This document shows positions 1 through 64,000 of a DNA stretch of 64,000 nucleotides, in pieces (position 1 is the first letter of the stretch; the number at the start of each line of letters is the position of its first letter). Both the position numbers and the translations under genes were made by a program. The notes under the pieces are model-generated. The model saw only the letters and a program-made list of their open reading frames with translations, made no database searches and had not been told where the DNA came from. The DNA is from a virus, in IMG/VR virus record IMGVR_UViG_3300035458_000037, positions 20,849 to 84,848 of that record; one strand, 5' to 3'.

Positions 1-294
1 TTTTTATTAAAAGCAAAATATTATGAATTGGATATATCAGATCTAGCTATTTTATTGATAGCTGGTAATTGTTCTAATCCGGGAATGATTGTCATGTATG
101 TTCATGCAATGCTAAGATTGCAAGATAAAATAAAAAAGAAAATTCATGTTCGAGATATTCTTAAAGTATACGAAAGTGGATTTCCTTCTGAGAAAACTTT
201 GTATAATCTTTGGGAAAAGCAAAAATGTAAAATTAAAAATAATAAATTGGATTCGTTCGACAACGAGAAAGGAGGGAGTATGCCAGATATATGA
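1..294 (+). CDS. hypothetical protein, 5'-partial
   Basis: Frame is open from base 1 to TGA at 292-294. Confidence 0.6.
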   Translation, partial: FLLKAKYYELDISDLAILLIAGNCSNPGMIVMYVHAMLRLQDKIKKKIHVRDILKVYESGFPSEKTLYNLWEKQKCKIKNNKLDSFDNEKGGSMPDI

Positions 295-376
295 AATTTC
301 ACACAACAGCCAAATAGCATTATTTGCCGAATCAGTAAATCTAAGCGTTATGCGCTAATCAGTAATCGGAGGCAAG

Positions 377-580
377 ATGAAGATGCACAATTCGATAACC
401 CCCGAAAGAATACTCGGGGCAGTCAAATCATCAATGTTCGATAACGAACACATAGGATTCTGTGTGGCGTGCGGTGAGGAGTTCACCAATATCGAACCAG
501 ATTTACGTGAGGGCATATGTAAAATCTGCAAACAGCCCAAAGTATTTGGGGCAGAATCCATTCTTCCTTATTTATCGTAA
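377..580 (+). CDS. small Zn-ribbon protein
   Basis: CVAC...CKIC cysteine pairs; GGAGG SD upstream. Confidence 0.7.
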   Translation: MKMHNSITPERILGAVKSSMFDNEHIGFCVACGEEFTNIEPDLREGICKICKQPKVFGAESILPYLS

Positions 581-591
581 GGAAGGATCAC

Positions 592-1185
592 ATGCCCAGA
601 CAAACAGCTTGCCGTAAAATTATGTCATTGGAATTGGAAATTCAATGGTATTCCACCGCCTTGTGTTACATGATGGCTTTGCGTGATTATTGTAAGCCAA
701 GCGAAGTTGCGGTAGATTATGCTATTAAAATCATAGCACAATCTATTTGTTCATGTTTTGGTGGAAGATTTACCTCTTTCTTTTCTCCTACTGATGTGGA
801 TCTTGAAAATTCGCGGTTAGGAACGAAAATAGGAGATAAATATCGTTTCGTTATGTGTCTTGTTAATGTGTTTGCAAAATTTAAAGATAAAGGCAAAAGA
901 GATATTGTAGTAATGAATTTATTGACTAACGCGATAAATTCGGCAGGTAAAATAAAGAGTAGTAAAAAGTGTATATTCATAACTATACTCTCTCACTTAT
1001 ATGCACTAACCAAATTTTATAGCAATTGTGATCAGGAATTAGGGCCAGATAATATCTCTATAAAACCAATACGTGATATCTCTAATCTTATAGAGATGGT
1101 TATGTGTCGTGAATATGGAGGTAATGAAGCTATGGCAATTTCAACCGAAGCTGTTAAACTGTCAAGGCGGATATATGGCGAATAA
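592..1185 (+). CDS. hypothetical protein
   Basis: 197-aa ORF with AAGGA SD, in a tightly packed operon. Confidence 0.7.
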   Translation: MPRQTACRKIMSLELEIQWYSTALCYMMALRDYCKPSEVAVDYAIKIIAQSICSCFGGRFTSFFSPTDVDLENSRLGTKIGDKYRFVMCLVNVFAKFKDKGKRDIVVMNLLTNAINSAGKIKSSKKCIFITILSHLYALTKFYSNCDQELGPDNISIKPIRDISNLIEMVMCREYGGNEAMAISTEAVKLSRRIYGE

Positions 1186-1396
1186 TATGCCCGTAAAGAA
1201 TAAAAATGGCAAGGTTATAGTTAGATGCCCAGAGTGTGATTCGAAATGCACAAACCCTAAATCGACAGGATCTGGGTTGTCATGGGTATGTGAAACATGC
1301 GAAAATAAATTTGTAACCGGTAAGGTAAAACCAACCAAAGATATCGTGGATAGCTTAGTAGATAATGCTTTCCACATTTTTGATATCTTCAGCTAA
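1175..1396 (+). CDS. small Zn-ribbon protein
   Basis: CPEC...CETC; start moved to MANNMP. Confidence 0.65.
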   Translation: MANNMPVKNKNGKVIVRCPECDSKCTNPKSTGSGLSWVCETCENKFVTGKVKPTKDIVDSLVDNAFHIFDIFS

Positions 1397-1409
1397 ACAA
1401 GGAGATGAC

Positions 1410-1703
1410 ATGTTAATATGTGATTGCGAAAAACGTAAGAAATATTTAATCAAGAGAATCAAAAAAGGTAAGTTTGTTAGAAAGAATAGAAAAATTAATG
1501 TTGAGTCTCGTTTGTTTATGATGTTTCTTGAAATTAACATCAGGTATGAGATTAGTAAATTTAGAAATCTTATAACATATAATATTGAGAAGAAGAATCC
1601 TGATGATGTTCATAAGAAGATCTCTGGATTAACCAAGAGATTAATCAATTCAATTTATCGGGCATCTATTGATGCAGAAAGATATACACCACTCGTAGCA
1701 TAA
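1410..1703 (+). CDS. basic hypothetical protein
   Basis: AGGAG SD before MLICDC. Confidence 0.65.
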   Translation: MLICDCEKRKKYLIKRIKKGKFVRKNRKINVESRLFMMFLEINIRYEISKFRNLITYNIEKKNPDDVHKKISGLTKRLINSIYRASIDAERYTPLVA

Positions 1704-1709
1704 TCTATA

Positions 1710-1738
1710 GTGCCCAGATTATCTGGGCACCTTTTTTT
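1710..1738 (+). terminator. intrinsic terminator
   Basis: GTGCCCAGAT/ATCTGGGCAC inverted repeat followed by a T7 tract. Confidence 0.8.
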
Positions 1739-1758
1739 AGCCAATGCGAAGGAGATAT

Positions 1759-2112
1759 ATGGACAAAGAGATGACTTTCCAAGAGCTTTCTGATAAGGAG
1801 CGATCAGAAGCAATAGCTTTTCTTGGAACACAAATGATCCATGACATAGTTCATGATAATTTTGCTGCCGAAAAAGTATCTGATAATAAATATTGGTTAG
1901 ATACAATACTTAGGGTAAAGCAAGAGTTAGGGAATTGTGAAGGTGATTCTGATTTAATACATGGTTTGTATGTTAGCGCATATACATTATGCAGTAATGA
2001 GATTATTTCATATTTAGTAAAAAATATTATACCTAACACAACGTTTTCAAGGAGATTTATTGATACGAGATCTATTCCAGTTACACCGAATGTAAATGCA
2101 AGGGATAATTAA
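1759..2112 (+). CDS. hypothetical protein
   Basis: AAGGAG SD before MDKEM. Confidence 0.7.
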   Translation: MDKEMTFQELSDKERSEAIAFLGTQMIHDIVHDNFAAEKVSDNKYWLDTILRVKQELGNCEGDSDLIHGLYVSAYTLCSNEIISYLVKNIIPNTTFSRRFIDTRSIPVTPNVNARDN

Positions 2113-2397
2113 ATGATCAAAAATATTGAACTACCCAAAGATCCTATCAACGAAGTTTATTGTGATGTCTGCAAAGAACTCGTTGAAATCACCGGGATTC
2201 CCGATGATGAAAAACCTGTGTTACAAAAAGAGATGTCAGCCCTCCTCTCGATTGCTTGCGGAAAAAATAGTAAGTATGAAGGATTATTCACAAATATCCA
2301 TTTCTGTAACACATGTGCCGATAAATTAATATATTTACTTTCAGAAGAACTTGGGTTAGAATTATCTTCTGAAGATGCATTTGAGGGAGCGGAATAA
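2113..2397 (+). CDS. Zn-binding hypothetical protein
   Basis: CDVC...CNTC; abuts the upstream stop. Confidence 0.7.
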   Translation: MIKNIELPKDPINEVYCDVCKELVEITGIPDDEKPVLQKEMSALLSIACGKNSKYEGLFTNIHFCNTCADKLIYLLSEELGLELSSEDAFEGAE

Positions 2398-2398
2398 T

Positions 2399-2749
2399 AT
2401 GTCTGACGGTAGCAGTAATCTCATATCTGATTCGATCCAGGATGTTACTGAAGAAATATTCAGTAGACTCACTTTCCCAGATTTTCCTTTTGAATTCGTA
2501 ATTTCAAAAGAAGAAACGTGGGAAGGTATATGGATTTATAGGATTTATCATCCTATGGGTAAACTTCACAAGTCAATAAGTGAAAGAGAGTTTACTCGAT
2601 TAAGATATAGAATGATTTCTGCTACCGAGGCATTCAACGGAAATGATCATCTATACGCAAAAATCAAACTTAACGATTTAGTGAAAGAATGGGAGTTTCA
2701 TTATGGAGATGAAGTCAAAAATTTCAAGTGCAATAATGATACAAATTGA
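2399..2749 (+). CDS. hypothetical protein, paralog of next gene
   Basis: Shares S..EF.RLRY....TEA with 2736-3017. Confidence 0.7.
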   Translation: MSDGSSNLISDSIQDVTEEIFSRLTFPDFPFEFVISKEETWEGIWIYRIYHPMGKLHKSISEREFTRLRYRMISATEAFNGNDHLYAKIKLNDLVKEWEFHYGDEVKNFKCNNDTN

Positions 2750-3017
2750 AATACCGCTTCATCCTGCAATTTTTATTGGGATGAAAAAAGATGGAACTAA
2801 TGAAATTCAAATACCAGAAATGAAATATCGTGAATCCTTAAATCAAAAAGAATTTTCTAGATTACGTTATATAGCAATGTCTACCGAAGCTGCTTTGAAG
2901 GTTGGTAGTAAGCATTATATTGATCTCAAACAATGTGAATTGATGAAAGCTCTAATGCCATACATTACTAAAAGTTACAACGGAGGAAAGAGTGTTCAAG
3001 TTAATCCCACTGCATGA
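2736..3017 (+). CDS. hypothetical protein, paralog of previous gene
   Basis: ESLNQKEFSRLRYIAMSTEA vs KSISEREFTRLRYRMISATEA. Confidence 0.7.
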   Translation: MIQIEIPLHPAIFIGMKKDGTNEIQIPEMKYRESLNQKEFSRLRYIAMSTEAALKVGSKHYIDLKQCELMKALMPYITKSYNGGKSVQVNPTA

Positions 3018-3444
3018 TCATATTGATATGTCACAATATCGATATGCTACAAAGCTATCCTCTGGCATCGATCTTCGTGCTAACCTGCTGGGGATGGAGT
3101 TGGAACCTCCAGGGGAACTACTGGTCTGGATCAATCAGCCTATCGTTGTGCCTACTGGTCTTACGTGTCAATTTCGGAACCGAGATATTGAAGCCCAGGT
3201 GCGCTCACGGGGAGGTCTTGCTGCCAAGCATGGCGTCTTCGTCCTGAACTCCCCCGGAACGATTGATGCGGATTATGAAGGAGAAATCAAAATAATACTT
3301 TGCAATACTATGAATGTTCCATTTAAGATTAAGCATGGAGATAGAATTGCTCAATTAGTAATTGCTCCGATTATAAGAATTCCTGAATATATGTCTGATC
3401 GTTATCGTGGAGAAGGACATCTTAGTTCCACAGGTATATCATAA
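2992..3444 (+). CDS. dut: trimeric dUTPase family protein
   Basis: Motifs SSGIDL, AQVRSRGGLA, NSPGTIDADYEGEI, GDRIAQLV, RGEGHLSSTG. Confidence 0.9.
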   Translation: MFKLIPLHDHIDMSQYRYATKLSSGIDLRANLLGMELEPPGELLVWINQPIVVPTGLTCQFRNRDIEAQVRSRGGLAAKHGVFVLNSPGTIDADYEGEIKIILCNTMNVPFKIKHGDRIAQLVIAPIIRIPEYMSDRYRGEGHLSSTGIS

Positions 3445-3722
3445 TGATTAAACCTCAATTTAGTGTTAGAATGTTTAAATCTTTGGGGATTGAGGAATGG
3501 CAAAAAGAAGATAGACGTGTAGCTGACAATCTTGGAACGAAAGGGAAGATTATGCGCAAGGACGTTTCACTTGAGGTGGTGGAAGCCCTTCTACATGATG
3601 CTCTTTTGTATCGAGATATATATGACGCAAACTTTCATTTAGAGGGAGCACCATGCGAATTGGTTTCTGTTATAAACAGCGAGCCGGTAAAGACACAGCA
3701 GCCGACTATCTTATCAATCTGA
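3444..3722 (+). CDS. hypothetical protein
   Basis: TAATG coupling to dut. Confidence 0.6.
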   Translation: MIKPQFSVRMFKSLGIEEWQKEDRRVADNLGTKGKIMRKDVSLEVVEALLHDALLYRDIYDANFHLEGAPCELVSVINSEPVKTQQPTILSI

Positions 3723-4225
3723 CAGGCGGCATTAAACTGAAGTTTGCAGATCCCTTGTATGAACTAGAATCACATTGCTATAAATTCATGGGACTTGGAA
3801 ATCCTGAATCTTACGATAAGAGTTCTCGTCGTATTTTCTTACAATTCATAGCTACCGATTGGGCACGAAGATTAGATCCAGATGTTTTTGTTAAAAAAAT
3901 GTATATTAGATTACAGCAAATGAATATGATGTGCCCTGTGTTATTCTCAAGTAAAGAATGTGAAACCAATTTATTTATTAGTGACGTAAGATTTCCAAAT
4001 GAATTTCATATGCTTAGGAACAATGGATTTATTCTTGTGAAAATCAATAGAGATGAAGCGTTGCGTGTAGCAGCAGGTGCAGTTAGTTTGGATCATAAGT
4101 CAGAAACTCTACTTGACGCATATCCAGATGAAGCATTTGATTATGTGATTGATAACAATGGAACCTTCAAGGATTTCTATTTTAAGATAGACGAAATGTT
4201 AAACTATATAGGAGTGCAAAAATAG
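3653..4225 (+). CDS. deoxynucleoside monophosphate kinase
   Basis: N-terminal P-loop-like AGKDTAA, FADPL, ISDVRFPNE, HKSE, IDNNGT, as in phage dNMP kinases. Confidence 0.9.
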   Translation: MRIGFCYKQRAGKDTAADYLINLTGGIKLKFADPLYELESHCYKFMGLGNPESYDKSSRRIFLQFIATDWARRLDPDVFVKKMYIRLQQMNMMCPVLFSSKECETNLFISDVRFPNEFHMLRNNGFILVKINRDEALRVAAGAVSLDHKSETLLDAYPDEAFDYVIDNNGTFKDFYFKIDEMLNYIGVQK

Positions 4226-4250
4226 CCAATTTCCTGTTATAAGATATTTG
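4214..4250 (+). promoter_or_regulatory. early-type sigma70-like promoter (copy 1 of 5)
   Basis: GTGCAA-18 nt-TATAAG with extended TG; matches nnGCAA-N15-TGTTATAA(T/G)ATAT. Confidence 0.65.
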
Positions 4251-4318
4251 ATAGCAATAATGCTATTATCTCCCCTGCGATCAGGGGCCTTTGTGCCTAA
4301 GGGCACGCGGAGGATGTA

Positions 4319-5278
4319 ATGCGCCAGGAAATCGAATTCAGCTTGTATGATATGATCGACATCTCTAACAGGATGGGCAAGGATTGGGATATCAGCGAAA
4401 GGCTGATCAAGCCAGTATTGGAATTGTGTGACAAGGTTAGTAACAAATATATTACCTTGCGGTCAGGTCATAGTATCTATCGTTTCACCGCAGTTGGTGG
4501 ATGTTTGGTTTTGGACATCAATCAGGATGAACTAGTTAGAATGAAATTGCAGTCAAAAGATGCGCAGGAAAAAATTGACAAACTCACCAAAGAAAAAGGT
4601 GAAGAAATGAAGAAGTGTAAGAAAGAAGACATCGATAAAGTAACAAATAAGTTTGATGAAAAAATCAAGAAGGTGATGGAAGAAAGCGGAAAGGATGGAG
4701 AAGAATATAACAAAGCTGTGGAAGCGTTTGACGAAGAAATATTCAAGATTCCACAGATTGCTGCGAAGTTGATAGAAGTGTTTGGGCCAGTTCTTCATAG
4801 TTTCCTGGTGCCCAGCCCCATGATTCCTTCTCAGCCGGAGGCACCCAAAGCTGAAGCGCCTAAGCCTGAGGCTAAGCCCGAAGCACCCAAGGCTGAAACA
4901 GAGCATATGGTTCCGCCATATGAAGATCGAAAATCTTTTGCCGAAACCGCAAGGGATAACATGAATGAAGTTCTCAAGAAATTTGATACCAACAAACAAA
5001 AAGATTTTGGAATTGTTCTAGCGTTGAGAATGGTAACTGTGGAAAATTTAATGAAAACCAATAACTCCACATTTTGGCAAATCATTCAATGGAATGCCGA
5101 TGTTGCAAAAGGAATTATCAAAGAAGAAGAGATCTATGCCAAAAGCTGCGCCATTGCAACTCACTTTCTGAGAGCCTCTGATGCTCATTTATCCGAAGAA
5201 TTAGTTGGCCAAATCTCCAAGGATTTTGGAAACAGGATGGTGGAAATCCATTACGAAGAACAAAGGAAAGCAGCATAA
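4319..5278 (+). CDS. hypothetical protein with coiled coil and PEAPKAE repeats
   Basis: 319-aa ORF with GGAGG SD, its own promoter and terminator. Confidence 0.8.
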   Translation: MRQEIEFSLYDMIDISNRMGKDWDISERLIKPVLELCDKVSNKYITLRSGHSIYRFTAVGGCLVLDINQDELVRMKLQSKDAQEKIDKLTKEKGEEMKKCKKEDIDKVTNKFDEKIKKVMEESGKDGEEYNKAVEAFDEEIFKIPQIAAKLIEVFGPVLHSFLVPSPMIPSQPEAPKAEAPKPEAKPEAPKAETEHMVPPYEDRKSFAETARDNMNEVLKKFDTNKQKDFGIVLALRMVTVENLMKTNNSTFWQIIQWNADVAKGIIKEEEIYAKSCAIATHFLRASDAHLSEELVGQISKDFGNRMVEIHYEEQRKAA

Positions 5279-5280
5279 TA

Positions 5281-5320
5281 AAAGCAATCCCCCATTCACA
5301 TGGATGGGGGATTGTTTTTT
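5281..5320. terminator. bidirectional intrinsic terminator
   Basis: AAAGCAATCCCCCAT...ATGGGGGATTGTTTTT between convergent genes. Confidence 0.85.
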
Positions 5321-6143
5321 ACCTATGTATTATTCTTCTTATCAAATCTCTCATTGAAGCTAGTTTTTCAAACCAGGGTTGATGTTCAATCTTTCCCCAT
5401 CCAACAGTGATTTCACGAGCTTTCAAGGCAGCGATTGGATCATTGAGATTTAGATCAGGATGATACTTCTTCATAGCATCTCGGTATATTTTCTTAGCCT
5501 CTGCTTTGGTAGTTATTTGCGTATGGGATTTATTACCCCATTTCATAAAGAAAGATTCATGCTCATTATCTATGCTACCTGGCATAGGAGGTGGAGTATA
5601 TTTCTTTCCGAAGTTTTGCCAATTTTCTTCTTTAAAACTATTCTTATTATATTCTTGCCAATTCTCTTTTGCTTTCTGATCGTGATAATTATCCCAAAAT
5701 GTCTTTTGTTTTCTTTCAAATTCTTGTCTTGATCTACTAGCATAATTTTCTTCTCTGGCTCTTGCACGTATTCTTTCAAGATTTCGTTCAGCGGTACTCA
5801 ATTCATGTTCAGCCTTGTGCATGGCCATACCAAAGCCTACGCCACCCGCCAGGGCTCCCAGGCCAGCACCGATCCAGGCACCCGTATTCTCTTCCTTGGT
5901 ATCGAATGCGCTACCAAGTAGGGCACCACCCAGGCCACCCACCACCGCCCCGCCCAGTGCGGCAAGCGGCACCGCAGATGCCATCTTGACTATCCCGCCA
6001 GATCGCTTAATCCCAGTAGCGATAGCTGTGCCCTCGCCACCGCCATTGCGCAGGATGGCATTAGCAATTTCAATGGCCTTCTTCCTGCGCCTTATAGATA
6101 AATTTTTCATTGAATTCGGGTAGTCGGTTTCTGTCCAGGGCAT
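5319..6143 (-). CDS. YdaT/ChaB-like N-terminus + glycine-zipper helices + C-terminal J (DnaJ) domain
   Basis: MPW..DYP.SMKNL...KAIEIANA N-terminus; GGxxGGxxG helices; AKKIYRDAMKKYHPD J-domain signature. Confidence 0.75.
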   Translation of the reverse strand: MPWTETDYPNSMKNLSIRRRKKAIEIANAILRNGGGEGTAIATGIKRSGGIVKMASAVPLAALGGAVVGGLGGALLGSAFDTKEENTGAWIGAGLGALAGGVGFGMAMHKAEHELSTAERNLERIRARAREENYASRSRQEFERKQKTFWDNYHDQKAKENWQEYNKNSFKEENWQNFGKKYTPPPMPGSIDNEHESFFMKWGNKSHTQITTKAEAKKIYRDAMKKYHPDLNLNDPIAALKAREITVGWGKIEHQPWFEKLASMRDLIRRIIHR

Positions 6144-6145
6144 CT

Positions 6146-6430
6146 TTATTCCTCTTTTTTTTTAAAAGCGCCATGAAGGATTAGTGGTTCAACCGTGCTG
6201 AGGATACCACCATACATCGCGCCTTCTTTCAGTCCCTTGACAACCTTCTGCCGGAAGACAGGCCCCGCAGCATGCCGCGCCTTCCATGCCGCCAGACCAG
6301 CATCAGCCGCAGCGATACCCCCGGTCAGAGCTATTCCGCTGGCAAGATAAGGGTGCCGTTGCGCCCACCCACCTAGGCCGCCTTGTTGGTTGTTGTCTCT
6401 ACTTTGGGCAGCCAGCTTTACAAGGCTCAT
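6146..6430 (-). CDS. small tagged (MSLVKLAA) glycine-rich hydrophobic protein, putative virion internal protein
   Basis: AGGGG SD before ATG at 6430; N-terminal tag; two hydrophobic G/A-rich helices. Confidence 0.7.
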   Translation of the reverse strand: MSLVKLAAQSRDNNQQGGLGGWAQRHPYLASGIALTGGIAAADAGLAAWKARHAAGPVFRQKVVKGLKEGAMYGGILSTVEPLILHGAFKKKEE

Positions 6431-6575
6431 GTTTCCCCTTCGCTTTTTTGAGTTCTTCCACATCATCGGCAAGCAACTCTTTAACTTCCCCCTGGATGTG
6501 TTTGAAAGTTTTATCGTCCTTAGTCATATGTTTGCTATCAACGATCATTTTCTTTGCCAACTTGATAATTCCCAT
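6399..6575 (-). CDS. 58-aa tagged protein (MGIIKLAK...), not in ORF track
   Basis: Translated by hand: MGIIKLAKKMIVDSKHMTKDDKTFKHIQGEVKELLADDVEELKKAKGKHEPCKAGCPK; AGGAG SD; fills the operon gap. Confidence 0.7.
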   Translation of the reverse strand: MGIIKLAKKMIVDSKHMTKDDKTFKHIQGEVKELLADDVEELKKAKGKHEPCKAGCPK

Positions 6576-6588
6576 GTCATCTCCTAAT

Positions 6589-6981
6589 TTAGATGTTTCT
6601 TATCGGAACGATAATTGGGGTAGGAGTAGAATTACGTTTTAAATAATTTTCAACACCCGTAAATTCGTGTAATCTCTTTTTCAAAGAAGGATTATTTTCA
6701 ATAGCTCTACTTTCTGCTTCGTAATTCCGTCTATCTTCAGCAACTCCAAGTCCTAATCCTAATCCAAGTATGCCTCCAATAGCTCCCCCAAATAACGCAT
6801 TTTCTTTCTTCATCAAATGTCCTATGCCAGCACCTATTCCAGCGCCAGCAAGACCACCTATCATTCCGTGGGAAAGATATTTACCCTTGATCGAATTGTA
6901 ATGTGGTCGAACTTCATTTTCAATCGCTTCACCTTCTCTCAGGTGATGATATAGATCAGTAGCCAATTTGATTAAACTCAT
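6589..6981 (-). CDS. tagged (MSLIKLAT) two-helix glycine-zipper protein
   Basis: ATGA overlap with upstream gene; GGLAGAGIGAGIG and GGAIGGILGLGLG helices. Confidence 0.75.
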   Translation of the reverse strand: MSLIKLATDLYHHLREGEAIENEVRPHYNSIKGKYLSHGMIGGLAGAGIGAGIGHLMKKENALFGGAIGGILGLGLGLGVAEDRRNYEAESRAIENNPSLKKRLHEFTGVENYLKRNSTPTPIIVPIRNI

Positions 6982-7121
6982 TTCTTCATCCCCCAATTCA
7001 TGACAGTTTTATTTGGCTTCTTAGTCATTTCTGGCTTGAGCCTTTCTGTCATAGGTAGAAGCCGAGGATCTTTCGGATTCTCAAATAGATTACTGGCTAT
7101 TGCTAGTTTGATCAAGCTCAT
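6978..7121 (-). CDS. 47-aa tagged protein (MSLIKLAI...), not in ORF track
   Basis: Translated by hand: MSLIKLAIASNLFENPKDPRLLPMTERLKPEMTKKPNKTVMNWGMKK; ATGA overlaps at both ends. Confidence 0.7.
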   Translation of the reverse strand: MSLIKLAIASNLFENPKDPRLLPMTERLKPEMTKKPNKTVMNWGMKK

Positions 7122-7834
7122 TTGGCTACCTGCACAGCTGTGAACATTACGGCGGCACCGCCGATGAAGTAACAGACCTTCTCTATCGTGCTTCTCTTTT
7201 TTTCTAAAGTTAGACTTTTGTTTAAGTCATCAATCATTGTTTGATTAGTTGTTACTTGTGATGTTTGTAGTTTGAAGTTTTTATCAAGATTTGTTATAGA
7301 TATAGATTGTTGATTAATCAATGAATCCTTTGAAGCTACTTCTTTTTCAAGTGCTGATATTACTTCTCCATTTTTTGATAAATTAGTTTGAAAAATAGGA
7401 TAATTTATTTTCCAACTTACAGCATCTGTAACTATTGCATATGTAGTATTAGTGCATATCATAAATCTATCGTTGAGAAAAGTTACTGTATCATCATTGT
7501 AATAAGTCTTAATCTGTTTAGTTACCTCTCCATTATTTTTAATAGGAGTAACTACTACAGGTTTCTTCAATTTATTTAATTCACTCAATGCCTTAGATGC
7601 TATAGAATTAGCCTTATTAACGTTAGTCGTTAAATTAGCAATTTTTTGTTTATCTTCCTGTGATACTTTCTGTCCTTCTTCAACAGACTTTGCTAAAGAC
7701 TCCTTTTCGCTTTTCAAACTTTCTACTTTTTTGTTTAGATCAATCTTCTCCATTTCGTATCCATAGATGAGTTTTGCACCCACCCCAAGGATAATCAGCA
7801 AAATGAACATAACAGTAGCGAAGGCTTTACTCAT
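7118..7834 (-). CDS. spanin-like envelope protein (N-terminal TM, coiled coil, hydrophobic C-terminus)
   Basis: MSKAFATVMFILLIILGVG TM, long heptad region, directly downstream of a holin-like gene. Confidence 0.55.
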   Translation of the reverse strand: MSKAFATVMFILLIILGVGAKLIYGYEMEKIDLNKKVESLKSEKESLAKSVEEGQKVSQEDKQKIANLTTNVNKANSIASKALSELNKLKKPVVVTPIKNNGEVTKQIKTYYNDDTVTFLNDRFMICTNTTYAIVTDAVSWKINYPIFQTNLSKNGEVISALEKEVASKDSLINQQSISITNLDKNFKLQTSQVTTNQTMIDDLNKSLTLEKKRSTIEKVCYFIGGAAVMFTAVQVAK

Positions 7835-8096
7835 CTTTCTTCTCCTTACTAGACGCCGACACTTCGGTTTTTTTATTGATGATTCCACTTGTGGTGCTGG
7901 CTCCAATAGCTCCACCCAACAAGAGCAACACTCCGCTATCTATTTTAATTCTTCGTAATACACAGATCATAACTAAGACCATGGTAGTTATATTCCAAAG
8001 ATATCTAATAATACGATCACTTGAAATACATCCATCGTTGCCAGTAATACTATTCTTTATTGTTTGAATAAAACCAGTGGCCATTAATATGTTCAC
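7827..8096 (-). CDS. putative holin (2 TM, charged C-tail)
   Basis: GGAGG SD then GTG at 8096 (alternative ATG 8084); GxISSxR motif, two hydrophobic segments, KEKKDE tail. Confidence 0.55.
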   Translation of the reverse strand: MNILMATGFIQTIKNSITGNDGCISSDRIIRYLWNITTMVLVMICVLRRIKIDSGVLLLLGGAIGASTTSGIINKKTEVSASSKEKKDE

Positions 8097-8129
8097 GACA
8101 GCCTCCGAAGTAAAAGTGTAACACCTCTT

Positions 8130-8166
8130 ACGCAAAAAGGAAGTAAAATTTGTTATAATATATATG
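8130..8166 (+). promoter_or_regulatory. early-type promoter (copy 2 of 5)
   Basis: ACGCAA-18 nt-TATAAT, context TGTTATAATATATATG. Confidence 0.7.
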
Positions 8167-8292
8167 TAGTGATTATATTTATCCGAGAGGAGGTGATTGG
8201 CAATGTGGCATCCGTTCTTATAGAAAGGTAAAACGCCAGAAGCGGGATTTTCCCGCTTCTCAACAGGATATTTTTTAGCAAGGAGAACGAAA

Positions 8293-8562
8293 GTGATCAA
8301 AAATATTATTACTCAATTAGTGAATATCGTTAGAGAAGATCCTGCTGAAATTTACAATAAAATTTACAATATGCGTGGAATAAGCACAAGGTCAAAAATA
8401 AGCATTATAGCCGCCTGTCTAAATGATCAAAAAAGTATTGATTTACACGATAAGGATTTGGAAACCCGATATCATGTAATCTATAGGATAATCAAGTCAT
8501 TACGGAAAACAATTAATAAAAAAAATGGTTGCACATCTGAGGAGAGTGTGTCACCGTTGTAG
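8293..8562 (+). CDS. hypothetical protein
   Basis: AAGGAG SD, GTG start. Confidence 0.6.
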   Translation: MIKNIITQLVNIVREDPAEIYNKIYNMRGISTRSKISIIAACLNDQKSIDLHDKDLETRYHVIYRIIKSLRKTINKKNGCTSEESVSPL

Positions 8563-8576
8563 TATGAGGCATTCTA

Positions 8577-8735
8577 ATGATTAAAAAGAAACCACATGTT
8601 TTTAGGCGACGGTTTATAACGATAAGAGTATCAATCCAAGAAAAAGAGATTCTCGTAAAAAAAGCCGAAAGTTTAAATAAGGATGTCTCTACGTATATTC
8701 GAGAGAAGCTCGAATTAACTAATAAGGAGATTTGA
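8577..8735 (+). CDS. ribbon-helix-helix (MobC/NikA-like) DNA-binding protein, not in ORF track
   Basis: MIKKKPHVFRRRFITIRVSIQEKEILVKKAESLNKDVSTYIREKLELTNKEI; ITIRVS..EK....A......S.YIR pattern; TGATG-coupled to ssb. Confidence 0.7.
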   Translation: MIKKKPHVFRRRFITIRVSIQEKEILVKKAESLNKDVSTYIREKLELTNKEI

Positions 8736-9217
8736 TGAGTAGTAATTCTTGTTTTCTGCACGGCTTTGTTGGTAAAGATTCGGAGTTGAAAATGACTCCG
8801 AGTGGAATGGCGTTGCTTTCTTTTAGTTTGGCTACTACAGAATCATGGAAAACTCAGGCAGGTGAAAAGAAAGAGAAAACACAATGGCATCAGATTAAGG
8901 TTTGGGGGAAACAAGCTGAAGCTCTTGAGAAATATGTAAAAAAAGGTATTGAACTTGTTGTTATGGGAAAGATTGAATATACGGAAGCTCCAGATAAAGA
9001 CAATCCAAACAAAAAGGTTTATTTTACGAACATCATATCAGACAAGGTTGATTTCTGTGGGAAGAGAGGTGATTCGTCTGGTCATAGAGAATCTCCAGAT
9101 CCAGAACCGCCTGCGCATATTCAGGGACAATCAAACGGTGGCTCGGATGATCGTAGACAATCTAGTAGTGCTCCTGCTTCACAACCTAATTACGGAGACG
9201 AGGATATTCCATTTTGA
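8735..9217 (+). CDS. ssb: single-stranded DNA-binding protein
   Basis: OB-fold motifs GFVGKD, FSLAT, TQWHQIKVWGKQAE; acidic DEDIPF C-terminus. Confidence 0.95.
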   Translation: MSSNSCFLHGFVGKDSELKMTPSGMALLSFSLATTESWKTQAGEKKEKTQWHQIKVWGKQAEALEKYVKKGIELVVMGKIEYTEAPDKDNPNKKVYFTNIISDKVDFCGKRGDSSGHRESPDPEPPAHIQGQSNGGSDDRRQSSSAPASQPNYGDEDIPF

Positions 9218-9252
9218 TATTTATACTAAACTTTGTAGATAAGTATTAAACA

Positions 9253-9280
9253 AAAACACCCACATGAATGTGGGTGTTTT
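9253..9280 (+). terminator. intrinsic terminator
   Basis: AAAACACCCACAT/ATGTGGGTGTTTT hairpin after ssb. Confidence 0.75.
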
Positions 9281-9294
9281 CGTTAGGAGCTTCA

Positions 9295-9843
9295 ATGGAA
9301 ATTGAGGAGTCAAACAATGGTGTATGTAGGTATAACGGATTCGTTGGTCACCTCGAACGTGATCCAGGCTGTGAAAATCCCAGGAACTCAAATGTGTTGT
9401 GTCACATGGTATGCGGTCATAAACGATATACCCTCGGTGATACTCACTCTTACAATTTAAAAGATTTTGATGGATGGGATTCTTTAGAGGCTAAAATTAA
9501 ACAAGATAGTCCTGGTTGTTATATCTTACCAATATATATGCTCGATCATAGTGGTCTCTGGATATCTACGAGATCATTTTCATGTCCATGGGATAGTGGG
9601 CAGATTGGATTTATTTATCTTTCCAAAGAAACATTCGAAGCAGAGTTTTCAGATACTTCAGAAGATCTTGCAGAATCAATTATGAAAGATGAAATAGAAA
9701 TATACGATCAATACTTAAAAGGAGAATGTTATGGATACATCATTGAGAATCAGGATAGAGAAGAGGTTGATAGTTGCTGGGGATATATAGGTCGCAGTAA
9801 CGCGAGATCTGCACTTCTTGACGCAATCCAACGCATTTCTTGA
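9295..9843 (+). CDS. acidic phage hypothetical protein
   Basis: YMLDHSG...WDSGQIGFIY...DSCWGY; AGGAG SD. Confidence 0.75.
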   Translation: MEIEESNNGVCRYNGFVGHLERDPGCENPRNSNVLCHMVCGHKRYTLGDTHSYNLKDFDGWDSLEAKIKQDSPGCYILPIYMLDHSGLWISTRSFSCPWDSGQIGFIYLSKETFEAEFSDTSEDLAESIMKDEIEIYDQYLKGECYGYIIENQDREEVDSCWGYIGRSNARSALLDAIQRIS

Positions 9844-9854
9844 GTGGGAATAAT

Positions 9855-10061
9855 ATGCAAGGTCATAAGCTTATCTATATCTCCAACCTGAAGAATGGTT
9901 TTATCATTGAGCCGGTGAAAGGTGACGATGAAGAAACGATTCCAGATGCGGTAATGGCGGCAGGTAAAAATGATAAAGAAAGAATTATTAATCTGTTAAA
10001 AGCAATATGCGATGAATTTGGATTTGAGTTATCCGATACTGTAATAGTATACGAGAAGTAA
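9855..10061 (+). CDS. hypothetical protein
   Basis: Fills the operon between neighbours. Confidence 0.6.
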   Translation: MQGHKLIYISNLKNGFIIEPVKGDDEETIPDAVMAAGKNDKERIINLLKAICDEFGFELSDTVIVYEK

Positions 10062-10062
10062 T

Positions 10063-10707
10063 ATGTATATACAATTAACAACTAGATGTAATATGGAATG
10101 TCCTCATTGTTGTTTTTCATGTACTAATCGCGGGAATGATATGACCAAGCGAACCTTTAAAAAAGCTTGCGAAATAGCATGTTATTATGGTGATACGATC
10201 GTATTAGGAGGTGGCGAACCGACATTGCATCCTTTATTTGAAGAATTCCTTGGAATAGCTATGATAGCTACCGCTAGAAATGATCTAGGTATTTATATCG
10301 CAACAAATGGAACTAACGAATACTTAACCCTTAACTTATTAGAATTATCAAAGAGAAGTGAAGGTCTTTTGTGTTGTCAAGTGAGTCATGACAATTATCA
10401 TGAAATGGATCTTGTATCAGATAAAGTATATGAATTAGCAGAAAAGTATCATGCCTTGAAACCAGCATATCATATAGCTGCTGCTGGTAGAGCTAAAGGA
10501 AAATTAGATGCAGAAAAGAGATGTTGCTGTGACGACTTATTTATCAATCCACACGGAGACGTTTATCTTTGTGGTTGTAGAATAAGTAAGTTATGTAATA
10601 TAACGCATAAGAAAAATATAAGTATAATAGAAAAGTATTATAATAATTATGATATTGAAGATAAATGCGAAAAATATGGAGACATATTACAAGCATTGTC
10701 TGCGTAA
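10063..10707 (+). CDS. radical SAM protein with short SPASM/twitch-like tail
   Basis: CNMECPHCC (CxxxCxxC), GGGEPTLHP, IATNG, C-terminal CCCDDLFINPHGDVYLC. Confidence 0.9.
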   Translation: MYIQLTTRCNMECPHCCFSCTNRGNDMTKRTFKKACEIACYYGDTIVLGGGEPTLHPLFEEFLGIAMIATARNDLGIYIATNGTNEYLTLNLLELSKRSEGLLCCQVSHDNYHEMDLVSDKVYELAEKYHALKPAYHIAAAGRAKGKLDAEKRCCCDDLFINPHGDVYLCGCRISKLCNITHKKNISIIEKYYNNYDIEDKCEKYGDILQALSA

Positions 10708-10716
10708 CACAAGAAC

Positions 10717-10751
10717 AAAAAACAAAAAGGTGCTAGCCCTTTTTGTTTTTT
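10717..10751 (+). terminator. intrinsic terminator
   Basis: AAAAAACAAAAAGG/CCTTTTTGTTTTTT inverted repeat. Confidence 0.7.
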
Positions 10752-10755
10752 AGCT

Positions 10756-10792
10756 ATGCAATTTATCATTGAAATATGTTATAATATATATG
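10756..10792 (+). promoter_or_regulatory. early-type promoter (copy 3 of 5)
   Basis: ATGCAA-18 nt-TATAAT, context TGTTATAATATATATG. Confidence 0.75.
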
Positions 10793-11017
10793 GTAGGGAG
10801 AGATATCTGTTAGGCGTATCTCCAAATACCAAAAGCAATACTGACTTGAATAAAAAAGGTCGCACAGTAATTGTCAGTGCCTAGTGGCACGGAAAGGGGC
10901 AGTAATGAAAGATAAAACAATACTTTCAGAGATAGTGAATCAGCCTAACTGGAGTGGAAGATGCAAGACCCATTCCAGTTAAACAAAAAGAAAGGGGGCT
11001 TAGCCCCCGGATATTTT
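10791..11017 (+). ncRNA. putative structured RNA or leader with a 25-codon ORF (10905-10982)
   Basis: Stems GGAGAGATA/TATCTCC, ACTGAC/GTCAGT, GTGCC/GGCAC, AACTGGAGTGG/CCATTCCAGTT, GGGGGCT/AGCCCCC between the promoter and dnaE. Confidence 0.4.
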
Positions 11018-11037
11018 AACTATGCAAAGGAGGTAAT

Positions 11038-14000
11038 TTGTATTGTGATATCGGTTTTCATACAGATCTCACTCTTGGTAGATCAGCGCTTAGATTTAAG
11101 TATCTGAAAAATTTAAAATTTAATAATCCAATAGCTATTTGTGATAACGGAAATATGTCTCAATTAGTAAAGAGTTTAAGTTTAAATAAAATGAATATTC
11201 CAGCCGTTGAATTATTTGTTACCACTTCATATAAAGCGAAATATAGAACGAATGATGCATTAAGATTTTTTGCATTTGATGATGAGGGGTATCAATCATT
11301 ATGTAAAATGATTTATATAGCAAATGTTAATAAATATTATGTGCCACGTATTGAAATACAGGATCTAATATTCAATGGAAACATTGTCTGCGTAGCAGAC
11401 AATGATTTTCTGTTTATAGAAGAATTGCCTATTGATAAAACATTTATTGCCATCAATGAAAGTAGTAACCCAGGTGACGAAATCTATCTTAAATATAATC
11501 CAATATTTTATTATAGCTCATACGCTTTGCATAAAAGAAGTCTAGATGCCATATCACTTTTATCAGAACGTCAATTCACTCATGACGGAAATGTATGGTA
11601 TTATGACGATTCGCATTATGCGATTGCATCTTTGATACCTGATGCAATTGCAAATTACAGCAATCTGCTGAAGAAGCATTCCTCTCCAATCATAAAAATG
11701 GAAGATAGATATCCAGTCTTTTGTCCAGAAGCCGATCAGCTTTTTGATGCATTAGTTGAATCAGGTTTTGATAGGAAATGTCCACAAACACCGCAGTATA
11801 GAAATAGACTTGAGTTTGAGAAGTCTGTAATCAAAAAGATGAAGTATGAAAACTATTTTTTGGTTAACTGGGACTTCATTAATTGGGCTCGCAACAATGA
11901 CATACCCATTGGACCAGGTAGAGGATCTGCGGCAGGATCATTAATTGCATATTGTCTCGATATCACCAAATTAGATCCAGTATCTAATGGATTGTATTTC
12001 GAAAGATTTTTGAATCCTGAGCGAATATCTCCTCCAGATATTGATACTGATGTTGACTCAGAAGACAGATCTAAGGTTGTTACATATATAAAAAATAAAT
12101 ATGGAAGTGACCATGTTTCGAAGATCGTCACCTTCACAGAGTTGAAGTCCAAGTCGGCCCTGAAGGACGCAGCGCGGCTGTATGCCATTGCGCCGGATGA
12201 GATCAATGACATCACCGCTCTCTTTCCGCCCGCTGTCTTCGGCGTTACACCACCCCTGGAGGAGGCCTATGAGGTTGCCGCTATCAAAACCTGGGCGGAT
12301 GCACATCCAGGGGTCTGGAAGGACGCCAGGGAGCTGGAAGGGTTCGTCCGGGGAACTGGCGTGCATGCCGCTGGTGTGGTGATCGCTCCCAAGAAGCTGA
12401 ATGAAATAGTTGGAGTGAACACAATAGATGGTGAAGAAATATGTCAGTTGGATAAGGATGATGCAGAAAAGTTTGGACTTCTCAAATTAGATTTGCTTGG
12501 ATTAGAAACACTTCATTTGATTAAATCGACTCTTACGAAGATTGGTAAATCGTATTATTCAATGGAGGATATATCGCTTAACGACGCAAGCGTCATTAAA
12601 CGGTTCGCGTCTGGTGACACTCATGGCATATTCCAATTTGAATCCGACAATATGCGCAAGCTGCTTGTGAGAGTCAATCCCACATCATTTGCCGATATTG
12701 CTGCTGTAACCGCTCTTTATCGTCCCGGCCCACTTACATCAGGGCTTACAGAAGATTACATTAAGAATAAAAATTCTGAGAATCCCGAATATTCATTTCC
12801 TGAATTCAAAGATTTATTATCTGAGACTTATGGAATCTTTGTTTATCAAGAACAAGTTATGCTTGTGTCTCAGGTAATATCAGGATTTAGTTTGTCTCGT
12901 GCTGATACTTTGCGAAAAGCTATAGGTAAAAAGAATAAAGAATTGATGATAGTTCTTGAACGCGAGTTTATTGATGGAGCTGTTAATAAAGGATACAACG
13001 AAGTTGATGTTACAAAACTATGGAATCAAATATTGAAGTTTGCAGATTATTGTTTCAACAAATCACATTCATATGCATACACAATGTTATCGTATTGGTC
13101 AATGTATCTGAAAGTATATCATACCAATGAATTCATAGCTGCGAAACTTTCTTGTGACATGAAAGATACTTCTGAATTGAGAAAAGATTTTTATGAATTT
13201 AAAAAAGATACAGAATTCTTTGATCCATGTATTAATAAATCAGATGAATCATTCGTTCTCTCTGAAAGTACGGGCGTCATGATAGGTTTAGGAGCTATCA
13301 AAGGATTAGGTAATCTAGGAAAGGAGATTATCAAATATAGGCCATATGATAAAATTGCACAATTCTTTGATAAGGTTAAGATAGATAAGTCTCAATTGAT
13401 ATCTTTGATTTATGCTGGTGCTTTTGATTGTTTTGAGAAAGATAAAAGTGTCTTACTAGGTAATGTAGAAAGATTCTTAAAGTTTAATAAGGATAAATCC
13501 CATTCGACAATCATTGAGCTTTTTGATCCGAGCGATGTCTTCGACCTGGACCTGTCGAAGTGCCAAATCCCGCCCGACGCAAGCACCATGGAAAGGGCCT
13601 GCTATGGCTTCAATCTGCGCCATGGGTTCATCAATGAGCGGAGGTGGGTGGTTGAGCACCTGAAGGATAATCACGTCGTAGGGACTATTACAGACGTGAA
13701 GCGCACAAAAACCAAAAAGAGTAAGGAGGATATGGCTATAGTATCAATCTATACTCATAATAAAACAATGAAGGTTTTGTTATTTGGTCAAGAATATGAA
13801 AAGTATAATAATCTGCTGGTGAAAGAAACAACATGTGGATTTACTGGGGAGCTAAAAGAAGGAGAAGAACCAACGATATTTGTTACAAAGATGTGTGACG
13901 AATGTAGTATTAAAATTACTCGTGCAGATGTAACTATAAAGTTATCCGCAAGCAATGAGAGATTAAAAGAGAGATTTGATTTATTGATGTCTACACACGA

Positions 14001-14151
14001 GAATGGCGATACAACAATGTCATTGTTTAAGTCTAATGCCATAGGAGAAGCTGAATATGTCTATGATTACGAAAGAAAAATATTATATAATAGAGCCTTA
14101 CATTCATTTCTCAAGGATACAAAATTTGAGATTGTGTTAGAAATTTTCTAG
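11038..14151 (+). CDS. dnaE: DNA polymerase III alpha subunit (family C)
   Basis: GPGRGSAAGS, FERFLNPER, PDIDTD, HAAGVVI, KLDLLGL, YQEQVM, FNKSH; TTG start with AAAGGAGGT SD; PHP metal ligands look degenerate. Confidence 0.97.
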   Translation: MYCDIGFHTDLTLGRSALRFKYLKNLKFNNPIAICDNGNMSQLVKSLSLNKMNIPAVELFVTTSYKAKYRTNDALRFFAFDDEGYQSLCKMIYIANVNKYYVPRIEIQDLIFNGNIVCVADNDFLFIEELPIDKTFIAINESSNPGDEIYLKYNPIFYYSSYALHKRSLDAISLLSERQFTHDGNVWYYDDSHYAIASLIPDAIANYSNLLKKHSSPIIKMEDRYPVFCPEADQLFDALVESGFDRKCPQTPQYRNRLEFEKSVIKKMKYENYFLVNWDFINWARNNDIPIGPGRGSAAGSLIAYCLDITKLDPVSNGLYFERFLNPERISPPDIDTDVDSEDRSKVVTYIKNKYGSDHVSKIVTFTELKSKSALKDAARLYAIAPDEINDITALFPPAVFGVTPPLEEAYEVAAIKTWADAHPGVWKDARELEGFVRGTGVHAAGVVIAPKKLNEIVGVNTIDGEEICQLDKDDAEKFGLLKLDLLGLETLHLIKSTLTKIGKSYYSMEDISLNDASVIKRFASGDTHGIFQFESDNMRKLLVRVNPTSFADIAAVTALYRPGPLTSGLTEDYIKNKNSENPEYSFPEFKDLLSETYGIFVYQEQVMLVSQVISGFSLSRADTLRKAIGKKNKELMIVLEREFIDGAVNKGYNEVDVTKLWNQILKFADYCFNKSHSYAYTMLSYWSMYLKVYHTNEFIAAKLSCDMKDTSELRKDFYEFKKDTEFFDPCINKSDESFVLSESTGVMIGLGAIKGLGNLGKEIIKYRPYDKIAQFFDKVKIDKSQLISLIYAGAFDCFEKDKSVLLGNVERFLKFNKDKSHSTIIELFDPSDVFDLDLSKCQIPPDASTMERACYGFNLRHGFINERRWVVEHLKDNHVVGTITDVKRTKTKKSKEDMAIVSIYTHNKTMKVLLFGQEYEKYNNLLVKETTCGFTGELKEGEEPTIFVTKMCDECSIKITRADVTIKLSASNERLKERFDLLMSTHENGDTTMSLFKSNAIGEAEYVYDYERKILYNRALHSFLKDTKFEIVLEIF
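12121..12400. other. GC-rich island inside dnaE with a convergent CCCCTGGA/TCCAGGGG pair
   Basis: Hand counts: 35/60 and 40/60 G+C in lines 12121 and 12301 vs 18/60 in line 12061; motifs at 12253 and 12306. Confidence 0.85.
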
Positions 14152-14195
14152 ATTAATAGGGATTCGTGATAATATGAATAGCTGAGGTCAAGCGC

Positions 14196-15107
14196 ATGAC
14201 TGTATATAACATTACGGAAGTTCCGCAATCTACAACAGCCCCAGCTATTCGAAATGATATTCCTGTATTTATTGGAAAGTCTTCGATACTTAATCATAAA
14301 TCAATAAGTTTTATTAATGGCGATTATACAAAAGCAACATTATCACTTGATGTTTCTGTGCAACAATTTAATGAAAACTTTGTAATTTCATATTGGCGTG
14401 ATTTAGTAACTCCATTTAATGCAACTACATTAGTAAATGGACAAACATTAATCAGTGTCAATGCAACGGTTGTTGCAAATTTGGATGCGACAAAGTTGAT
14501 ATTTGCTCTGATTGATAATAGTGGAACATTACTGTTCACATCTCCCGTAAGTAATATAGTTTTTTCTCCAGATAATACAAAAGTATTAAGCGTAATAATC
14601 AAAGATCCACTTGTAGTTAGCACACAAACAAAAGGCTCTATCTTAGGAATAGCGCAGGAAAGTATACCTTATACTTACAGCATGATTACTAAAGTTTATA
14701 CTTTGAATTATACCCCGTTATCTTCTGTGACTGGACTATCTGTAGTGACTTCGAAATCATATGTTGAATATGAGACTCTCAATACAAGTGATTATTCTGT
14801 AATCACAGATGAATCTGTGATTACAGAGTCCAACCAAGATATTTTACGTGGTCTCAATGCATCAGAGCAAGCTGTCGTCATTCCAGCTTACTCTGATGCA
14901 GATATTTCAAATGTAATTAATATTTTAAATATCCTAACTCCAGGATATTATATTACCCCGATAGGAATGTCGGATACTTTTAATTTAGCTATTGCAAACT
15001 ATGTAAAAAGTATTACTAAAAGTAAACCTTATTCAGCTGTATTACCGCCTGCTGCAATAGTAACTCAAAATACATTAGTAAGTGGTGCTACATATGTCAA
15101 ATCTTAA
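14196..15107 (+). CDS. virion protein, probable paralog of the tail-sheath N-terminal half
   Basis: N-terminal IPVFIG vs LPCLVG, and C-terminal TLVSGATYVKS vs TLTSATYTKS of 30045-31016. Confidence 0.6.
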   Translation: MTVYNITEVPQSTTAPAIRNDIPVFIGKSSILNHKSISFINGDYTKATLSLDVSVQQFNENFVISYWRDLVTPFNATTLVNGQTLISVNATVVANLDATKLIFALIDNSGTLLFTSPVSNIVFSPDNTKVLSVIIKDPLVVSTQTKGSILGIAQESIPYTYSMITKVYTLNYTPLSSVTGLSVVTSKSYVEYETLNTSDYSVITDESVITESNQDILRGLNASEQAVVIPAYSDADISNVINILNILTPGYYITPIGMSDTFNLAIANYVKSITKSKPYSAVLPPAAIVTQNTLVSGATYVKS

Positions 15108-16539
15108 AAAGATTGTCAAACCACAACATCATCAATCTGAAGCTGTAGAACAACTTGATAAGTCTAACTCTATCATTGCGTATCATGGTTTAGGCTCCGG
15201 TAAAACTCTTACTTCTATTTTGGCAGCAGAGGAAGCTAAGGGGCCAAAACTTATATTAGCTCCCGCTTCTCTCCTGGGCAATTATCGTAAAGAATTAAAG
15301 AAGTTTAATGTGGACGATAAAGATTATCATTTACTTTCTTACGAAAGATTTAGGAAAAATCCAGAACATTACATTGATAAAATCAAACCATCCATAATGA
15401 TTGCAGATGAGTTTCATAGAACTCAAAATGTTGATTCGATAACTGGAGAAGCTATTCGAAGGACAAGGCCCAAAGTTAAAAAGTTTATGGGTCTCACTGG
15501 CACTATTGCTCAAAATCGTCCTTCTGAAATTGGTTCATTGGTTAATACTGCAACAGGACAACCGCTATTAGGTAAAGATGAAAATGAATTTAATCAGCGC
15601 TTTGTAGCAGAGCGGCGTATCAGTCCAGGTATTATTGGAAGGTTACTTGGTAGAAGACCTGGCGTAGTAGAAGAAGCTAAAAATCTTGATAAGTTTAAAA
15701 AAATCACTCAGCCTTATGTAAACACATTCGCTGGCGATGAAGAATACATGAAGCACATTCCAAAGGTAACTCGCAATGTAGTGCGAATACCTATGAATAA
15801 AGAGCAGAATAGAATTTATGATTATACATTTAATGATGTTCCTGCTTGGATCAAATTTAAAATTAAGAATAATCTCCCTCCATCTAAACAAGAATCTAGA
15901 AATTTAAATGCTTTCCTTTTAGGATCTAGACAAGCGAGTAATTCACTTCAACCTTTTGGTGAATATGAAAGCACTCCAAAGCTTCGTGCTGTAGTTCATG
16001 ATATTGAATCAGGTATAAAGGGTGATCCCAATTTTAAGGGAGTTGTTTATAGCAACTTCTTGGAAGCTGGCTTAAAGCCACTTGCATCAAAATTGAAAAA
16101 ACATAATATTCCATACGGAATGTTTACCGGAGAACAACCTGATGTTGAACGTAATCAAATGGTGCAAGACTACAACAAAGGTAAATTAAAATCGCTTCTC
16201 ATATCGCCCGCAGGTGGGGAAGGCTTGGATTTAAGAGGCACCAAGTACATGGGTATTCTTGATCCAGGGTGGAACCCCGCGAAGACAGAACAAGCTATCG
16301 GGCGGGCAGCGCGGTTCAAATCTCATGAACATCTACCGGAAAATGAACGCACTGTCACTGTAAAACAGTATTTATCAGAACCACGATTGGGTCTTGTCGG
16401 TAAGATAAAAAAGATCTTCCGGCCCGATACTCATGCGATTGGCACGGACGAGTACATTTACAACAGGGCTCAAGAGAAAGCTCGGTTGAATCAGCAGTTC
16501 ACGAATGCGCTTAAAGCACCAGGTGTCCCAGTTGAGTAA
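15094..16539 (+). CDS. SNF2-family ATPase/helicase within the virion module
   Basis: GLGSGKT, DEFH, TGT, GGEGLDL, WNP..EQAIGRAAR. Confidence 0.9.
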   Translation: MSNLKKIVKPQHHQSEAVEQLDKSNSIIAYHGLGSGKTLTSILAAEEAKGPKLILAPASLLGNYRKELKKFNVDDKDYHLLSYERFRKNPEHYIDKIKPSIMIADEFHRTQNVDSITGEAIRRTRPKVKKFMGLTGTIAQNRPSEIGSLVNTATGQPLLGKDENEFNQRFVAERRISPGIIGRLLGRRPGVVEEAKNLDKFKKITQPYVNTFAGDEEYMKHIPKVTRNVVRIPMNKEQNRIYDYTFNDVPAWIKFKIKNNLPPSKQESRNLNAFLLGSRQASNSLQPFGEYESTPKLRAVVHDIESGIKGDPNFKGVVYSNFLEAGLKPLASKLKKHNIPYGMFTGEQPDVERNQMVQDYNKGKLKSLLISPAGGEGLDLRGTKYMGILDPGWNPAKTEQAIGRAARFKSHEHLPENERTVTVKQYLSEPRLGLVGKIKKIFRPDTHAIGTDEYIYNRAQEKARLNQQFTNALKAPGVPVE

Positions 16540-18094
16540 CGAAATTTTCAATCTCTTGCCATCGTTTTATCGCGATGTATTTGTTGACTCTAATGGTCGG
16601 AGTCTGATCCTCCCGTTACTCCAACAATATGCAAACTATATGGGCGATTTATTTTACAGGATGCAACAAACTGCGTCTGTAAGATCACTTGAATTATGTC
16701 CTGCGGTCATTGAGGAAAGACTTAAAACAATAGATATTTCAAATGCAAATCTTGATACAACGTATTCTGGACAAAGATTTTTTATCAAATCAAGCATTGT
16801 CGCTTATGATAAACTTTATTATGATTATTTATTTCTTAATCCAGTAAATATTAATTATACAATTACAGTTGATGAGGTTAATCAAAAGACATATATTGAA
16901 TTTAACACACCGATCGATCAGAAATATTTGACTCTATATGCACCAATTGCATATCATAATCCAAATCTAGTGCGTGATCTTTATGGTAAATTATTAAACT
17001 ATCAAACTGTAACTTATGTATATACAAGTCTCGAAGACTTTATATATAGCGTAGAAGTATACAGACAGCAATTACTAGCTATTTTATTTGGTATGCGCCA
17101 TACAACCAGCTTGAATAATGTAGCTCAATGCATAGGATTATGGCTTGGATTACAATACGCCCCATACGACGGATTTGTTAACGCAATAAGTGCAGATTCT
17201 ATTAGTATTGAAAATCTTCTTGATGGAACTACTACTACAATTACAGCTACAGGTGAAATAGATACAGTAAACTATTATATTGGCAAAAGGGTTTCTAAGT
17301 ATGATATACTTCAAATCCAGCACTATAAAGTTTATGATATTTTCTCTGATCCTGCTCGCTTTACTCAATTGCTTCTTCAGGATAGTGGAGCGGTATTGCT
17401 CTCGTTATTGGCGATAGATATTAATAACAAAGAGAAATACGCTTCATTATTCTTTGATAAAAACATTTTATTTGATTCTGCAAATTTGTATTGGGATATG
17501 GGTAATAATACTGGTGTATCACCAGACCCAACCGACGCCACTGTATATCCTGAAGTTTGGATGAGTTTGTTTGTTACAAATTTCAGTGCATATGTTGATT
17601 CAAGATGGCAAAGTCAAAAACTTTATGAGATGTTTAGAAATGTTTTCATAGTTGAATTAGATCTTTCTCTGCAAGGAAATATTTCTACGTTGAAACCTTT
17701 TATATCAATATTGTTGAATATAATCAAATCAAGCAAGACCAAGTATTTGATTCCAGCTCCAGTAACAACTCCAATTGAGCCTTACTTTGGATTGGTCACT
17801 ATTTGGGATATGTCAGTTTATCCTCCAACGAAAGTATTTGATGCGTGGGATGATCTTGCTCAATATTATGTAACTAATGTTAATTTACCATTTAATAAAC
17901 CTCCTCACAATATTAACTGGAAATATGATTTTACAACTAATATGCTAGATGGATCTCCAGAAGTGTTAGTTGCCGATTATCTTGGATTAACAGATGTTCC
18001 AATGACATATAGCACTAGCGTAAAATCTGATTGGGAAGATTGGATTCCATATGGAAGAAGTTATGTTAACCTGTCAGCGGAATTTAATTCATAG
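16532..18094 (+). CDS. putative baseplate wedge-type protein
   Basis: LLPSFYRD start, YRQQL.AI..G...T..N motif, position in the tail module; start uncertain (16505 or TTG 16532). Confidence 0.5.
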   Translation: MSNEIFNLLPSFYRDVFVDSNGRSLILPLLQQYANYMGDLFYRMQQTASVRSLELCPAVIEERLKTIDISNANLDTTYSGQRFFIKSSIVAYDKLYYDYLFLNPVNINYTITVDEVNQKTYIEFNTPIDQKYLTLYAPIAYHNPNLVRDLYGKLLNYQTVTYVYTSLEDFIYSVEVYRQQLLAILFGMRHTTSLNNVAQCIGLWLGLQYAPYDGFVNAISADSISIENLLDGTTTTITATGEIDTVNYYIGKRVSKYDILQIQHYKVYDIFSDPARFTQLLLQDSGAVLLSLLAIDINNKEKYASLFFDKNILFDSANLYWDMGNNTGVSPDPTDATVYPEVWMSLFVTNFSAYVDSRWQSQKLYEMFRNVFIVELDLSLQGNISTLKPFISILLNIIKSSKTKYLIPAPVTTPIEPYFGLVTIWDMSVYPPTKVFDAWDDLAQYYVTNVNLPFNKPPHNINWKYDFTTNMLDGSPEVLVADYLGLTDVPMTYSTSVKSDWEDWIPYGRSYVNLSAEFNS

Positions 18095-18103
18095 GAGGAT
18101 AGC

Positions 18104-18970
18104 GTGACAATAGTTGCAATGAATACACCATGCACTAATTCATCTACGGCGAATTTTCGGGCATGGGGCAGTGCCATTTCCGCTGCTATGGCTGCATTCG
18201 GATGGGTTAAATCATCTGACGTTGGGCAGATCGATTGGACTTCCGTTGTTGCACCTACCGGGATCAGTCAAGTAATGGGATATGAAGTATGGGCAATGGC
18301 TGATACTTTGCAGGCCACTTATCCTGTTTACCTAAAGATTCAATATGGTAGTGGTGGAGCTGGCGCAAATTATCCTGCAATTACTCTTACTCCTGCAACT
18401 GGATATACCGGCTCAAGCGGAACTATGAGTGGCCAGATAGGAACAGCTGTTAGTTTGTCGCCGGGATCGCAAAGTGGATCTTCATATGCTTCTTATGTTA
18501 GTGGAACTATATCTAGAGCTACGATGTTTCTTTGGGGATCTACACCTACTTATAGCGTATATTTTACAGTAGAAAGATCATTAAATGCTTCTGCTTTAAA
18601 TAGTAATGCAGGTATTGCTTTTGTAAATGGTGTGTATGGTCAATCCAATCAATATAGTCAATTCATTCCTGCCTCGGGAACAATTCCAGATAAATATCAA
18701 AACCTCCTGTGTCTAATGCCTCCAAGCGGAACTACCACTGTTGGTAATAATGTTTATGTTTATCCCATTCGAATATTTGGTCCTGGCGAAAATTGTCCGA
18801 TCCTTGGTTTTGGTTCGTATCTACTTTCTGATATCGCAGCTTCTTCTCAAATTACAGTATTAGATTGGGCTGGTAATCCTCATAATTACTATACTACGCC
18901 GAGTCTAAATGTGCCCACAGCTTATGGTCGTTCTATCGGAACAACTGGATTGGTGATTCTATATGAGTAA
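18104..18970 (+). CDS. putative tail fibre/virion structural protein
   Basis: S/T/G-rich beta-type composition; AGGAGG SD. Confidence 0.55.
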   Translation: MTIVAMNTPCTNSSTANFRAWGSAISAAMAAFGWVKSSDVGQIDWTSVVAPTGISQVMGYEVWAMADTLQATYPVYLKIQYGSGGAGANYPAITLTPATGYTGSSGTMSGQIGTAVSLSPGSQSGSSYASYVSGTISRATMFLWGSTPTYSVYFTVERSLNASALNSNAGIAFVNGVYGQSNQYSQFIPASGTIPDKYQNLLCLMPPSGTTTVGNNVYVYPIRIFGPGENCPILGFGSYLLSDIAASSQITVLDWAGNPHNYYTTPSLNVPTAYGRSIGTTGLVILYE

Positions 18971-19118
18971 TACTTATCTTATGCAAGCAGTTGTAGCAAA
19001 AGCTTCAATGACAGCTACAAGAAATTATATAATGCAAACTGGACCACTTGGTTTCAATATAGTCCAGATTATGTTCTCCAACGATAGGGGGCTTCAGCAA
19101 GTTTCAATCGTTAATTAA
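18963..19118 (+). CDS. 51-aa hypothetical protein, not in ORF track
   Basis: MSNTYLMQAVVAKASMTAT...; overlaps the upstream stop and fills the gap. Confidence 0.5.
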   Translation: MSNTYLMQAVVAKASMTATRNYIMQTGPLGFNIVQIMFSNDRGLQQVSIVN

Positions 19119-19142
19119 CGTATCAACGAGTAGGAGTCGCCA

Positions 19143-19358
19143 GTGGAAGTCAATAGTTTAGGTTTCGCGGCCTATCTAGTTATGCTTGGATATAAATTAT
19201 CCGGTCCTCAAGAACGTAGTAAAACCGGTAAGTTTATATTCAATATAGAAATTGATGAGGATAAAAGCAAGGAACTTTTTCTTAAGTATTCTAGTGGTCG
19301 TTTCAGCAAATTTGACGCTATACTGATGAACCTGAAACGCATGATGCCACGGGGTTGA
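19143..19358 (+). CDS. DUF5659-like phage protein
   Basis: LGFAAYL...GYKL......F.F pattern. Confidence 0.55.
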   Translation: MEVNSLGFAAYLVMLGYKLSGPQERSKTGKFIFNIEIDEDKSKELFLKYSSGRFSKFDAILMNLKRMMPRG

Positions 19359-19359
19359 A

Positions 19360-19743
19360 ATGGTTGCGGTATTAAAAGGCGCAAAATGTGAATTGAAGTT
19401 TAAGATTCTCAGTGATTACATTCATCGTCATCCTGTAGATCTTAGCAAATACAATGAATTCATCTGCGCCGTTACCGAAGATGGGAAACTACTCATTGAA
19501 AAGAAATTCAGCACCAATGGAGTAAAAACATCTACGAATATTGTAGACGGTTTTCCATATATAATAACTGTAGTATTCAATTCTGAAGATACAAAAGATC
19601 TTTCTCTTAATCCTGCAAGCGAAGAGCGTCAAAGAACATTGGAGCTATTTGGCATCGGTTTCAATGACGCAGTAATTAGATTTCTTGTAACCGATTTCAA
19701 TCTGGAAGGATCTGGATATTATGTACGTAGAAATCGAAGCTAA
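19360..19743 (+). CDS. Ig-like (BppU N-terminal-like) virion protein
   Basis: PVDLS...EK......ITVVF.SEDTKDL pattern. Confidence 0.5.
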   Translation: MVAVLKGAKCELKFKILSDYIHRHPVDLSKYNEFICAVTEDGKLLIEKKFSTNGVKTSTNIVDGFPYIITVVFNSEDTKDLSLNPASEERQRTLELFGIGFNDAVIRFLVTDFNLEGSGYYVRRNRS

Positions 19744-19767
19744 TACATTCTATGTGGAGATTGAAGT

Positions 19768-20733
19768 ATGTTATCCTTCCTAGAGTCGTCTATAGCTATT
19801 GATGCAACTGGATTATCCTTTGGTGGTGCAGCTACAGCGACAGCTTATTTAACACTTGATCAACGCAGTAGTGCTGGAATAGTTTCATTCACAGTAACAG
19901 TTCCGCCTAATGGTGACTCATCGGTTCCATATACTGCAACTTTAACATTTGTTGATACTCAAAAATGTTTACTTACAATTACATTTGGCCAACCTATGGC
20001 CAATGTTCATTTTAACGAAATAAGAACTCTTACTATTACAGCCAATAATAGTGATACGTATAATCTTGATTTGCAAATCAATTATACAGATGCTTTCATT
20101 CTAGCTAATTGGCAGAATTCCGCTGACATTGCAGCTATATCAGATCTTGCAACATCTTCGCCGTTGACTACGCCACTTGTCAACAATAGGTTTTTGGCTT
20201 TACTTCGGTTTGCTATTACGGGGCTTAATAAAGCTAAGGAACTTATTAGCAGATACGCGATCAAAAAGAGCTTACCAGACATAATTGACTTCGCAATTAT
20301 GTCTGGCACATCCCCCATACCAGCCACTGCCACATTAACCACCGACAGCAATTGTAATATTCTCACTTTGACCACCGTTTATAGTGATGCGGTTAGGGGA
20401 GTATCACAAAAGATTCTTGTTACATATACATATTCTACATATACGATCAAGCGTGTTATTAAAAGAAATAATAATTTCTTAGAAGTTACCAATGAAAACA
20501 TTTCTCTTTTGAGTTCATTGACTATTGATGCTTTGGATAATTCTAATAATATTATCTATCACCTAGGAACGGTGACAATCAATAGAACTGAAACTATTAT
20601 AGCGGTTCCAGGTATACCGGATTACAATGATACACTTCCTCCCGAAACAATTAATACAGATCCAAATAATATCGTTTCAGATTACAAATATTACAAGACA
20701 TTTGTAATAACTGGATGGACGGTTGTTGCATGA
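19768..20733 (+). CDS. putative virion structural protein
   Basis: T/S/N-rich ORF in the tail cluster. Confidence 0.6.
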   Translation: MLSFLESSIAIDATGLSFGGAATATAYLTLDQRSSAGIVSFTVTVPPNGDSSVPYTATLTFVDTQKCLLTITFGQPMANVHFNEIRTLTITANNSDTYNLDLQINYTDAFILANWQNSADIAAISDLATSSPLTTPLVNNRFLALLRFAITGLNKAKELISRYAIKKSLPDIIDFAIMSGTSPIPATATLTTDSNCNILTLTTVYSDAVRGVSQKILVTYTYSTYTIKRVIKRNNNFLEVTNENISLLSSLTIDALDNSNNIIYHLGTVTINRTETIIAVPGIPDYNDTLPPETINTDPNNIVSDYKYYKTFVITGWTVVA

Positions 20734-22694
20734 GATATGACATCGAAACTATAAAAGTATGGTTCAAGGGTATCACAGATACCGTCTTGAACGTTAATAC
20801 TAGACTAGGAGTAGTTGAAACCGAGTATACTGATCTGGAAGATAAGTATACTCGTAATCTTGTTTTAGCAAATGAAATTGAAGGCCGTCAATCTCAACTC
20901 GTTTCAATAACTACGACGTTCGGTAATGCAGATATTAGTGATCCAAATATAAAAACATTCACATTTAATAATGGAGCTAGTCTTCGATACTTAAAAACGA
21001 CTTCGTTAACTGGAACTGATCCTTATCAAGTTGTTAATTTGCAAGCTCTTAAAAACATATTAGCTCAAATCAATGATCTGATTACAGAATCATTAACAGG
21101 GCTTCTACCCAAACATAATGGTTCTGCCACAGGTAATTATACTATTACCGCAAACGGTGTTGAGAAAAACTTTAGTTTTATTGGGATGTCGATAATTACA
21201 GATCCAGATACTGATTTATCTTTACATCATGGCGAAGTTCTTAATGTAGATGATGGTAATACCAACGCTATAGTGAATGTTGGCTTTGTAAACAGTAAAA
21301 TATCTGGATACTCCGCACCCCAGCCCCGGTTCATTTCCGGGAAGATCAAGTTCAAATCCGATCCCTTCGACGCTTCGGTGATTTCGCTCTACCCGGTGAC
21401 GACCTCAGATTTCAATGGCGCGACGAACAAATACTTCAAACTTTTGAAATACAACGCCAATATCGGGTCAGACTTGTCTTGGGTCCAGCGCTTTACTTCC
21501 ACACCCCCTGGAAGCATCCCAGGCTCAGCATTGCCTATTGCTGTGGGTGTCATACCCTACCCAGTTTCATTTCGACTGTTTATGGAATATACCGTGGAAG
21601 GAGGCTCTGCCCCCTTCCCCAGCCGCGCCACCTTCCGCGCCTCCATGCCCAACTTCATTCAGGATGGTGATAATTTCTTCCGCTGGGGTGTGCTGATTGA
21701 CGCGGATGGAGACCTGGGCCTGATCCTCTCAACCTCCGGTTTCTTGAGTCTGCCGGTTATTGCCAATCTGGGTATCAGTAATGAGAATATGGATCTGAAG
21801 TTTTATCTCATGATTGATAGCTGGTCTTACTACCCACCTTCTGAGGATTATGCAGATGGTTCAGTAATAAGTTTAGCGAAAATATCATTTCCAGTTAGCG
21901 GCCATTTTGACTTTACTGATTTACAACCAATAGGTGGTTTTACTTATAAACTTTATTACGCAAATATTCCATCATCAGCAACATGGACTTCTAGTTCTCC
22001 AGATATTACAATTGATGCAATTGGCAGCACTTATGTTACTCTCAGAATGATATTTGTAGATCCTACTACTACTCTTACCGGTAACATTACAGCAAGTTAT
22101 CTCGTTGGTTCCACTCCTACAACTAAAGTTCAAAATGTTACATTCAATTTTATTACCGATCCTCTTGCAATTATTCCACTGACTATTAGTTGTCCTTATT
22201 ATCTAACCACAGCATTTCCGCTTACACCAATTGGTATTTCTGCAATACCTACTACACAATATGCTAAAGGCGCGGTAAGTTGGGAAATTGATGGACCGAA
22301 TACTGTTGGATGCACAGCTTCATTTACTCTATCTGGTAAACTAGTAGTGACAGAAATAGATGCTTCTACCCCAGGAGCGACTGTAGGTATTATTGCAAAA
22401 GATACGAGATATTATTTGACTACAGGAACATTGGATTGCGCCAGTGATGGCATAACACTCACAGTAGCTACTGGAACTGTAGATACAAGTAAAGTAATCG
22501 GAGCGCAAATCATCGTAGATAGCACTGGTCCTGTAACACGCACGATTCTTACTGCATCTGGCGGTCCAGTCGTCATTACAGTTGATAGTGCCATTCCCGG
22601 AGCACCATTTACCGGAGCTTCATTCCAGATTGAAGTTATCAATGGCAAAGCATCTTACATCGTTCCTGTTAATATGGTTAACCAGGATACCTAA
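20730..22694 (+). CDS. putative tail fibre/spike protein
   Basis: N-terminal coiled coil then T/G/P-rich beta domains; ATGA coupling. Confidence 0.6.
   Translation: MRYDIETIKVWFKGITDTVLNVNTRLGVVETEYTDLEDKYTRNLVLANEIEGRQSQLVSITTTFGNADISDPNIKTFTFNNGASLRYLKTTSLTGTDPYQVVNLQALKNILAQINDLITESLTGLLPKHNGSATGNYTITANGVEKNFSFIGMSIITDPDTDLSLHHGEVLNVDDGNTNAIVNVGFVNSKISGYSAPQPRFISGKIKFKSDPFDASVISLYPVTTSDFNGATNKYFKLLKYNANIGSDLSWVQRFTSTPPGSIPGSALPIAVGVIPYPVSFRLFMEYTVEGGSAPFPSRATFRASMPNFIQDGDNFFRWGVLIDADGDLGLILSTSGFLSLPVIANLGISNENMDLKFYLMIDSWSYYPPSEDYADGSVISLAKISFPVSGHFDFTDLQPIGGFTYKLYYANIPSSATWTSSSPDITIDAIGSTYVTLRMIFVDPTTTLTGNITASYLVGSTPTTKVQNVTFNFITDPLAIIPLTISCPYYLTTAFPLTPIGISAIPTTQYAKGAVSWEIDGPNTVGCTASFTLSGKLVVTEIDASTPGATVGIIAKDTRYYLTTGTLDCASDGITLTVATGTVDTSKVIGAQIIVDSTGPVTRTILTASGGPVVITVDSAIPGAPFTGASFQIEVINGKASYIVPVNMVNQDT
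21310..21770. other. GC-rich island inside the fibre gene
   Basis: Abrupt switch to C/G-ending codons; CCCCTGGA at 21505. Confidence 0.75.
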
Positions 22695-22697
22695 CCA

Positions 22698-23927
22698 ATG
22701 ATCGAGAAACCAGAAATAGAAGTTATCAAAGATGTATATTTGAAGTCTGCTCTTTCGCAGATCTTCGAAGCTTTTGTAAAACTCCAGCAATTAGGAATTA
22801 CTATTGATGATATTTATACACAATTAAATAAAAAAGTAAATCTTGTATCGGACATGCTTGATGGTGAAACTACTGCTAAAATATTAGGCCCAGGAACTGT
22901 AACCGCAAGCAGCACTAATGTAGTTGGAACAAATACATTCTTCAAGCGATATATGATGCCGGGAAATCAGATTCAAATAGGATCTGAGATTTCAACTATC
23001 GATGTGATTACAGATGATACTCATATGACGGTGATGACGCCATTTGTTAGCAGTTATACTGATGTAATTTATTCAATCATCCGTGATGCTACTAGAGAAG
23101 AGCTTATGGGTGATTTCAATTTTGGTCAGCTTAACGGCGAACAATTTAGAGGAGTAATTCAAGAGGGAAGTTATTTAGAGCATTATGGAAGAATAGCAAC
23201 TCCGAATGATGTAGTAAACGTTCGCTATGTTCAAAAATCAGTTGGACCTGCAATTGTATTAGCTCAGAATGCTATTAAAAGAAGCGGGGATACCGTTGGT
23301 GCAGTTCCTATAAGTGGAACTCTTCCTACTGCCTTTAATTTTATAAACTGTGATTTCTTATTTGACGAACATTGCACTTTGCGTTTTAAAGGTGTAGTTA
23401 GCGAACTTGATTTAACGCAAGTAGCTACGGTTAAATATGTTAATGATATGATACAAACTCATGTTGATACATATATAGCGCAACTATTTTACGCTCAATG
23501 GGTTTGCGATAATTGTCAAAGTTTATCTGGCGCTGGTGGATTATGGAGACCATTATCAGTTACACCGTTTACTCATAATACAAATGGCTCTCAGTATAAT
23601 GAATATTTTACAATTGGCACTTATGGATTGACATGTATAAAAGCTTGTTCGATACTTCTAACAATGGATACTTTCCAGGATAGTTATCATAATAATTCTC
23701 AAAATGAAGGATCACTTTTAGTTGGAAATATAACCCAAAATGCAATACAGTTAAGTGCCGGTCAATCTTTCATGGAAGCTTCGAATACTATTGGTTCTGA
23801 ACATAAACCAGCTTTTTCATGTTCAGCTATCATAGAATGTTCAATAGGTGATGTAATTGCTTGTGGTGTCGTAGGTAACCGCCCAGGTGCAATCCATGCT
23901 TATACTTCTCTCACTCGCTTGAGGTAA
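22698..23927 (+). CDS. putative tail fibre protein
   Basis: GTVT.SSTNVVGTNTFF...V.DDTH fibre motif; ATVKYV and KRSGDT fibre repeats. Confidence 0.7.
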   Translation: MIEKPEIEVIKDVYLKSALSQIFEAFVKLQQLGITIDDIYTQLNKKVNLVSDMLDGETTAKILGPGTVTASSTNVVGTNTFFKRYMMPGNQIQIGSEISTIDVITDDTHMTVMTPFVSSYTDVIYSIIRDATREELMGDFNFGQLNGEQFRGVIQEGSYLEHYGRIATPNDVVNVRYVQKSVGPAIVLAQNAIKRSGDTVGAVPISGTLPTAFNFINCDFLFDEHCTLRFKGVVSELDLTQVATVKYVNDMIQTHVDTYIAQLFYAQWVCDNCQSLSGAGGLWRPLSVTPFTHNTNGSQYNEYFTIGTYGLTCIKACSILLTMDTFQDSYHNNSQNEGSLLVGNITQNAIQLSAGQSFMEASNTIGSEHKPAFSCSAIIECSIGDVIACGVVGNRPGAIHAYTSLTRLR

Positions 23928-23931
23928 CCAA

Positions 23932-24861
23932 ATGCTTATCGATCACATACACGATCAATTGGGCCGGCACAGGGTTGGCATCATAAGTGAGTCGATGCCG
24001 GAATTTATAAAAGTTGCGGAAGAAGAGATAGTATCTGAGGATCTGACAAAACTCGCTGATGGATGTTTTGCATATTCAAATCGGGTAGAAAGATTCTTTC
24101 CGATACATACTCCTGAACATACGTGGTTGAGCCATGCGTATTTCAATAAATTTGCATCTGAAATAGATGAGAAAGAAGTAAATGAGATTCGTATTAAAAT
24201 CGACGATGCCTGTAAAGCATTTGGTTTTAATGAAGATTCGTTGGTAAAGATTGCCGCGCATGAAGATGAGATTGACGCTCTTCATACTTTATCTGTCGAA
24301 TTAAATAAATTTGTAAACAATTACAAAAAACTGAAGCCAGAAGAGAGACGGCAGCGGGCAAAAGAGTTGGCTCATCATGCCAAAGCTTTGAATCGGGAGC
24401 ACTCTCTTCATGATGTGGTGCATCGGTATTCCGGGGATCATCTCCGGCGTGACTACCACCAGGCCTTTGGGCATCGCATGGGCTACTTCCACCACGGGGC
24501 ACCGGAGCGGAAGATGCTGATGGAGATGCAGGACAATGCCCACGAGCACGTACCTGAAAGAGTGGCGCGGGCGCTGACGATCTTTGACCGAAATGCTGGG
24601 CTGGATAGCCATTACGATCAGGATCTGGATGACCCCTATTCCGCGCTGCTAACCGGCCAGGAGCCCGACGCGGATGATGTCGAGGTCGAAGGACACCGGA
24701 TTCCCAGGCACCTCTTCCAGGAGTTCAACTGGGACTCTTTACAGGATCTGCTTGCCGAAGAGAGACTGGCCGCGCTCAAGGCCTCACCCCTGGAGGGCCT
24801 CAGAGGAATGGAGCCCTCCGTTCGTATGATTATCATTCGCAAGATTCATCATCATGCATGA
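23932..24861 (+). CDS. putative head-associated protein (His-rich, several K-x-A sites)
   Basis: IKVA, TKLA, NKFA, VKIA; FPIHTPEHTWLS motif. Confidence 0.55.
   Translation: MLIDHIHDQLGRHRVGIISESMPEFIKVAEEEIVSEDLTKLADGCFAYSNRVERFFPIHTPEHTWLSHAYFNKFASEIDEKEVNEIRIKIDDACKAFGFNEDSLVKIAAHEDEIDALHTLSVELNKFVNNYKKLKPEERRQRAKELAHHAKALNREHSLHDVVHRYSGDHLRRDYHQAFGHRMGYFHHGAPERKMLMEMQDNAHEHVPERVARALTIFDRNAGLDSHYDQDLDDPYSALLTGQEPDADDVEVEGHRIPRHLFQEFNWDSLQDLLAEERLAALKASPLEGLRGMEPSVRMIIIRKIHHHA
24400..24830. other. GC-rich island
   Basis: 37/60 G+C in line 24481; CCCCTGGA at 24787; five CCWGG sites. Confidence 0.85.
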
Positions 24862-25300
24862 TTGGGATAACGAAGCGATCCTTTTGGTTAACGAAGATAA
24901 GCTCAGCGAAATAGAGCTTGAGACAATCTTTGCACTGAAAGCGTTAAAAGCTAATCCAGAAATATTAAATTCTGTTTTATATTTCGAGAAATTAGTTTAT
25001 GTATTGAATAAGCTCAAACCTAATACATGGAGTTTTGAACCAGTATCGATACTTCATCTATGTAAAGCTTTTGAGTTTTTCAAAAAGGAATATCCAAATA
25101 AAGTATGGGATCATGAGATAGTAGAATATATAGCTCACATTGCTCATGACGAAGGATGGGTTACGCTTCCTGAAAATTTAATATTTGCTCAGAACGCGCT
25201 TGACTCATTAGGAAATCGTGTCACACTTGATGAAGAGCAGTTGGAACTTCAAAAATTGAAGCATCAAGCTGTTGAAATGTATCTTCATCATAAGGAGTAA
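24854..25300 (+). CDS. hypothetical (morphogenesis-cluster) protein
   Basis: Overlaps the upstream stop; 148 aa. Confidence 0.7.
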   Translation: MHDWDNEAILLVNEDKLSEIELETIFALKALKANPEILNSVLYFEKLVYVLNKLKPNTWSFEPVSILHLCKAFEFFKKEYPNKVWDHEIVEYIAHIAHDEGWVTLPENLIFAQNALDSLGNRVTLDEEQLELQKLKHQAVEMYLHHKE

Positions 25301-25301
25301 T

Positions 25302-25526
25302 ATGTTTCTAAACAATTGCTATGCCGATAGTGATACCGGAATCATGAAAGTTTTCATGGCGTATAGTTCAGATATGCAATTATTCGCTATGGATGTAAAA
25401 GCGCTTTGCCATAATGATCCTACGCAAAACAATGGTATGAGTGTGATCTTTGAATTTTCTCCTGAAGATAGATTTGGAAATTTCATTGAATTTGATAGAT
25501 TGTTTAGACTTCAGTTTGGATGTTGA
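25302..25526 (+). CDS. hypothetical protein
   Basis: AAGGAG SD before MFLNN. Confidence 0.55.
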   Translation: MFLNNCYADSDTGIMKVFMAYSSDMQLFAMDVKALCHNDPTQNNGMSVIFEFSPEDRFGNFIEFDRLFRLQFGC

Positions 25527-25651
25527 TATGACCTACAGGATAAGCAAGTTTGCATTAATGATAATTGCTAATTATGAAATACGTCCTCAATTAGGGATAT
25601 CTTTAAAGCTTCTCCATGGAGATGAAACCTGGAGTGCTAGTAAGGTTGCGT

Positions 25652-25825
25652 ATGAAAGATGAACGAATCAAAGAATATATGATACAGATAGGTCATGAAA
25701 ATAGCATATCTTTATACTCAACATTGAAGATGTTAATTAATGAAGTTGAAATAGAGACTCGTAAAGATTGTATAAGAATTATTGAGCAGGGCGGAACTCA
25801 TAAAGATTTACTGTGGGGAAGGTAA
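25652..25825 (+). CDS. hypothetical protein
   Basis: Abuts the portal start; own start uncertain. Confidence 0.45.
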   Translation: MKDERIKEYMIQIGHENSISLYSTLKMLINEVEIETRKDCIRIIEQGGTHKDLLWGR

Positions 25826-27652
25826 ATGACATATTCATCCAGTAAGTCAGTAGCCAATGCGATAAGTGTCAAGAGTAATTTTGTCAATTATCCTATCCGC
25901 TTTTTTAACATGATGCATTTTCAGCGTCCCAATACGCTGAATGAAATATTTAAATGGTGCGGCATTCTTACTGAATCATCCGGTCTCTTCGACCGTATGA
26001 CCGACACCATGGCTCGTTATCCAGTCACTCCCGTTGCCACAACAGATGATATTGGAACTGATCAAAACTACTGGCAGAATTTTCTTAATGAAGAACTTTG
26101 TATTCAAAATGAATTAGTATCTAATGGTAAGGATTTCTATACATTTGGTAATTGTATCTGTAGCTTTGTTCCACCCTTTAGACGTTATCTGGTATGTTCA
26201 AAGTGTAATTCATATCTTTATCATTGTATTAATCATGATAACATGGATGATACAAAATTTGAGTGGATGTATAAAGGTTATAATTTTTACGGCAAGTGTA
26301 TGAATAAAGATTGCAAACATCACGGTATGATGGAAGTGAAAGATGAATACCTTACTGGAGATGATTTCGTAAAGAATATCAAAATTCATAGATGGCCAAT
26401 TCTTAATATCAAAATCAGAGATTTAGGTATTGCTGGTAAGAAGAGAATTTATTATAAGATAGAACGTAAATATTCAAAAGGCATTGAGAAAGGAGACAGG
26501 TTTGTTGTCGCCAATGTTCCATACACATTTATTCTTGCGTGTAAGAAAAATCAGCTTACTCCCATTATCGAATTACCTTCCGAACTTACATTTCATTACA
26601 ATCATGAAACTATTACGGAACCTGAATGGGAAGGGCTGAGTAAACCTTTCTTTTTCTCAGCATGGAAAGATCTCTTTATGAGCTTTGTGCTGCGCAAAGC
26701 TCAGGAGATGATTGCGGCTGATCACATGATCCCTAATAGGTTCCTGTTCCCGCAGACGGCCCCAGGCGGTCGTGATCCGCTTTCACAAATCGACGGCGGG
26801 AGCTGGGTCAACATCATCAGCACCCAGATCAAGCGCCAGCAGAATGACCCAAGCGAATTTGGTATCGTACCCTTCCCAATTGGTTACCAGGCGCTAGGTG
26901 GGCAGGGCAAAAACATGTCTCTGCGCGAAGAGATCGAGCTTCAGGATCGAAGAATCTTGACTCAGATGGGTATTCCACCAGAACTCATTTACGGCGGTAT
27001 GACATGGAGCGGTAGTAATATTTCACTCAGAATGCTTGAAAATCTATTCTTGTATTATATTCATAAACATAATGTTTTCTTAAGATCCTTCGTGAATTAT
27101 GCCGCAAGAATGTCTGGTAAGAAAGCGCCAGGAACCGTTAAATTAAAGCCCTTTAAAATGGCCGATGATATTCAACAGATTCAACTTCGATCTACCCTTG
27201 GTATTCAAGGCAGAATCAGCGAAACTACAGCGCTTGCTCATGTGGATGGAATTAATCTTGAAGCAGAAGCTGATCAAGCTGAGAAAGAAGCGACATTTGT
27301 TCAACGTATTACCGCTGCTCGTCAACTCACGGCAGCCAAAGTCAATCTTGAAGTCTCTAAGACAACCAATGAAGGTCAAGTTGATATTCAAACTGAGACT
27401 GCTATGCGACAAAATCAAGATAATACCGCAGCTCAAACTGCAATTACCGATGGATTTGTAGCCAATACTACCCAAGGATTGATTAATAAATTGAACGCCA
27501 TGCCTTATCAACAACGCCAGCTTGAATTGAAGAATCTTCAGCAGCAAGATCCGCAGAAGTTCAACGAAGTCACTACCGCCATGATGGGCGGTGCCAGTCA
27601 ACTTCCAGAAAAACGCGCTCCCCGGCGCGGCCCTGAAACAGCCCAGGTGTAA
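25826..27652 (+). CDS. portal protein with Zn-ribbon insertion
   Basis: 608 aa; DFYTFGNC, YQALGGQG, MGIPPELIYGG..WSGSNISLRMLEN, portal-like helical core; CSKC...C.NKDC insertion. Confidence 0.75.
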   Translation: MTYSSSKSVANAISVKSNFVNYPIRFFNMMHFQRPNTLNEIFKWCGILTESSGLFDRMTDTMARYPVTPVATTDDIGTDQNYWQNFLNEELCIQNELVSNGKDFYTFGNCICSFVPPFRRYLVCSKCNSYLYHCINHDNMDDTKFEWMYKGYNFYGKCMNKDCKHHGMMEVKDEYLTGDDFVKNIKIHRWPILNIKIRDLGIAGKKRIYYKIERKYSKGIEKGDRFVVANVPYTFILACKKNQLTPIIELPSELTFHYNHETITEPEWEGLSKPFFFSAWKDLFMSFVLRKAQEMIAADHMIPNRFLFPQTAPGGRDPLSQIDGGSWVNIISTQIKRQQNDPSEFGIVPFPIGYQALGGQGKNMSLREEIELQDRRILTQMGIPPELIYGGMTWSGSNISLRMLENLFLYYIHKHNVFLRSFVNYAARMSGKKAPGTVKLKPFKMADDIQQIQLRSTLGIQGRISETTALAHVDGINLEAEADQAEKEATFVQRITAARQLTAAKVNLEVSKTTNEGQVDIQTETAMRQNQDNTAAQTAITDGFVANTTQGLINKLNAMPYQQRQLELKNLQQQDPQKFNEVTTAMMGGASQLPEKRAPRRGPETAQV

Positions 27653-27654
27653 CG

Positions 27655-28104
27655 ATGGAGAAACCGCCAGTTCAGAAGTCGCGTTCAGCACTTTTTAATT
27701 TGAGTCAGAAAGAAGAGTTAGAAAAATATATTAAAGTTTTAGATAAGATTGCAAATAATAATCATAAGTATATCATTTTAAATAATCAAATTCAAAATGA
27801 CAATTATGGTGATCCTTTTGTAATCATGCATTATATTGATATGATCGGAGAGGAAGAAAGGAGTAATAATAAAATTCATTATTCCGCAGAAATACTTAAT
27901 GTTCCTGGTGATCTAGATAGATTTGATACTCTAATGGAAAAGATATGGAGCAAAGAAATTATTCTAACTTTTCTAGAAGATTTTAAACATCAGGAAAAAG
28001 ATTTCTTTTACATGTATAAACTGATCTTCTATTACAAGACATCTCCCAAGACTATACTCAAAAAAGATACATTTCTTAACACAATGCCCGTCGCGTCCAA
28101 GTAG
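27655..28104 (+). CDS. hypothetical protein
   Basis: Follows the portal in the operon. Confidence 0.65.
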   Translation: MEKPPVQKSRSALFNLSQKEELEKYIKVLDKIANNNHKYIILNNQIQNDNYGDPFVIMHYIDMIGEEERSNNKIHYSAEILNVPGDLDRFDTLMEKIWSKEIILTFLEDFKHQEKDFFYMYKLIFYYKTSPKTILKKDTFLNTMPVASK

Positions 28105-28112
28105 GAGAGCAA

Positions 28113-28586
28113 ATGAGTTTATCGGATCTTCGTTTTAATGCAGGGTGGTTTCCTTCAGAAAGGGATAGATTGCTTGAAAAATTTGCAGATAAAAACTCTT
28201 CAGATGATAAGATAGTTACCCCTGAATTTTTTATCGCAAAGATGACGTGCTATCAATTTGAAAGTGTAATACGTCCGGAGGATAACGCTCTTGTAATTCA
28301 CTTGAAACATTTGGCTCCAGCTCTTAGGAATAGGAAGTTCTTTGATTATGCTGCACAATTCATTCGTGATAGGATAGGTAAGTTCGCTACCATGGACGCA
28401 AGTTTTATTGGCGAAGTTGATAAGGTAAATAAATTGAATAGCCTTGATTTAATTTTCACTCAGTATTACCCGGCAAGAATGCATGACATGGAATTCATCA
28501 AAAAGCATACGGCAAAAATTGGATACGATCTTGATCAGACTATAATTCGTGAGCTTGGAGCCGCCGCTAGTGCAAATATACCTTGA
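28113..28586 (+). CDS. hypothetical virion-cluster protein
   Basis: AGGAG SD; contains an EKFA site. Confidence 0.65.
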   Translation: MSLSDLRFNAGWFPSERDRLLEKFADKNSSDDKIVTPEFFIAKMTCYQFESVIRPEDNALVIHLKHLAPALRNRKFFDYAAQFIRDRIGKFATMDASFIGEVDKVNKLNSLDLIFTQYYPARMHDMEFIKKHTAKIGYDLDQTIIRELGAAASANIP

Positions 28587-29397
28587 ATGTCGTGAGATTT
28601 CATATGAGTCAATTGTTCTTTATTGGACGGTTGATAAAGAAGCTCATGAACGAGTTACGGATTTTTTGTTTACGGTTGAAAAGTCGGAGTCACCCAATGG
28701 CCCGTGGTCACCGTTGCCGGGAACTCCCGTTAGCGCCTTTGGATATATAGATACGGATACTCAGCGTGGAATGATTGATATCCGAATTTATTATCGTGTT
28801 CGCGCTAACAATAAAACTGGTAAGGAATACTCCTCAAATACACAGTGCATATTTGAGGAGGAACGTAATTTCATTACCAATTACATCGCTGAATGCGAAG
28901 ATCGTTACATGCTTCAGCGATATAATGGTAATGAATTTTTGCATTTTTCTCGTAAAAAATTTGGCGATAGATGCCATCATTGTTATGATGAAGTGGAACG
29001 TAAATCAATTAAGCCAAAATGTCCATTCTGTTATGGAACTACTTATGAAGGCGGATTCTTTACTCCTACGCGAATTCTTATTAATGTAGATCCAAAAGCG
29101 AAAGTTGCAGATAGAAATGAGTATGGAGTATTAGAAAACTTTGCTCATTCTGGCTGGACATCTAATCGAGTTATTATCGAAGAACTCGATATGGTTGTAT
29201 CGTTAGATAAATCATCTATTAGATATCTTGTTAACCAAGTGATCCCTACTGGTATTCATGGATCTGTAACAAGACAGCAATTGAATCTAACGCAATTAAA
29301 AGTTGATAGTCCTTATCAATTACTATCTGTTGATGTAGAAGCCTATCCTATATATGAATTAAATGTTTTCAGAAGAGATTGGCAGATACACTCCTGA
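28570..29397 (+). CDS. putative head-closure/neck protein (Fn3-like N-terminus + Zn finger)
   Basis: YYRVRA Fn3-like strand; RCHHC...CPFCYGT.YEGGF; position upstream of the tail genes. Confidence 0.55.
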   Translation: MQIYLECREISYESIVLYWTVDKEAHERVTDFLFTVEKSESPNGPWSPLPGTPVSAFGYIDTDTQRGMIDIRIYYRVRANNKTGKEYSSNTQCIFEEERNFITNYIAECEDRYMLQRYNGNEFLHFSRKKFGDRCHHCYDEVERKSIKPKCPFCYGTTYEGGFFTPTRILINVDPKAKVADRNEYGVLENFAHSGWTSNRVIIEELDMVVSLDKSSIRYLVNQVIPTGIHGSVTRQQLNLTQLKVDSPYQLLSVDVEAYPIYELNVFRRDWQIHS

Positions 29398-29406
29398 GAG
29401 TAAACT

Positions 29407-30048
29407 ATGATTTACAAAGATTTCGTTCAAAGTAAAACATTCAATGTTGGATATTATGGCGTTAGAGCCATTATTTTATATTTAGTAGAACGTTTTAGCA
29501 ATAATCAAGATCTGGAGTATAAAGTATATACTGATGAATTGAATAGAATAGATTCATACGGATCTTTGTTGATTACATCAAGGTATGATTGGGAAACAAA
29601 GTTCAGGGGCAAGCGTCCGGCTATTTTTGTGTCACGCGGAAATCTGTTGACCGGGGCCAATGGCACTGTGGCTCAATCCAAATTGTTCAGCGTCACCGAC
29701 AATGGAGAAACTACTTCCTATATGGATCTGGTTTCTTTCCCTATCGTGATAGAATGTCTAGCAGAGAGCGACATCGAAAGTGAAGCTCTGGGTTCTATGA
29801 TTGCTACTTTCATAGGATTAGATGTTAGACCTTTGAGAAGTTTAGGATTACAAATACAAGGTGGAATCACTCAATCACCACCAGTATTATTCGAAAAGGA
29901 TAACATTTCTTTTATCTCTTCCGTAATTATTCAAACTCAAATATCTAGACAATACAGAGCACGGATTATGGGCAGCGAAACTCTTGAGAACATCAGAACC
30001 CTCCTTAATCAAAAACTGCTTTCCGAAATAAATGAGGATACGGTATGA
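29407..30048 (+). CDS. putative tail terminator/completion protein
   Basis: KRPAIFVSRG motif; directly upstream of the sheath. Confidence 0.5.
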   Translation: MIYKDFVQSKTFNVGYYGVRAIILYLVERFSNNQDLEYKVYTDELNRIDSYGSLLITSRYDWETKFRGKRPAIFVSRGNLLTGANGTVAQSKLFSVTDNGETTSYMDLVSFPIVIECLAESDIESEALGSMIATFIGLDVRPLRSLGLQIQGGITQSPPVLFEKDNISFISSVIIQTQISRQYRARIMGSETLENIRTLLNQKLLSEINEDTV

Positions 30049-31016
30049 CATACAAGCTTCCTGCTCCGTCCGTTACCAAATTACTGGTTCAGCCTAGTCA
30101 AAATTTGGCAGACAGTCAGCTTCTTCCGTGTTTGGTTGGGCCTCTCAATCAGGTTGTAAAGTCAGCCCCGATCGCTCTTATTTATCCGGTATCCAATGCT
30201 ACAATAGCTTATCCTGGTATGAAACCTGGCGCTATTATTAGCACAAGTAGTATTGGAGTGGTTGTTAATAATGCTATAGTTCAGATTAATGCATCACCGA
30301 TAAGTGCAGGTGGAAATTTTGTTGCTGGCACTAATACAATTCATATTGCCAGTGCATTTACGAATGCATTAGCAGGTGATATCATTACATTGAGCGCAGC
30401 AGGTGGTGTGTATACTATTGCAACGGTTGTTGATAATGATCATGCTACTACCGTTGAAACGATTCATCATACAACTTCTGCTGAAACGTTTAATATTACA
30501 CGAGCAATTGCATCAGCTACCGCGAAACTGAATGGAGTGGTTTACAACACTACGTTTATGACCGTCGTATCTATGACTTACGGCACTAATGACTACGTAT
30601 TTGTAGATGGTGATGCGGTAATCAGTTATGTGGCAGCTCGTAAAGATCTTCTTGGATTTTATACAGTGGACAATCCGGATACTTTGGCTGCGGATATGGA
30701 TGTGGACATTTTGAATCCGTTGGGATTTGATTTGGGCATTGCAATGGCTGGAGCTGGCGCAGCAACACGATTGGCATATATCACTAGGGATGGCAGTCAA
30801 AATTCTTATATCGCAGCTCTTGCAGATTTGGCTACTCGGCGCGGTCCCTACATGATTTCCAGTGTCAATTTTGCAGACTCCACCATCCAGGGGTTCTTTG
30901 CTACGCATGCCGAGACAGTTTCGATGCCAAGTGTTAGCATGTTCAGAGCTGCTTTGTTGACCACAGACATTGTGAAACAGCTCACGCTGACCAGCGCCAC
31001 TTACACCAAGTCTTAA
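30045..31016 (+). CDS. tail sheath protein, N-terminal part
   Basis: MTY..P.PSV......PCLVGP start; NPLG...YIAALADL...H...S.....R sheath core. Confidence 0.7.
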   Translation: MTYKLPAPSVTKLLVQPSQNLADSQLLPCLVGPLNQVVKSAPIALIYPVSNATIAYPGMKPGAIISTSSIGVVVNNAIVQINASPISAGGNFVAGTNTIHIASAFTNALAGDIITLSAAGGVYTIATVVDNDHATTVETIHHTTSAETFNITRAIASATAKLNGVVYNTTFMTVVSMTYGTNDYVFVDGDAVISYVAARKDLLGFYTVDNPDTLAADMDVDILNPLGFDLGIAMAGAGAATRLAYITRDGSQNSYIAALADLATRRGPYMISSVNFADSTIQGFFATHAETVSMPSVSMFRAALLTTDIVKQLTLTSATYTKS

Positions 31017-31030
31017 GATCTGGAGATCGC

Positions 31031-32002
31031 ATGTCTATTACAATTACCGTAGCTGGAAAAACACTCCTAACTTCAGGAGTGAGTATTGGGCATGAGATGG
31101 TAGTGACAGATGTTACTAATCCTACGTCTACGCCAGCCGGTGTATTACTGGCTGATGGAAGTCATAATCCGATCTTATATGAACAACTTCTTGTTACAGA
31201 AGTTGTAAGCGAAACAAGCTTAAAGTTTGATGCATATTCAAATGGCACTGCATTGGGTCTTACTGATGCAAATTTGAATCTGGCATCTACCGAACATTTC
31301 ACATTCAGTATTGTTCAGCATCTTAGCACTGATCAGCAAGTAGATCATCTCGTGGCCATCGCAAGCTCTTATGATTCTGAAAGAGTTTTGATGATCTGGC
31401 CTCCTGAGGCTGAATGGGATCAGAATGGAACAGTAGTCAATGGCTCGACTATGGCGGCGATCTGTTCTGCCGCAATGTCTGTTTATCCAGCACAGCAAGG
31501 TTTCACCAATCTGTCGTTCTCCGGCCCTTACAATCTGCATTACTCCAATACATACTTTACGCCTGCGCAACTTAATAGATTGAGTGCCGCAGGATTCTTT
31601 GTTTTGGTTCAAGATACTCCTGGTGCAGAAGTCTATTGCAGACATCAGAAAACAACTTCTCAGTCTGCTGAGATTGCTAGACAGGAGTTCAGTATCACCA
31701 AGGGATCTGATAAGGTAGGTCTTGACTTATACAATACGGTTAAGCCATATATTGGTAAATACAACATCACTCAGGATCTACTGACAGCTGTGAATGAAGT
31801 AATTGGTAATTACTTATTCAAAGCAAAAAGCACTAAAGCTCCATTCTGTGGTAGCCTAATTATTGATTATAGCAATCTATCGCTTCGTGCAAATCTCGAT
31901 GGTGAGAATACAGATTTACCAAAAGATACAATCGAAATATCAGTAACGATTGAAATGGGTTACCCAGCTAATTACATCGACATTCTGTTATACGTGCAAT
32001 AG
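31031..32002 (+). CDS. tail sheath protein, C-terminal part
   Basis: QQGFTN, QLNRL..AG, RHQKTT, EFSI..D, YIGKYNIT, YPANYIDI sheath C-domain; own GGAG SD. Confidence 0.8.
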   Translation: MSITITVAGKTLLTSGVSIGHEMVVTDVTNPTSTPAGVLLADGSHNPILYEQLLVTEVVSETSLKFDAYSNGTALGLTDANLNLASTEHFTFSIVQHLSTDQQVDHLVAIASSYDSERVLMIWPPEAEWDQNGTVVNGSTMAAICSAAMSVYPAQQGFTNLSFSGPYNLHYSNTYFTPAQLNRLSAAGFFVLVQDTPGAEVYCRHQKTTSQSAEIARQEFSITKGSDKVGLDLYNTVKPYIGKYNITQDLLTAVNEVIGNYLFKAKSTKAPFCGSLIIDYSNLSLRANLDGENTDLPKDTIEISVTIEMGYPANYIDILLYVQ

Positions 32003-32010
32003 GAGATATC

Positions 32011-32739
32011 ATGGCCGCAAATGGCGTTTCAATAAAAGACCTATTGGGCGTTGATAGTGGGGCGAATGACTGGCAGTGGAGAGAGAACTTCGTCCAGTTG
32101 GACGAGAACATGGCCACCCCTGGATTATTCATTGCCGCAGAGTCCACTTTGGTTGCTTTTGGTCCTGCAACAGCCACCTCAGCTTTCGACGTGGTGAAGG
32201 TGGGTTTATGCCCCAATATCGCAATCTCTCAGCAGATTCCGCAGCAACGACTTCCCGAGATCGGATCGATCCGGGTACATATCCTGAACGGGGTTCCTAT
32301 TGGCGGTGGATCGATGTCGCGCTTGGTCTACAACGGCCCTAGCCTTATGCGCTACGCTTACGGCAACCTGTACGATGACAATGGCGCTCCAACTCCCTTG
32401 GCACTCGCAGGAATGGCTACTGGAGTAGGCCCCGCTCAGGACTTTACAACAAATGCCTGGAAAAATCTGGTGAAGTCACCGGATAAAGTGATGCAAGGGC
32501 ATGTGTTCACGGATCTATGGATTTCCTGCTGGGACTCCAGATTGAAAGCGCCATTTGGCCTGTGCATGTATTTCCAGGATATTGCTGGTAATGCAGTAGG
32601 TGGTGTTTATGCTGAAGGCACCAAGATCAATTCTCATAACTTGACGCAATCTGCCGGTCAGTTGATTATGATGGAAGGTATCTCATTTGCGTTTGATAGG
32701 CTTGTTCCTATCCGTGGCGTTGGAAGGAGTCAATTATGA
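32011..32739 (+). CDS. tail tube protein
   Basis: Follows the sheath; Q...L.EIGS, SRLVYNGPSL, PFGL, Y.EG..I..H, E.....FDRLVPI. Confidence 0.7.
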   Translation: MAANGVSIKDLLGVDSGANDWQWRENFVQLDENMATPGLFIAAESTLVAFGPATATSAFDVVKVGLCPNIAISQQIPQQRLPEIGSIRVHILNGVPIGGGSMSRLVYNGPSLMRYAYGNLYDDNGAPTPLALAGMATGVGPAQDFTTNAWKNLVKSPDKVMQGHVFTDLWISCWDSRLKAPFGLCMYFQDIAGNAVGGVYAEGTKINSHNLTQSAGQLIMMEGISFAFDRLVPIRGVGRSQL

Positions 32740-33083
32740 GTATTGTTAAGATTGCAGCAGCTAAGTGGCGAAAGTTAGCAAAAAGTCTTGTTAGTAAAAG
32801 TGGATATCTTAATGAAGGAGAAAAGAATTTTGCAAACAAAATGACTTCTCATATGCATAGTGATATAGGTAAAATACAAAATAGATTGGGAGTAGCTAAA
32901 CATGATTTGTCTATAAACAATCCACATCACAATCATTTTTTTAACGCTAAGGATTATAAGCATCCTTCTAATTTTAAAAAATATAATGATGATCAAAGCC
33001 TAACATTAAAAGAAGCTTTGAAACAAAAAGCTGAAGAAGCTCCAAGGTCAACATGGTTACCTGCTCCAAAGTTTAATTTGTAA
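32736..33083 (+). CDS. basic tagged protein (MSIVKIAAA), putative internal head protein
   Basis: Same N-terminal tag as the 6-7 kb and 44-45 kb genes; ATGA-coupled to the tube gene. Confidence 0.65.
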   Translation: MSIVKIAAAKWRKLAKSLVSKSGYLNEGEKNFANKMTSHMHSDIGKIQNRLGVAKHDLSINNPHHNHFFNAKDYKHPSNFKKYNDDQSLTLKEALKQKAEEAPRSTWLPAPKFNL

Positions 33084-33105
33084 TAATCAAAGTTGTAACT
33101 CAATC

Positions 33106-33130
33106 AAAACCTCCTTTTGGAGGTTTTTTT
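33106..33130 (+). terminator. intrinsic terminator ending the virion operon
   Basis: AAAACCTCC-TTTT-GGAGGTTTTTTT. Confidence 0.85.
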
Positions 33131-33131
33131 A

Positions 33132-33168
33132 TTGCAATAATTTATAAATATATGTTATAATATATTTG
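33132..33168 (+). promoter_or_regulatory. early-type promoter (copy 4 of 5)
   Basis: TTGCAA-18 nt-TATAAT, context TGTTATAATATATTTG. Confidence 0.8.
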
Positions 33169-33281
33169 GTAATAATTAAATTATCTAAACTCATAGGAGG
33201 AAGTATGAATACTTTTTAATAACTATTCTAGGTCTTAACACTCTACTTATGAAATGAAAGGAGGATGAGATACGCAAAGTA

Positions 33282-33491
33282 ATGATTAAATCACTAGGTT
33301 CCTTAATGTGGGATCTTGCAATAATATTAAGTGAAACTGAAATATATATTTATAAAGTATCACAAGTAGATATAAAGCTAGCGATGGCAACGAAACGAGA
33401 AAATGAAGATTGGGTAGAATGCTGGTTAAGATATTTAGAGGCTCCAGATGAACGAAGAGTGGATAGACAACGAGTATGCTTACACCGGTAA
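33282..33491 (+). CDS. hypothetical protein
   Basis: First long ORF after the promoter. Confidence 0.45.
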   Translation: MIKSLGSLMWDLAIILSETEIYIYKVSQVDIKLAMATKRENEDWVECWLRYLEAPDERRVDRQRVCLHR

Positions 33492-33654
33492 ACGTAATGA
33501 TGGTGCAAGAGTAGGGGGATTCTGGCTTAATGGAAAGTTAGAATGGTGGGCCTATCCTTCAAATTATTCAATGAAATTGAATAATGCGCTAGGCCCCTTT
33601 TCAACAATGAACGCAGCGAAGGATGCGTTAGATGGATGCGTGAGGATAAAATGA
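33448..33654 (+). CDS. hypothetical protein
   Basis: GAGG SD; GPFST..AAK motif. Confidence 0.6.
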   Translation: MNEEWIDNEYAYTGKRNDGARVGGFWLNGKLEWWAYPSNYSMKLNNALGPFSTMNAAKDALDGCVRIK

Positions 33655-33965
33655 CGGATGCATTAAAGCGTTTATTGAAATTAGATTTATCTAATTTTCA
33701 AGAAGGTGATAGAATAGTATTTTGTCCAGATTGTGAATTTCAAGATAAAGTTAATAGACGTTCACTAGCTAATTGTAAATGTCATTGTCATCTGGAAACA
33801 ATTAGAGTCACAGATATACTTATTGGTTATATAAAATCAACTAAAGTTAAAGATATTTATGAACAGGCTCTTAGAAATATAGTATTGAATGATAATAGAG
33901 ATTTCCAAAAAGCAGTAGCTGAAGATGCATTAATACTTGGAAGCGAGGTGACTTATGATGTTTGA
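33651..33965 (+). CDS. Cys-rich hypothetical protein, paralog of next gene
   Basis: IVFCPDC...CKC...YEQAL..I...A.D.L shared with 33955-34287. Confidence 0.7.
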   Translation: MTDALKRLLKLDLSNFQEGDRIVFCPDCEFQDKVNRRSLANCKCHCHLETIRVTDILIGYIKSTKVKDIYEQALRNIVLNDNRDFQKAVAEDALILGSEVTYDV

Positions 33966-34287
33966 TTTAAATCTTATTGGTTACGCAGACAATGATATAG
34001 TAATTGTTTGTTCAAATTGTAAAATGTTGCCAAAAGATTCTGGCATAACTCCAAAATGTCAATGTGTAACTAAAGCACAATTTGACAAAACTAGAGACTT
34101 ATTTTATATGTATGAACAAGCATTGAAAGACATTCTTTATACCATGCAATATTTAAAAAGAGAAGTAGAATCAAGTGGCGATAAATTCAATGGTAGTGAA
34201 GCTGTTATATTAAATAATAATCTAAATTTTATAAAAGGAATAGCTCAAGATACGTTAAAAATTGTAGAATCATACAATGTTGTATAG
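33955..34287 (+). CDS. Cys-rich hypothetical protein, paralog of previous gene
   Basis: IVCSNC...KCQC...YEQALKDI...IAQDTL. Confidence 0.7.
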   Translation: MMFDLNLIGYADNDIVIVCSNCKMLPKDSGITPKCQCVTKAQFDKTRDLFYMYEQALKDILYTMQYLKREVESSGDKFNGSEAVILNNNLNFIKGIAQDTLKIVESYNVV

Positions 34288-34459
34288 AGTCGCCCTTCTA
34301 CAAGATTTTGATAGAACTGCACACTTTTTAGATTTAGAAGGTCCAGAAAAAATTACGTTTAATGATATCGCTAAATGGGAAAGGCATGTTAATGATCGAT
34401 GCAGGCACATATCTTTTACGATAATGTCATGGAGTCCGATACATCAGGAGAAAATATGA
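34277..34459 (+). CDS. hypothetical protein
   Basis: Overlap-coupled within the operon. Confidence 0.5.
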   Translation: MLYRVALLQDFDRTAHFLDLEGPEKITFNDIAKWERHVNDRCRHISFTIMSWSPIHQEKI

Positions 34460-34644
34460 TACATGATATCAAGAAATATTCTACATTCAATAATGGAGAA
34501 GAAGATCTTGTAGCTGTTCCAGAAAAAGTATATCTTGATTTAAGAAAGAGTGAAGATATTCTACAAGCATTACAAGCATACGGAGTTGATAATTGGGATG
34601 GATACTCCCAAGCGATGTCAGAAATAGAAGATGAGGAGGAGTAA
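34456..34644 (+). CDS. small phage protein (L.AL.A.GVDNWDGY family)
   Basis: Recurrent phage motif GVDNWDGY; AGGAG SD. Confidence 0.7.
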   Translation: MIHDIKKYSTFNNGEEDLVAVPEKVYLDLRKSEDILQALQAYGVDNWDGYSQAMSEIEDEEE

Positions 34645-35136
34645 TTGATAGTAGAAATAGCGCCAGACCTTAACATCACGATTGATGATGTAGATAAACG
34701 TATTGTAGAAAAACGTAAATGGTATTTACATTCAAATAAGAGAAGTATCATAGCCTGCTTTTGGGATGGTGATAGAAAAAGAACATTTACGTTAGGAAGA
34801 TATATTTTATCTGAGTATGGACATATCTTTGATGAAAATGAACTGGTATGCTATAAGGATCATGATTTTTTGAATAATAAAAAAAGTAATCTTGTTGTTA
34901 GAACTAAGTCCGAGAATAATAAGAACAGGAGACCCAAGATGATTAAAGGTAGTCTAACTAGAAGATCATTGCCTTATGGTGTATATCGTAATAAAAAAGG
35001 TAAAAAGTATAGTTCTGCTATTAGAATAAAAGGAAAATTGATTTGGTTAGGATCTTTTGCATCTAAAAATAACGCAGAAAGAGCAACCAGTGAGGCAGTA
35101 GAACGATTTGGATACCAAAGGAAATCAAATGGATGA
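34645..35136 (+). CDS. HNH-AP2 homing-endonuclease-like protein (degenerate HNH)
   Basis: LNNKKSNL...T.SEN..N HNH remnant; YGVY...KY...IR..GK.IWLGSF AP2 domain. Confidence 0.75.
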   Translation: MIVEIAPDLNITIDDVDKRIVEKRKWYLHSNKRSIIACFWDGDRKRTFTLGRYILSEYGHIFDENELVCYKDHDFLNNKKSNLVVRTKSENNKNRRPKMIKGSLTRRSLPYGVYRNKKGKKYSSAIRIKGKLIWLGSFASKNNAERATSEAVERFGYQRKSNG

Positions 35137-35383
35137 TTTGTTATGTAAATGCACTCAGCAAAGAGGACTCGAAAGATTTGCTACATCCAATAAATTTGAT
35201 CTAAATGGAGGTAGGTATACATCATTCCAGGTTTTCAAGTGTTTATCATGCAATAAGGCTACATTCTTCCCTACTGAAAATGGAGAACTTGCGTTGAAGG
35301 AAGGGACAGAACGTTGTTTGCGTGAACTAAAAGAATGCATAGAAATGAATGCCTATAAGGAATCGTCCTATATAGGTGTCTGA
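35129..35383 (+). CDS. Zn-ribbon hypothetical protein
   Basis: CKC...CLSC. Confidence 0.6.
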   Translation: MDDLLCKCTQQRGLERFATSNKFDLNGGRYTSFQVFKCLSCNKATFFPTENGELALKEGTERCLRELKECIEMNAYKESSYIGV

Positions 35384-35410
35384 TCAAAACGAATTCACTA
35401 TGGAGGAATT

Positions 35411-36691
35411 GTGAATCAAACTCAAAGACATCCATTAACGTGGGTGCCATCTCTATTCACTATTGAGGGAATGGGAGGCATCATACTTGGACTTGTAATT
35501 CCAACTATTTATAAGAGTTTGGGATTATCAAATACAAAGATAAGCTTTTGGCTTTCCTTAGCGGGAATGCTAATGCTTTGTCGGCCTTTGATTGTGCCAT
35601 TCATCGAAATGACATGTTCAAAGAAGAATGTGGTTATCTTTTCGCAAGTATTTATGTCTTTGAGTTTTATTGCAGTTGGTTTTTCGCTAAAGACATCTAG
35701 TTTCTTTTTGGTATCATTATGCGTTGTGGCAGTTCTCACTTTACTTGTTCAAATTCATGACCCCTGCGCAGACGGAACCTTCATTGAGGTTCTGGATGTA
35801 GCAGCACAAACCAAGTATGTGGGGTGGATGTCAGCCGGTTATCAGATTGGCAAAGTCATTTGTCAAGGCGGCATTGTTCTGGGTGCTGGTTATCTTATCG
35901 AGAATATGAAAATGGAAACCTCATCCGCTTGGATGGCTGCCATGATCATATCAGGTTTTATACTGCTAATCGTTGCTGCGTATCATGGAGTGGTAATACC
36001 TCCCACTCCTAGAAATGAAAATGCTAGGGTTGAGACTACAAAAGAATATTTCTCTAAGTTTTATGAAATCACAAAAGAATACTTCATGAAACCTGGTATT
36101 TGGTGGTGTATTCTTTTCTTTTTCTTCTATCGATTGGCTGAAGAACAAGCGATGAATATCTTTGGGTTGTTCTTAATTGATTCACCTGCAAAAGGTGGAT
36201 TGGGAATGACTATCAAAGAACTGGGTATGACTTATGGATTCTTCCCGCCAATAGCTCTTTTCATTGGAGCTTTAGTAGCTGGTCCTGTAATGGAGAAGAT
36301 GGGAGGGTTTAGAAAAGCAATTCCTCTTTTTGCGGTAATTTATAATATACCACTTCTTCTTTATGGAATTGTTGCTTATACACTTCCAAATAATCCATAC
36401 CTAATTACATTTATTTGTTGCTGCGAATATTTTGGATATGGATTTGGATGGAATGGACTATTAGTGTGCAACCAACAGTATGCCGCTCCGGGAAGATTCA
36501 AAACTGCGCATCTGGCAATTGGGACTGCCATTGTCCATGGCGTCTCCAAATTGCCAGTTGGGTTATCTGGCTATATGTCTGACCTACTTGGATACAAACA
36601 CTTCTTTGTTCATTACACATTAGCAATGATGATTCCTTCGATTATCATTGCCTTTGTAGTTTCAAAGAAATTGCGAGAAATAGAACGATAA
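35411..36691 (+). CDS. AmpG-like MFS permease
   Basis: About 12 hydrophobic segments; HP..WVPSL...EG, HD..ADG, YRLAE, FGYGFG, KTAH.AI.TA, SGY....LGY..FF. Confidence 0.85.
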   Translation: MNQTQRHPLTWVPSLFTIEGMGGIILGLVIPTIYKSLGLSNTKISFWLSLAGMLMLCRPLIVPFIEMTCSKKNVVIFSQVFMSLSFIAVGFSLKTSSFFLVSLCVVAVLTLLVQIHDPCADGTFIEVLDVAAQTKYVGWMSAGYQIGKVICQGGIVLGAGYLIENMKMETSSAWMAAMIISGFILLIVAAYHGVVIPPTPRNENARVETTKEYFSKFYEITKEYFMKPGIWWCILFFFFYRLAEEQAMNIFGLFLIDSPAKGGLGMTIKELGMTYGFFPPIALFIGALVAGPVMEKMGGFRKAIPLFAVIYNIPLLLYGIVAYTLPNNPYLITFICCCEYFGYGFGWNGLLVCNQQYAAPGRFKTAHLAIGTAIVHGVSKLPVGLSGYMSDLLGYKHFFVHYTLAMMIPSIIIAFVVSKKLREIER

Positions 36692-36704
36692 CCAAGGAGA
36701 GTTT

Positions 36705-38273
36705 ATGAATCCAGTCTTTTATCTTCCGCTGATAACAATGTCCATTCTTGGTGTTTGGACTGCTTTGATCATTAAGATCAAACGTAAGCAACATCCTGAT
36801 GCATTGTTTAAGTTATTTATGGTTGAAATTTGGGAGCGATTTTCGTATTATGGCATGAGAGCAATGTTGATTCTATTCCTTTCTGCTGCTGCTACAGGTG
36901 GACTCCGTGGCGGCCTGGGAATGAATAGATCAGAAGCAATTGGTATTTACGCAGCATTTGTATCTTTGGTTTATATTACACCTCTTTTAGGTGGGAAACT
37001 GTCAGATAAAATTCTAGGTATAAAGACAGCAGTTATACTTGGATCATCTATGATGGCTATGGGTCAATTCTGTCTGGCTTTTAGTGGCGGGAATAGAATC
37101 TTGGTCTATCTTGGGTTAGCAATATTGACGGTTGGTAATGGATTTTTTAAACCAAACATATCTGCGCTTATAGGTAAATTATATAAGCCGGGAGACGCTA
37201 GACGTGATGGAGCGTTTACTATCTTTTACATGGGTATTAATATAGGAGCGTGGGTAGCACCATTACTTTGTGGTGCTCTTCGTGATTCTATTGGATGGAG
37301 TCCGGCTTTTGCTACCGCTGGTCTTGGCATGATTCTAGGTTTGATAATCTTCATTTGGACGATGCGAACAGAAAAAGAAATTGCGAACTTCGCAGCGGCA
37401 CCTACACCAGTTACTATTATAAAAGAAACGAATACCGTTACTCGCACCAAAGCATTTATCATTATTATATGCGCAATTCCAATTACTTGTTTGTTAATTA
37501 TTAAAAACGGCTTGATGGATTGGTTATTAGGTGGAACTATTATTAGTATGATCTCTTATATGCTTTATCTTTCTATAAAAATGGAAAAAATAGCACGCGA
37601 AAGAGTTGTTGCTTTAATTTCTCTTTTTGGTTTTTGCGTTGTATTTTGGTCTCTTTTTGAATTAGCTGGATCAGCTATTAACATTTTTACAGAGAATAAT
37701 GTAGAGAAATCTTTATTCGGAGTTAAACTAACTACGGAAAGCTTTCAAAGTTTCAATGCGGCATTTGTGGTTGCCCTTGCTCCATTGATGGATAAACTGT
37801 GGTCATGGATGGCCAAAATAGGAAAGATGGCTCAAGCTCCAATCCAGTTTGGGTCAGCTTTAATATTAGTTGGTCTTGGATTTGTTTTACTCAAATTTGG
37901 AGTTCCATTTGCATCCAAATTGGGTATGATGCCAGCAATGTTTTTGGCTGGCATGTATCTTCTTCATACTGTTGGTGAGTTATCGATTTCACCAATTGGT
38001 TTATCACTGGTCACGAAACTTGCGCCGGCATCTATGGTTTCGTTCTTTATGGGATTCTGGTTTCTTGCTACAGCTTGTGCTGGTCAGGTTGGCAAATGGA
38101 TCTCACGCGCTGCGATTCCTGATGTCGTTGGAGCAACACCACTTCAAACGTTACATACATCAGTGCATACGTTTGTTATATGTGGAGTAATATCTATTGG
38201 ATGTGGTTTGATTTTGTATACAATGAATCCAATTATTAAGCGTTGGATGCATCAAGATCAAATCCAGAATTAA
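36705..38273 (+). CDS. POT/PTR family proton-dependent oligopeptide transporter
   Basis: EIWERFSYYGMR (ExxERFxYY), GNGFFKPNIS, FYMGINIGA, GELSISPIGLS. Confidence 0.95.
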   Translation: MNPVFYLPLITMSILGVWTALIIKIKRKQHPDALFKLFMVEIWERFSYYGMRAMLILFLSAAATGGLRGGLGMNRSEAIGIYAAFVSLVYITPLLGGKLSDKILGIKTAVILGSSMMAMGQFCLAFSGGNRILVYLGLAILTVGNGFFKPNISALIGKLYKPGDARRDGAFTIFYMGINIGAWVAPLLCGALRDSIGWSPAFATAGLGMILGLIIFIWTMRTEKEIANFAAAPTPVTIIKETNTVTRTKAFIIIICAIPITCLLIIKNGLMDWLLGGTIISMISYMLYLSIKMEKIARERVVALISLFGFCVVFWSLFELAGSAINIFTENNVEKSLFGVKLTTESFQSFNAAFVVALAPLMDKLWSWMAKIGKMAQAPIQFGSALILVGLGFVLLKFGVPFASKLGMMPAMFLAGMYLLHTVGELSISPIGLSLVTKLAPASMVSFFMGFWFLATACAGQVGKWISRAAIPDVVGATPLQTLHTSVHTFVICGVISIGCGLILYTMNPIIKRWMHQDQIQN

Positions 38274-38279
38274 ATTAAT

Positions 38280-38304
38280 AGCCCCAGCAATGGGGCTTTC
38301 TTTT
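38280..38304 (+). terminator. intrinsic terminator between convergent genes
   Basis: AGCCCCA-GCAA-TGGGGCT then TTCTTTT. Confidence 0.75.
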
Positions 38305-38309
38305 AGATA

Positions 38310-39158
38310 TTACAGTTTAAACGCAATCATCTGACCCGCAAATCTTGTATCCGGTGTTAATGGAATATACAAAAGAACATAATTCTTACTTGCGAATTGA
38401 ATTCCACATCGATTCCTTAAGTCAATGCCAGTATTTGGATCGGTTATACGGACATCAACGTCTGTGTTTAAATTGTGGTGAAAAGTTATTTCGTAATGGC
38501 CTGTGATAGGGTTGACCACCCAATCAGCCACTAGGAAATTGAGAGGGTCGCTCTTATGGCCAGGATGAACACCTTCGTAGGGGCGTCCGTCAGCCATTTC
38601 TGGAACCATAGAGGGGGCCGCGCTTAAACTGCCCGTGCCGAAGTCATTGAACTGGGCTCCAGCGTATAAGCCACTATAATCCCACATACGATACTCGGGG
38701 CTCTTGATAATACCGAATGTCTTAGCCACGTTATATGCATACTTGAATTCGCGTTTCTTCTCTTCCACACGCCTGGACCATAATCCGGCAAGTCCAATAT
38801 AATTTGGGCCTCTTCCCCATGGATTAGTAGAAACGCCATTGTCATTGAATGGCATATCATTTCTGTAATACAATACACCGGCAGATTCCAAAGCAAACAT
38901 TGAAGCAGCGATTATCAACCAATCGAATGCTGGAAATTGTTCAATGGTTATAGCATTAAGCAATGGGGGTGTGCTATTCCAATCACTCAATGCCATTTCA
39001 ATGTATAAACCTATTTCTTGATCGGTAGTTTCTTCTCTTCGCCATAGAGCATTGAGCTTTGGTTGATCTCGTAAAAACATGCGCACTAAATTAGTTAAAA
39101 CCCTTTTGTTCATGGGCATATTTGGTTTGACTTGACCCAAATTGCATTCCTGATCCAT
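38310..39158 (-). CDS. putative head-tail adaptor protein
   Basis: VRMFLRD....N.L...E..D...ALSDWN.TPP helical adaptor-like domain downstream of the capsid gene. Confidence 0.6.
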   Translation of the reverse strand: MDQECNLGQVKPNMPMNKRVLTNLVRMFLRDQPKLNALWRREETTDQEIGLYIEMALSDWNSTPPLLNAITIEQFPAFDWLIIAASMFALESAGVLYYRNDMPFNDNGVSTNPWGRGPNYIGLAGLWSRRVEEKKREFKYAYNVAKTFGIIKSPEYRMWDYSGLYAGAQFNDFGTGSLSAAPSMVPEMADGRPYEGVHPGHKSDPLNFLVADWVVNPITGHYEITFHHNLNTDVDVRITDPNTGIDLRNRCGIQFASKNYVLLYIPLTPDTRFAGQMIAFKL

Positions 39159-39205
39159 GAGAAGCTCCAATCACTTTCTGAATTTTACCGCGTTCCCAGG
39201 TATAA

Positions 39206-39245
39206 ACGCAGAAAAGGGCCACGCAAGCGCGGCCCTCTCCTGCGT
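39206..39245 (-). terminator. long hairpin (terminator or stabiliser) after the capsid genes
   Basis: CGCAGGAGAGGGCCGCG/CGTGGCCCTTTTCTGCG on the minus strand, with G-U pairs. Confidence 0.55.
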
Positions 39246-39256
39246 ACCAGCACCCT

Positions 39257-39724
39257 TTAAGCGGACTCTGGGGTTTGTGCCGGGGCTGGAGCTGGGCTCG
39301 TGGGAGCAGCAGTCTTGGCAGCCGTCTTTTGTGGAGTAGGGGCTGGGACAGGCTTGACGGCAGGAGCCACAACTGGAGCTGGCTCCTGGGGCAGATAATT
39401 CGTCGGAACCCCATCAATTACAAGGGGTTCCGACTTCGCAAAGTCAATTGTCGGTGCAGGAACTTGAATGGGCTCGCCATTCTTATCCACGGGAGGATTC
39501 AAAGACAAGTAACTTTCGTTGAAAAGTTCCAGGGAGGGTTTGAACTTATATGCATCTGCTTCGTCTTTTGTATTAAACACTTTGACGAGGCCACGGGCTT
39601 CCATCTCTTTGTAGAGTTCTGGATAATCAGTTCGTCCAACTTTCCCTTCCGGCAAAACAAAATCAGCGGAAGTGATGGTTCCGAAAAGTGATTTTACATA
39701 CGACACGGTAACTCCCATTTTCAA
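39257..39724 (-). CDS. head-associated protein with Pro/Ala-rich tail
   Basis: Immediately downstream of the capsid gene; PAPVVAPAVKPVPAP tail. Confidence 0.6.
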   Translation of the reverse strand: MKMGVTVSYVKSLFGTITSADFVLPEGKVGRTDYPELYKEMEARGLVKVFNTKDEADAYKFKPSLELFNESYLSLNPPVDKNGEPIQVPAPTIDFAKSEPLVIDGVPTNYLPQEPAPVVAPAVKPVPAPTPQKTAAKTAAPTSPAPAPAQTPESA

Positions 39725-39735
39725 CTAATTATTGA

Positions 39736-40665
39736 TTAGGTCAAACTGGCGATGCCAGTGATCTTGGAAACAGAGGAAACGTTGCCGACTTCGATACCCT
39801 GATTGGTCCAGGAATACCACTCCAGCATATTACCCTTGCGATCCATTTCCTGTTGGACATCGCGCAACATAAAGTTGCTGCCCAAGAATTCAGGAGCCGC
39901 CACGCAATAGATATAATCATCAGGCCACACACTGGTAATGGAACTATTCACAGCGTTAATGGAAGTGATGACTTCGTAGCCCAGGAATGTCTTCTCAGGA
40001 GCCACGCCATTGAACGCAATGCGATCAACGGAGTTGTAGCCAATCTTATCGGGTTCAAGCTTTGCCAGATTGAGCCAGGTGCTCTCAGTCATAATCAAAC
40101 GAGCAGCTCGACGCCTGCGGCCCAGGACGGCCCGGACACCAGCGATAACCGCATCTTTGAACACACCTTTGACCGTACCAGCACCAGCCGGAATCACGTT
40201 GGTAGAGGTCTGCGCGGCGGCAGCAGCATCCAAACGCAGTTTGAACATGCCGTCCACCTGTTCCTGGAGATCGAAAACGAAGTTGTTATTAACAACATCG
40301 ATCAAAGGAAAACGCATAGTCATCAACTCTTCCTGAGTCTTCTTATAATGCTCAGTTTCGAGTTTGGCAAACCAAACTTCATACTTACGGCCTTCAACAA
40401 ACTGCGCAGAACCACGCCCACGGAAACCAAGTGTGAAAGCCTTCGAATCAGGTTCCAACCAAACGCGCTTCAGGGGGAAGTCGTTCTGAGTATTCGTATC
40501 AATCTGGGCTTCGGTAAGAACAATTGGTGCAATACAACGATTTGCTACGCAAGTTTCACGGATACGATCTCGAAGATAATCTTCGGTCAATCCCGCGACT
40601 TTTTCCATTCCGTCGCTGGAACCAGTGAACACATCCCATAGCTGGGAAGCAAGAATTTCTGACAT
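39736..40665 (-). CDS. major capsid protein (HK97-fold)
   Basis: 309 aa, AAGGAG SD, biased codons; follows protease/scaffold/decoration genes; YLRDRIRE, EPDS.A, D...Q.D..F; EKVA site near the N-terminus. Confidence 0.8.
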   Translation of the reverse strand: MSEILASQLWDVFTGSSDGMEKVAGLTEDYLRDRIRETCVANRCIAPIVLTEAQIDTNTQNDFPLKRVWLEPDSKAFTLGFRGRGSAQFVEGRKYEVWFAKLETEHYKKTQEELMTMRFPLIDVVNNNFVFDLQEQVDGMFKLRLDAAAAAQTSTNVIPAGAGTVKGVFKDAVIAGVRAVLGRRRRAARLIMTESTWLNLAKLEPDKIGYNSVDRIAFNGVAPEKTFLGYEVITSINAVNSSITSVWPDDYIYCVAAPEFLGSNFMLRDVQQEMDRKGNMLEWYSWTNQGIEVGNVSSVSKITGIASLT

Positions 40666-40709
40666 ATAATCTCCTTGAGCTGTTTAGCTAATTAAGAATT
40701 GGCGACCTA

Positions 40710-41156
40710 TTACACCAAGATACGGAATTGAACGATCTTACCGATAGGAGTGCCCAAGGCAAAGTCAGTGGAAGCAGCTTTTGTTGCGATGCACTTGGCG
40801 AAATAAGCACCAGAACTGAGATCGCCAGCAGAAGCCTTCGCAATCTTACCACTCACGCAAGTAAGCAGATCACTGGCACCAATAGCACCGTTTGTGGAGT
40901 CGTCAATCTGATCGGTTTCGGCTTCAAACACACCGAAAACGACAGAATATTTCTTCGAAGAATTACCGCTCAAATCTTCAAAGACAAATTCCACCTGACG
41001 ATAATCGGCAGAAGTAGCAGCAGCCACCAGGGTGCCACTGCCATCAGTCTTGACGACAGCTCCCTTGACAAAAGTTGCACCGGTAGACGCACGGCTCACA
41101 GTGGCTACCGAGTAAGAGCCTTCCTGAAGGCCACTTAGGATGTTGAAGATCGCCAT
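40710..41156 (-). CDS. capsid decoration/cement protein
   Basis: 148 aa, A/G/S/T-rich, immediately upstream of the MCP gene. Confidence 0.6.
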   Translation of the reverse strand: MAIFNILSGLQEGSYSVATVSRASTGATFVKGAVVKTDGSGTLVAAATSADYRQVEFVFEDLSGNSSKKYSVVFGVFEAETDQIDDSTNGAIGASDLLTCVSGKIAKASAGDLSSGAYFAKCIATKAASTDFALGTPIGKIVQFRILV

Positions 41157-41200
41157 GAGTTCTCCTCTTTAGCAAGTTTTTGAGAATTTAAGAATTTTGG

Positions 41201-41563
41201 TTAAGCAAGACCCAATTCTTCCATGATTAAAGCTTGTCTTTCATGGAATTTATTGTCAGCATTGGAAGCGGTTTTCGTCATCTCTTCGCCAGCTACCCGG
41301 CCAAAAGATACCTTTCGACTCAGTGTATCCGCAATTTTCAACATTGCATCAGCGCCACCATTTTCCTGGGCTTCTTTCAGCATATTCTCGGCTTCTTCAT
41401 AGGACACGCCAACTTTACCAGCCAATTGTTCGGCTTTTTTATTGAGGCCTTCTGAGTGCTGACTTTTCTGCTGGAGCTGCGCGGTCATTTCCTGAATGAT
41501 CGCTGCGCCTTCATCAATGATCTGGAGGGCTTGCTGTAGGGCCTGTTCGAGTTCAGCGCTCAT
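41201..41563 (-). CDS. scaffold-like protein
   Basis: Acidic and helical; KKA, KEA, KIA, KTA sites. Confidence 0.6.
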   Translation of the reverse strand: MSAELEQALQQALQIIDEGAAIIQEMTAQLQQKSQHSEGLNKKAEQLAGKVGVSYEEAENMLKEAQENGGADAMLKIADTLSRKVSFGRVAGEEMTKTASNADNKFHERQALIMEELGLA

Positions 41564-41958
41564 TATTTCACCTCCGCAAAGAGACGCTTGCCACGGAGTG
41601 CAGCCAGCTTCATGAGCGCGGCCACCTTGATCTGGGTGCCGTCCGGTCGAGCGATTACTACTGCGCCACCACCTGCCTCTGCGCCAGCACCAGGAGTCTC
41701 CCCTTCAGCCGCCTCTTCCCCAGGAGCACCACCCCCTGGAGGCTGATCTCCACCTGCGCCCGCTGCCATTTGACCAAGTGAAGCCTTGAATTTCTCAACA
41801 TTAGCCAAATGAGCTTGAGCGGATGCGAGAATATCACCACCGCCTTGCTGCTGAGCAGATTCTGTGGGGCCACCATTTTGATCGTTAGCATTTTTCTCAA
41901 CGGGATCAAGCAATAACTCATCTTGAGCCTCTTTGATAATTTGATCGATTATTCCCAT
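41563..41958 (-). CDS. scaffold/core protein
   Basis: Low-complexity G/A/E; KEA, KNA, KVA, KLA sites. Confidence 0.6.
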   Translation of the reverse strand: MGIIDQIIKEAQDELLLDPVEKNANDQNGGPTESAQQQGGGDILASAQAHLANVEKFKASLGQMAAGAGGDQPPGGGAPGEEAAEGETPGAGAEAGGGAVVIARPDGTQIKVAALMKLAALRGKRLFAEVK

Positions 41959-41959
41959 A

Positions 41960-42484
41960 TCACCCCTCAACCATAGAATTTAGAGCCTGTGAGATTTCGA
42001 TAGCTTTTTGTTCATCAATAGTCTTCTTCATAATGCCATCATGCAAATCTGTCTTGACAGCCTTAATAACTTCATTAACTAATGTTGGATAAGCAGATCC
42101 CACCGCTTGAACAAAAGGAAGGATTTTATCAGGTTGGCCTGCTTCAATAGCTTCAATTACAGCATCGTGAACTTGTTGAATATTCAAACCACCAGATTCT
42201 GGATTGGCAACAACATTTCCATTCTCTCTACTGCCAGATGCTTGGGGAATATCTTCTGTAACTGCACCGCCAGTAATTGGAGGAGCTGTGCTATCTTCGA
42301 CAGATTGAGCACCCTCATGTTGATCAAGTATTTCAGCTAATTTCTCCATTACTAAATAGGCAGTGTAATTAGCAGTTTTCTCCAAAAGAGGTAACATGCT
42401 TTCCAAGAGTTCGTTCTGACTATCTTCGGCTAATTTCTGAAGCACTTCTGGTTCAGTTTCCTCAAGAAATCTACGTAGATCCAT
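41960..42484 (-). CDS. scaffold/core protein
   Basis: Acidic; QKLA, EKTA, EKLA. Confidence 0.6.
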   Translation of the reverse strand: MDLRRFLEETEPEVLQKLAEDSQNELLESMLPLLEKTANYTAYLVMEKLAEILDQHEGAQSVEDSTAPPITGGAVTEDIPQASGSRENGNVVANPESGGLNIQQVHDAVIEAIEAGQPDKILPFVQAVGSAYPTLVNEVIKAVKTDLHDGIMKKTIDEQKAIEISQALNSMVEG

Positions 42485-42492
42485 GTGACGCC

Positions 42493-44211
42493 TCATTTAC
42501 CAGTGAATAGATTTTTGACACCTTTTGCAGTATCAGCAGCAACTGTTTTGGCGCCTGAATAAAGAGCTTTAGGATTCATGGCACCAAGTCCGCCAATGAG
42601 ACCTAGTTTACCAGGATTGTTGGCTACAAATTTACCAATTGGTCCAACCTGTTCACCTCTTTCCATTTTGTTCTGAATATGAGCACTTGCCATGTAAGGG
42701 ACAGCGAACCCGAGTCCAGCTCTTGCCGCCATTCCTGCGACCCCTGCCTGCTTGTTTAATTCTTCAATAGCATACGGATCATTACCTATAAAAGTACCGT
42801 GATCTGGATGATCTGACATTAAAGCTCCGATACCAGCACCAAGTAATCCATAAGCACTGAATTTGTGTTCCGCATTCTTTCTGTATAATAGATAAAGCGC
42901 AGATAGAATGGAACCCATTCCCACCATGCCGGTAACACCAGCTTCTTTTCTTAAGCCTTTATCTGTTTCGTAGATTCTATGATCAACCTTGCCTATTGAT
43001 CTATCATCGATTACATGAGATGGAATAGATCGTGATAGCTTGACGGCATTGTGCGTAATATCAATATCAGCTAATCCATGAAGCCTATCATCAAGTCCTT
43101 TTACTTTGGGCTGAGATAAAACTGCTTTTTTGTTTAGGTATTGATTAGCTAGATCTTCTCGACCTTCGTGCTTCATTAGAATGTAAGCGAATTCGTTGGG
43201 TTTGGCTATTATGCCAGCATGAGTTAATGTTCCCCACGCTTCTGAAGGGTTTAGCTTCGCTAAATCCTTCAGGAGCGTGTGCGGAAGATCTTTCTCCGTT
43301 TCGCATACTCTAGCAATAGTGCCTTCCATATGAGTTGGAAGCTTTTTATAAAGAACAGCATGTTTCATTAAGCTCGAAGAGTTTGATTCAGCAAGCTTAT
43401 CAAATCTACCAATATCATAGAATGAAGCTAAGTCACAACTAAAATCAAGCGGATCATTAGCTCCACCTTCTCTTGCGATTTTCTCAAGTTGAAGTCCTGC
43501 CAAGAATGCGGGCTTTGTCACTTCACTAATATCAAAGAAACGTGGAAATAAGTTCTCCGCATAAACTCTTCGACCATCGGGAAGGATCTTTTTCATTTCA
43601 TATTTGAGATGTGGGCAATATTTCAAAGTAGTTTTGTTACGTTGACCACAAATGGAGCAGCGATCCCATGGAAGTTTTGCTCCCATAGAGACCGCTACTC
43701 GCTCATTGGCGTCTATCTTAGCTGCCGTGTCAGGTGCTTTGTCCCTGTCAACGCCAATGATCAATAAGACAGTTCGCATCTTTGGGTTCCAGATTGCAGC
43801 AGGAACATATCCAAAATGAGGATCACCGCGATCAATCTTATTCTTATGATGCTTAAAGAAATGAGCATCGTTGAATGTCTCAAAACGTCTCTTTGCTCTC
43901 ATATCAGGAGCGAGACGTTCATCTTTTTCTGCTAGTATTCCTTGCACGGGAGTATTTTGAATCCCAAGCAAACCTTCGTTGGGAAAATAATCACCATTGT
44001 TATTAGATCCCCAAGTTTCACCATCACCCATAGATGTTACTAGAATATAACTATGATTCTTTTTACGAACCATATTCCTAATAGCTTCATCTACTTCTTT
44101 AGGCAAATCTCTGCGTGATGCAGTTTTAGTAAATTCAGATTCATATCTTTCTTCTAATGACAAAGAAAGATAATTTTCATCGTCTATGTTAGAAGAAAGT
44201 AATTTATACAT
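42493..44211 (-). CDS. prohead maturation protease (HK97-like, Zn-finger insertion) with glycine-zipper C-terminal extension
   Basis: NNNGDYF, KHH (candidate His), VSMG (candidate Ser), CSICG..YCPH, FFDISEV.KPA. Confidence 0.8.
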   Translation of the reverse strand: MYKLLSSNIDDENYLSLSLEERYESEFTKTASRRDLPKEVDEAIRNMVRKKNHSYILVTSMGDGETWGSNNNGDYFPNEGLLGIQNTPVQGILAEKDERLAPDMRAKRRFETFNDAHFFKHHKNKIDRGDPHFGYVPAAIWNPKMRTVLLIIGVDRDKAPDTAAKIDANERVAVSMGAKLPWDRCSICGQRNKTTLKYCPHLKYEMKKILPDGRRVYAENLFPRFFDISEVTKPAFLAGLQLEKIAREGGANDPLDFSCDLASFYDIGRFDKLAESNSSSLMKHAVLYKKLPTHMEGTIARVCETEKDLPHTLLKDLAKLNPSEAWGTLTHAGIIAKPNEFAYILMKHEGREDLANQYLNKKAVLSQPKVKGLDDRLHGLADIDITHNAVKLSRSIPSHVIDDRSIGKVDHRIYETDKGLRKEAGVTGMVGMGSILSALYLLYRKNAEHKFSAYGLLGAGIGALMSDHPDHGTFIGNDPYAIEELNKQAGVAGMAARAGLGFAVPYMASAHIQNKMERGEQVGPIGKFVANNPGKLGLIGGLGAMNPKALYSGAKTVAADTAKGVKNLFTGK

Positions 44212-44687
44212 TACATCTCACTATGTTTGCGAGCAAGCATTGCTGCACCCAATATGCTTCCACCTATAATACCAGATTTTACAAAACGTCCCATGCTAGG
44301 ATGTTTCATTAATGGCTTGATATATCTTTTGGATAATCTGGCTTTATGTTTATTAAATAATATATTTGAAGTGGTGTTTTTTTGAATCTTCTTCAAATTA
44401 CTAGGATGGAATCCGGTATGCTTTCGATAAGCCTCACGAGCTTTATGCGCCTGCGTAAGATGATGTGCATATTCTTCTTTGATTTGTATTCTGCGAGGAT
44501 TTGTTTCACTCAAAGACTCATGCTCTTTATGCAATTTCTTTAGCATATCAGTATGATGGAATTGCTTTTTCAGATGATGCTTAGCTGCTGCGGAGTGAAT
44601 AACTCCCCGTAATTGTCCAGCTTCAGAAAGAGCCTTTTGTCTTTCTGGAGTAGCTTCAAATTTTGCAGCCAGTTTAACCAGACTCAT
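44211..44687 (-). CDS. basic His/Lys-rich tagged protein (MSLVKLAA)
   Basis: N-terminal tag; C-terminal GIIGGSILGAA helix. Confidence 0.7.
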   Translation of the reverse strand: MSLVKLAAKFEATPERQKALSEAGQLRGVIHSAAAKHHLKKQFHHTDMLKKLHKEHESLSETNPRRIQIKEEYAHHLTQAHKAREAYRKHTGFHPSNLKKIQKNTTSNILFNKHKARLSKRYIKPLMKHPSMGRFVKSGIIGGSILGAAMLARKHSEM

Positions 44688-45068
44688 CTATTCCACCTTT
44701 TTGAATCTTTCCCTGGCAAAACCACCAAGTGGAAGTCTATTGTAAGTAGCTGCGTCAATTACTTTGTCGCCCATACGATAAGACCCAGCAGCAACACCGC
44801 TCAATTGATGAGTAACAGGTTTTAATGTAGAAGCCATAGCTCCGGCAGGCTTTGATCTTTTTAAACCACCTTTAATAAGATCAGAAACCGGAGTTTCTAA
44901 TCTATTAGCCAACTTTCCAGCAGTTCGATTTCCCATTTCTCCTAAATGGCTAAGATGGCTTGTAATCAAATTACCAGCATTTTGTAAAACGCCAGCATGC
45001 TTTTCCATTTCACAAGCTACTTTGAAAAGTTCTATATCATCATATTCAAGTGCAATCTGCTTGAGCAT
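44688..45068 (-). CDS. putative internal head protein
   Basis: Acidic leader ending FKVA..EKHA, then a basic body. Confidence 0.65.
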   Translation of the reverse strand: MLKQIALEYDDIELFKVACEMEKHAGVLQNAGNLITSHLSHLGEMGNRTAGKLANRLETPVSDLIKGGLKRSKPAGAMASTLKPVTHQLSGVAAGSYRMGDKVIDAATYNRLPLGGFARERFKKVE

Positions 45069-45070
45069 AT

Positions 45071-45379
45071 CTATTCCTCAGTTGATCTTGTTTCAAATGG
45101 AGTATGCTTTTCCATATTTTCAATTACTTTAATTGTAGAAGTATTCTTAAGTTTTTTTCTTTGTATATAATTCTCGGCTTGTTTATGTTTATTTAAAATT
45201 CCGCCGATTCCAAAACCAATAGCACCACCACCAGCAATTCCTGCGACAACTGGTAACTTTAAACCCGAGGTTACACCAGCACCAATAGCAGCTCCAACAC
45301 CAGCACCAATACCACGACTGGCCCAAAGTGGCTTTAACTCAAACCCTTCATTGTCAGCAGCCAATTTGATAATTGACAC
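45071..45379 (-). CDS. tagged (MSIIKLAA) glycine-zipper protein
   Basis: GTG start with GGAG SD; GIGAGVGAAIGAG and GIAGGGAIGFGIGG helices. Confidence 0.7.
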   Translation of the reverse strand: MSIIKLAADNEGFELKPLWASRGIGAGVGAAIGAGVTSGLKLPVVAGIAGGGAIGFGIGGILNKHKQAENYIQRKKLKNTSTIKVIENMEKHTPFETRSTEE

Positions 45380-45404
45380 TTAATCTCCAAGAGTAATTCT
45401 TATT

Positions 45405-45430
45405 AAACGGCTATCCGAAGATAGCCGTTT
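45405..45430 (-). terminator. C(UUCG)G hairpin
   Basis: Minus strand AAACGGCTATC-TTCG-GATAGCCGTTT just after the stop of 45439-46176. Confidence 0.7.
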
Positions 45431-45438
45431 CGTAAAGA

Positions 45439-46176
45439 TTATTTCTTGTGATGATGGGTTGCGCGATGGACGCCGTAACCCAGGCCAGCGAGAGCAGCAC
45501 CAGCGGTACCATAAGCAATGCCAGGGCGAGACAAGGCTTTCAGGCCAGTTTTGGTACTGAAGAGATGCTTGAGCTTCTCGCCCTTAGGAGCATGGTGATA
45601 AAGGTGCCTTGCTTCCTCAGCCTTCCAAGCGCCACCGCCATAACCATGCTTGGCAGCCGTGCCAAGGTGGTGCTTCATCCGCTTGAAGAAACCTTCCTTA
45701 TGCTGCGTGGAAGGATATTCTTTGCCAGCGCGATCATAAATACCGCTGCCAGCAGCAGTCTTGTAGAATTCGTTGGCGTCATCCGCCATTTCGTTGGCGA
45801 TCTCGATCATGGCTTCGGCCATCTTCACGAGGGTTTCCTCGCCAGACTCGTCGGCCAGCTCAGCGTAAACGGAAGCAAGCTTATTCATATCTTCAGCAAG
45901 CTCCAAGCTCTCTTCAAGAGCTTCGCCACTTTCAGCAGCGGTCTTCACCAGGGCAGCACCCAGGCGCTCACCGGCCTGATAAGTATCCAAGGCGAGGGTA
46001 GCCAAGCCCTCATCTTCGATCTCTTCGGCGATCTTTGCCATGGTTTCACCCACGGAAATGAGCGTGCGAGACTGATCAATGACATGGATTTCCTGCGCGA
46101 TTTTTTCCATGTCGGCTTCTTCAGCCGTTTTGTTGAGACCGACTTCTTCAGTCAGTTGTTCGATCAAGAGCGACAT
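45439..46176 (-). CDS. core/scaffold protein: acidic K-x-A-rich N-half, basic His-rich C-half
   Basis: AAAAGGAG SD; seven K-x-A sites in the acidic half; GC-rich codons. Confidence 0.7.
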   Translation of the reverse strand: MSLLIEQLTEEVGLNKTAEEADMEKIAQEIHVIDQSRTLISVGETMAKIAEEIEDEGLATLALDTYQAGERLGAALVKTAAESGEALEESLELAEDMNKLASVYAELADESGEETLVKMAEAMIEIANEMADDANEFYKTAAGSGIYDRAGKEYPSTQHKEGFFKRMKHHLGTAAKHGYGGGAWKAEEARHLYHHAPKGEKLKHLFSTKTGLKALSRPGIAYGTAGAALAGLGYGVHRATHHHKK

Positions 46177-46223
46177 ATAATGTCTCCTTTTGGAAATTGT
46201 GTTGCGCAACAGTTGATTATGAC

Positions 46224-47552
46224 CTAGCCGTGTCTACCTGATTCGGTTGCTTTTTTGCCAACCTCATTTTTTCTGCCTTTGTGAATTTCCACAATCTTAG
46301 CAAGATTCAATCTTCGCTGATGATCATCCTCACCAAGAGTTCTTATTCTATCCATTCCACCCAGGAAATTACCCGCAAATTCAAGCGGCTTGTCTTGATA
46401 CCCCTGGTTGTTTTCAATTTCTCTTAATTTGCCAACGGTATTAACATCAACCCCACCAAATGAATCGAAATTCCGAATGAGTTGAGGTGCTACTAATGGG
46501 TCCATTGCAAGACTGGGGCTATGACGTGCAACTACATCAAAGTAATCCCGAGCATGAGGAATACCACGAATATCAGCATTGTTTTCAGAGATGGTTTTGA
46601 ATGCATTGTTCAATTGGCGTTCGCGCATCATTCGGGCCGCGATACCACCAATACCCCGCGCAGCAGCAGCGGTCACGCCAATTGCACCCATCGCCAGAGC
46701 ATAGGGCGCGGCAGCGGATAGTGCTTTACCTGCCCCCGACCAAATACCAGGACTTTTTTCAAGGAGAGCATTTTCGGCGGCGGTTCCTGCTGTTCCCAGA
46801 ATATTTACATCGGCAATTTTATCAAGACTCGGTGTATTACTAATCATTTCTCGACGAATATTCTCTTTTGTTTGCATCGCTCTGCCTTTTGCTTCTTGGA
46901 GAGACCCATAGAGTATCGTACTCTTCATCGGATTATTAGCAATAGTTCCTGCAATTTTGCCACCCACAGTAGCACCACCTTTTAAAGTAGCTCCAGCAGC
47001 AGCGGACATTAACCCAGCTTTCTTTTCAAGACAATTGATAATCTTGTTTTGATTATCTATTTCTTTTAATTTAATCTTGATTTCATTTGATGCAACCTTC
47101 TCAATATCAGAAGTGTAGAAATCAGGATTTTCATGAGCCAACTTTATTTTCAGCTCAGCAATCTTACTTAAAGCATTATCTTTTCTTTTCCTACAGCAAT
47201 CAATAGCAGCTCTAATATCACTGATAGTGTAAGAATTATTTTCTTCCGCAACTTTATTCAAACCTTCTCCATTATATTCTAAGGGAGTAATGACATTTGC
47301 TTTCTTTTCAATTTTCTCACTATGCCCAAGCTTCTTTTTAATTTCATCATAATGAGCTACGTCAAAAGTTTGTTCGCCAGTAGAAGCCAGTTTCATTAGA
47401 TAGCATTGCTTATTAGCTTCTTCCACAAGACGCTTTGTGTGCTCAATTGACAAATTATTATCCGATGCGTATTTTGCGATAGAATCATTCATATCGCAGT
47501 TACTCTTAAGATACGCATCGGCAATTTTATTGGCAATAGTGTTTATATCCAT
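46224..47552 (-). CDS. internal head/core protein
   Basis: Follows the terminase; about 11 K-x-A sites; G/A-rich helices. Confidence 0.7.
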   Translation of the reverse strand: MDINTIANKIADAYLKSNCDMNDSIAKYASDNNLSIEHTKRLVEEANKQCYLMKLASTGEQTFDVAHYDEIKKKLGHSEKIEKKANVITPLEYNGEGLNKVAEENNSYTISDIRAAIDCCRKRKDNALSKIAELKIKLAHENPDFYTSDIEKVASNEIKIKLKEIDNQNKIINCLEKKAGLMSAAAGATLKGGATVGGKIAGTIANNPMKSTILYGSLQEAKGRAMQTKENIRREMISNTPSLDKIADVNILGTAGTAAENALLEKSPGIWSGAGKALSAAAPYALAMGAIGVTAAAARGIGGIAARMMRERQLNNAFKTISENNADIRGIPHARDYFDVVARHSPSLAMDPLVAPQLIRNFDSFGGVDVNTVGKLREIENNQGYQDKPLEFAGNFLGGMDRIRTLGEDDHQRRLNLAKIVEIHKGRKNEVGKKATESGRHG

Positions 47553-47603
47553 ATTCCATCTTCTCTCGATACAAGTTCATGATCTCAAAAAAAACTTGAA
47601 ACG

Positions 47604-49184
47604 TCAATCATTCTGCCAAATTTGCTCGTCGGCATCATCTTCGCCACGTCTATACCGGGTGCTGGGTTTTTGGCCGGTGCGAACCAACCACGTCACCCGC
47701 ATATAGACCAAGGAATGAAAACTATCGTCTGGTTGAGTATGAATGTATCGCATTTGTCTAAGCTTATCAGAATATTCAGAGCTTATATTCAAGTAATCTT
47801 TACCAATATCCTCAAATTCTGACCATACAAAAGGCTCAATCTTTTCTGCTTTCAACGCATTAAATGCATCGGTCATAACTTCTGTTCTGTTGGTTACATA
47901 AGTTGCAGCGTCTTCGTCATAGGCTACAAAATGTTTTATATAAGCATGACGGTATGTAACATATATGATATTACTTGGAAGCAGCGTTCTCATTCTATCA
48001 TTAAGACCAAAACCAAAACCCAAATCAGCTCCAACGTATCTGACTTTAAAGTGAAGTAATGTTTTACACATGGATGGTATCAAATTCTCGGATGCAGCTT
48101 CTTTACCTAAATACCTTTTCGAGAAAACTATAAGGAACTTATTGACTCGTGTATCAAAATATCCAATAGTTAAAATAGAAAATCCTGTATTACCACCGCC
48201 CCAATCAATACCAGCGTAGAATTCAAAGCTTTTACAATCTTCTGGAATATCAATCCATTGTTGTCGAGTGGGATGACATACAGATATTAATTCATCACGG
48301 GAAATGGGTTTTGATCCGTTATCATAAGATTCTCCAAACACTTCATTCATTAATGCGCCTGTATCATAATTGCGCATCTTAAAATGAAGTTCCTTCCAAT
48401 CTACATCACACTTGGGTAATATGATATAAGGAAGTTTAAATCCTGCAACTTCAGATTCCCGAGCTTGAACCCAATATCCTTTAAGCGTATTAAGTTCATA
48501 ATCACATTTCGTACACCACAATCCCGGTCGATCCAAATGAACTAGATCAATTCCAAGTTTATTGTGATGGCCGCATCTTCTGCATTTAACATGCCATTCA
48601 CATCCGCTACTGCTTTCATATATCGTGTGAATAGGATTATCAAACGTTTTTGGTGTTCCACTAGAAACAAATTGTGAATCTCTCTGCTTCTGTGCGCAAG
48701 CGTCAATAACTGGAATCACTTCGATGAGCATGTCTTGAATCTCATCTTTCAAGACAAGCTTTGCCGTGATACCGCGAATACTATCCGCGTCAAAGTAAGC
48801 TGATCTAAAATACATTGTTGAATAGTTCTTGAGACGTTTTTCCTCTATTCTAAATCCTCTGATGCCAGGATAGAAATTTGCTTTTAGAAGTGGTGATACT
48901 TCAAAAGCTTCATCAATCTTTTTACGCGAAAACACACCCGTCTGCTTGCCCGTGGGTGATACATACAACGCACTCATGTGCGGACGGAGACATACATTCG
49001 ATAGGAGAATACCAGAAAGCGAAGTGCTCTTTTCTGTCTGTCTAGCAGCGATGAGGATTGTCCTCTTGAACTGATTATTAATAATTGGATATATATATGG
49101 ACGATCAGTAAATCTCCAATCATGTCCATCGAGTTTTACTACTCGTTGGAGAAAATCGGTGTTTCGTATTTTAATGAGATCCAT
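47604..49184 (-). CDS. terL: terminase large subunit
   Basis: AARQTEKST Walker A, IRGI, KDEIQD Walker B, SGTPKT, CRRC..CTKC Zn finger, GIDWG nuclease motif, PDDSFHS. Confidence 0.92.
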   Translation of the reverse strand: MDLIKIRNTDFLQRVVKLDGHDWRFTDRPYIYPIINNQFKRTILIAARQTEKSTSLSGILLSNVCLRPHMSALYVSPTGKQTGVFSRKKIDEAFEVSPLLKANFYPGIRGFRIEEKRLKNYSTMYFRSAYFDADSIRGITAKLVLKDEIQDMLIEVIPVIDACAQKQRDSQFVSSGTPKTFDNPIHTIYESSSGCEWHVKCRRCGHHNKLGIDLVHLDRPGLWCTKCDYELNTLKGYWVQARESEVAGFKLPYIILPKCDVDWKELHFKMRNYDTGALMNEVFGESYDNGSKPISRDELISVCHPTRQQWIDIPEDCKSFEFYAGIDWGGGNTGFSILTIGYFDTRVNKFLIVFSKRYLGKEAASENLIPSMCKTLLHFKVRYVGADLGFGFGLNDRMRTLLPSNIIYVTYRHAYIKHFVAYDEDAATYVTNRTEVMTDAFNALKAEKIEPFVWSEFEDIGKDYLNISSEYSDKLRQMRYIHTQPDDSFHSLVYMRVTWLVRTGQKPSTRYRRGEDDADEQIWQND

Positions 49185-49191
49185 TGAGCAC

Positions 49192-49228
49192 CTGCAAAAA
49201 TTAAGGAAATAATGTTATAATATATTTG
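49192..49228 (+). promoter_or_regulatory. early-type promoter (copy 5 of 5)
   Basis: CTGCAA-18 nt-TATAAT, context TGTTATAATATATTTG. Confidence 0.75.
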
Positions 49229-49286
49229 AAGTTGAATTATGTCTATCGCATAATTGACTTCTTTTTTTTATCTCATAGGAGAAGAG

Positions 49287-50180
49287 ATGGAATATATTAC
49301 GGATTGGAGATTACTCAAAAATAAAGTAGCTGAGTGTATGCGACAAAGTGGTTGGGCAGACTTGTGCAAAATTACAAAAAACGCTTCTAAAGAAGCTAAT
49401 AGTTATTTATATTTTTATTTTATAACAGTCGAAGAAAAGAATGTTAATAAAAATGATTTAAAAGATAAACTTATGTTTGCTAGTTTTAGAGCTAAATTTT
49501 TAGCGTCCTATGCTGTAGATATAATAGTAGAATATGATTTTAGTTCAGAACTTTATAACGAACTTCGTAGATCAGCTCCATTAGATAGATCGCTTACAAT
49601 TTCAAATATATTAAGATTACCTTATAATTGTTTTGCTATTAATATAGATAAAACCAGAAAGTGGAGATATGCTTTAATAATAAAAGAAGAAGATTCTATC
49701 ATAATTGCAACCACCGAAGCTCTTAGCATAATCCCAAATAATACTACAATGGGAGAAATTTATGATGCATGTGAAAGCGAAAATTCTATTACTCTTCAAA
49801 CTGCTTTTATAAAAATGATAGCATATATAACTAACAACAAGGACGTAATTGAATTTAATAAAATTGTAGAATTACATAATGGAGAACCAAGCAAAAAACG
49901 TAAGAAAAAACCTATCAAAATTAAACAAGTAACAGGAGTCGTGGGAACTATATTTCATAGATCTATGCAACGCTGGAAACAAGCGCAAGAAACAGAATAT
50001 CAAAATAATCCAGAACTTCGTAATAAGCAAAGACCTCATTGTCGTGGAGGGCATCACCAAATTTATTGGACCGGAAAGGGTCGTACTGAGGCAAGACTGG
50101 TTTTTGTGCATCCATATGATGTAAATATAGTAGATAAAGAAGATAAAGAAAATATGGAAATTCAATACAAAGTTAAGTAA
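49287..50180 (+). CDS. phage early protein with C-terminal RPHxRxGH motif
   Basis: RPHCRGGHHQIYWTGKGR; AGGAG SD. Confidence 0.75.
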   Translation: MEYITDWRLLKNKVAECMRQSGWADLCKITKNASKEANSYLYFYFITVEEKNVNKNDLKDKLMFASFRAKFLASYAVDIIVEYDFSSELYNELRRSAPLDRSLTISNILRLPYNCFAINIDKTRKWRYALIIKEEDSIIIATTEALSIIPNNTTMGEIYDACESENSITLQTAFIKMIAYITNNKDVIEFNKIVELHNGEPSKKRKKKPIKIKQVTGVVGTIFHRSMQRWKQAQETEYQNNPELRNKQRPHCRGGHHQIYWTGKGRTEARLVFVHPYDVNIVDKEDKENMEIQYKVK

Positions 50181-50228
50181 ATGTGTTACACTTCAAATAG
50201 AAGCTCTTTTTCTATTTGGAGTGTAGCA

Positions 50229-50627
50229 ATGTCCGAAGCCTCATTTAGTTTAGCTTTTATAACCTTGATGCGCAAAACATACGGAAGAGATATCTGGATT
50301 GAGAAAGTCATTCGTCCTGATAAAAAAGCAGAACCGGATATTCAAGGTGTCTTCAAAGGAATGCCTTTCTTTTTTGAGTGTAAGTTACTCAATAGTAAGA
50401 GTTTTACAACTTTACATGAGTTCAGTGATTTACAAATAGATGTATTAAAGACACGATCACTCTCTGGTGCCGTATGTTTAGGATTATTGTTCTGTGATAA
50501 AGAAGTAAAATACTTAAAAGCAGAAGAATTGGTTAATCGAGTTACGAAGAAGGAATGGGAGAATGCTTACATGTTCAATATACTAGGAATATACTTAGAT
50601 TGGAAGAAGAAAATATGCCAAATGTAA
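50229..50627 (+). CDS. RecU/VRR-NUC-like Holliday junction resolvase
   Basis: E...PDIQG....FFFECK...S.LQ PD-(D/E)XK pattern. Confidence 0.75.
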   Translation: MSEASFSLAFITLMRKTYGRDIWIEKVIRPDKKAEPDIQGVFKGMPFFFECKLLNSKSFTTLHEFSDLQIDVLKTRSLSGAVCLGLLFCDKEVKYLKAEELVNRVTKKEWENAYMFNILGIYLDWKKKICQM

Positions 50628-52387
50628 AAATCTCACTTCACGAAAGTGATCCAAGTAAGTTTTATATTGAGACTGATAGAGATGTATCGATGTTCGGTTG
50701 GAAAACTGAAAGAAAGTTTCATTCATACTTAATGGAAATGTCATGCTGGAACCTTCTTGATTTGTATATCAATAAAGATCGTATAGGACTAGAATTAGAG
50801 CTTGACTCACGTGTAGAACCAATATTTGAGATGCTCAGAAATGAAATGAGAAAATATAATGAAGCTAAAAAGATAAAAATATTATCAATGACTGATATCA
50901 ATGATATGTGGGAAGAAGAAGGTTTCCCAAGGCTCTTTCCAAAAATTGAAGCTGAGGCATATCAGAAACGTATGGTTTTATGGTTATTAGCAGCACAAAA
51001 AGCATGTTGCTTCATGGAACAAGGAACTGGAAAAACTCCCACGGGTGTTTTCCTTTTGGGCAAACTTTTACATGAAAAACTAGTAAGTAAACCGATAGTA
51101 TTTGCTCCGGTATCATTACTTAACAACACAGCGTGGTTCAAGGATCTTGAAAGATTCACGGACTTCCTCCCTATTAACCTTCGAGTTGATCGGGAGGTCA
51201 CGATGAAAAATGAAATCCATTTCGTTAACTATGATAAACTACAACACTGGTGTTTTATCAAAACAAAAACCGCAGAACACTCATATGACAAATGTAATTA
51301 TTTCGAACGAGAGAAATTTGATGCAATATTCTATGATGAATCATCCACACTTAAAACTCATTCGTCATATAGAAGTAAAGCATTTGTAAAAATATCTAGG
51401 CATGCAAAATACATAGCACTTGCATCAGGAACTCCATCGCCGTCAACTATCTTTCAAATCTGGACTCAGATGAGAAGCATAGGCTCAGTGCTTGGGGATG
51501 AATATACGCCTTTTGAAATGCGCTATGGAATACAGGTAGCTTGTGGTCCAGTTAAAAAATGGATTCCTAGAACTGGCGCAAATCAAGAAATACGTTCTCG
51601 CATAGATAAAGTAACATATTTCATAAAGCGGGCAGATGTATTGGATCTTCCCAAGAGACATTATATTGATATCGATGTAGATTTATGCGAAGAGCATATG
51701 CAGTTATACAAAAAGATTGAGAAAGATTATATTGCAGCCGTCCAGGGGTTAGATCAGGATGGCCAACCCCTGGATGCCAAGGTGAAGGCCGAACATGAGA
51801 TCGTCGCCCGGATGCGTCTGCTCCAAGTCACAAGTGGTTTCGTTACCGTTGAGAATGAAGATGGCGATAAACAAATATCTACTTTATTATGGAATGCTAA
51901 GCTAGATAAGCTTGATGAGATAGCTCAGAAGCATCTAGGTGCTTCTGAGGATAACCATATCATCATTTGGTGCAGATTTCGTTGGGAAGTAGACACTATT
52001 TACAACAAATACAAAGATACCGCTGTCTATTTATATGGAGGGCTATCCGAAGCAAAAAGAAGGACTTTACTCAATCGATGGTTGGATGATCCAACATGTA
52101 AGATCATGATAGCTATCCCAGCAGCAGCAAAGTTTGGCCATACATGGCTAAAAGCAAATGCATCAATTTATTTTACTGGCACAGATGATTACGAAGATTA
52201 TTCACAATCTAGGGATCGTAATTATCGTCGCGGTCAAGATAGAGAAGTAACAGAATACAAACTAATTACAAATAAAACTATAGAAAGAAAAATTTGGTTA
52301 GCAATTACTACCAAACAAAGACTTGATACATTTCTTAAAAGTTGGGCACTAGAGCAAGCTCATGTAATTAATAATATCATGACATAA
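50615..52387 (+). CDS. SNF2-like helicase
   Basis: EQGTGKT, YDES, SGTP, QSRDRNYRRGQ. Confidence 0.9.
   Translation: MPNVKISLHESDPSKFYIETDRDVSMFGWKTERKFHSYLMEMSCWNLLDLYINKDRIGLELELDSRVEPIFEMLRNEMRKYNEAKKIKILSMTDINDMWEEEGFPRLFPKIEAEAYQKRMVLWLLAAQKACCFMEQGTGKTPTGVFLLGKLLHEKLVSKPIVFAPVSLLNNTAWFKDLERFTDFLPINLRVDREVTMKNEIHFVNYDKLQHWCFIKTKTAEHSYDKCNYFEREKFDAIFYDESSTLKTHSSYRSKAFVKISRHAKYIALASGTPSPSTIFQIWTQMRSIGSVLGDEYTPFEMRYGIQVACGPVKKWIPRTGANQEIRSRIDKVTYFIKRADVLDLPKRHYIDIDVDLCEEHMQLYKKIEKDYIAAVQGLDQDGQPLDAKVKAEHEIVARMRLLQVTSGFVTVENEDGDKQISTLLWNAKLDKLDEIAQKHLGASEDNHIIIWCRFRWEVDTIYNKYKDTAVYLYGGLSEAKRRTLLNRWLDDPTCKIMIAIPAAAKFGHTWLKANASIYFTGTDDYEDYSQSRDRNYRRGQDREVTEYKLITNKTIERKIWLAITTKQRLDTFLKSWALEQAHVINNIMT
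51739..51778. repeat. inverted repeat of the CCCCTGGA motif
   Basis: TCCAGGGGTT-14 nt-AACCCCTGGA inside the helicase CDS. Confidence 0.75.
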
Positions 52388-52460
52388 TACAAAAGAAAAA
52401 TATACCCTTGTGTATTGATAAATAACGTGCTACATTTGTTGTCCCTCGTCGGAGTCGCAG

Positions 52461-55400
52461 TTGTCAGAGAATCGGCAGTCACCGGAGTTCACGAATTTTC
52501 TTGAAAAAATAAAAGGTCAAATAGATATTGCTGAACTTTACACTGATCTTACTAAAGAAGCTTTCACTAATGTTGATGGTAGGAATAGAGCGCGAATAGC
52601 TTGGAGAAATGATAATAATCCAAGTCTATGCCTTTCTTCCGGAAAAAACTTACTAACAGACTTTACTGATCAGGATGAAAAGTCAGAAAAAGTTGGTAAA
52701 ACATATAATGTATTTGATATACTTATAAAGTGCGGTGGTGCTATTAATTTCTGGCATGCGGTTCAGATAGCATCGAAAAAGGTTGAACTACAAACAGAAT
52801 TTAAATCATTTCTAAAGTTAAAAAAAGAAGAATCTGGTTATGAAGGTTCGCCAGTTCTAGGCGAAAAGATTATCGAAGTTTGGAATTTGTGTAAACAGAA
52901 TCTCTTAGATAAAGTAAGAGATGCGGGCAAAAGAACGATTGATCTTAAGCAATTTTTTGAAAAGAGAAACATTCCTTGGGACGAACAATTTATTGATGTT
53001 GTGAACATTGGTTTTCTTCCAACTTATGATGAAATATTTAATATATTAAAAGATAATGATATCTTACCAAAAGGTAAAGGTAAGGAATTGAATATCTTTA
53101 AAAAAGAATTTGGAGAGAAATCAATAGTATTCCCTTTGTATAATTTAAATGGTGCTCTTTGTGGATTGAGATTTCGTAACATAGAGCACAAGTCTTTTCT
53201 AGAGTGGATTCCAATGGACCACTCTTGTTTCTTTAATGCCAATAGATTTCAAAAGTTTCTAAAAAGCAAAAAACGTTTATTGCTGGTTGAAGGAGAGATG
53301 AATGTAATCGCTTATGCAATTGCGATATATAAGGAGCATAGTAATGCAGTAGCGGTGGATAATTATCTTGCACAGATATATTCAACAGGATCAAAAAGTA
53401 ATTCTGCATTACCATTTCGCAATCGTATAAGAGAAGTGTTGTATATTCAAGATAATGATATTGGCGACATAGATAAATATACATTCCCGAAAGAACATCC
53501 TATCTTAAGAACATGCTTGAAAATTGACAAAGACATAGATGCTGATGATGTAAGAATGGTTAACTGGGATGAAGGTTTTCCAGTTAAAGGTGATCTAGAA
53601 GATTTTTTAAAAATAAATAATTATGATAGACACAAAATTGATGATATGAATAAAATGACTGTTGTTGATTATGCATTGAATTATATCAATTATTATTGTA
53701 ACACATTTGATGACATAGACATTCAGAATGAATTAAGAGTAAAGTATATAGCAGAAATGACATCGTTGTTCAGCACATATGCAAGACGTGAAATGTTCAA
53801 GAAAAAAGCTCAGGAACGTTTCAATATTACGAACAAGCAATTGGAATTCGTGGGAAGTTCAATAGCAAAAGTTGGAGAATATTCAACCAATGATATGGGT
53901 CATATTATTAAACAGTGCGAGGATAAGAATGGAGAACCGTTTATAAAGACATGCACAAATTTCTACACACGAATACGAACATCATCTACACGTTATCCAT
54001 TATTTTCCAAACCAAGGAAAGAATTCAAGATAGAAGTTGTAATTGACGGTATAGTAAGAGGAGTTTTTGATATATCTTCAGATGATTCAATAAATCCAAA
54101 TCAATTTAAAATAGGCATAAGAAATGCAGTAACTCATACTGATTTGAAATATGAAGATGAGTCATTACGAGATAAGAAGTTTCAGGAGGTGATCATGGCA
54201 TTGAATGATAGTATTCCAGCGAAAGAGGAGAGACATATATTTATGTCATTAGGAAGACCCGAACCAGATCCAGAAGAGAATATTTGTGCAGCGATTCTTA
54301 GGACAGAAATATATTGTGTGATGCCACAATATTCAGTTGTCAATGGATCGATAGAAGATAATACTGAAACTAACATTCATTTCGAACTTCCATTAGCAAA
54401 AGATAAAATGATGTTCGAGTTCTCCAAGTTGAATGAATCAGAATTCAAAAAGGCGGGCGATCTCTTCTGGAATGATTTGAGACACATCCATGACCAGAAT
54501 GTGATGGACACCCTCATCGGACAGGTCTTCGACTCCTGTACGCGAGAATTGCAGGCCTACGGGCTAGTTCAGGCTGACCATGGGTTCCCGATTTACCTGG
54601 CTGGGGAGAGCGGTAGTTACAAGACCACGGCGGCACTCGGGGCGATGTCATTGGTGGGGAAGTTCAAGACTCAGAACGACGTTTTGAATTGGCACGCTAC
54701 AGGGCTGGCAATTGAAAATCAGTTGTTGCCGGTGGGAACGCTCACGCACGTCATTGATGATATGAAGATTGAAGAAATCCAAAGTAAAGATTTCATTAGT
54801 TTCTTTCATTCCATTTATGGCGGAAGCACAAAATCAAGAATGAATAGCACGGGTATGGAAATGAAAGGAGGCAAGCAACTCAGATGTTCTGCGATTATTA
54901 CGGCTGAAACTGGGGATGTAAATATTCCAGAATCTATTGCTGCGAGAATGTTAATGCTGAGAATCAAAAAATGTAACCCAGATATTGGACTTCAAAGAAA
55001 AGAACATTTGCAGAAACTGTATGATGAGATGCATAACGATAAAACTTATAACATTGAGTTGATGTGTGGATTCATGCCGCGAATAGTAGAATGGGCACAG
55101 CGACGCGGCTCTGGTCCCTACAGAGAATGTGTAGTGAAATGGAAACGCTACTTCGAAAAAATAGTGGCAGATCGCAAGAATAATATTGAGCGTCCAACAG
55201 ATATGGCTACTAGAGTTGTTGCAGCTTTTGATACAATTTGTGAATTTATGAAGGCAAACAAACTTATAGAATCATCTATCATCGATAAACGTTTCCAAGA
55301 ATTTATTGATTTCTGGAGCCATGAGATTAACAAGCAGGTAAATCGTATTGAAGGTCAATCATCGGTTTTCAAAACCATAGGCTTATTATGGCAAGCGTTG

Positions 55401-55775
55401 AAAAGTAATGAGCTTCAAGTAAGAGAATTTAAAAATGGTAGGTGGGCAGAACAAGTAAGTAGATATAATCAACAGCACTATTTGTATGATATAACATATC
55501 CAAATGACAAAGGGAGAAAGATTTTAATTGTTGGATCAAATGGTTTGATCAAAGTTCTAAATAGTTTAATTGCTAAAAACTCTCCTCCACTTCTATTGGG
55601 TAAATTTATTGGAGATCTAAAAGAGCATGGAGTAATAGAAGAAGAATTGTATCCACTTCCAACTTCAACAGGAGATATCAAATGGGGTGAAGGGACTGTA
55701 GGTTATCAGGCAATCGATTATGACAAGATGATCAAACTCGTGGAAAGGATTCACATCAATGATCAAAATAGCTGA
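52461..55775 (+). CDS. primase-helicase fusion (DnaG-like TOPRIM + C-terminal P-loop helicase)
   Basis: IVFPL...G.RFR, LLLVEGEMN, QDND; GESGSYKTT, VIDD, IITAE. Confidence 0.85.
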   Translation: MSENRQSPEFTNFLEKIKGQIDIAELYTDLTKEAFTNVDGRNRARIAWRNDNNPSLCLSSGKNLLTDFTDQDEKSEKVGKTYNVFDILIKCGGAINFWHAVQIASKKVELQTEFKSFLKLKKEESGYEGSPVLGEKIIEVWNLCKQNLLDKVRDAGKRTIDLKQFFEKRNIPWDEQFIDVVNIGFLPTYDEIFNILKDNDILPKGKGKELNIFKKEFGEKSIVFPLYNLNGALCGLRFRNIEHKSFLEWIPMDHSCFFNANRFQKFLKSKKRLLLVEGEMNVIAYAIAIYKEHSNAVAVDNYLAQIYSTGSKSNSALPFRNRIREVLYIQDNDIGDIDKYTFPKEHPILRTCLKIDKDIDADDVRMVNWDEGFPVKGDLEDFLKINNYDRHKIDDMNKMTVVDYALNYINYYCNTFDDIDIQNELRVKYIAEMTSLFSTYARREMFKKKAQERFNITNKQLEFVGSSIAKVGEYSTNDMGHIIKQCEDKNGEPFIKTCTNFYTRIRTSSTRYPLFSKPRKEFKIEVVIDGIVRGVFDISSDDSINPNQFKIGIRNAVTHTDLKYEDESLRDKKFQEVIMALNDSIPAKEERHIFMSLGRPEPDPEENICAAILRTEIYCVMPQYSVVNGSIEDNTETNIHFELPLAKDKMMFEFSKLNESEFKKAGDLFWNDLRHIHDQNVMDTLIGQVFDSCTRELQAYGLVQADHGFPIYLAGESGSYKTTAALGAMSLVGKFKTQNDVLNWHATGLAIENQLLPVGTLTHVIDDMKIEEIQSKDFISFFHSIYGGSTKSRMNSTGMEMKGGKQLRCSAIITAETGDVNIPESIAARMLMLRIKKCNPDIGLQRKEHLQKLYDEMHNDKTYNIELMCGFMPRIVEWAQRRGSGPYRECVVKWKRYFEKIVADRKNNIERPTDMATRVVAAFDTICEFMKANKLIESSIIDKRFQEFIDFWSHEINKQVNRIEGQSSVFKTIGLLWQALKSNELQVREFKNGRWAEQVSRYNQQHYLYDITYPNDKGRKILIVGSNGLIKVLNSLIAKNSPPLLLGKFIGDLKEHGVIEEELYPLPTSTGDIKWGEGTVGYQAIDYDKMIKLVERIHINDQNS
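54490..54750. other. GC-rich island inside the primase-helicase gene
   Basis: 35/60 G+C in line 54541 vs 12/60 in line 53641. Confidence 0.8.
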
Positions 55776-57411
55776 TATCACAAACTTCTGTGGAATCGAA
55801 TATCTACAGCTTGAATTCAAAAAATTCAATGTATTCGATGGTCTAAGTATGCAAGGGAAATCAACAATCTTGCAGGCAATTAAATGGGCGATTTTCGGTA
55901 GCAATGATGATTCGTTAGTTCGCACAGGCGCGGATGAATGTGAGGTCATTGTCCATACTGATGACGGCACAAAAATTGAACGAAGACTTGCAATTGGTGG
56001 AACATCCAAACTATATGTATATGATGAGAAGGGACACAGTATTCCGAAGCCTCAGGAACATTTGAAACAAATATTTAATCTAATGGCATTTGATCCAACT
56101 AGTATGTTGAGCATGGATGATAAAGCGATTGGGGTGCTTGTATCTAAAGCGATCAGCCAACGCCTAGAACTCGGAGAAGAAGAGCTGAAGAAATATTATA
56201 TTTCTCACTTGAAACTCGGAGATGATCCAGTTTTAATGATTAAGAGTTATTATGATACTTTATTCAAGGAAAGAACTGAAGTTAATAAAGGCGTAAAGGA
56301 AGGAGAGGTAAAGACGAGGAGTATCAAACCGGTAGATGAGACAGTTCTAGCGGAGATTAAGACTCAACTGGCTACAGCCGAGTCTGAATTGCAAACTATC
56401 AATCTTCATAATGCCAAGGTTATGGCAAATCAGAAACATAAAGAAATTAAAATGAAGAATGATGAGGAGGTGAAAAGGTTGGAGCATCAGCTCTCACTTA
56501 TTCCAGCTTACGAAAGTAAGCTGGAAGAAGTGAGTATGAAGCTTAAGGAACTTACTGAAGAATTGAGCAAAGAAGAACAAGTCTTTAATGATTCCAAAAC
56601 AAACAAAAGAAACATCGAACAAGTATTAAATAAACTAGAGGGTGATAATATCTCTTGTCCGCTTGACGCCAGTATAAAATGCACAACCAATATCAAAGCT
56701 CACGCCGAGAAGCTCAAAGAGTTTGTTACTAACCGCGAAAGTGAAATTGAATTTTCATTCAAGAAGATTCAGTCTTTAAAAGAAAAGATTGAAGAACTCA
56801 AGAAGATTCTGGAAACAGATGCACAAAGAAAGAGTTTGTCTGTAAGCCACGAACGAGCATTGTCTATCTCAAAAGAATTAAAGTTATTCGAAGGAGAGAT
56901 TATTGATACTAAAGATAAACAAGAATTCGTAAATAAGAGAAAAGAAGAAATCGGTGAAATGGAGGCGACTGTAAGATATAATAAAATGATGGAAAATGAA
57001 GTTTCGACTTTAAAGAAGAAGGTTGATAGGCAAGCTGAATTGAATAAAATCTTAGAAGCGCTTAATGAACTTATCAATATTGAGATTCCAAGCAAATTGA
57101 AATTGAATGTAACTGGTATGACTCTTGAGAATGGCCAGCTCCGATTCCGGGGGCTCCCGCTCTCCAGGCAAGGTGACAGCTACAAGTTGCGACTCTGCAC
57201 AGCGCTGCTGAAAGACCTATATCCTGCGGCAAACATCTTTATGCTGGATCGAAGTGAATGTATTGATTCTGCTGAGTTTAAGAAGTATGCGGAGAAGTGT
57301 GCATCCGGGCCAGGGGATACCCAGTACTTCGCGGCCTATGTAGGGTCGATCCGAAGCGAACATCCAGGGGTCAAGGTAACGACGATGGAAGGATTTAAGG
57401 TGAAAGTATGA
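55759..57411 (+). CDS. SbcC/Rad50-like ATPase
   Basis: G..MQGKSTILQAI, coiled coils around a central CP motif, LDRSECID Walker B/D-loop. Confidence 0.8.
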   Translation: MIKIADITNFCGIEYLQLEFKKFNVFDGLSMQGKSTILQAIKWAIFGSNDDSLVRTGADECEVIVHTDDGTKIERRLAIGGTSKLYVYDEKGHSIPKPQEHLKQIFNLMAFDPTSMLSMDDKAIGVLVSKAISQRLELGEEELKKYYISHLKLGDDPVLMIKSYYDTLFKERTEVNKGVKEGEVKTRSIKPVDETVLAEIKTQLATAESELQTINLHNAKVMANQKHKEIKMKNDEEVKRLEHQLSLIPAYESKLEEVSMKLKELTEELSKEEQVFNDSKTNKRNIEQVLNKLEGDNISCPLDASIKCTTNIKAHAEKLKEFVTNRESEIEFSFKKIQSLKEKIEELKKILETDAQRKSLSVSHERALSISKELKLFEGEIIDTKDKQEFVNKRKEEIGEMEATVRYNKMMENEVSTLKKKVDRQAELNKILEALNELINIEIPSKLKLNVTGMTLENGQLRFRGLPLSRQGDSYKLRLCTALLKDLYPAANIFMLDRSECIDSAEFKKYAEKCASGPGDTQYFAAYVGSIRSEHPGVKVTTMEGFKVKV

Positions 57412-57890
57412 TCGAAGGAATTTGCAAACGTGAATCACTGCATTACAAATGCCCGAATTGTGGCGAGTTCAGTTCTTCCATGACTCACATTGAAGTTAGA
57501 GGAACTTTTGGGCCTTGGTATTGTTCGGATTGTGGATATGGATATCACGGAAAACGGATATCTGAAAATGAAGTGGATTTGAAAACCGCAGAGAGAAAAA
57601 TAGACACATTAGTGCTTCTACGTATTAAGGATACGTCAATATTTGCTGTTGTTAAAGGAGTGAAATTTACCGAAGATCTTAGTCGTGATGAATATTTTTA
57701 CAATGAACATCTTGCCCATCCAATAATGGAGGTTGAGTGTTTTATCCAAGGAAACGATGATGATCCACATGGTTTATTTCAATGGGTTGAAACTATTATT
57801 AAGCCAGAAGATTACGAGGAAGAAATACATTCTAGAAGTAAATTAGAATATTTTAAGACTTTATTTCAATCATTACGGAGCGAATCATGA
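57408..57890 (+). CDS. Zn-ribbon protein
   Basis: CPNC...WYCSDC; DPHGLFQWV. Confidence 0.7.
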   Translation: MIEGICKRESLHYKCPNCGEFSSSMTHIEVRGTFGPWYCSDCGYGYHGKRISENEVDLKTAERKIDTLVLLRIKDTSIFAVVKGVKFTEDLSRDEYFYNEHLAHPIMEVECFIQGNDDDPHGLFQWVETIIKPEDYEEEIHSRSKLEYFKTLFQSLRSES

Positions 57891-58768
57891 TAACAGGTGA
57901 ATTCATAACTATAGATACTGGCATGTCTACTACCGTTACTGGTATAGATTACTTTAGTAGAGCTTTACCAATGGTTCAGATTCTACCGAATCAATCAGAA
58001 GTAACTTCTACGCCAGTTGTAGAAGGTGAGAAGATAACATTAGAGTTCTATTTCAATCATGTCAAAGGCAATTTTAGTAGATTAGAGTTAGCAACTTTAT
58101 CTAAAAGATTCCAGAACTTGCGATTTCATTTGGAGGGCACGGTAGAAGAACAAGTGGCACTGAAACAGGAGCTAGAGAGATTGGCTGCGATTGTGTATCT
58201 TCAGCAGCAACTCCTGGCAAAAGGCTTCGATCTGTTTGTGACCAGAAATGTTATCAACGAGTTCATGTATAAAGTTGAAATCAGATCTCCACAACTCATG
58301 GAGCTGGAAAAGTTTCCAAGAATATTGCCAGATGAAGCGATTAAACGGTTAAAGGAAGCTAAAGAAACCAAGTTATTCGACAAATATTGGGTATTGACTT
58401 GGAATCCTCACGCTGAACAACTAAAGACTATGGAAGAAAAGATAACATCCAAAGATCCAATTCTATTTGGACAAGTATCTTTTGATCCAGACAAGTTCTA
58501 TCACATAGCGGACTGGGAGGACGAACACTGTGATTTGACTCTTGATAAATTCATTGAAGTAGCTCAAATAAATGAAACTCCGAGTGAAGTGAATGCCGAG
58601 GATTTATTAGCTCTAGCTAAAGCAAGGGTGAATAAGATACAATCTACAAATGTTAACAATTACAAATTCAGAGCTATAGTGGAAAGATTGTCAAATGAAA
58701 AACTTACGGTTAAGAAAACTCTTGAATTAATAAAAACCTTAATATCTATTCACAGAAAGAAGAGGTAA
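57887..58768 (+). CDS. phage hypothetical protein
   Basis: KDPILFG...YHIADW.DE motif; ATGA coupling. Confidence 0.75.
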   Translation: MITGEFITIDTGMSTTVTGIDYFSRALPMVQILPNQSEVTSTPVVEGEKITLEFYFNHVKGNFSRLELATLSKRFQNLRFHLEGTVEEQVALKQELERLAAIVYLQQQLLAKGFDLFVTRNVINEFMYKVEIRSPQLMELEKFPRILPDEAIKRLKEAKETKLFDKYWVLTWNPHAEQLKTMEEKITSKDPILFGQVSFDPDKFYHIADWEDEHCDLTLDKFIEVAQINETPSEVNAEDLLALAKARVNKIQSTNVNNYKFRAIVERLSNEKLTVKKTLELIKTLISIHRKKR

Positions 58769-58771
58769 TCC

Positions 58772-59095
58772 ATGACTCATGTTGAATACGGACAATGTAT
58801 TCCGTCACATCAAATCCAGCATTCAAGTCAAGAAGAGTTTCAAAGATTTCTTGATCACGTAAGAAGTGATGCTATTGCTGAAGCGACGCATAGAACAAAG
58901 AAGGAATTGGAAGAACACATCGATAGAATTATTCAAGATATTCAAAGGGGTGGATATGGAATGACATGGAAAGTTCCTATTTGGATAAATACAACGATCT
59001 CTGTGGGAGATTCATATGCGCGAGCAGCAGGAACTACTTATGTGGAATTTGATGAGCGACAACTCATGGCGGTCAAACGGTTAATTGGCATATAG
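58772..59095 (+). CDS. hypothetical protein
   Basis: GAGGT SD. Confidence 0.65.
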   Translation: MTHVEYGQCIPSHQIQHSSQEEFQRFLDHVRSDAIAEATHRTKKELEEHIDRIIQDIQRGGYGMTWKVPIWINTTISVGDSYARAAGTTYVEFDERQLMAVKRLIGI

Positions 59096-59103
59096 GAGAT
59101 GAT

Positions 59104-59262
59104 ATGGATATGGAAAAAACCGGCAATTCTGAATATGTCGTCTATCGGGTGCCTTCGCCTGATGGCATCCTCATGCGGCACCCTGGAGGAATCATTACCG
59201 CCTATGACGGTCGCTTCGGGGAATTACCTGAAGGTCAGGAGCAAATGGTGATCCCGGTATGA
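59104..59262 (+). CDS. 52-aa hypothetical protein, not in ORF track
   Basis: AGGAG SD; MDMEKTGNSEYVVYRV...; ATGA overlap with the recD-like gene. Confidence 0.6.
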   Translation: MDMEKTGNSEYVVYRVPSPDGILMRHPGGIITAYDGRFGELPEGQEQMVIPV

Positions 59263-60899
59263 CCAGGCGTCCGCTCCGGCAGAATGTTCCAGTGGCTTCT
59301 TCGGAAGAGAAGCTACTGGAAATAGGTGTTCCAAGACATGTCATCAAAGAATATGGAGAATATGAAAAACAAAATTTACTTCATCGTCTCAGAATAGATC
59401 CTTGGAGTTGTTACGATAAAGATAAAGGTCTTACGATAAAAATTTGTGATACCATTAGTAATAATCTCAATATTCACAATAATGTTATGAGATGTAAAGG
59501 TTATCTTCGATATGTTTTGGAATGTATCGCAGAAAACGGACATTGTTACGGGAGATCGAAACAAGTCCTAGATAAGCTTTCCGATGAAGCATATTTCAGT
59601 AATGACGTTGTGCGTCAAGCTACAGATGAGTTGCTGGATGATAAGTTGATGTTTGTTAGTCCAAAGAATAACTATTTTCTATATAAATATTTTTATGCAG
59701 AGAAAAACTTTGCAAATATGCTCATCAAGAAATGGAGAAGTAACGGAAATGAAACAGGGTTTATTTGCGAATACACAGAAAAGCTTGAGATGCTTAATGA
59801 AACGCAACGTGCAGTGGTAGATGCTATAGAAAACAACTATCTCATCATACTTACTGGTTTGCCGGGAACGGGTAAGACAACTACGATTAGCGCAATTGTA
59901 GAATGTTATGGAGAAGATAATGTAGTATTATTAGCTCCAACAGGTAAGGCTGCGTCTAGAATTTCAGAACTTTGTGGAATGAAAGCGTCAACTTTACACT
60001 CTTACTTCTTTAATCCAAATGAAAAGATAAATTACATAAAAGAAAAGATAGTGATTATAGACGAATTATCTATGCTCGATGTTGAAATAGCAGGATGGAT
60101 CGCAGAAGGTATAGGAGAAGACTGCGTTCTGATTTTGGTAGGAGATCCAAATCAATTACCCAGCGTTGGCCCAGGTCAAGTGTTACAAGATATACTTGAT
60201 TCAAACGCCAGAGAGAGGTATCATCTGACTCGTATCATGCGACAGCAACCCGGCTCCATCATCCAATCGGCTCATGCAATCCACGCGGGAAAGGATCTCG
60301 TTGCGGGTTCGGATAAGGAAGTCTCAATCTACTGTCCTGATAAATGGGATTTGAATGAGATAACTTATCATATTTGTGAAGATCCAGAATGGAGGGACGC
60401 ACAATTCCTATCTGTTTTAAAGGACATGGGCTCACGCATTATTAATCCGGCAGCACAAAGGATATTCAGAACTATTCGTCCTGGGAATATATTTGCAATG
60501 AAAGATAAAGTGATACATATAAAAAATAATAAAGATTTGGGTGTATATAACGGAGAAATGGGAGAAGTGGGATATATGAATGATCAATATCTCGAAGTTG
60601 AATATAGAGATAAGATTATTAAATACCCCAAGTTTTTATGGTGGCAATTAGAATTGGCATATTGTGTTACGATCCATAAAGCACAAGGAAGTGAATTTGA
60701 TAAAGTAGTATTGTTCATTAGCCCAAGTAGAATTACAACTAGGAATATAATTTATACTGGCATCACGAGAGCTAAGAGTAAAGTGTTGGTAATAGCTCCG
60801 TCAATGCGAGTAATAAGTGATGCCATTTCGAATATAGGATCAAAGCGTCAAACATCAATGTCATATTTAATTGCAAAGGGGGCAACTTGTGAAGATTGA
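59259..60899 (+). CDS. RecD2-like SF1B helicase
   Basis: GLPGTGKTT, APTGKAA, IIDELSM, GDPNQLPSVGPG, AYCVTIHKAQGSE, YTGITRAK. Confidence 0.93.
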   Translation: MTRRPLRQNVPVASSEEKLLEIGVPRHVIKEYGEYEKQNLLHRLRIDPWSCYDKDKGLTIKICDTISNNLNIHNNVMRCKGYLRYVLECIAENGHCYGRSKQVLDKLSDEAYFSNDVVRQATDELLDDKLMFVSPKNNYFLYKYFYAEKNFANMLIKKWRSNGNETGFICEYTEKLEMLNETQRAVVDAIENNYLIILTGLPGTGKTTTISAIVECYGEDNVVLLAPTGKAASRISELCGMKASTLHSYFFNPNEKINYIKEKIVIIDELSMLDVEIAGWIAEGIGEDCVLILVGDPNQLPSVGPGQVLQDILDSNARERYHLTRIMRQQPGSIIQSAHAIHAGKDLVAGSDKEVSIYCPDKWDLNEITYHICEDPEWRDAQFLSVLKDMGSRIINPAAQRIFRTIRPGNIFAMKDKVIHIKNNKDLGVYNGEMGEVGYMNDQYLEVEYRDKIIKYPKFLWWQLELAYCVTIHKAQGSEFDKVVLFISPSRITTRNIIYTGITRAKSKVLVIAPSMRVISDAISNIGSKRQTSMSYLIAKGATCED

Positions 60900-61008
60900 A
60901 GATATCTTTGTTGTCAGCGATAAACCTAATGGAGCTAATTCTAGAGAATCGCTAGAAAAACTTTTGCATGAATTTAGTTGGGAAATGGAACCGGAGTGTG
61001 AAGAATGA
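60889..61008 (+). CDS. 39-aa hypothetical protein, not in ORF track
   Basis: GTG start after AAGGGGG; ATGA overlap downstream. Confidence 0.45.
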   Translation: MKIEDIFVVSDKPNGANSRESLEKLLHEFSWEMEPECEE

Positions 61009-61880
61009 CTTTAGAAATGTCTCGTTATGCGGTGCAGGCAAGACTTGCAATTGGCGAAAAACACAAAGAGAAAGGGTATCCAGTAAAATTAGACCATTTC
61101 ATTATTACGATGCCATTTGACAAAGCTAATGGATTTGCTCCGAGACATCCAGCTCTTTCTCAATATCTGAAAGAGATATATAAAACTGATAGACCAAAAA
61201 TTATAGATATCGTTTTGATTGACGATCATCCAGACGAAGTATTTTATACCAATTATATGAACTATCGAGGTTCCACGTGTTGCTGCAAGGGAGATGGGAC
61301 AACAGCGATTCGTGTTGGATCTGATGGTAACAAATTTGAAACTGTTTGTGATTATGATAAATGTGAATTCAAATTTAATACTACCAACAAAGGAGTGATT
61401 AATACTTGTAAGCCTACAGGTATATTATCTTTTGTATTGGTAGATGCTCCGCTATCTGGTGGTATTATTAAATTCTCGACCCATTCAAGAATGACAATTG
61501 AAGCGCTGAATGGATTTTTCAGAGAGATTTATCATTTCAGGAAAACTTTGAAACTTATGAAAGTAAGATTACGACTTAAAACTGTAAGTGTTAATGTTAA
61601 TGGTAAACCTACGAATGTTTATATCGTTGAAGGTGAAGTGCCATTCAGTTTAAAAGAAATTATGATGGGTGCCGGAACTGCCGTTGGAACTATTGATGAC
61701 GTGAGGCCGAAAAACTTCTTGGACATGAAGCCAGTTCCACCAAATAAAGAAAAGATGAAAGCATTGGATGAGATGGCGCAAAAGGAAGGATATGACGGAT
61801 CTGACGCGCCAGAAACTGTGCTAACAGCAGAAGTGCTGGCAGCAGATAAATCAGGTAGTGATGACGATATAAACTTCTAA
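61005..61880 (+). CDS. Gp3-like (recombination directionality factor-like) protein, possible ssDNA annealase
   Basis: RL.IG.K...YP.KLDHF, C.GDG..A, CKP.G.L, F.T.S; acidic DDDINF tail. Confidence 0.7.
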   Translation: MTLEMSRYAVQARLAIGEKHKEKGYPVKLDHFIITMPFDKANGFAPRHPALSQYLKEIYKTDRPKIIDIVLIDDHPDEVFYTNYMNYRGSTCCCKGDGTTAIRVGSDGNKFETVCDYDKCEFKFNTTNKGVINTCKPTGILSFVLVDAPLSGGIIKFSTHSRMTIEALNGFFREIYHFRKTLKLMKVRLRLKTVSVNVNGKPTNVYIVEGEVPFSLKEIMMGAGTAVGTIDDVRPKNFLDMKPVPPNKEKMKALDEMAQKEGYDGSDAPETVLTAEVLAADKSGSDDDINF

Positions 61881-61908
61881 AAACATAACCTACAGAACTG
61901 GGGCTGCC

Positions 61909-62667
61909 ATGGTTATCATTGGAGTTAACGACATCCATCTGCGATGTTGTGGAAAGTATTTCCAAGAATGTAGAATAATCTTTCGGTGTAATGCCCCTAC
62001 TGAATCTGTTGGTAAGGTTCGCTTGTCGAACCTTATCAATATCAGAGTGGCTAAATGTAAATGTGAAACAATATGTTATTGCGACGGATTGATTAGACCC
62101 GTCAAGTCAAAAGTAATCCCTCCAAAAGTTGTTGTAGTAAAGGAGGTTAAAAAGATAGAACCAGAAGATACCGATTTAGAATTTATTGAATTAGAAGATG
62201 TTGAATTAGAAGATCTATTCGATGGTCTAGATTATGTTGAAATCGAAGATGAAAGAGATAGGATAGAAGTAACTTATCAGAAAGAAAAACTTATTTGGAT
62301 AAAAACATTTAATAAAAATGAAAGGTTAGCAGAAGCTATTGATCTTGAATATGATTGCGATGAAGTTTATTTAAGCGAAAGATTATCTCAAGAATATCCT
62401 AAATTCTTTCTAGTAGATCATACAACAATTTTCTATAAAGCGAGCTGTCCATCCAAAGAAGCAATGAGTTATGAAAGAAGTATCATGGCAAAGATAGGTA
62501 ATAATAAAGCTAAATATGGGACATATACTAGAATCGCATTATTGGAAACACATAATAAAATACATCGAAATTATGAAGAGATAGTTGTCATTTTCAACTA
62601 TTTAAGTAAATTCGATATCTTCGCAACACTTCCAGTTTTACGGGAGCAATCTAATGTCAGTGAATAG
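61909..62667 (+). CDS. hypothetical protein, Cys-rich N-terminus and acidic linker
   Basis: 252-aa ORF; start uncertain. Confidence 0.6.
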   Translation: MVIIGVNDIHLRCCGKYFQECRIIFRCNAPTESVGKVRLSNLINIRVAKCKCETICYCDGLIRPVKSKVIPPKVVVVKEVKKIEPEDTDLEFIELEDVELEDLFDGLDYVEIEDERDRIEVTYQKEKLIWIKTFNKNERLAEAIDLEYDCDEVYLSERLSQEYPKFFLVDHTTIFYKASCPSKEAMSYERSIMAKIGNNKAKYGTYTRIALLETHNKIHRNYEEIVVIFNYLSKFDIFATLPVLREQSNVSE

Positions 62668-63874
62668 TAATAGTGAAGTAAAGAGCATGAGATTTTCCGC
62701 AATTAATGCAAGACAACAATGTCCACTTTGGGCATGGCTAGTTTATCGCCAGAAGATTTCTGGATATAAGAATCCTTATGCAAAACTTGGAATAGCGATT
62801 CATGATTTGTTGGCTGAGTATGCAGAACACTGTGTCAACAATAGTTTATCTACAGATCATGATTTTCTAGATAAAAAGAAATATAATCACTTTGTTAACA
62901 TTGAGCAAGATCAATTTGATGATGCTAATCAAATGGTAGAGTCAATCAAGAATCATTATAATTGGGAATGTCATTTTAATCATAGCGTTTTGGAAATAGA
63001 AAAAAGATATATGCTAGATAAGAATTTCAATCCAACTGAAAATGAAGATGAAGCTTATATTTCGGGTGGTATTGATTTTCTGTATATTGATGCCGATGAA
63101 GCAGTGGTAATGGATTATAAAACCGTAAGATCTATCTATACAAAGAGTTTCATGAAGGACTCTTTGCAAAGAAAGATTTATTCATTATTGGCTCTCAAAC
63201 ATTATTCTCAGATTGAACAGGTATCCTTCGTATTTGATTTCGTAAGGTATGGATATGAGTCTACCCCCATAACCATGGGGCGAGAGGAGATTGAGGGCGT
63301 AGAGACACTGTTGCGGGCCGAGATTGAGGCGACCCAGGAGGTTCTTGCGCAGCAAGAATCTCCTGTTCCTTCTCCCGGAGCACACTGCATCCTCTGCGAG
63401 GGCCGAGCCTCTTGCCCAGCTTATCGCCAGGCCTTCGATCTCCGGCAACAGATCACTACCCCAGATGAAGCCGCCAAGCTCTATCGGCAGTGGAGGCTCG
63501 GCAAAGTGCGTATGGACGCCAGCGAGGAGCTTTTGAAGTTCTGGATTAACACCCACGGCCCCATTCAAGTTAACGGTGAAGAGTATGGATTACATCCGGA
63601 GAATACTACAAAGTATAATGACACAAAGAAGATGATTGATATATTGACTACTGCTGGTGTTCCAATGGGAGCAATCCATGATGCACTATCTATCACCAGC
63701 ACTAATGTAAAAAACATTATCAAAAGATTTAAACTTAGTAAGGAAGTTCAAAAATCTATTGAGGCAATAGCAATAGTTACTACATCTACAAAATATAAAG
63801 CTAAAAAGATTAAAGGAGTAGAAGATGAAGATAATTTCGATGAAGATGAAGAGCTAGAAACAAGGTATCTCTGA
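62654..63874 (+). CDS. PD-(D/E)XK (AddB/Cas4-like) exonuclease
   Basis: QCP, G..IH, EKRY, GGIDF, DYKT, Q..IY, CILC..R..CP cysteine cluster. Confidence 0.85.
   Translation: MSVNSNSEVKSMRFSAINARQQCPLWAWLVYRQKISGYKNPYAKLGIAIHDLLAEYAEHCVNNSLSTDHDFLDKKKYNHFVNIEQDQFDDANQMVESIKNHYNWECHFNHSVLEIEKRYMLDKNFNPTENEDEAYISGGIDFLYIDADEAVVMDYKTVRSIYTKSFMKDSLQRKIYSLLALKHYSQIEQVSFVFDFVRYGYESTPITMGREEIEGVETLLRAEIEATQEVLAQQESPVPSPGAHCILCEGRASCPAYRQAFDLRQQITTPDEAAKLYRQWRLGKVRMDASEELLKFWINTHGPIQVNGEEYGLHPENTTKYNDTKKMIDILTTAGVPMGAIHDALSITSTNVKNIIKRFKLSKEVQKSIEAIAIVTTSTKYKAKKIKGVEDEDNFDEDEELETRYL
63260..63560. other. GC-rich island inside the nuclease gene
   Basis: 39/60 G+C in line 63361 vs 18/60 in line 62821. 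Confidence 0.8.
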
Positions 63875-63895
63875 TACCTAATTAAAGGAGGTGAT

Positions 63896-64000
63896 ATGCT
63901 TGTTGAAAATCTATGTGAAGACTTGAAGACAATTAAAGAGTTTGCTCGTGAAAGGTCACCTTATGATCAAGCAAAAAATGTAAGAATTACCGGTAATGAA
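63896..64000 (+). CDS. hypothetical protein, 3'-partial
   Basis: AAAGGAGGTGAT SD; frame open to the window end. Confidence 0.6.
   Translation, partial: MLVENLCEDLKTIKEFARERSPYDQAKNVRITGNE

Follow-up and report, generated by a model that had tools for sequence, protein, structure and literature searches.

GC-rich islands at conserved positions in the genes of an AT-rich soil phage

Compositionally foreign islands, which are later ameliorated, are a known product of horizontal transfer, and chromosomes may carry hyper-abundant short words, represented by HIP1 and the uptake sequences. GC-biased gene conversion at recombination hotspots has been described in mammals and yeast, and its extension to bacteria has been hypothesised (PMC4450053, PMC12290510). 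Lambdoid phages such as LLS and MD8 are rich in Chi sites (PMC12315714, PMC3784561); LLS contains 23 of them, one per 1.86 kb (PMC12315714). In the phages covered by these two reports, Chi is strongly one-stranded (20/23; 32/32) and located near one end.

The window analysed here is a stretch of 64,000 nucleotides from the 84.8-kb genome of an AT-rich soil phage (G000). Islands were defined by a 100-bp sliding GC content of at least 0.52. The genome contains 49 of them (13.8 kb in total, mean GC 52%), with a length comprised between 100 and 881 bp (median 224 bp); 40 are located in the window, where they represent 10,972 bp (17%). The 20 islands considered as clear in an earlier note on this DNA were all recovered at their places, with maxima of 0.53-0.70. 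That note had attributed flanks of 20-30% GC to the islands, whereas the mean outside is 35% and only 19% of the windows located there have 30% GC or less. The shift that it had seen at third codon positions is present (GC3 of 0.54 in islands and 0.27 outside), and GC1 and GC2 are raised too (0.59 and 0.455 in islands versus 0.44 and 0.34 outside). C and G at third positions are each doubled in every codon family, and the non-coding bases of the islands (n=494) have a GC of 0.52 versus 0.34 outside. Of the 49 islands, 14 are not entirely contained in one single gene. Since the shift extends to every codon position, every codon family and the non-coding bases, and since close relatives keep the positions without extra conservation, the data support the core inference of the earlier note: the islands are a DNA-level compositional signal over the coding sequence, independent of the encoded product.

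As in GC-biased gene conversion, the local bias to G and C affects synonymous, non-synonymous and non-coding sites, the amino acids shift to those with GC-rich codons, and hotspots can die, after which the islands erode. Contrary to the mammal and yeast hotspots, the patches are found in a phage, are intragenic and of 100-900 bp, and their link to recombination is one that we infer. Contrary also to the fast-moving PRDM9 hotspots, their positions are stable across ~30% divergence. A limited literature search detected no phage case of GC-biased gene conversion. The sharp local deviation from the genome composition recalls foreign islands, from which the phage patches differ in being intragenic, in frame and orthologous to AT-rich sequence in relatives; they also seem actively maintained and not decaying to the genome mean. 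A strict octamer, CCCCTGGA, accompanies part of the islands. As with HIP1 and the uptake sequences, this is a short G/C-rich word found in unrelated genes and in any reading frame, and differing between family branches; unlike them, it is a single non-palindromic 8-mer, present about once per 3-4 kb and associated with GC islands that extend over hundreds of bases. It resembles Chi, as far as the two lambdoid reports describe it, by an occurrence far above expectation (about one site per 2-4 kb). In contrast to Chi, both strands carry copies in similar numbers (11 and 9; 14 and 20 in the AT-rich relative G001) and the copies are evenly spread; no abundance of the octamer is observed in 406 genomes of the FCB group (401 of which are one sample of the phylum Bacteroidota), where it reaches at most one per 8.6 kb, and the phage has its own recombination genes.

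Close relatives of the phage are designated L104, L185 and L198, and X1 is the run of another sample. The features are located as follows in the window (islands are without strand; signs give the strand of genes and octamers).

3040..3298, GC island: 5' half of the dUTPase gene 2992-3444 + (Pfam dUTPase); GC 0.51, maximum 0.58; octamer 3108 (-)
4746..4956, GC island: ORF 4319-5278, where it covers a Pro/Glu/Ala/Lys repeat; overlooked in the earlier note; probably driven largely by amino-acid content, given the PEAPK-type repeat in the translation
5755..6462, GC island: spans minus-strand Gly/Ala-rich small proteins 5319-6143 and 6146-6472; GC 0.55, maximum 0.67; octamer 6489 (+) 27 bp past its edge
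12095..12439, GC island: within dnaE 11038-14151 +, residues ~355-464; maximum 0.67; inverted octamer pair 12253 (+) and 12306 (-); left edge bridged by an independent X1 contig
13491..13714, GC island: second in dnaE, residues ~818-884; no octamer; FYMINK share 0.27 versus 0.35-0.49 in 11 relatives
16187..16368, GC island: close to the 3' end of the SNF2-type helicase gene 15082-16539
21295..21787, GC island: within ORF 20715-22694; octamer 21505 (+); left edge spanned by an X1 contig
24333..24872, GC island: 3' end of ORF 23932-24861; same place in L185 and L198; octamer 24787 (+)
26664..26987, GC island: in the conserved 608-aa structural-module gene 25826-27652; no octamer; GC 0.54-0.59 in G000, 0.57 in L185, 0.58-0.63 in L198
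27496..27719, GC island: over the junction of genes 25826-27652 and 27655-28104; left edge spanned by an X1 contig
30745..31000, GC island: 3' end of ORF 30045-31016; octamer 30886 (-)
32021..32500, GC island: 5' two-thirds of ORF 32011-32739; octamer 32117 (+)
38488..38716, GC island: ORF 38310-39170 (-); common to L104; overlooked in the earlier note
39143..39500, GC island: over the 38310-39170 / 39257-39724 junction; maximum 0.67
39805..40515, broad GC-rich stretch: head-module gene 39736-40665 (-); common to L104, whose counterpart is even richer (0.52-0.68 GC)
40737..41179, GC island: over ORF 40710-41156 (-); common to L104
41431..41856, GC island: spans ORFs 41201-41563 and 41563-41970 (-); maximum 0.70; octamer 41733 (+)
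45221..46101, longest GC island (881 bp): ORFs 45071-45379 and 45439-46209 (-); no octamer
46572..46808, GC island: ORF 46224-47552 (-); maximum 0.65; overlooked in the earlier note
51711..51872, GC island: SNF2-type helicase gene 50555-52387; inverted octamer pair 51741 (-) and 51767 (+), extendable into a 10-bp palindromic stem
54452..54753, GC island: primase-helicase-like gene 52461-55775; no octamer
57092..57410, GC island: 3' end of the SbcC-like ATPase gene 55759-57411; octamer 57363 (-)
59110..59349, GC island: spans ORF 59104-59262 and the beginning of the RecD2-like helicase gene 59259-60899
60194..60349, small GC island: within this RecD2-like helicase gene
63232..63591, GC island: PD-(D/E)XK nuclease gene 62654-63874; no octamer
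Octamer CCCCTGGA, plus strand, 7 copies in the window: starts 6489, 12253 (12253..12260), 21505, 24787, 32117, 41733, 51767
Octamer CCCCTGGA, minus strand, 5 copies in the window: starts 3108, 12306 (12306..12313), 30886, 51741, 57363

Low-complexity peptides underlie some islands, and islands 4746-4956 and 5755-6462 may be largely protein-driven. Chimeric assembly at the island edges, a check proposed in the earlier note, was rejected: three contigs of X1 (~94% identity) bridge island edges, and the islands are common to three independent assemblies.

The octamer is present in 20 copies in the genome, 18 of them inside islands, versus 0.62 in a Markov null (maximum 3 in 200 simulations). The copies occupy all three codon phases and either strand relative to the genes. 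GC is highest at the octamer (0.52) and decreases to ~0.36 by 450 bp. The copy at 24787 (+) is conserved in G000, L185 and L198 despite ~30% divergence; L185 and L198 also have an intact inverted partner at 24716, which differs by one mismatch in G000. The octamer is found in 10 of the 40 islands of the window and in about a third of the islands of the genome, and 34 of the 49 islands (7.9 kb) contain neither the octamer nor any other common word. Variants with one mismatch are about as frequent as expected (15 versus 15.3), so the octamer-free islands are not accounted for by decayed sites. These islands are marked by no shared word, repeat or RNA structure. For the islands as a whole, an interpretation as repeats or RNA structures was rejected. 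The AT-rich relative G001 contains 34 evenly spaced octamers and no islands; the GC of their flanks (0.311) equals the genome mean (0.318), indicating that the octamer alone does not raise GC. The octamer is a separate, lineage-wide DNA signal and a probable recognition site for a protein. Being almost confined to islands in this subclade, it would either help to seed them or arise most easily in GC-rich DNA; a causal role in the islands may be suspected, but the link between the two is weak.

L104, L185 and L198 (69-87% identity) keep the islands at the same positions. In aligned 90-bp windows (n=61, 33 and 47, respectively), their GC correlates with that of G000 with r=0.73, 0.92 and 0.87, and the high-GC windows are also high in the relative in 11/13, 7/9 and 8/9 cases. 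Identity is 0.76, 0.86 and 0.68 inside islands versus 0.74, 0.88 and 0.69 elsewhere. It is the position that is kept, and not the sequence, which is no more conserved in islands than elsewhere. Judged from these alignments, the island positions have been stable over the time needed for ~30% nucleotide divergence. The distant relatives G001 and G003 (31-32% GC) are devoid of islands, windows with at least 0.52 GC representing no more than 0.8-1.1% of the total in these genomes. In orthologous codons, GC3 is 0.22 in G003 and 0.16 in G001 where G000 has 0.54 (13,811 and 7,804 aligned codons); at differing residues, the GARP share of G000 is 0.30 versus 0.18 in the distant relatives and the FYMINK share 0.21 versus 0.34. 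By this comparison, the GC-rich state is derived. A faint GC3 landscape common with G003 (within-gene r=0.17, p=0.001) indicates that the pattern is in part older than the subclade.

The substitutions were polarised with islands defined on the outgroup L198. On the G000 branch, GC* is 0.58 inside islands and 0.36 outside. The W>S:S>W ratio is alike inside and outside (18:16 and 45:41, Fisher p=1.0), the difference being due to the S>W rates per site (16/535 sites in islands versus 41/666 outside). On the L185 branch, GC* is 0.26 inside (11 W>S, 39 S>W) versus 0.39 outside (Fisher p<0.001; the L185/L198 comparison covers only ~3 kb), which means that this lineage is eroding its islands. On the L104 branch (outgroup G003, 399 synonymous sites, thus small counts), W>S changes affect 48/99 sites inside versus 24/90 outside (p=0.003). 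The windows that are GC-rich only in L104 (395 sites) show differences of 0.372 versus a background of ~0.23; the excess is wholly in the class where L104 has G/C and G000 has A/T (0.235 versus ~0.10), the reverse, S-S and W-W classes are at background, and the codon alignment is collinear and orthologous throughout. These counts show that the substitution equilibria differ between islands and the DNA outside.

Our preferred reading, held tentatively, is a position-specific fixation bias to GC that acts on DNA and resembles biased gene conversion at stable hotspots. The subclade would be held at a higher equilibrium at the island places than in the rest of the genome. The force would act on the DNA itself, intergenic bases included, and would maintain composition and not sequence, tied to position across ~30% divergence; it could be switched off in a lineage, and the island would then decay. 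The most likely mechanism would be a GC-biased fixation associated with recombination or repair at recurrent initiation zones. The phage encodes a recombination set composed of a RecD2-like helicase, a PD-(D/E)XK nuclease, an SbcC-like ATPase and a RecU-like resolvase, and we infer a link of the islands to recombination or repair.

The main rival of biased gene conversion, possible although rather doubtful, is selection that keeps GC-rich segments in place because the composition itself is functional, for instance as duplex-stability clamps in a very AT-rich chromosome, to exclude or position a host protein that is AT-binding, or as loading zones of a phage DNA-binding protein. Selection would fit the conservation of position and composition in close relatives whose sequence diverges as fast as elsewhere, the S>W fixation in G000 islands at half the outside rate, and the presence in one third of the islands of a strict octamer selected in its own right. 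However, the most AT-rich relatives, G001 and G003, manage without islands, L185 is losing its own, and the octamer-free islands share no word, repeat or structure. The silencer-barrier and loading-site options of the earlier note are closest to this alternative.

A local mutation bias, with short patches repeatedly re-synthesised by a polymerase whose error spectrum leans to GC (for example at primer sites, or where the DNA is nicked or broken at or near the octamer), would make the islands mutational and not fixation-biased. Their size fits repair patches, GC falls off on either side of a maximum at the octamer, and every codon position and the non-coding bases are affected. We consider it improbable given that total divergence in common islands is no higher than outside, that the chief difference in G000 is a lower S>W rate and not a higher W>S rate, that the G001 octamers have no GC effect and that most islands have no octamer.

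Slightly harder to sustain is an ordinary cause, in which Gly/Ala/Pro/Arg-rich protein segments and codon bias in highly expressed (head) genes would suffice, without any DNA-level process. The head module is richer in GC as a whole, low-complexity peptides lie under some islands, and GC3 correlates weakly with AT-rich relatives. Windows with at least 0.52 GC have a share of 1.9% (maximum 2.3%) when synonymous codons are shuffled across the genome and of 4.6% (maximum 5.0%) when they are shuffled within genes (100 shuffles each), and the 100-bp maxima of the shuffles are of 0.75-0.78 (means 0.69-0.73) versus 0.72 observed. Amino-acid content and gene-level codon usage thus explain at most about half (up to 59%) of these windows. 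Nevertheless, the observed 7.8% was reached in none of the 200 amino-acid-keeping shuffles, so that amino-acid composition, a refutation considered in the earlier note, contributes at most partially. The shift concerns both C and G, all codon families and the non-coding bases, and islands are also found within replication genes such as dnaE. It is regional and not tied to conserved residues: GC3 is equal at conserved and changed residues (0.551 and 0.540 in islands, 0.279 and 0.276 outside), and the shift hardly correlates with protein conservation (r=0.09 and 0.03).

Import as recombination tracts from a GC-rich relative or host, another option of the earlier note, is very improbable: despite the apparently sharp edges and the phage mosaicism (G000-L185 identity of 0.83 and 0.89 in two successive blocks separated by a ~1.3 kb indel), neither 20 kb (near mode) nor the 8-kb head module (distant mode) had a nucleotide match among 50,697 phage records, no close relative was found in metagenome contigs, the DnaE islands raise identity to no relative (P0001 remains nearest or tied), G000 is as similar to L198 and to L104 in islands as it is outside them, and the extra differences at the L104-specific island are solely AT-to-GC.

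The ~3-kb periodicity that had been claimed is not supported. Rayleigh tests on island centres gave p=0.20, 0.047 and 0.40 at three thresholds, the best period in the second case being 1,050 bp and not 3 kb. The coefficient of variation of the spacing (0.71-0.73 versus 0.81-0.85 in the null) is not significant. Against 1,000 gene-block permutations, the autocorrelation bump of 0.11 at 2.8 kb has p=0.124 over 1.5-6 kb, and p=0.024 only with the 2.5-3.3 kb band fixed beforehand; the FFT peak at 3,026 bp has p=0.45 (p=0.13 within the band). About 20 islands had been overlooked (e.g. 4.75-4.95, 38.5-38.7, 39.8-40.5, 40.7-41.2 and 46.6-46.8 kb), and they break the apparent regular spacing. Among the seven weaker bumps also listed, those at 0.45 and 33.6 kb have only 0.445 and 0.41 GC (200-bp bins), the one placed at 9.4 kb is located at 9.05-9.16 kb, and those at 18.3, 36.5, 42.7 and 48.95 kb reach the threshold.

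The window is the right-hand 64 kb of a single record of 84,848 bp (G000; 37.7% GC, no N). The stretches with a sliding 100-bp GC of at least 0.52 were considered as GC islands. With this threshold, all 20 islands described as clear in the earlier note, which was made by a model reading the window by eye, are recovered (maxima 0.53-0.70); four of its seven weaker bumps are also recovered at the places given. The flanks were said to be at 20-30% GC and are measured at 35% on average. Genome-wide, 49 islands were detected, representing 13,792 bp with 52.4% GC against 34.9% outside; 40 of them are in the window and the median length is 224 bp. The shift at third codon positions reported by eye is confirmed, GC3 passing from 0.273 outside the islands to 0.542 inside. 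GC1 (0.437 to 0.590) and GC2 (0.339 to 0.455) also rise, and the 494 non-coding bases included in islands have a GC of 0.52 against 0.34 outside. The bias from AT to GC is thus found at all site classes, including the non-coding one, and is accompanied by an amino-acid shift, as expected of gBGC hotspots. The island centres along gene quintiles (7, 7, 10, 10 and 14) are not significantly uneven by a hand calculation.

The relatives of DnaE led to three distant genomes, G001 (112.7 kb, 31.8% GC), G002 (33 kb, 32.6%) and G003 (157.4 kb, 31.7%, complete with terminal repeats), whose proteins are about 55% identical to those of G000. Only 0.8-1.1% of their windows reach a GC of 0.52. From the alignment of 13,811 codons to G003 and 7,804 codons to G001, we observe that the GC3 opposite the G000 islands (0.54) is 0.22 in G003 and 0.16 in G001, the values elsewhere being 0.17 and 0.14. 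In the islands, GC3 is equal at identical and at changed residues. The changed island residues of G000 are more often Gly, Ala, Arg or Pro (0.30 vs 0.18) and less often residues of the FYMINK class (0.21 vs 0.34). The islands exceed the rest only slightly in protein identity (0.55 vs 0.50 and 0.53 vs 0.47), and the within-gene correlation with the GC3 of G003 is weak (r = 0.17). Protein conservation was rejected as the cause from the within-gene correlations of GC3 with identity (r = 0.09 and 0.03) and from DnaE, where G000 departs from conserved residues in 3 of 51 columns within islands and 12 of 260 elsewhere. The AT-rich third positions of the relatives and these weak correlations with conservation indicate that the islands are derived on the branch of G000 and are not explained by protein conservation.

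Fragments of three close relatives, originating from other samples, cover about 17 kb of the window: L104 (9.6 kb, 42.5% GC, 74% identical over aligned windows), L198 (4.9 kb, 43% GC, 69% identical) and L185 (4.9 kb, 37.5% GC, 87% identical). No close relative was found in metagenome contigs, and a first scan of genome contigs was also empty. The GC of the aligned 90-bp windows is correlated with that of G000 (r = 0.73 for L104, 0.87 for L198 and 0.92 for L185). The high-GC windows of G000 are also high in 11 of 13 cases in L104, 8 of 9 in L198 and 7 of 9 in L185. Nucleotide identity is nearly the same inside and outside these windows (0.76/0.74, 0.68/0.69 and 0.86/0.88, respectively): composition and position are kept while the sequence drifts. 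L185 also displays about 1.3 kb of extra sequence compared with G000, just upstream of a 608-aa structural gene (window 25689-25814; L185 1345-2759). At this indel, which looks like a mosaic junction, the identity between both genomes rises abruptly, from about 0.83 on one side to 0.89 on the other.

One island is specific to L104 and lies in the POT-like gene, at a place that is AT-rich in G000; the codons of both align collinearly, and the changes are silent T/A-to-C/G substitutions together with replacements of Ile, Lys, Asn and Thr by Val, Ala, Gly and Pro. In the windows that are GC-rich only in L104 (395 sites), the difference rises from about 0.23 to 0.372 and all of the excess falls in the class with G/C in L104 and A/T in G000; these windows were picked by GC difference, which inflates that class, and the informative part is that the other classes stay at background, indicating a directional change in place and not a foreign patch. 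Polarisation of 399 conserved synonymous sites in five head genes, with G003 as outgroup, gives for the branch of L104 AT-to-GC substitutions at 48 of 99 sites inside islands and 24 of 90 outside (p = 0.003), and for the branch of G000 GC-to-AT substitutions at 14 of 55 sites inside and 13 of 27 outside (p = 0.049). With L198 as outgroup, the islands being defined on L198 to avoid circularity, the equilibrium GC on G000 is 0.58 inside and 0.36 outside. On L185 it is 0.26 inside (11 AT-to-GC and 39 GC-to-AT substitutions) and 0.39 outside (p < 0.001). The polarised counts, which are small and were obtained by a parsimony that an AT-rich outgroup makes imperfect, indicate that G000 and the lineage of L104 and L198 maintain the islands, whereas those of L185 are decaying. 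Together, the evidence shows a persistent, position-bound force acting at the DNA level, which can be lost in a lineage and holds certain stretches at a higher GC equilibrium.

Concerning the nature of this force, we tentatively favour a biased fixation towards GC at the islands. Biased gene conversion at stable zones of recombination or repair would fit the shift at all sites, the amino-acid drift, the maintenance and the erosion. G000 encodes its own recombination set (SbcC-like ATPase, RecD2-like helicase, PD-(D/E)XK nuclease and RecU-like resolvase), which makes frequent exchange plausible. No case of biased gene conversion in phage was found in the literature searched. Selection for a GC-rich DNA composition fits the same observations almost as well as biased gene conversion, and we regard it as possible but rather unlikely. 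A hypothetical barrier to a xenogeneic silencer (H-NS/Lsr2/MvaT type), an option of the earlier note, would imply a host protein binding the AT-rich flanks and stopped by the islands. A local bias of the mutation process itself appears improbable.

Ordinary protein and codon-usage causes, taken as the explanation of the islands, seem about as improbable. Of all windows, 7.8% have a GC of at least 0.52. Synonymous shuffles preserving the proteins give 1.9% when codons are drawn from a genome-wide pool and 4.6% when they are drawn within genes. Amino-acid content and gene-level codon usage therefore explain a part of the signal but not all of it, since none of the 200 shuffles reaches the observed share.

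The import of tracts from a high-GC relative, also proposed in the earlier note, is very improbable: the substitution classes are not all raised, no shift of affinity was seen, and the search for nucleotide donors gave no match in 50,697 phage records. In an alignment of 24 DnaE sequences, the two dnaE islands bring no relative closer to G000, and P0001 (65% identity), the nearest, remains nearest or tied. The islands are not assembly chimeras either, because contigs from another sample bridge their edges at about 12.1, 21.3 and 27.5 kb and the same islands occur in three independent assemblies. The bridging contigs are short and of low depth, come from one run labelled as soil metagenome and represent a strain about 84-97% alike, the uncovered parts being uninformative; this run contained 0.06 of the words searched, with about 340 differences from G000.

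Three further candidates were rejected. GC-rich mobile repeats inserted in frame are known, such as the Rickettsia palindromic elements and the GC clusters of yeast mitochondria. Among the 49 islands, no inter-island blastn match was obtained at E<=1e-3, and the residues encoded by the islands align with orthologues, which contradicts a mobile-element origin. A selected RNA structure is not indicated by folding against dinucleotide shuffles (mean z of +0.12 for the 49 islands and -0.55 for 49 control windows). Overprinted antisense genes were rejected from the depletion ratios of the antisense stop complements CTA (0.42) and TCA (0.65), the ratio of the other A-ending codons being 0.50: as the depletion of these complements does not exceed that of other A-ending codons, the long antisense ORFs in islands are a by-product. 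One such ORF, of 262 codons (window 39853-40641, + strand), overlaps in the same phase with the head-module gene 39736-40665. This gene contains only 2 TTA, CTA or TCA codons in 310 (3 in L104 and 8 in the AT-rich G003), and the ORF looks like a by-product of strong codon bias.

A characteristic word of this group is the octamer CCCCTGGA (reverse complement TCCAGGGG). With both strands collapsed, it ranks first among the octamers of G000 (20 copies against 0.84 expected) and of G001 (34 copies against 0.42 expected). In G002 it is second with 7 copies; the word ACCCTGGA is as common there (8 copies; L088, L089), and selection in G002 may act on a 7-mer core, CCCTGGA, preceded by A or C. Relative to the genes, the copies are found in every codon phase and in both orientations, and the flanks of 61 sites share no consensus; the octamer is therefore a DNA word rather than a peptide. 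Its variants with one mismatch are as frequent in G000 as expected. Eighteen of the 20 copies of G000 lie in islands, against 0.62 in 200 Markov simulations (maximum 3), and GC peaks at the octamer and decays over about 450 bp. In G001 the copies are in ordinary AT-rich flanks (GC 0.311). Thirty-four of the 49 islands contain no octamer, and no other shared word or second motif stands out in them. In this subclade the octamer may be what seeds the islands, or DNA already rich in GC may simply be where it arises and persists. An inverted pair at 24.7 kb is kept in L185 and L198, and half kept in G000, despite a surrounding divergence of about 30%; the other sites turn over. Another inverted pair (window 51737-51778), in an SNF2-type helicase gene, forms a perfect 10-bp stem TCCAGGGGTT ... 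AACCCCTGGA with a 14-nt loop. A different repeat, with about seven tandem copies of an 8-bp unit (GGCACCCA-type; C1 about 74-130), is found in the first GC island of G000, near the left end of the record and about 20.8 kb left of the window start.

The spacing of the octamers in G001 is more even than expected by chance (CV 0.63, p = 0.002; largest gap 7.9 kb, p = 0.005). In G000, merging the pairs closer than 400 bp, a rule chosen post hoc, leaves 15 clusters with a CV of 0.49 (p = 0.003). The over-representation in G000, G001 and G002 resembles that of Chi-type words. Unlike Chi, the octamer is found on both strands (11 plus and 9 minus copies in G000, 14 plus and 20 minus copies in G001), the sites of Chi-rich phages being nearly all on one strand according to PMC12315714. 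Five hand-picked genomes of the FCB group contain 13 to 42 copies each, and the highest count among 401 genomes of one Bacteroidota phylum sample is 279 copies in 2.4 Mb (one per 8.6 kb; control words 79); the octamer is not abundant in this sample of genomes. As a word, CCCCTGGA/TCCAGGGG was found in the literature searched only in one unrelated immunoglobulin paper.

Both sets of observations could be joined in a speculative reading, to which we give little weight, where CCCCTGGA would be the recognition site of a DNA-processing protein of the lineage, and these sites and other zones would seed GC-biased repair. The candidate protein would be a nickase, a recombination initiator or a loader, with sites required at intervals of a few kilobases. 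Repair seeded over a few hundred bp at each octamer and at the other initiation zones would, in one subclade, shift the coding sequence at fixed places towards G/C. Viruses would then possess an equivalent of the recombination hotspots that are directed by a motif and associated with gBGC, including the death of hotspots and the erosion of islands. If biased fixation is true, the islands would be a clear case in a bacterial virus of position-specific, composition-only evolution inside genes, where silent and amino-acid changes at fixed places are steered by neither protein function nor codon adaptation. It would affect the reading of selection in phage sequences, since GC-driven substitutions can mimic adaptive change, and would bear on composition-based host prediction and on biased gene conversion outside cellular meiosis. 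The strict octamer, with its even spacing, offers a lead of its own to a DNA-recognising system in large soil phages.

The periodicity of about 3 kb claimed from the reading by eye, which had overlooked about 20 islands, finds no support. Rayleigh tests on island centres at three thresholds give p = 0.20, 0.047 (at 1,050 bp) and 0.40, and the periods near 3 kb are unremarkable. The spacing CV is 0.71-0.73 for an expected 0.81-0.85. An autocorrelation bump of 0.11 at 2.8 kb has p = 0.124 over lags of 1.5-6 kb (1,000 gene-block permutations), p = 0.024 being obtained only in a post hoc band of 2.5-3.3 kb, and the FFT peak at 3,026 bp has p = 0.45. The series at 51.8, 54.6, 57.25, 60.3 and 63.4 kb does exist but is broken by the island at 59.2 kb. 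The even spread of octamer-bearing islands is probably what was taken for a periodicity.

A simple ORF set of 118 genes covers about 94% of G000. Scans of 40 proteins against Pfam and 30 against PHROGs (10 in both, about 60 of the 118 ORFs) reveal the gene content of a large tailed phage, with a terminase large subunit, a protease-like head protein, DnaE, two SNF2-type helicases, a primase-helicase-like protein and SSB, besides a dUTPase, a dNMP kinase, an NDK, a radical-SAM protein and AmpG-like and POT-like transporters. No HNH, GIY-YIG or methyltransferase family was detected among the scanned proteins, and no tRNA gene in the window. The nucleotide-metabolism set (dUTPase/dCTP-deaminase-like protein, dNMP kinase and NDK; window 2992-4225, L102 16995-17429), whose dNMP kinase has a match in G001 and none in G003, could point to a modified base. 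Three insertions of G003 and G001 adjoining G000 junctions were considered for a homing-nuclease origin; translations read by eye indicate that they encode a protein family with the tag MSLIKLA and a fibre-like protein. A gene of 275-306 aa starting with MSLIKLA directly follows the 608-aa structural gene in G003 and G001 (L094 2482-3309; L087 5988-6908), and G000 has no gene at this place (window 27652-27655). The AmpG-like and POT-like genes (window 35411-38273) are in reversed order in L104 (2972-5843) and have no match in G001 or G003. A protein 100% identical to the AmpG-like one (window 35411-36691) over 95% of its length is present on three contigs, the longest of 108,200 bp, and the record of 84.8 kb may therefore be incomplete. 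The best cellular matches of the AmpG-like protein are from Bacteroidota (about 38%), and a related family is present in Bacteroidota, Ignavibacteriota and others.
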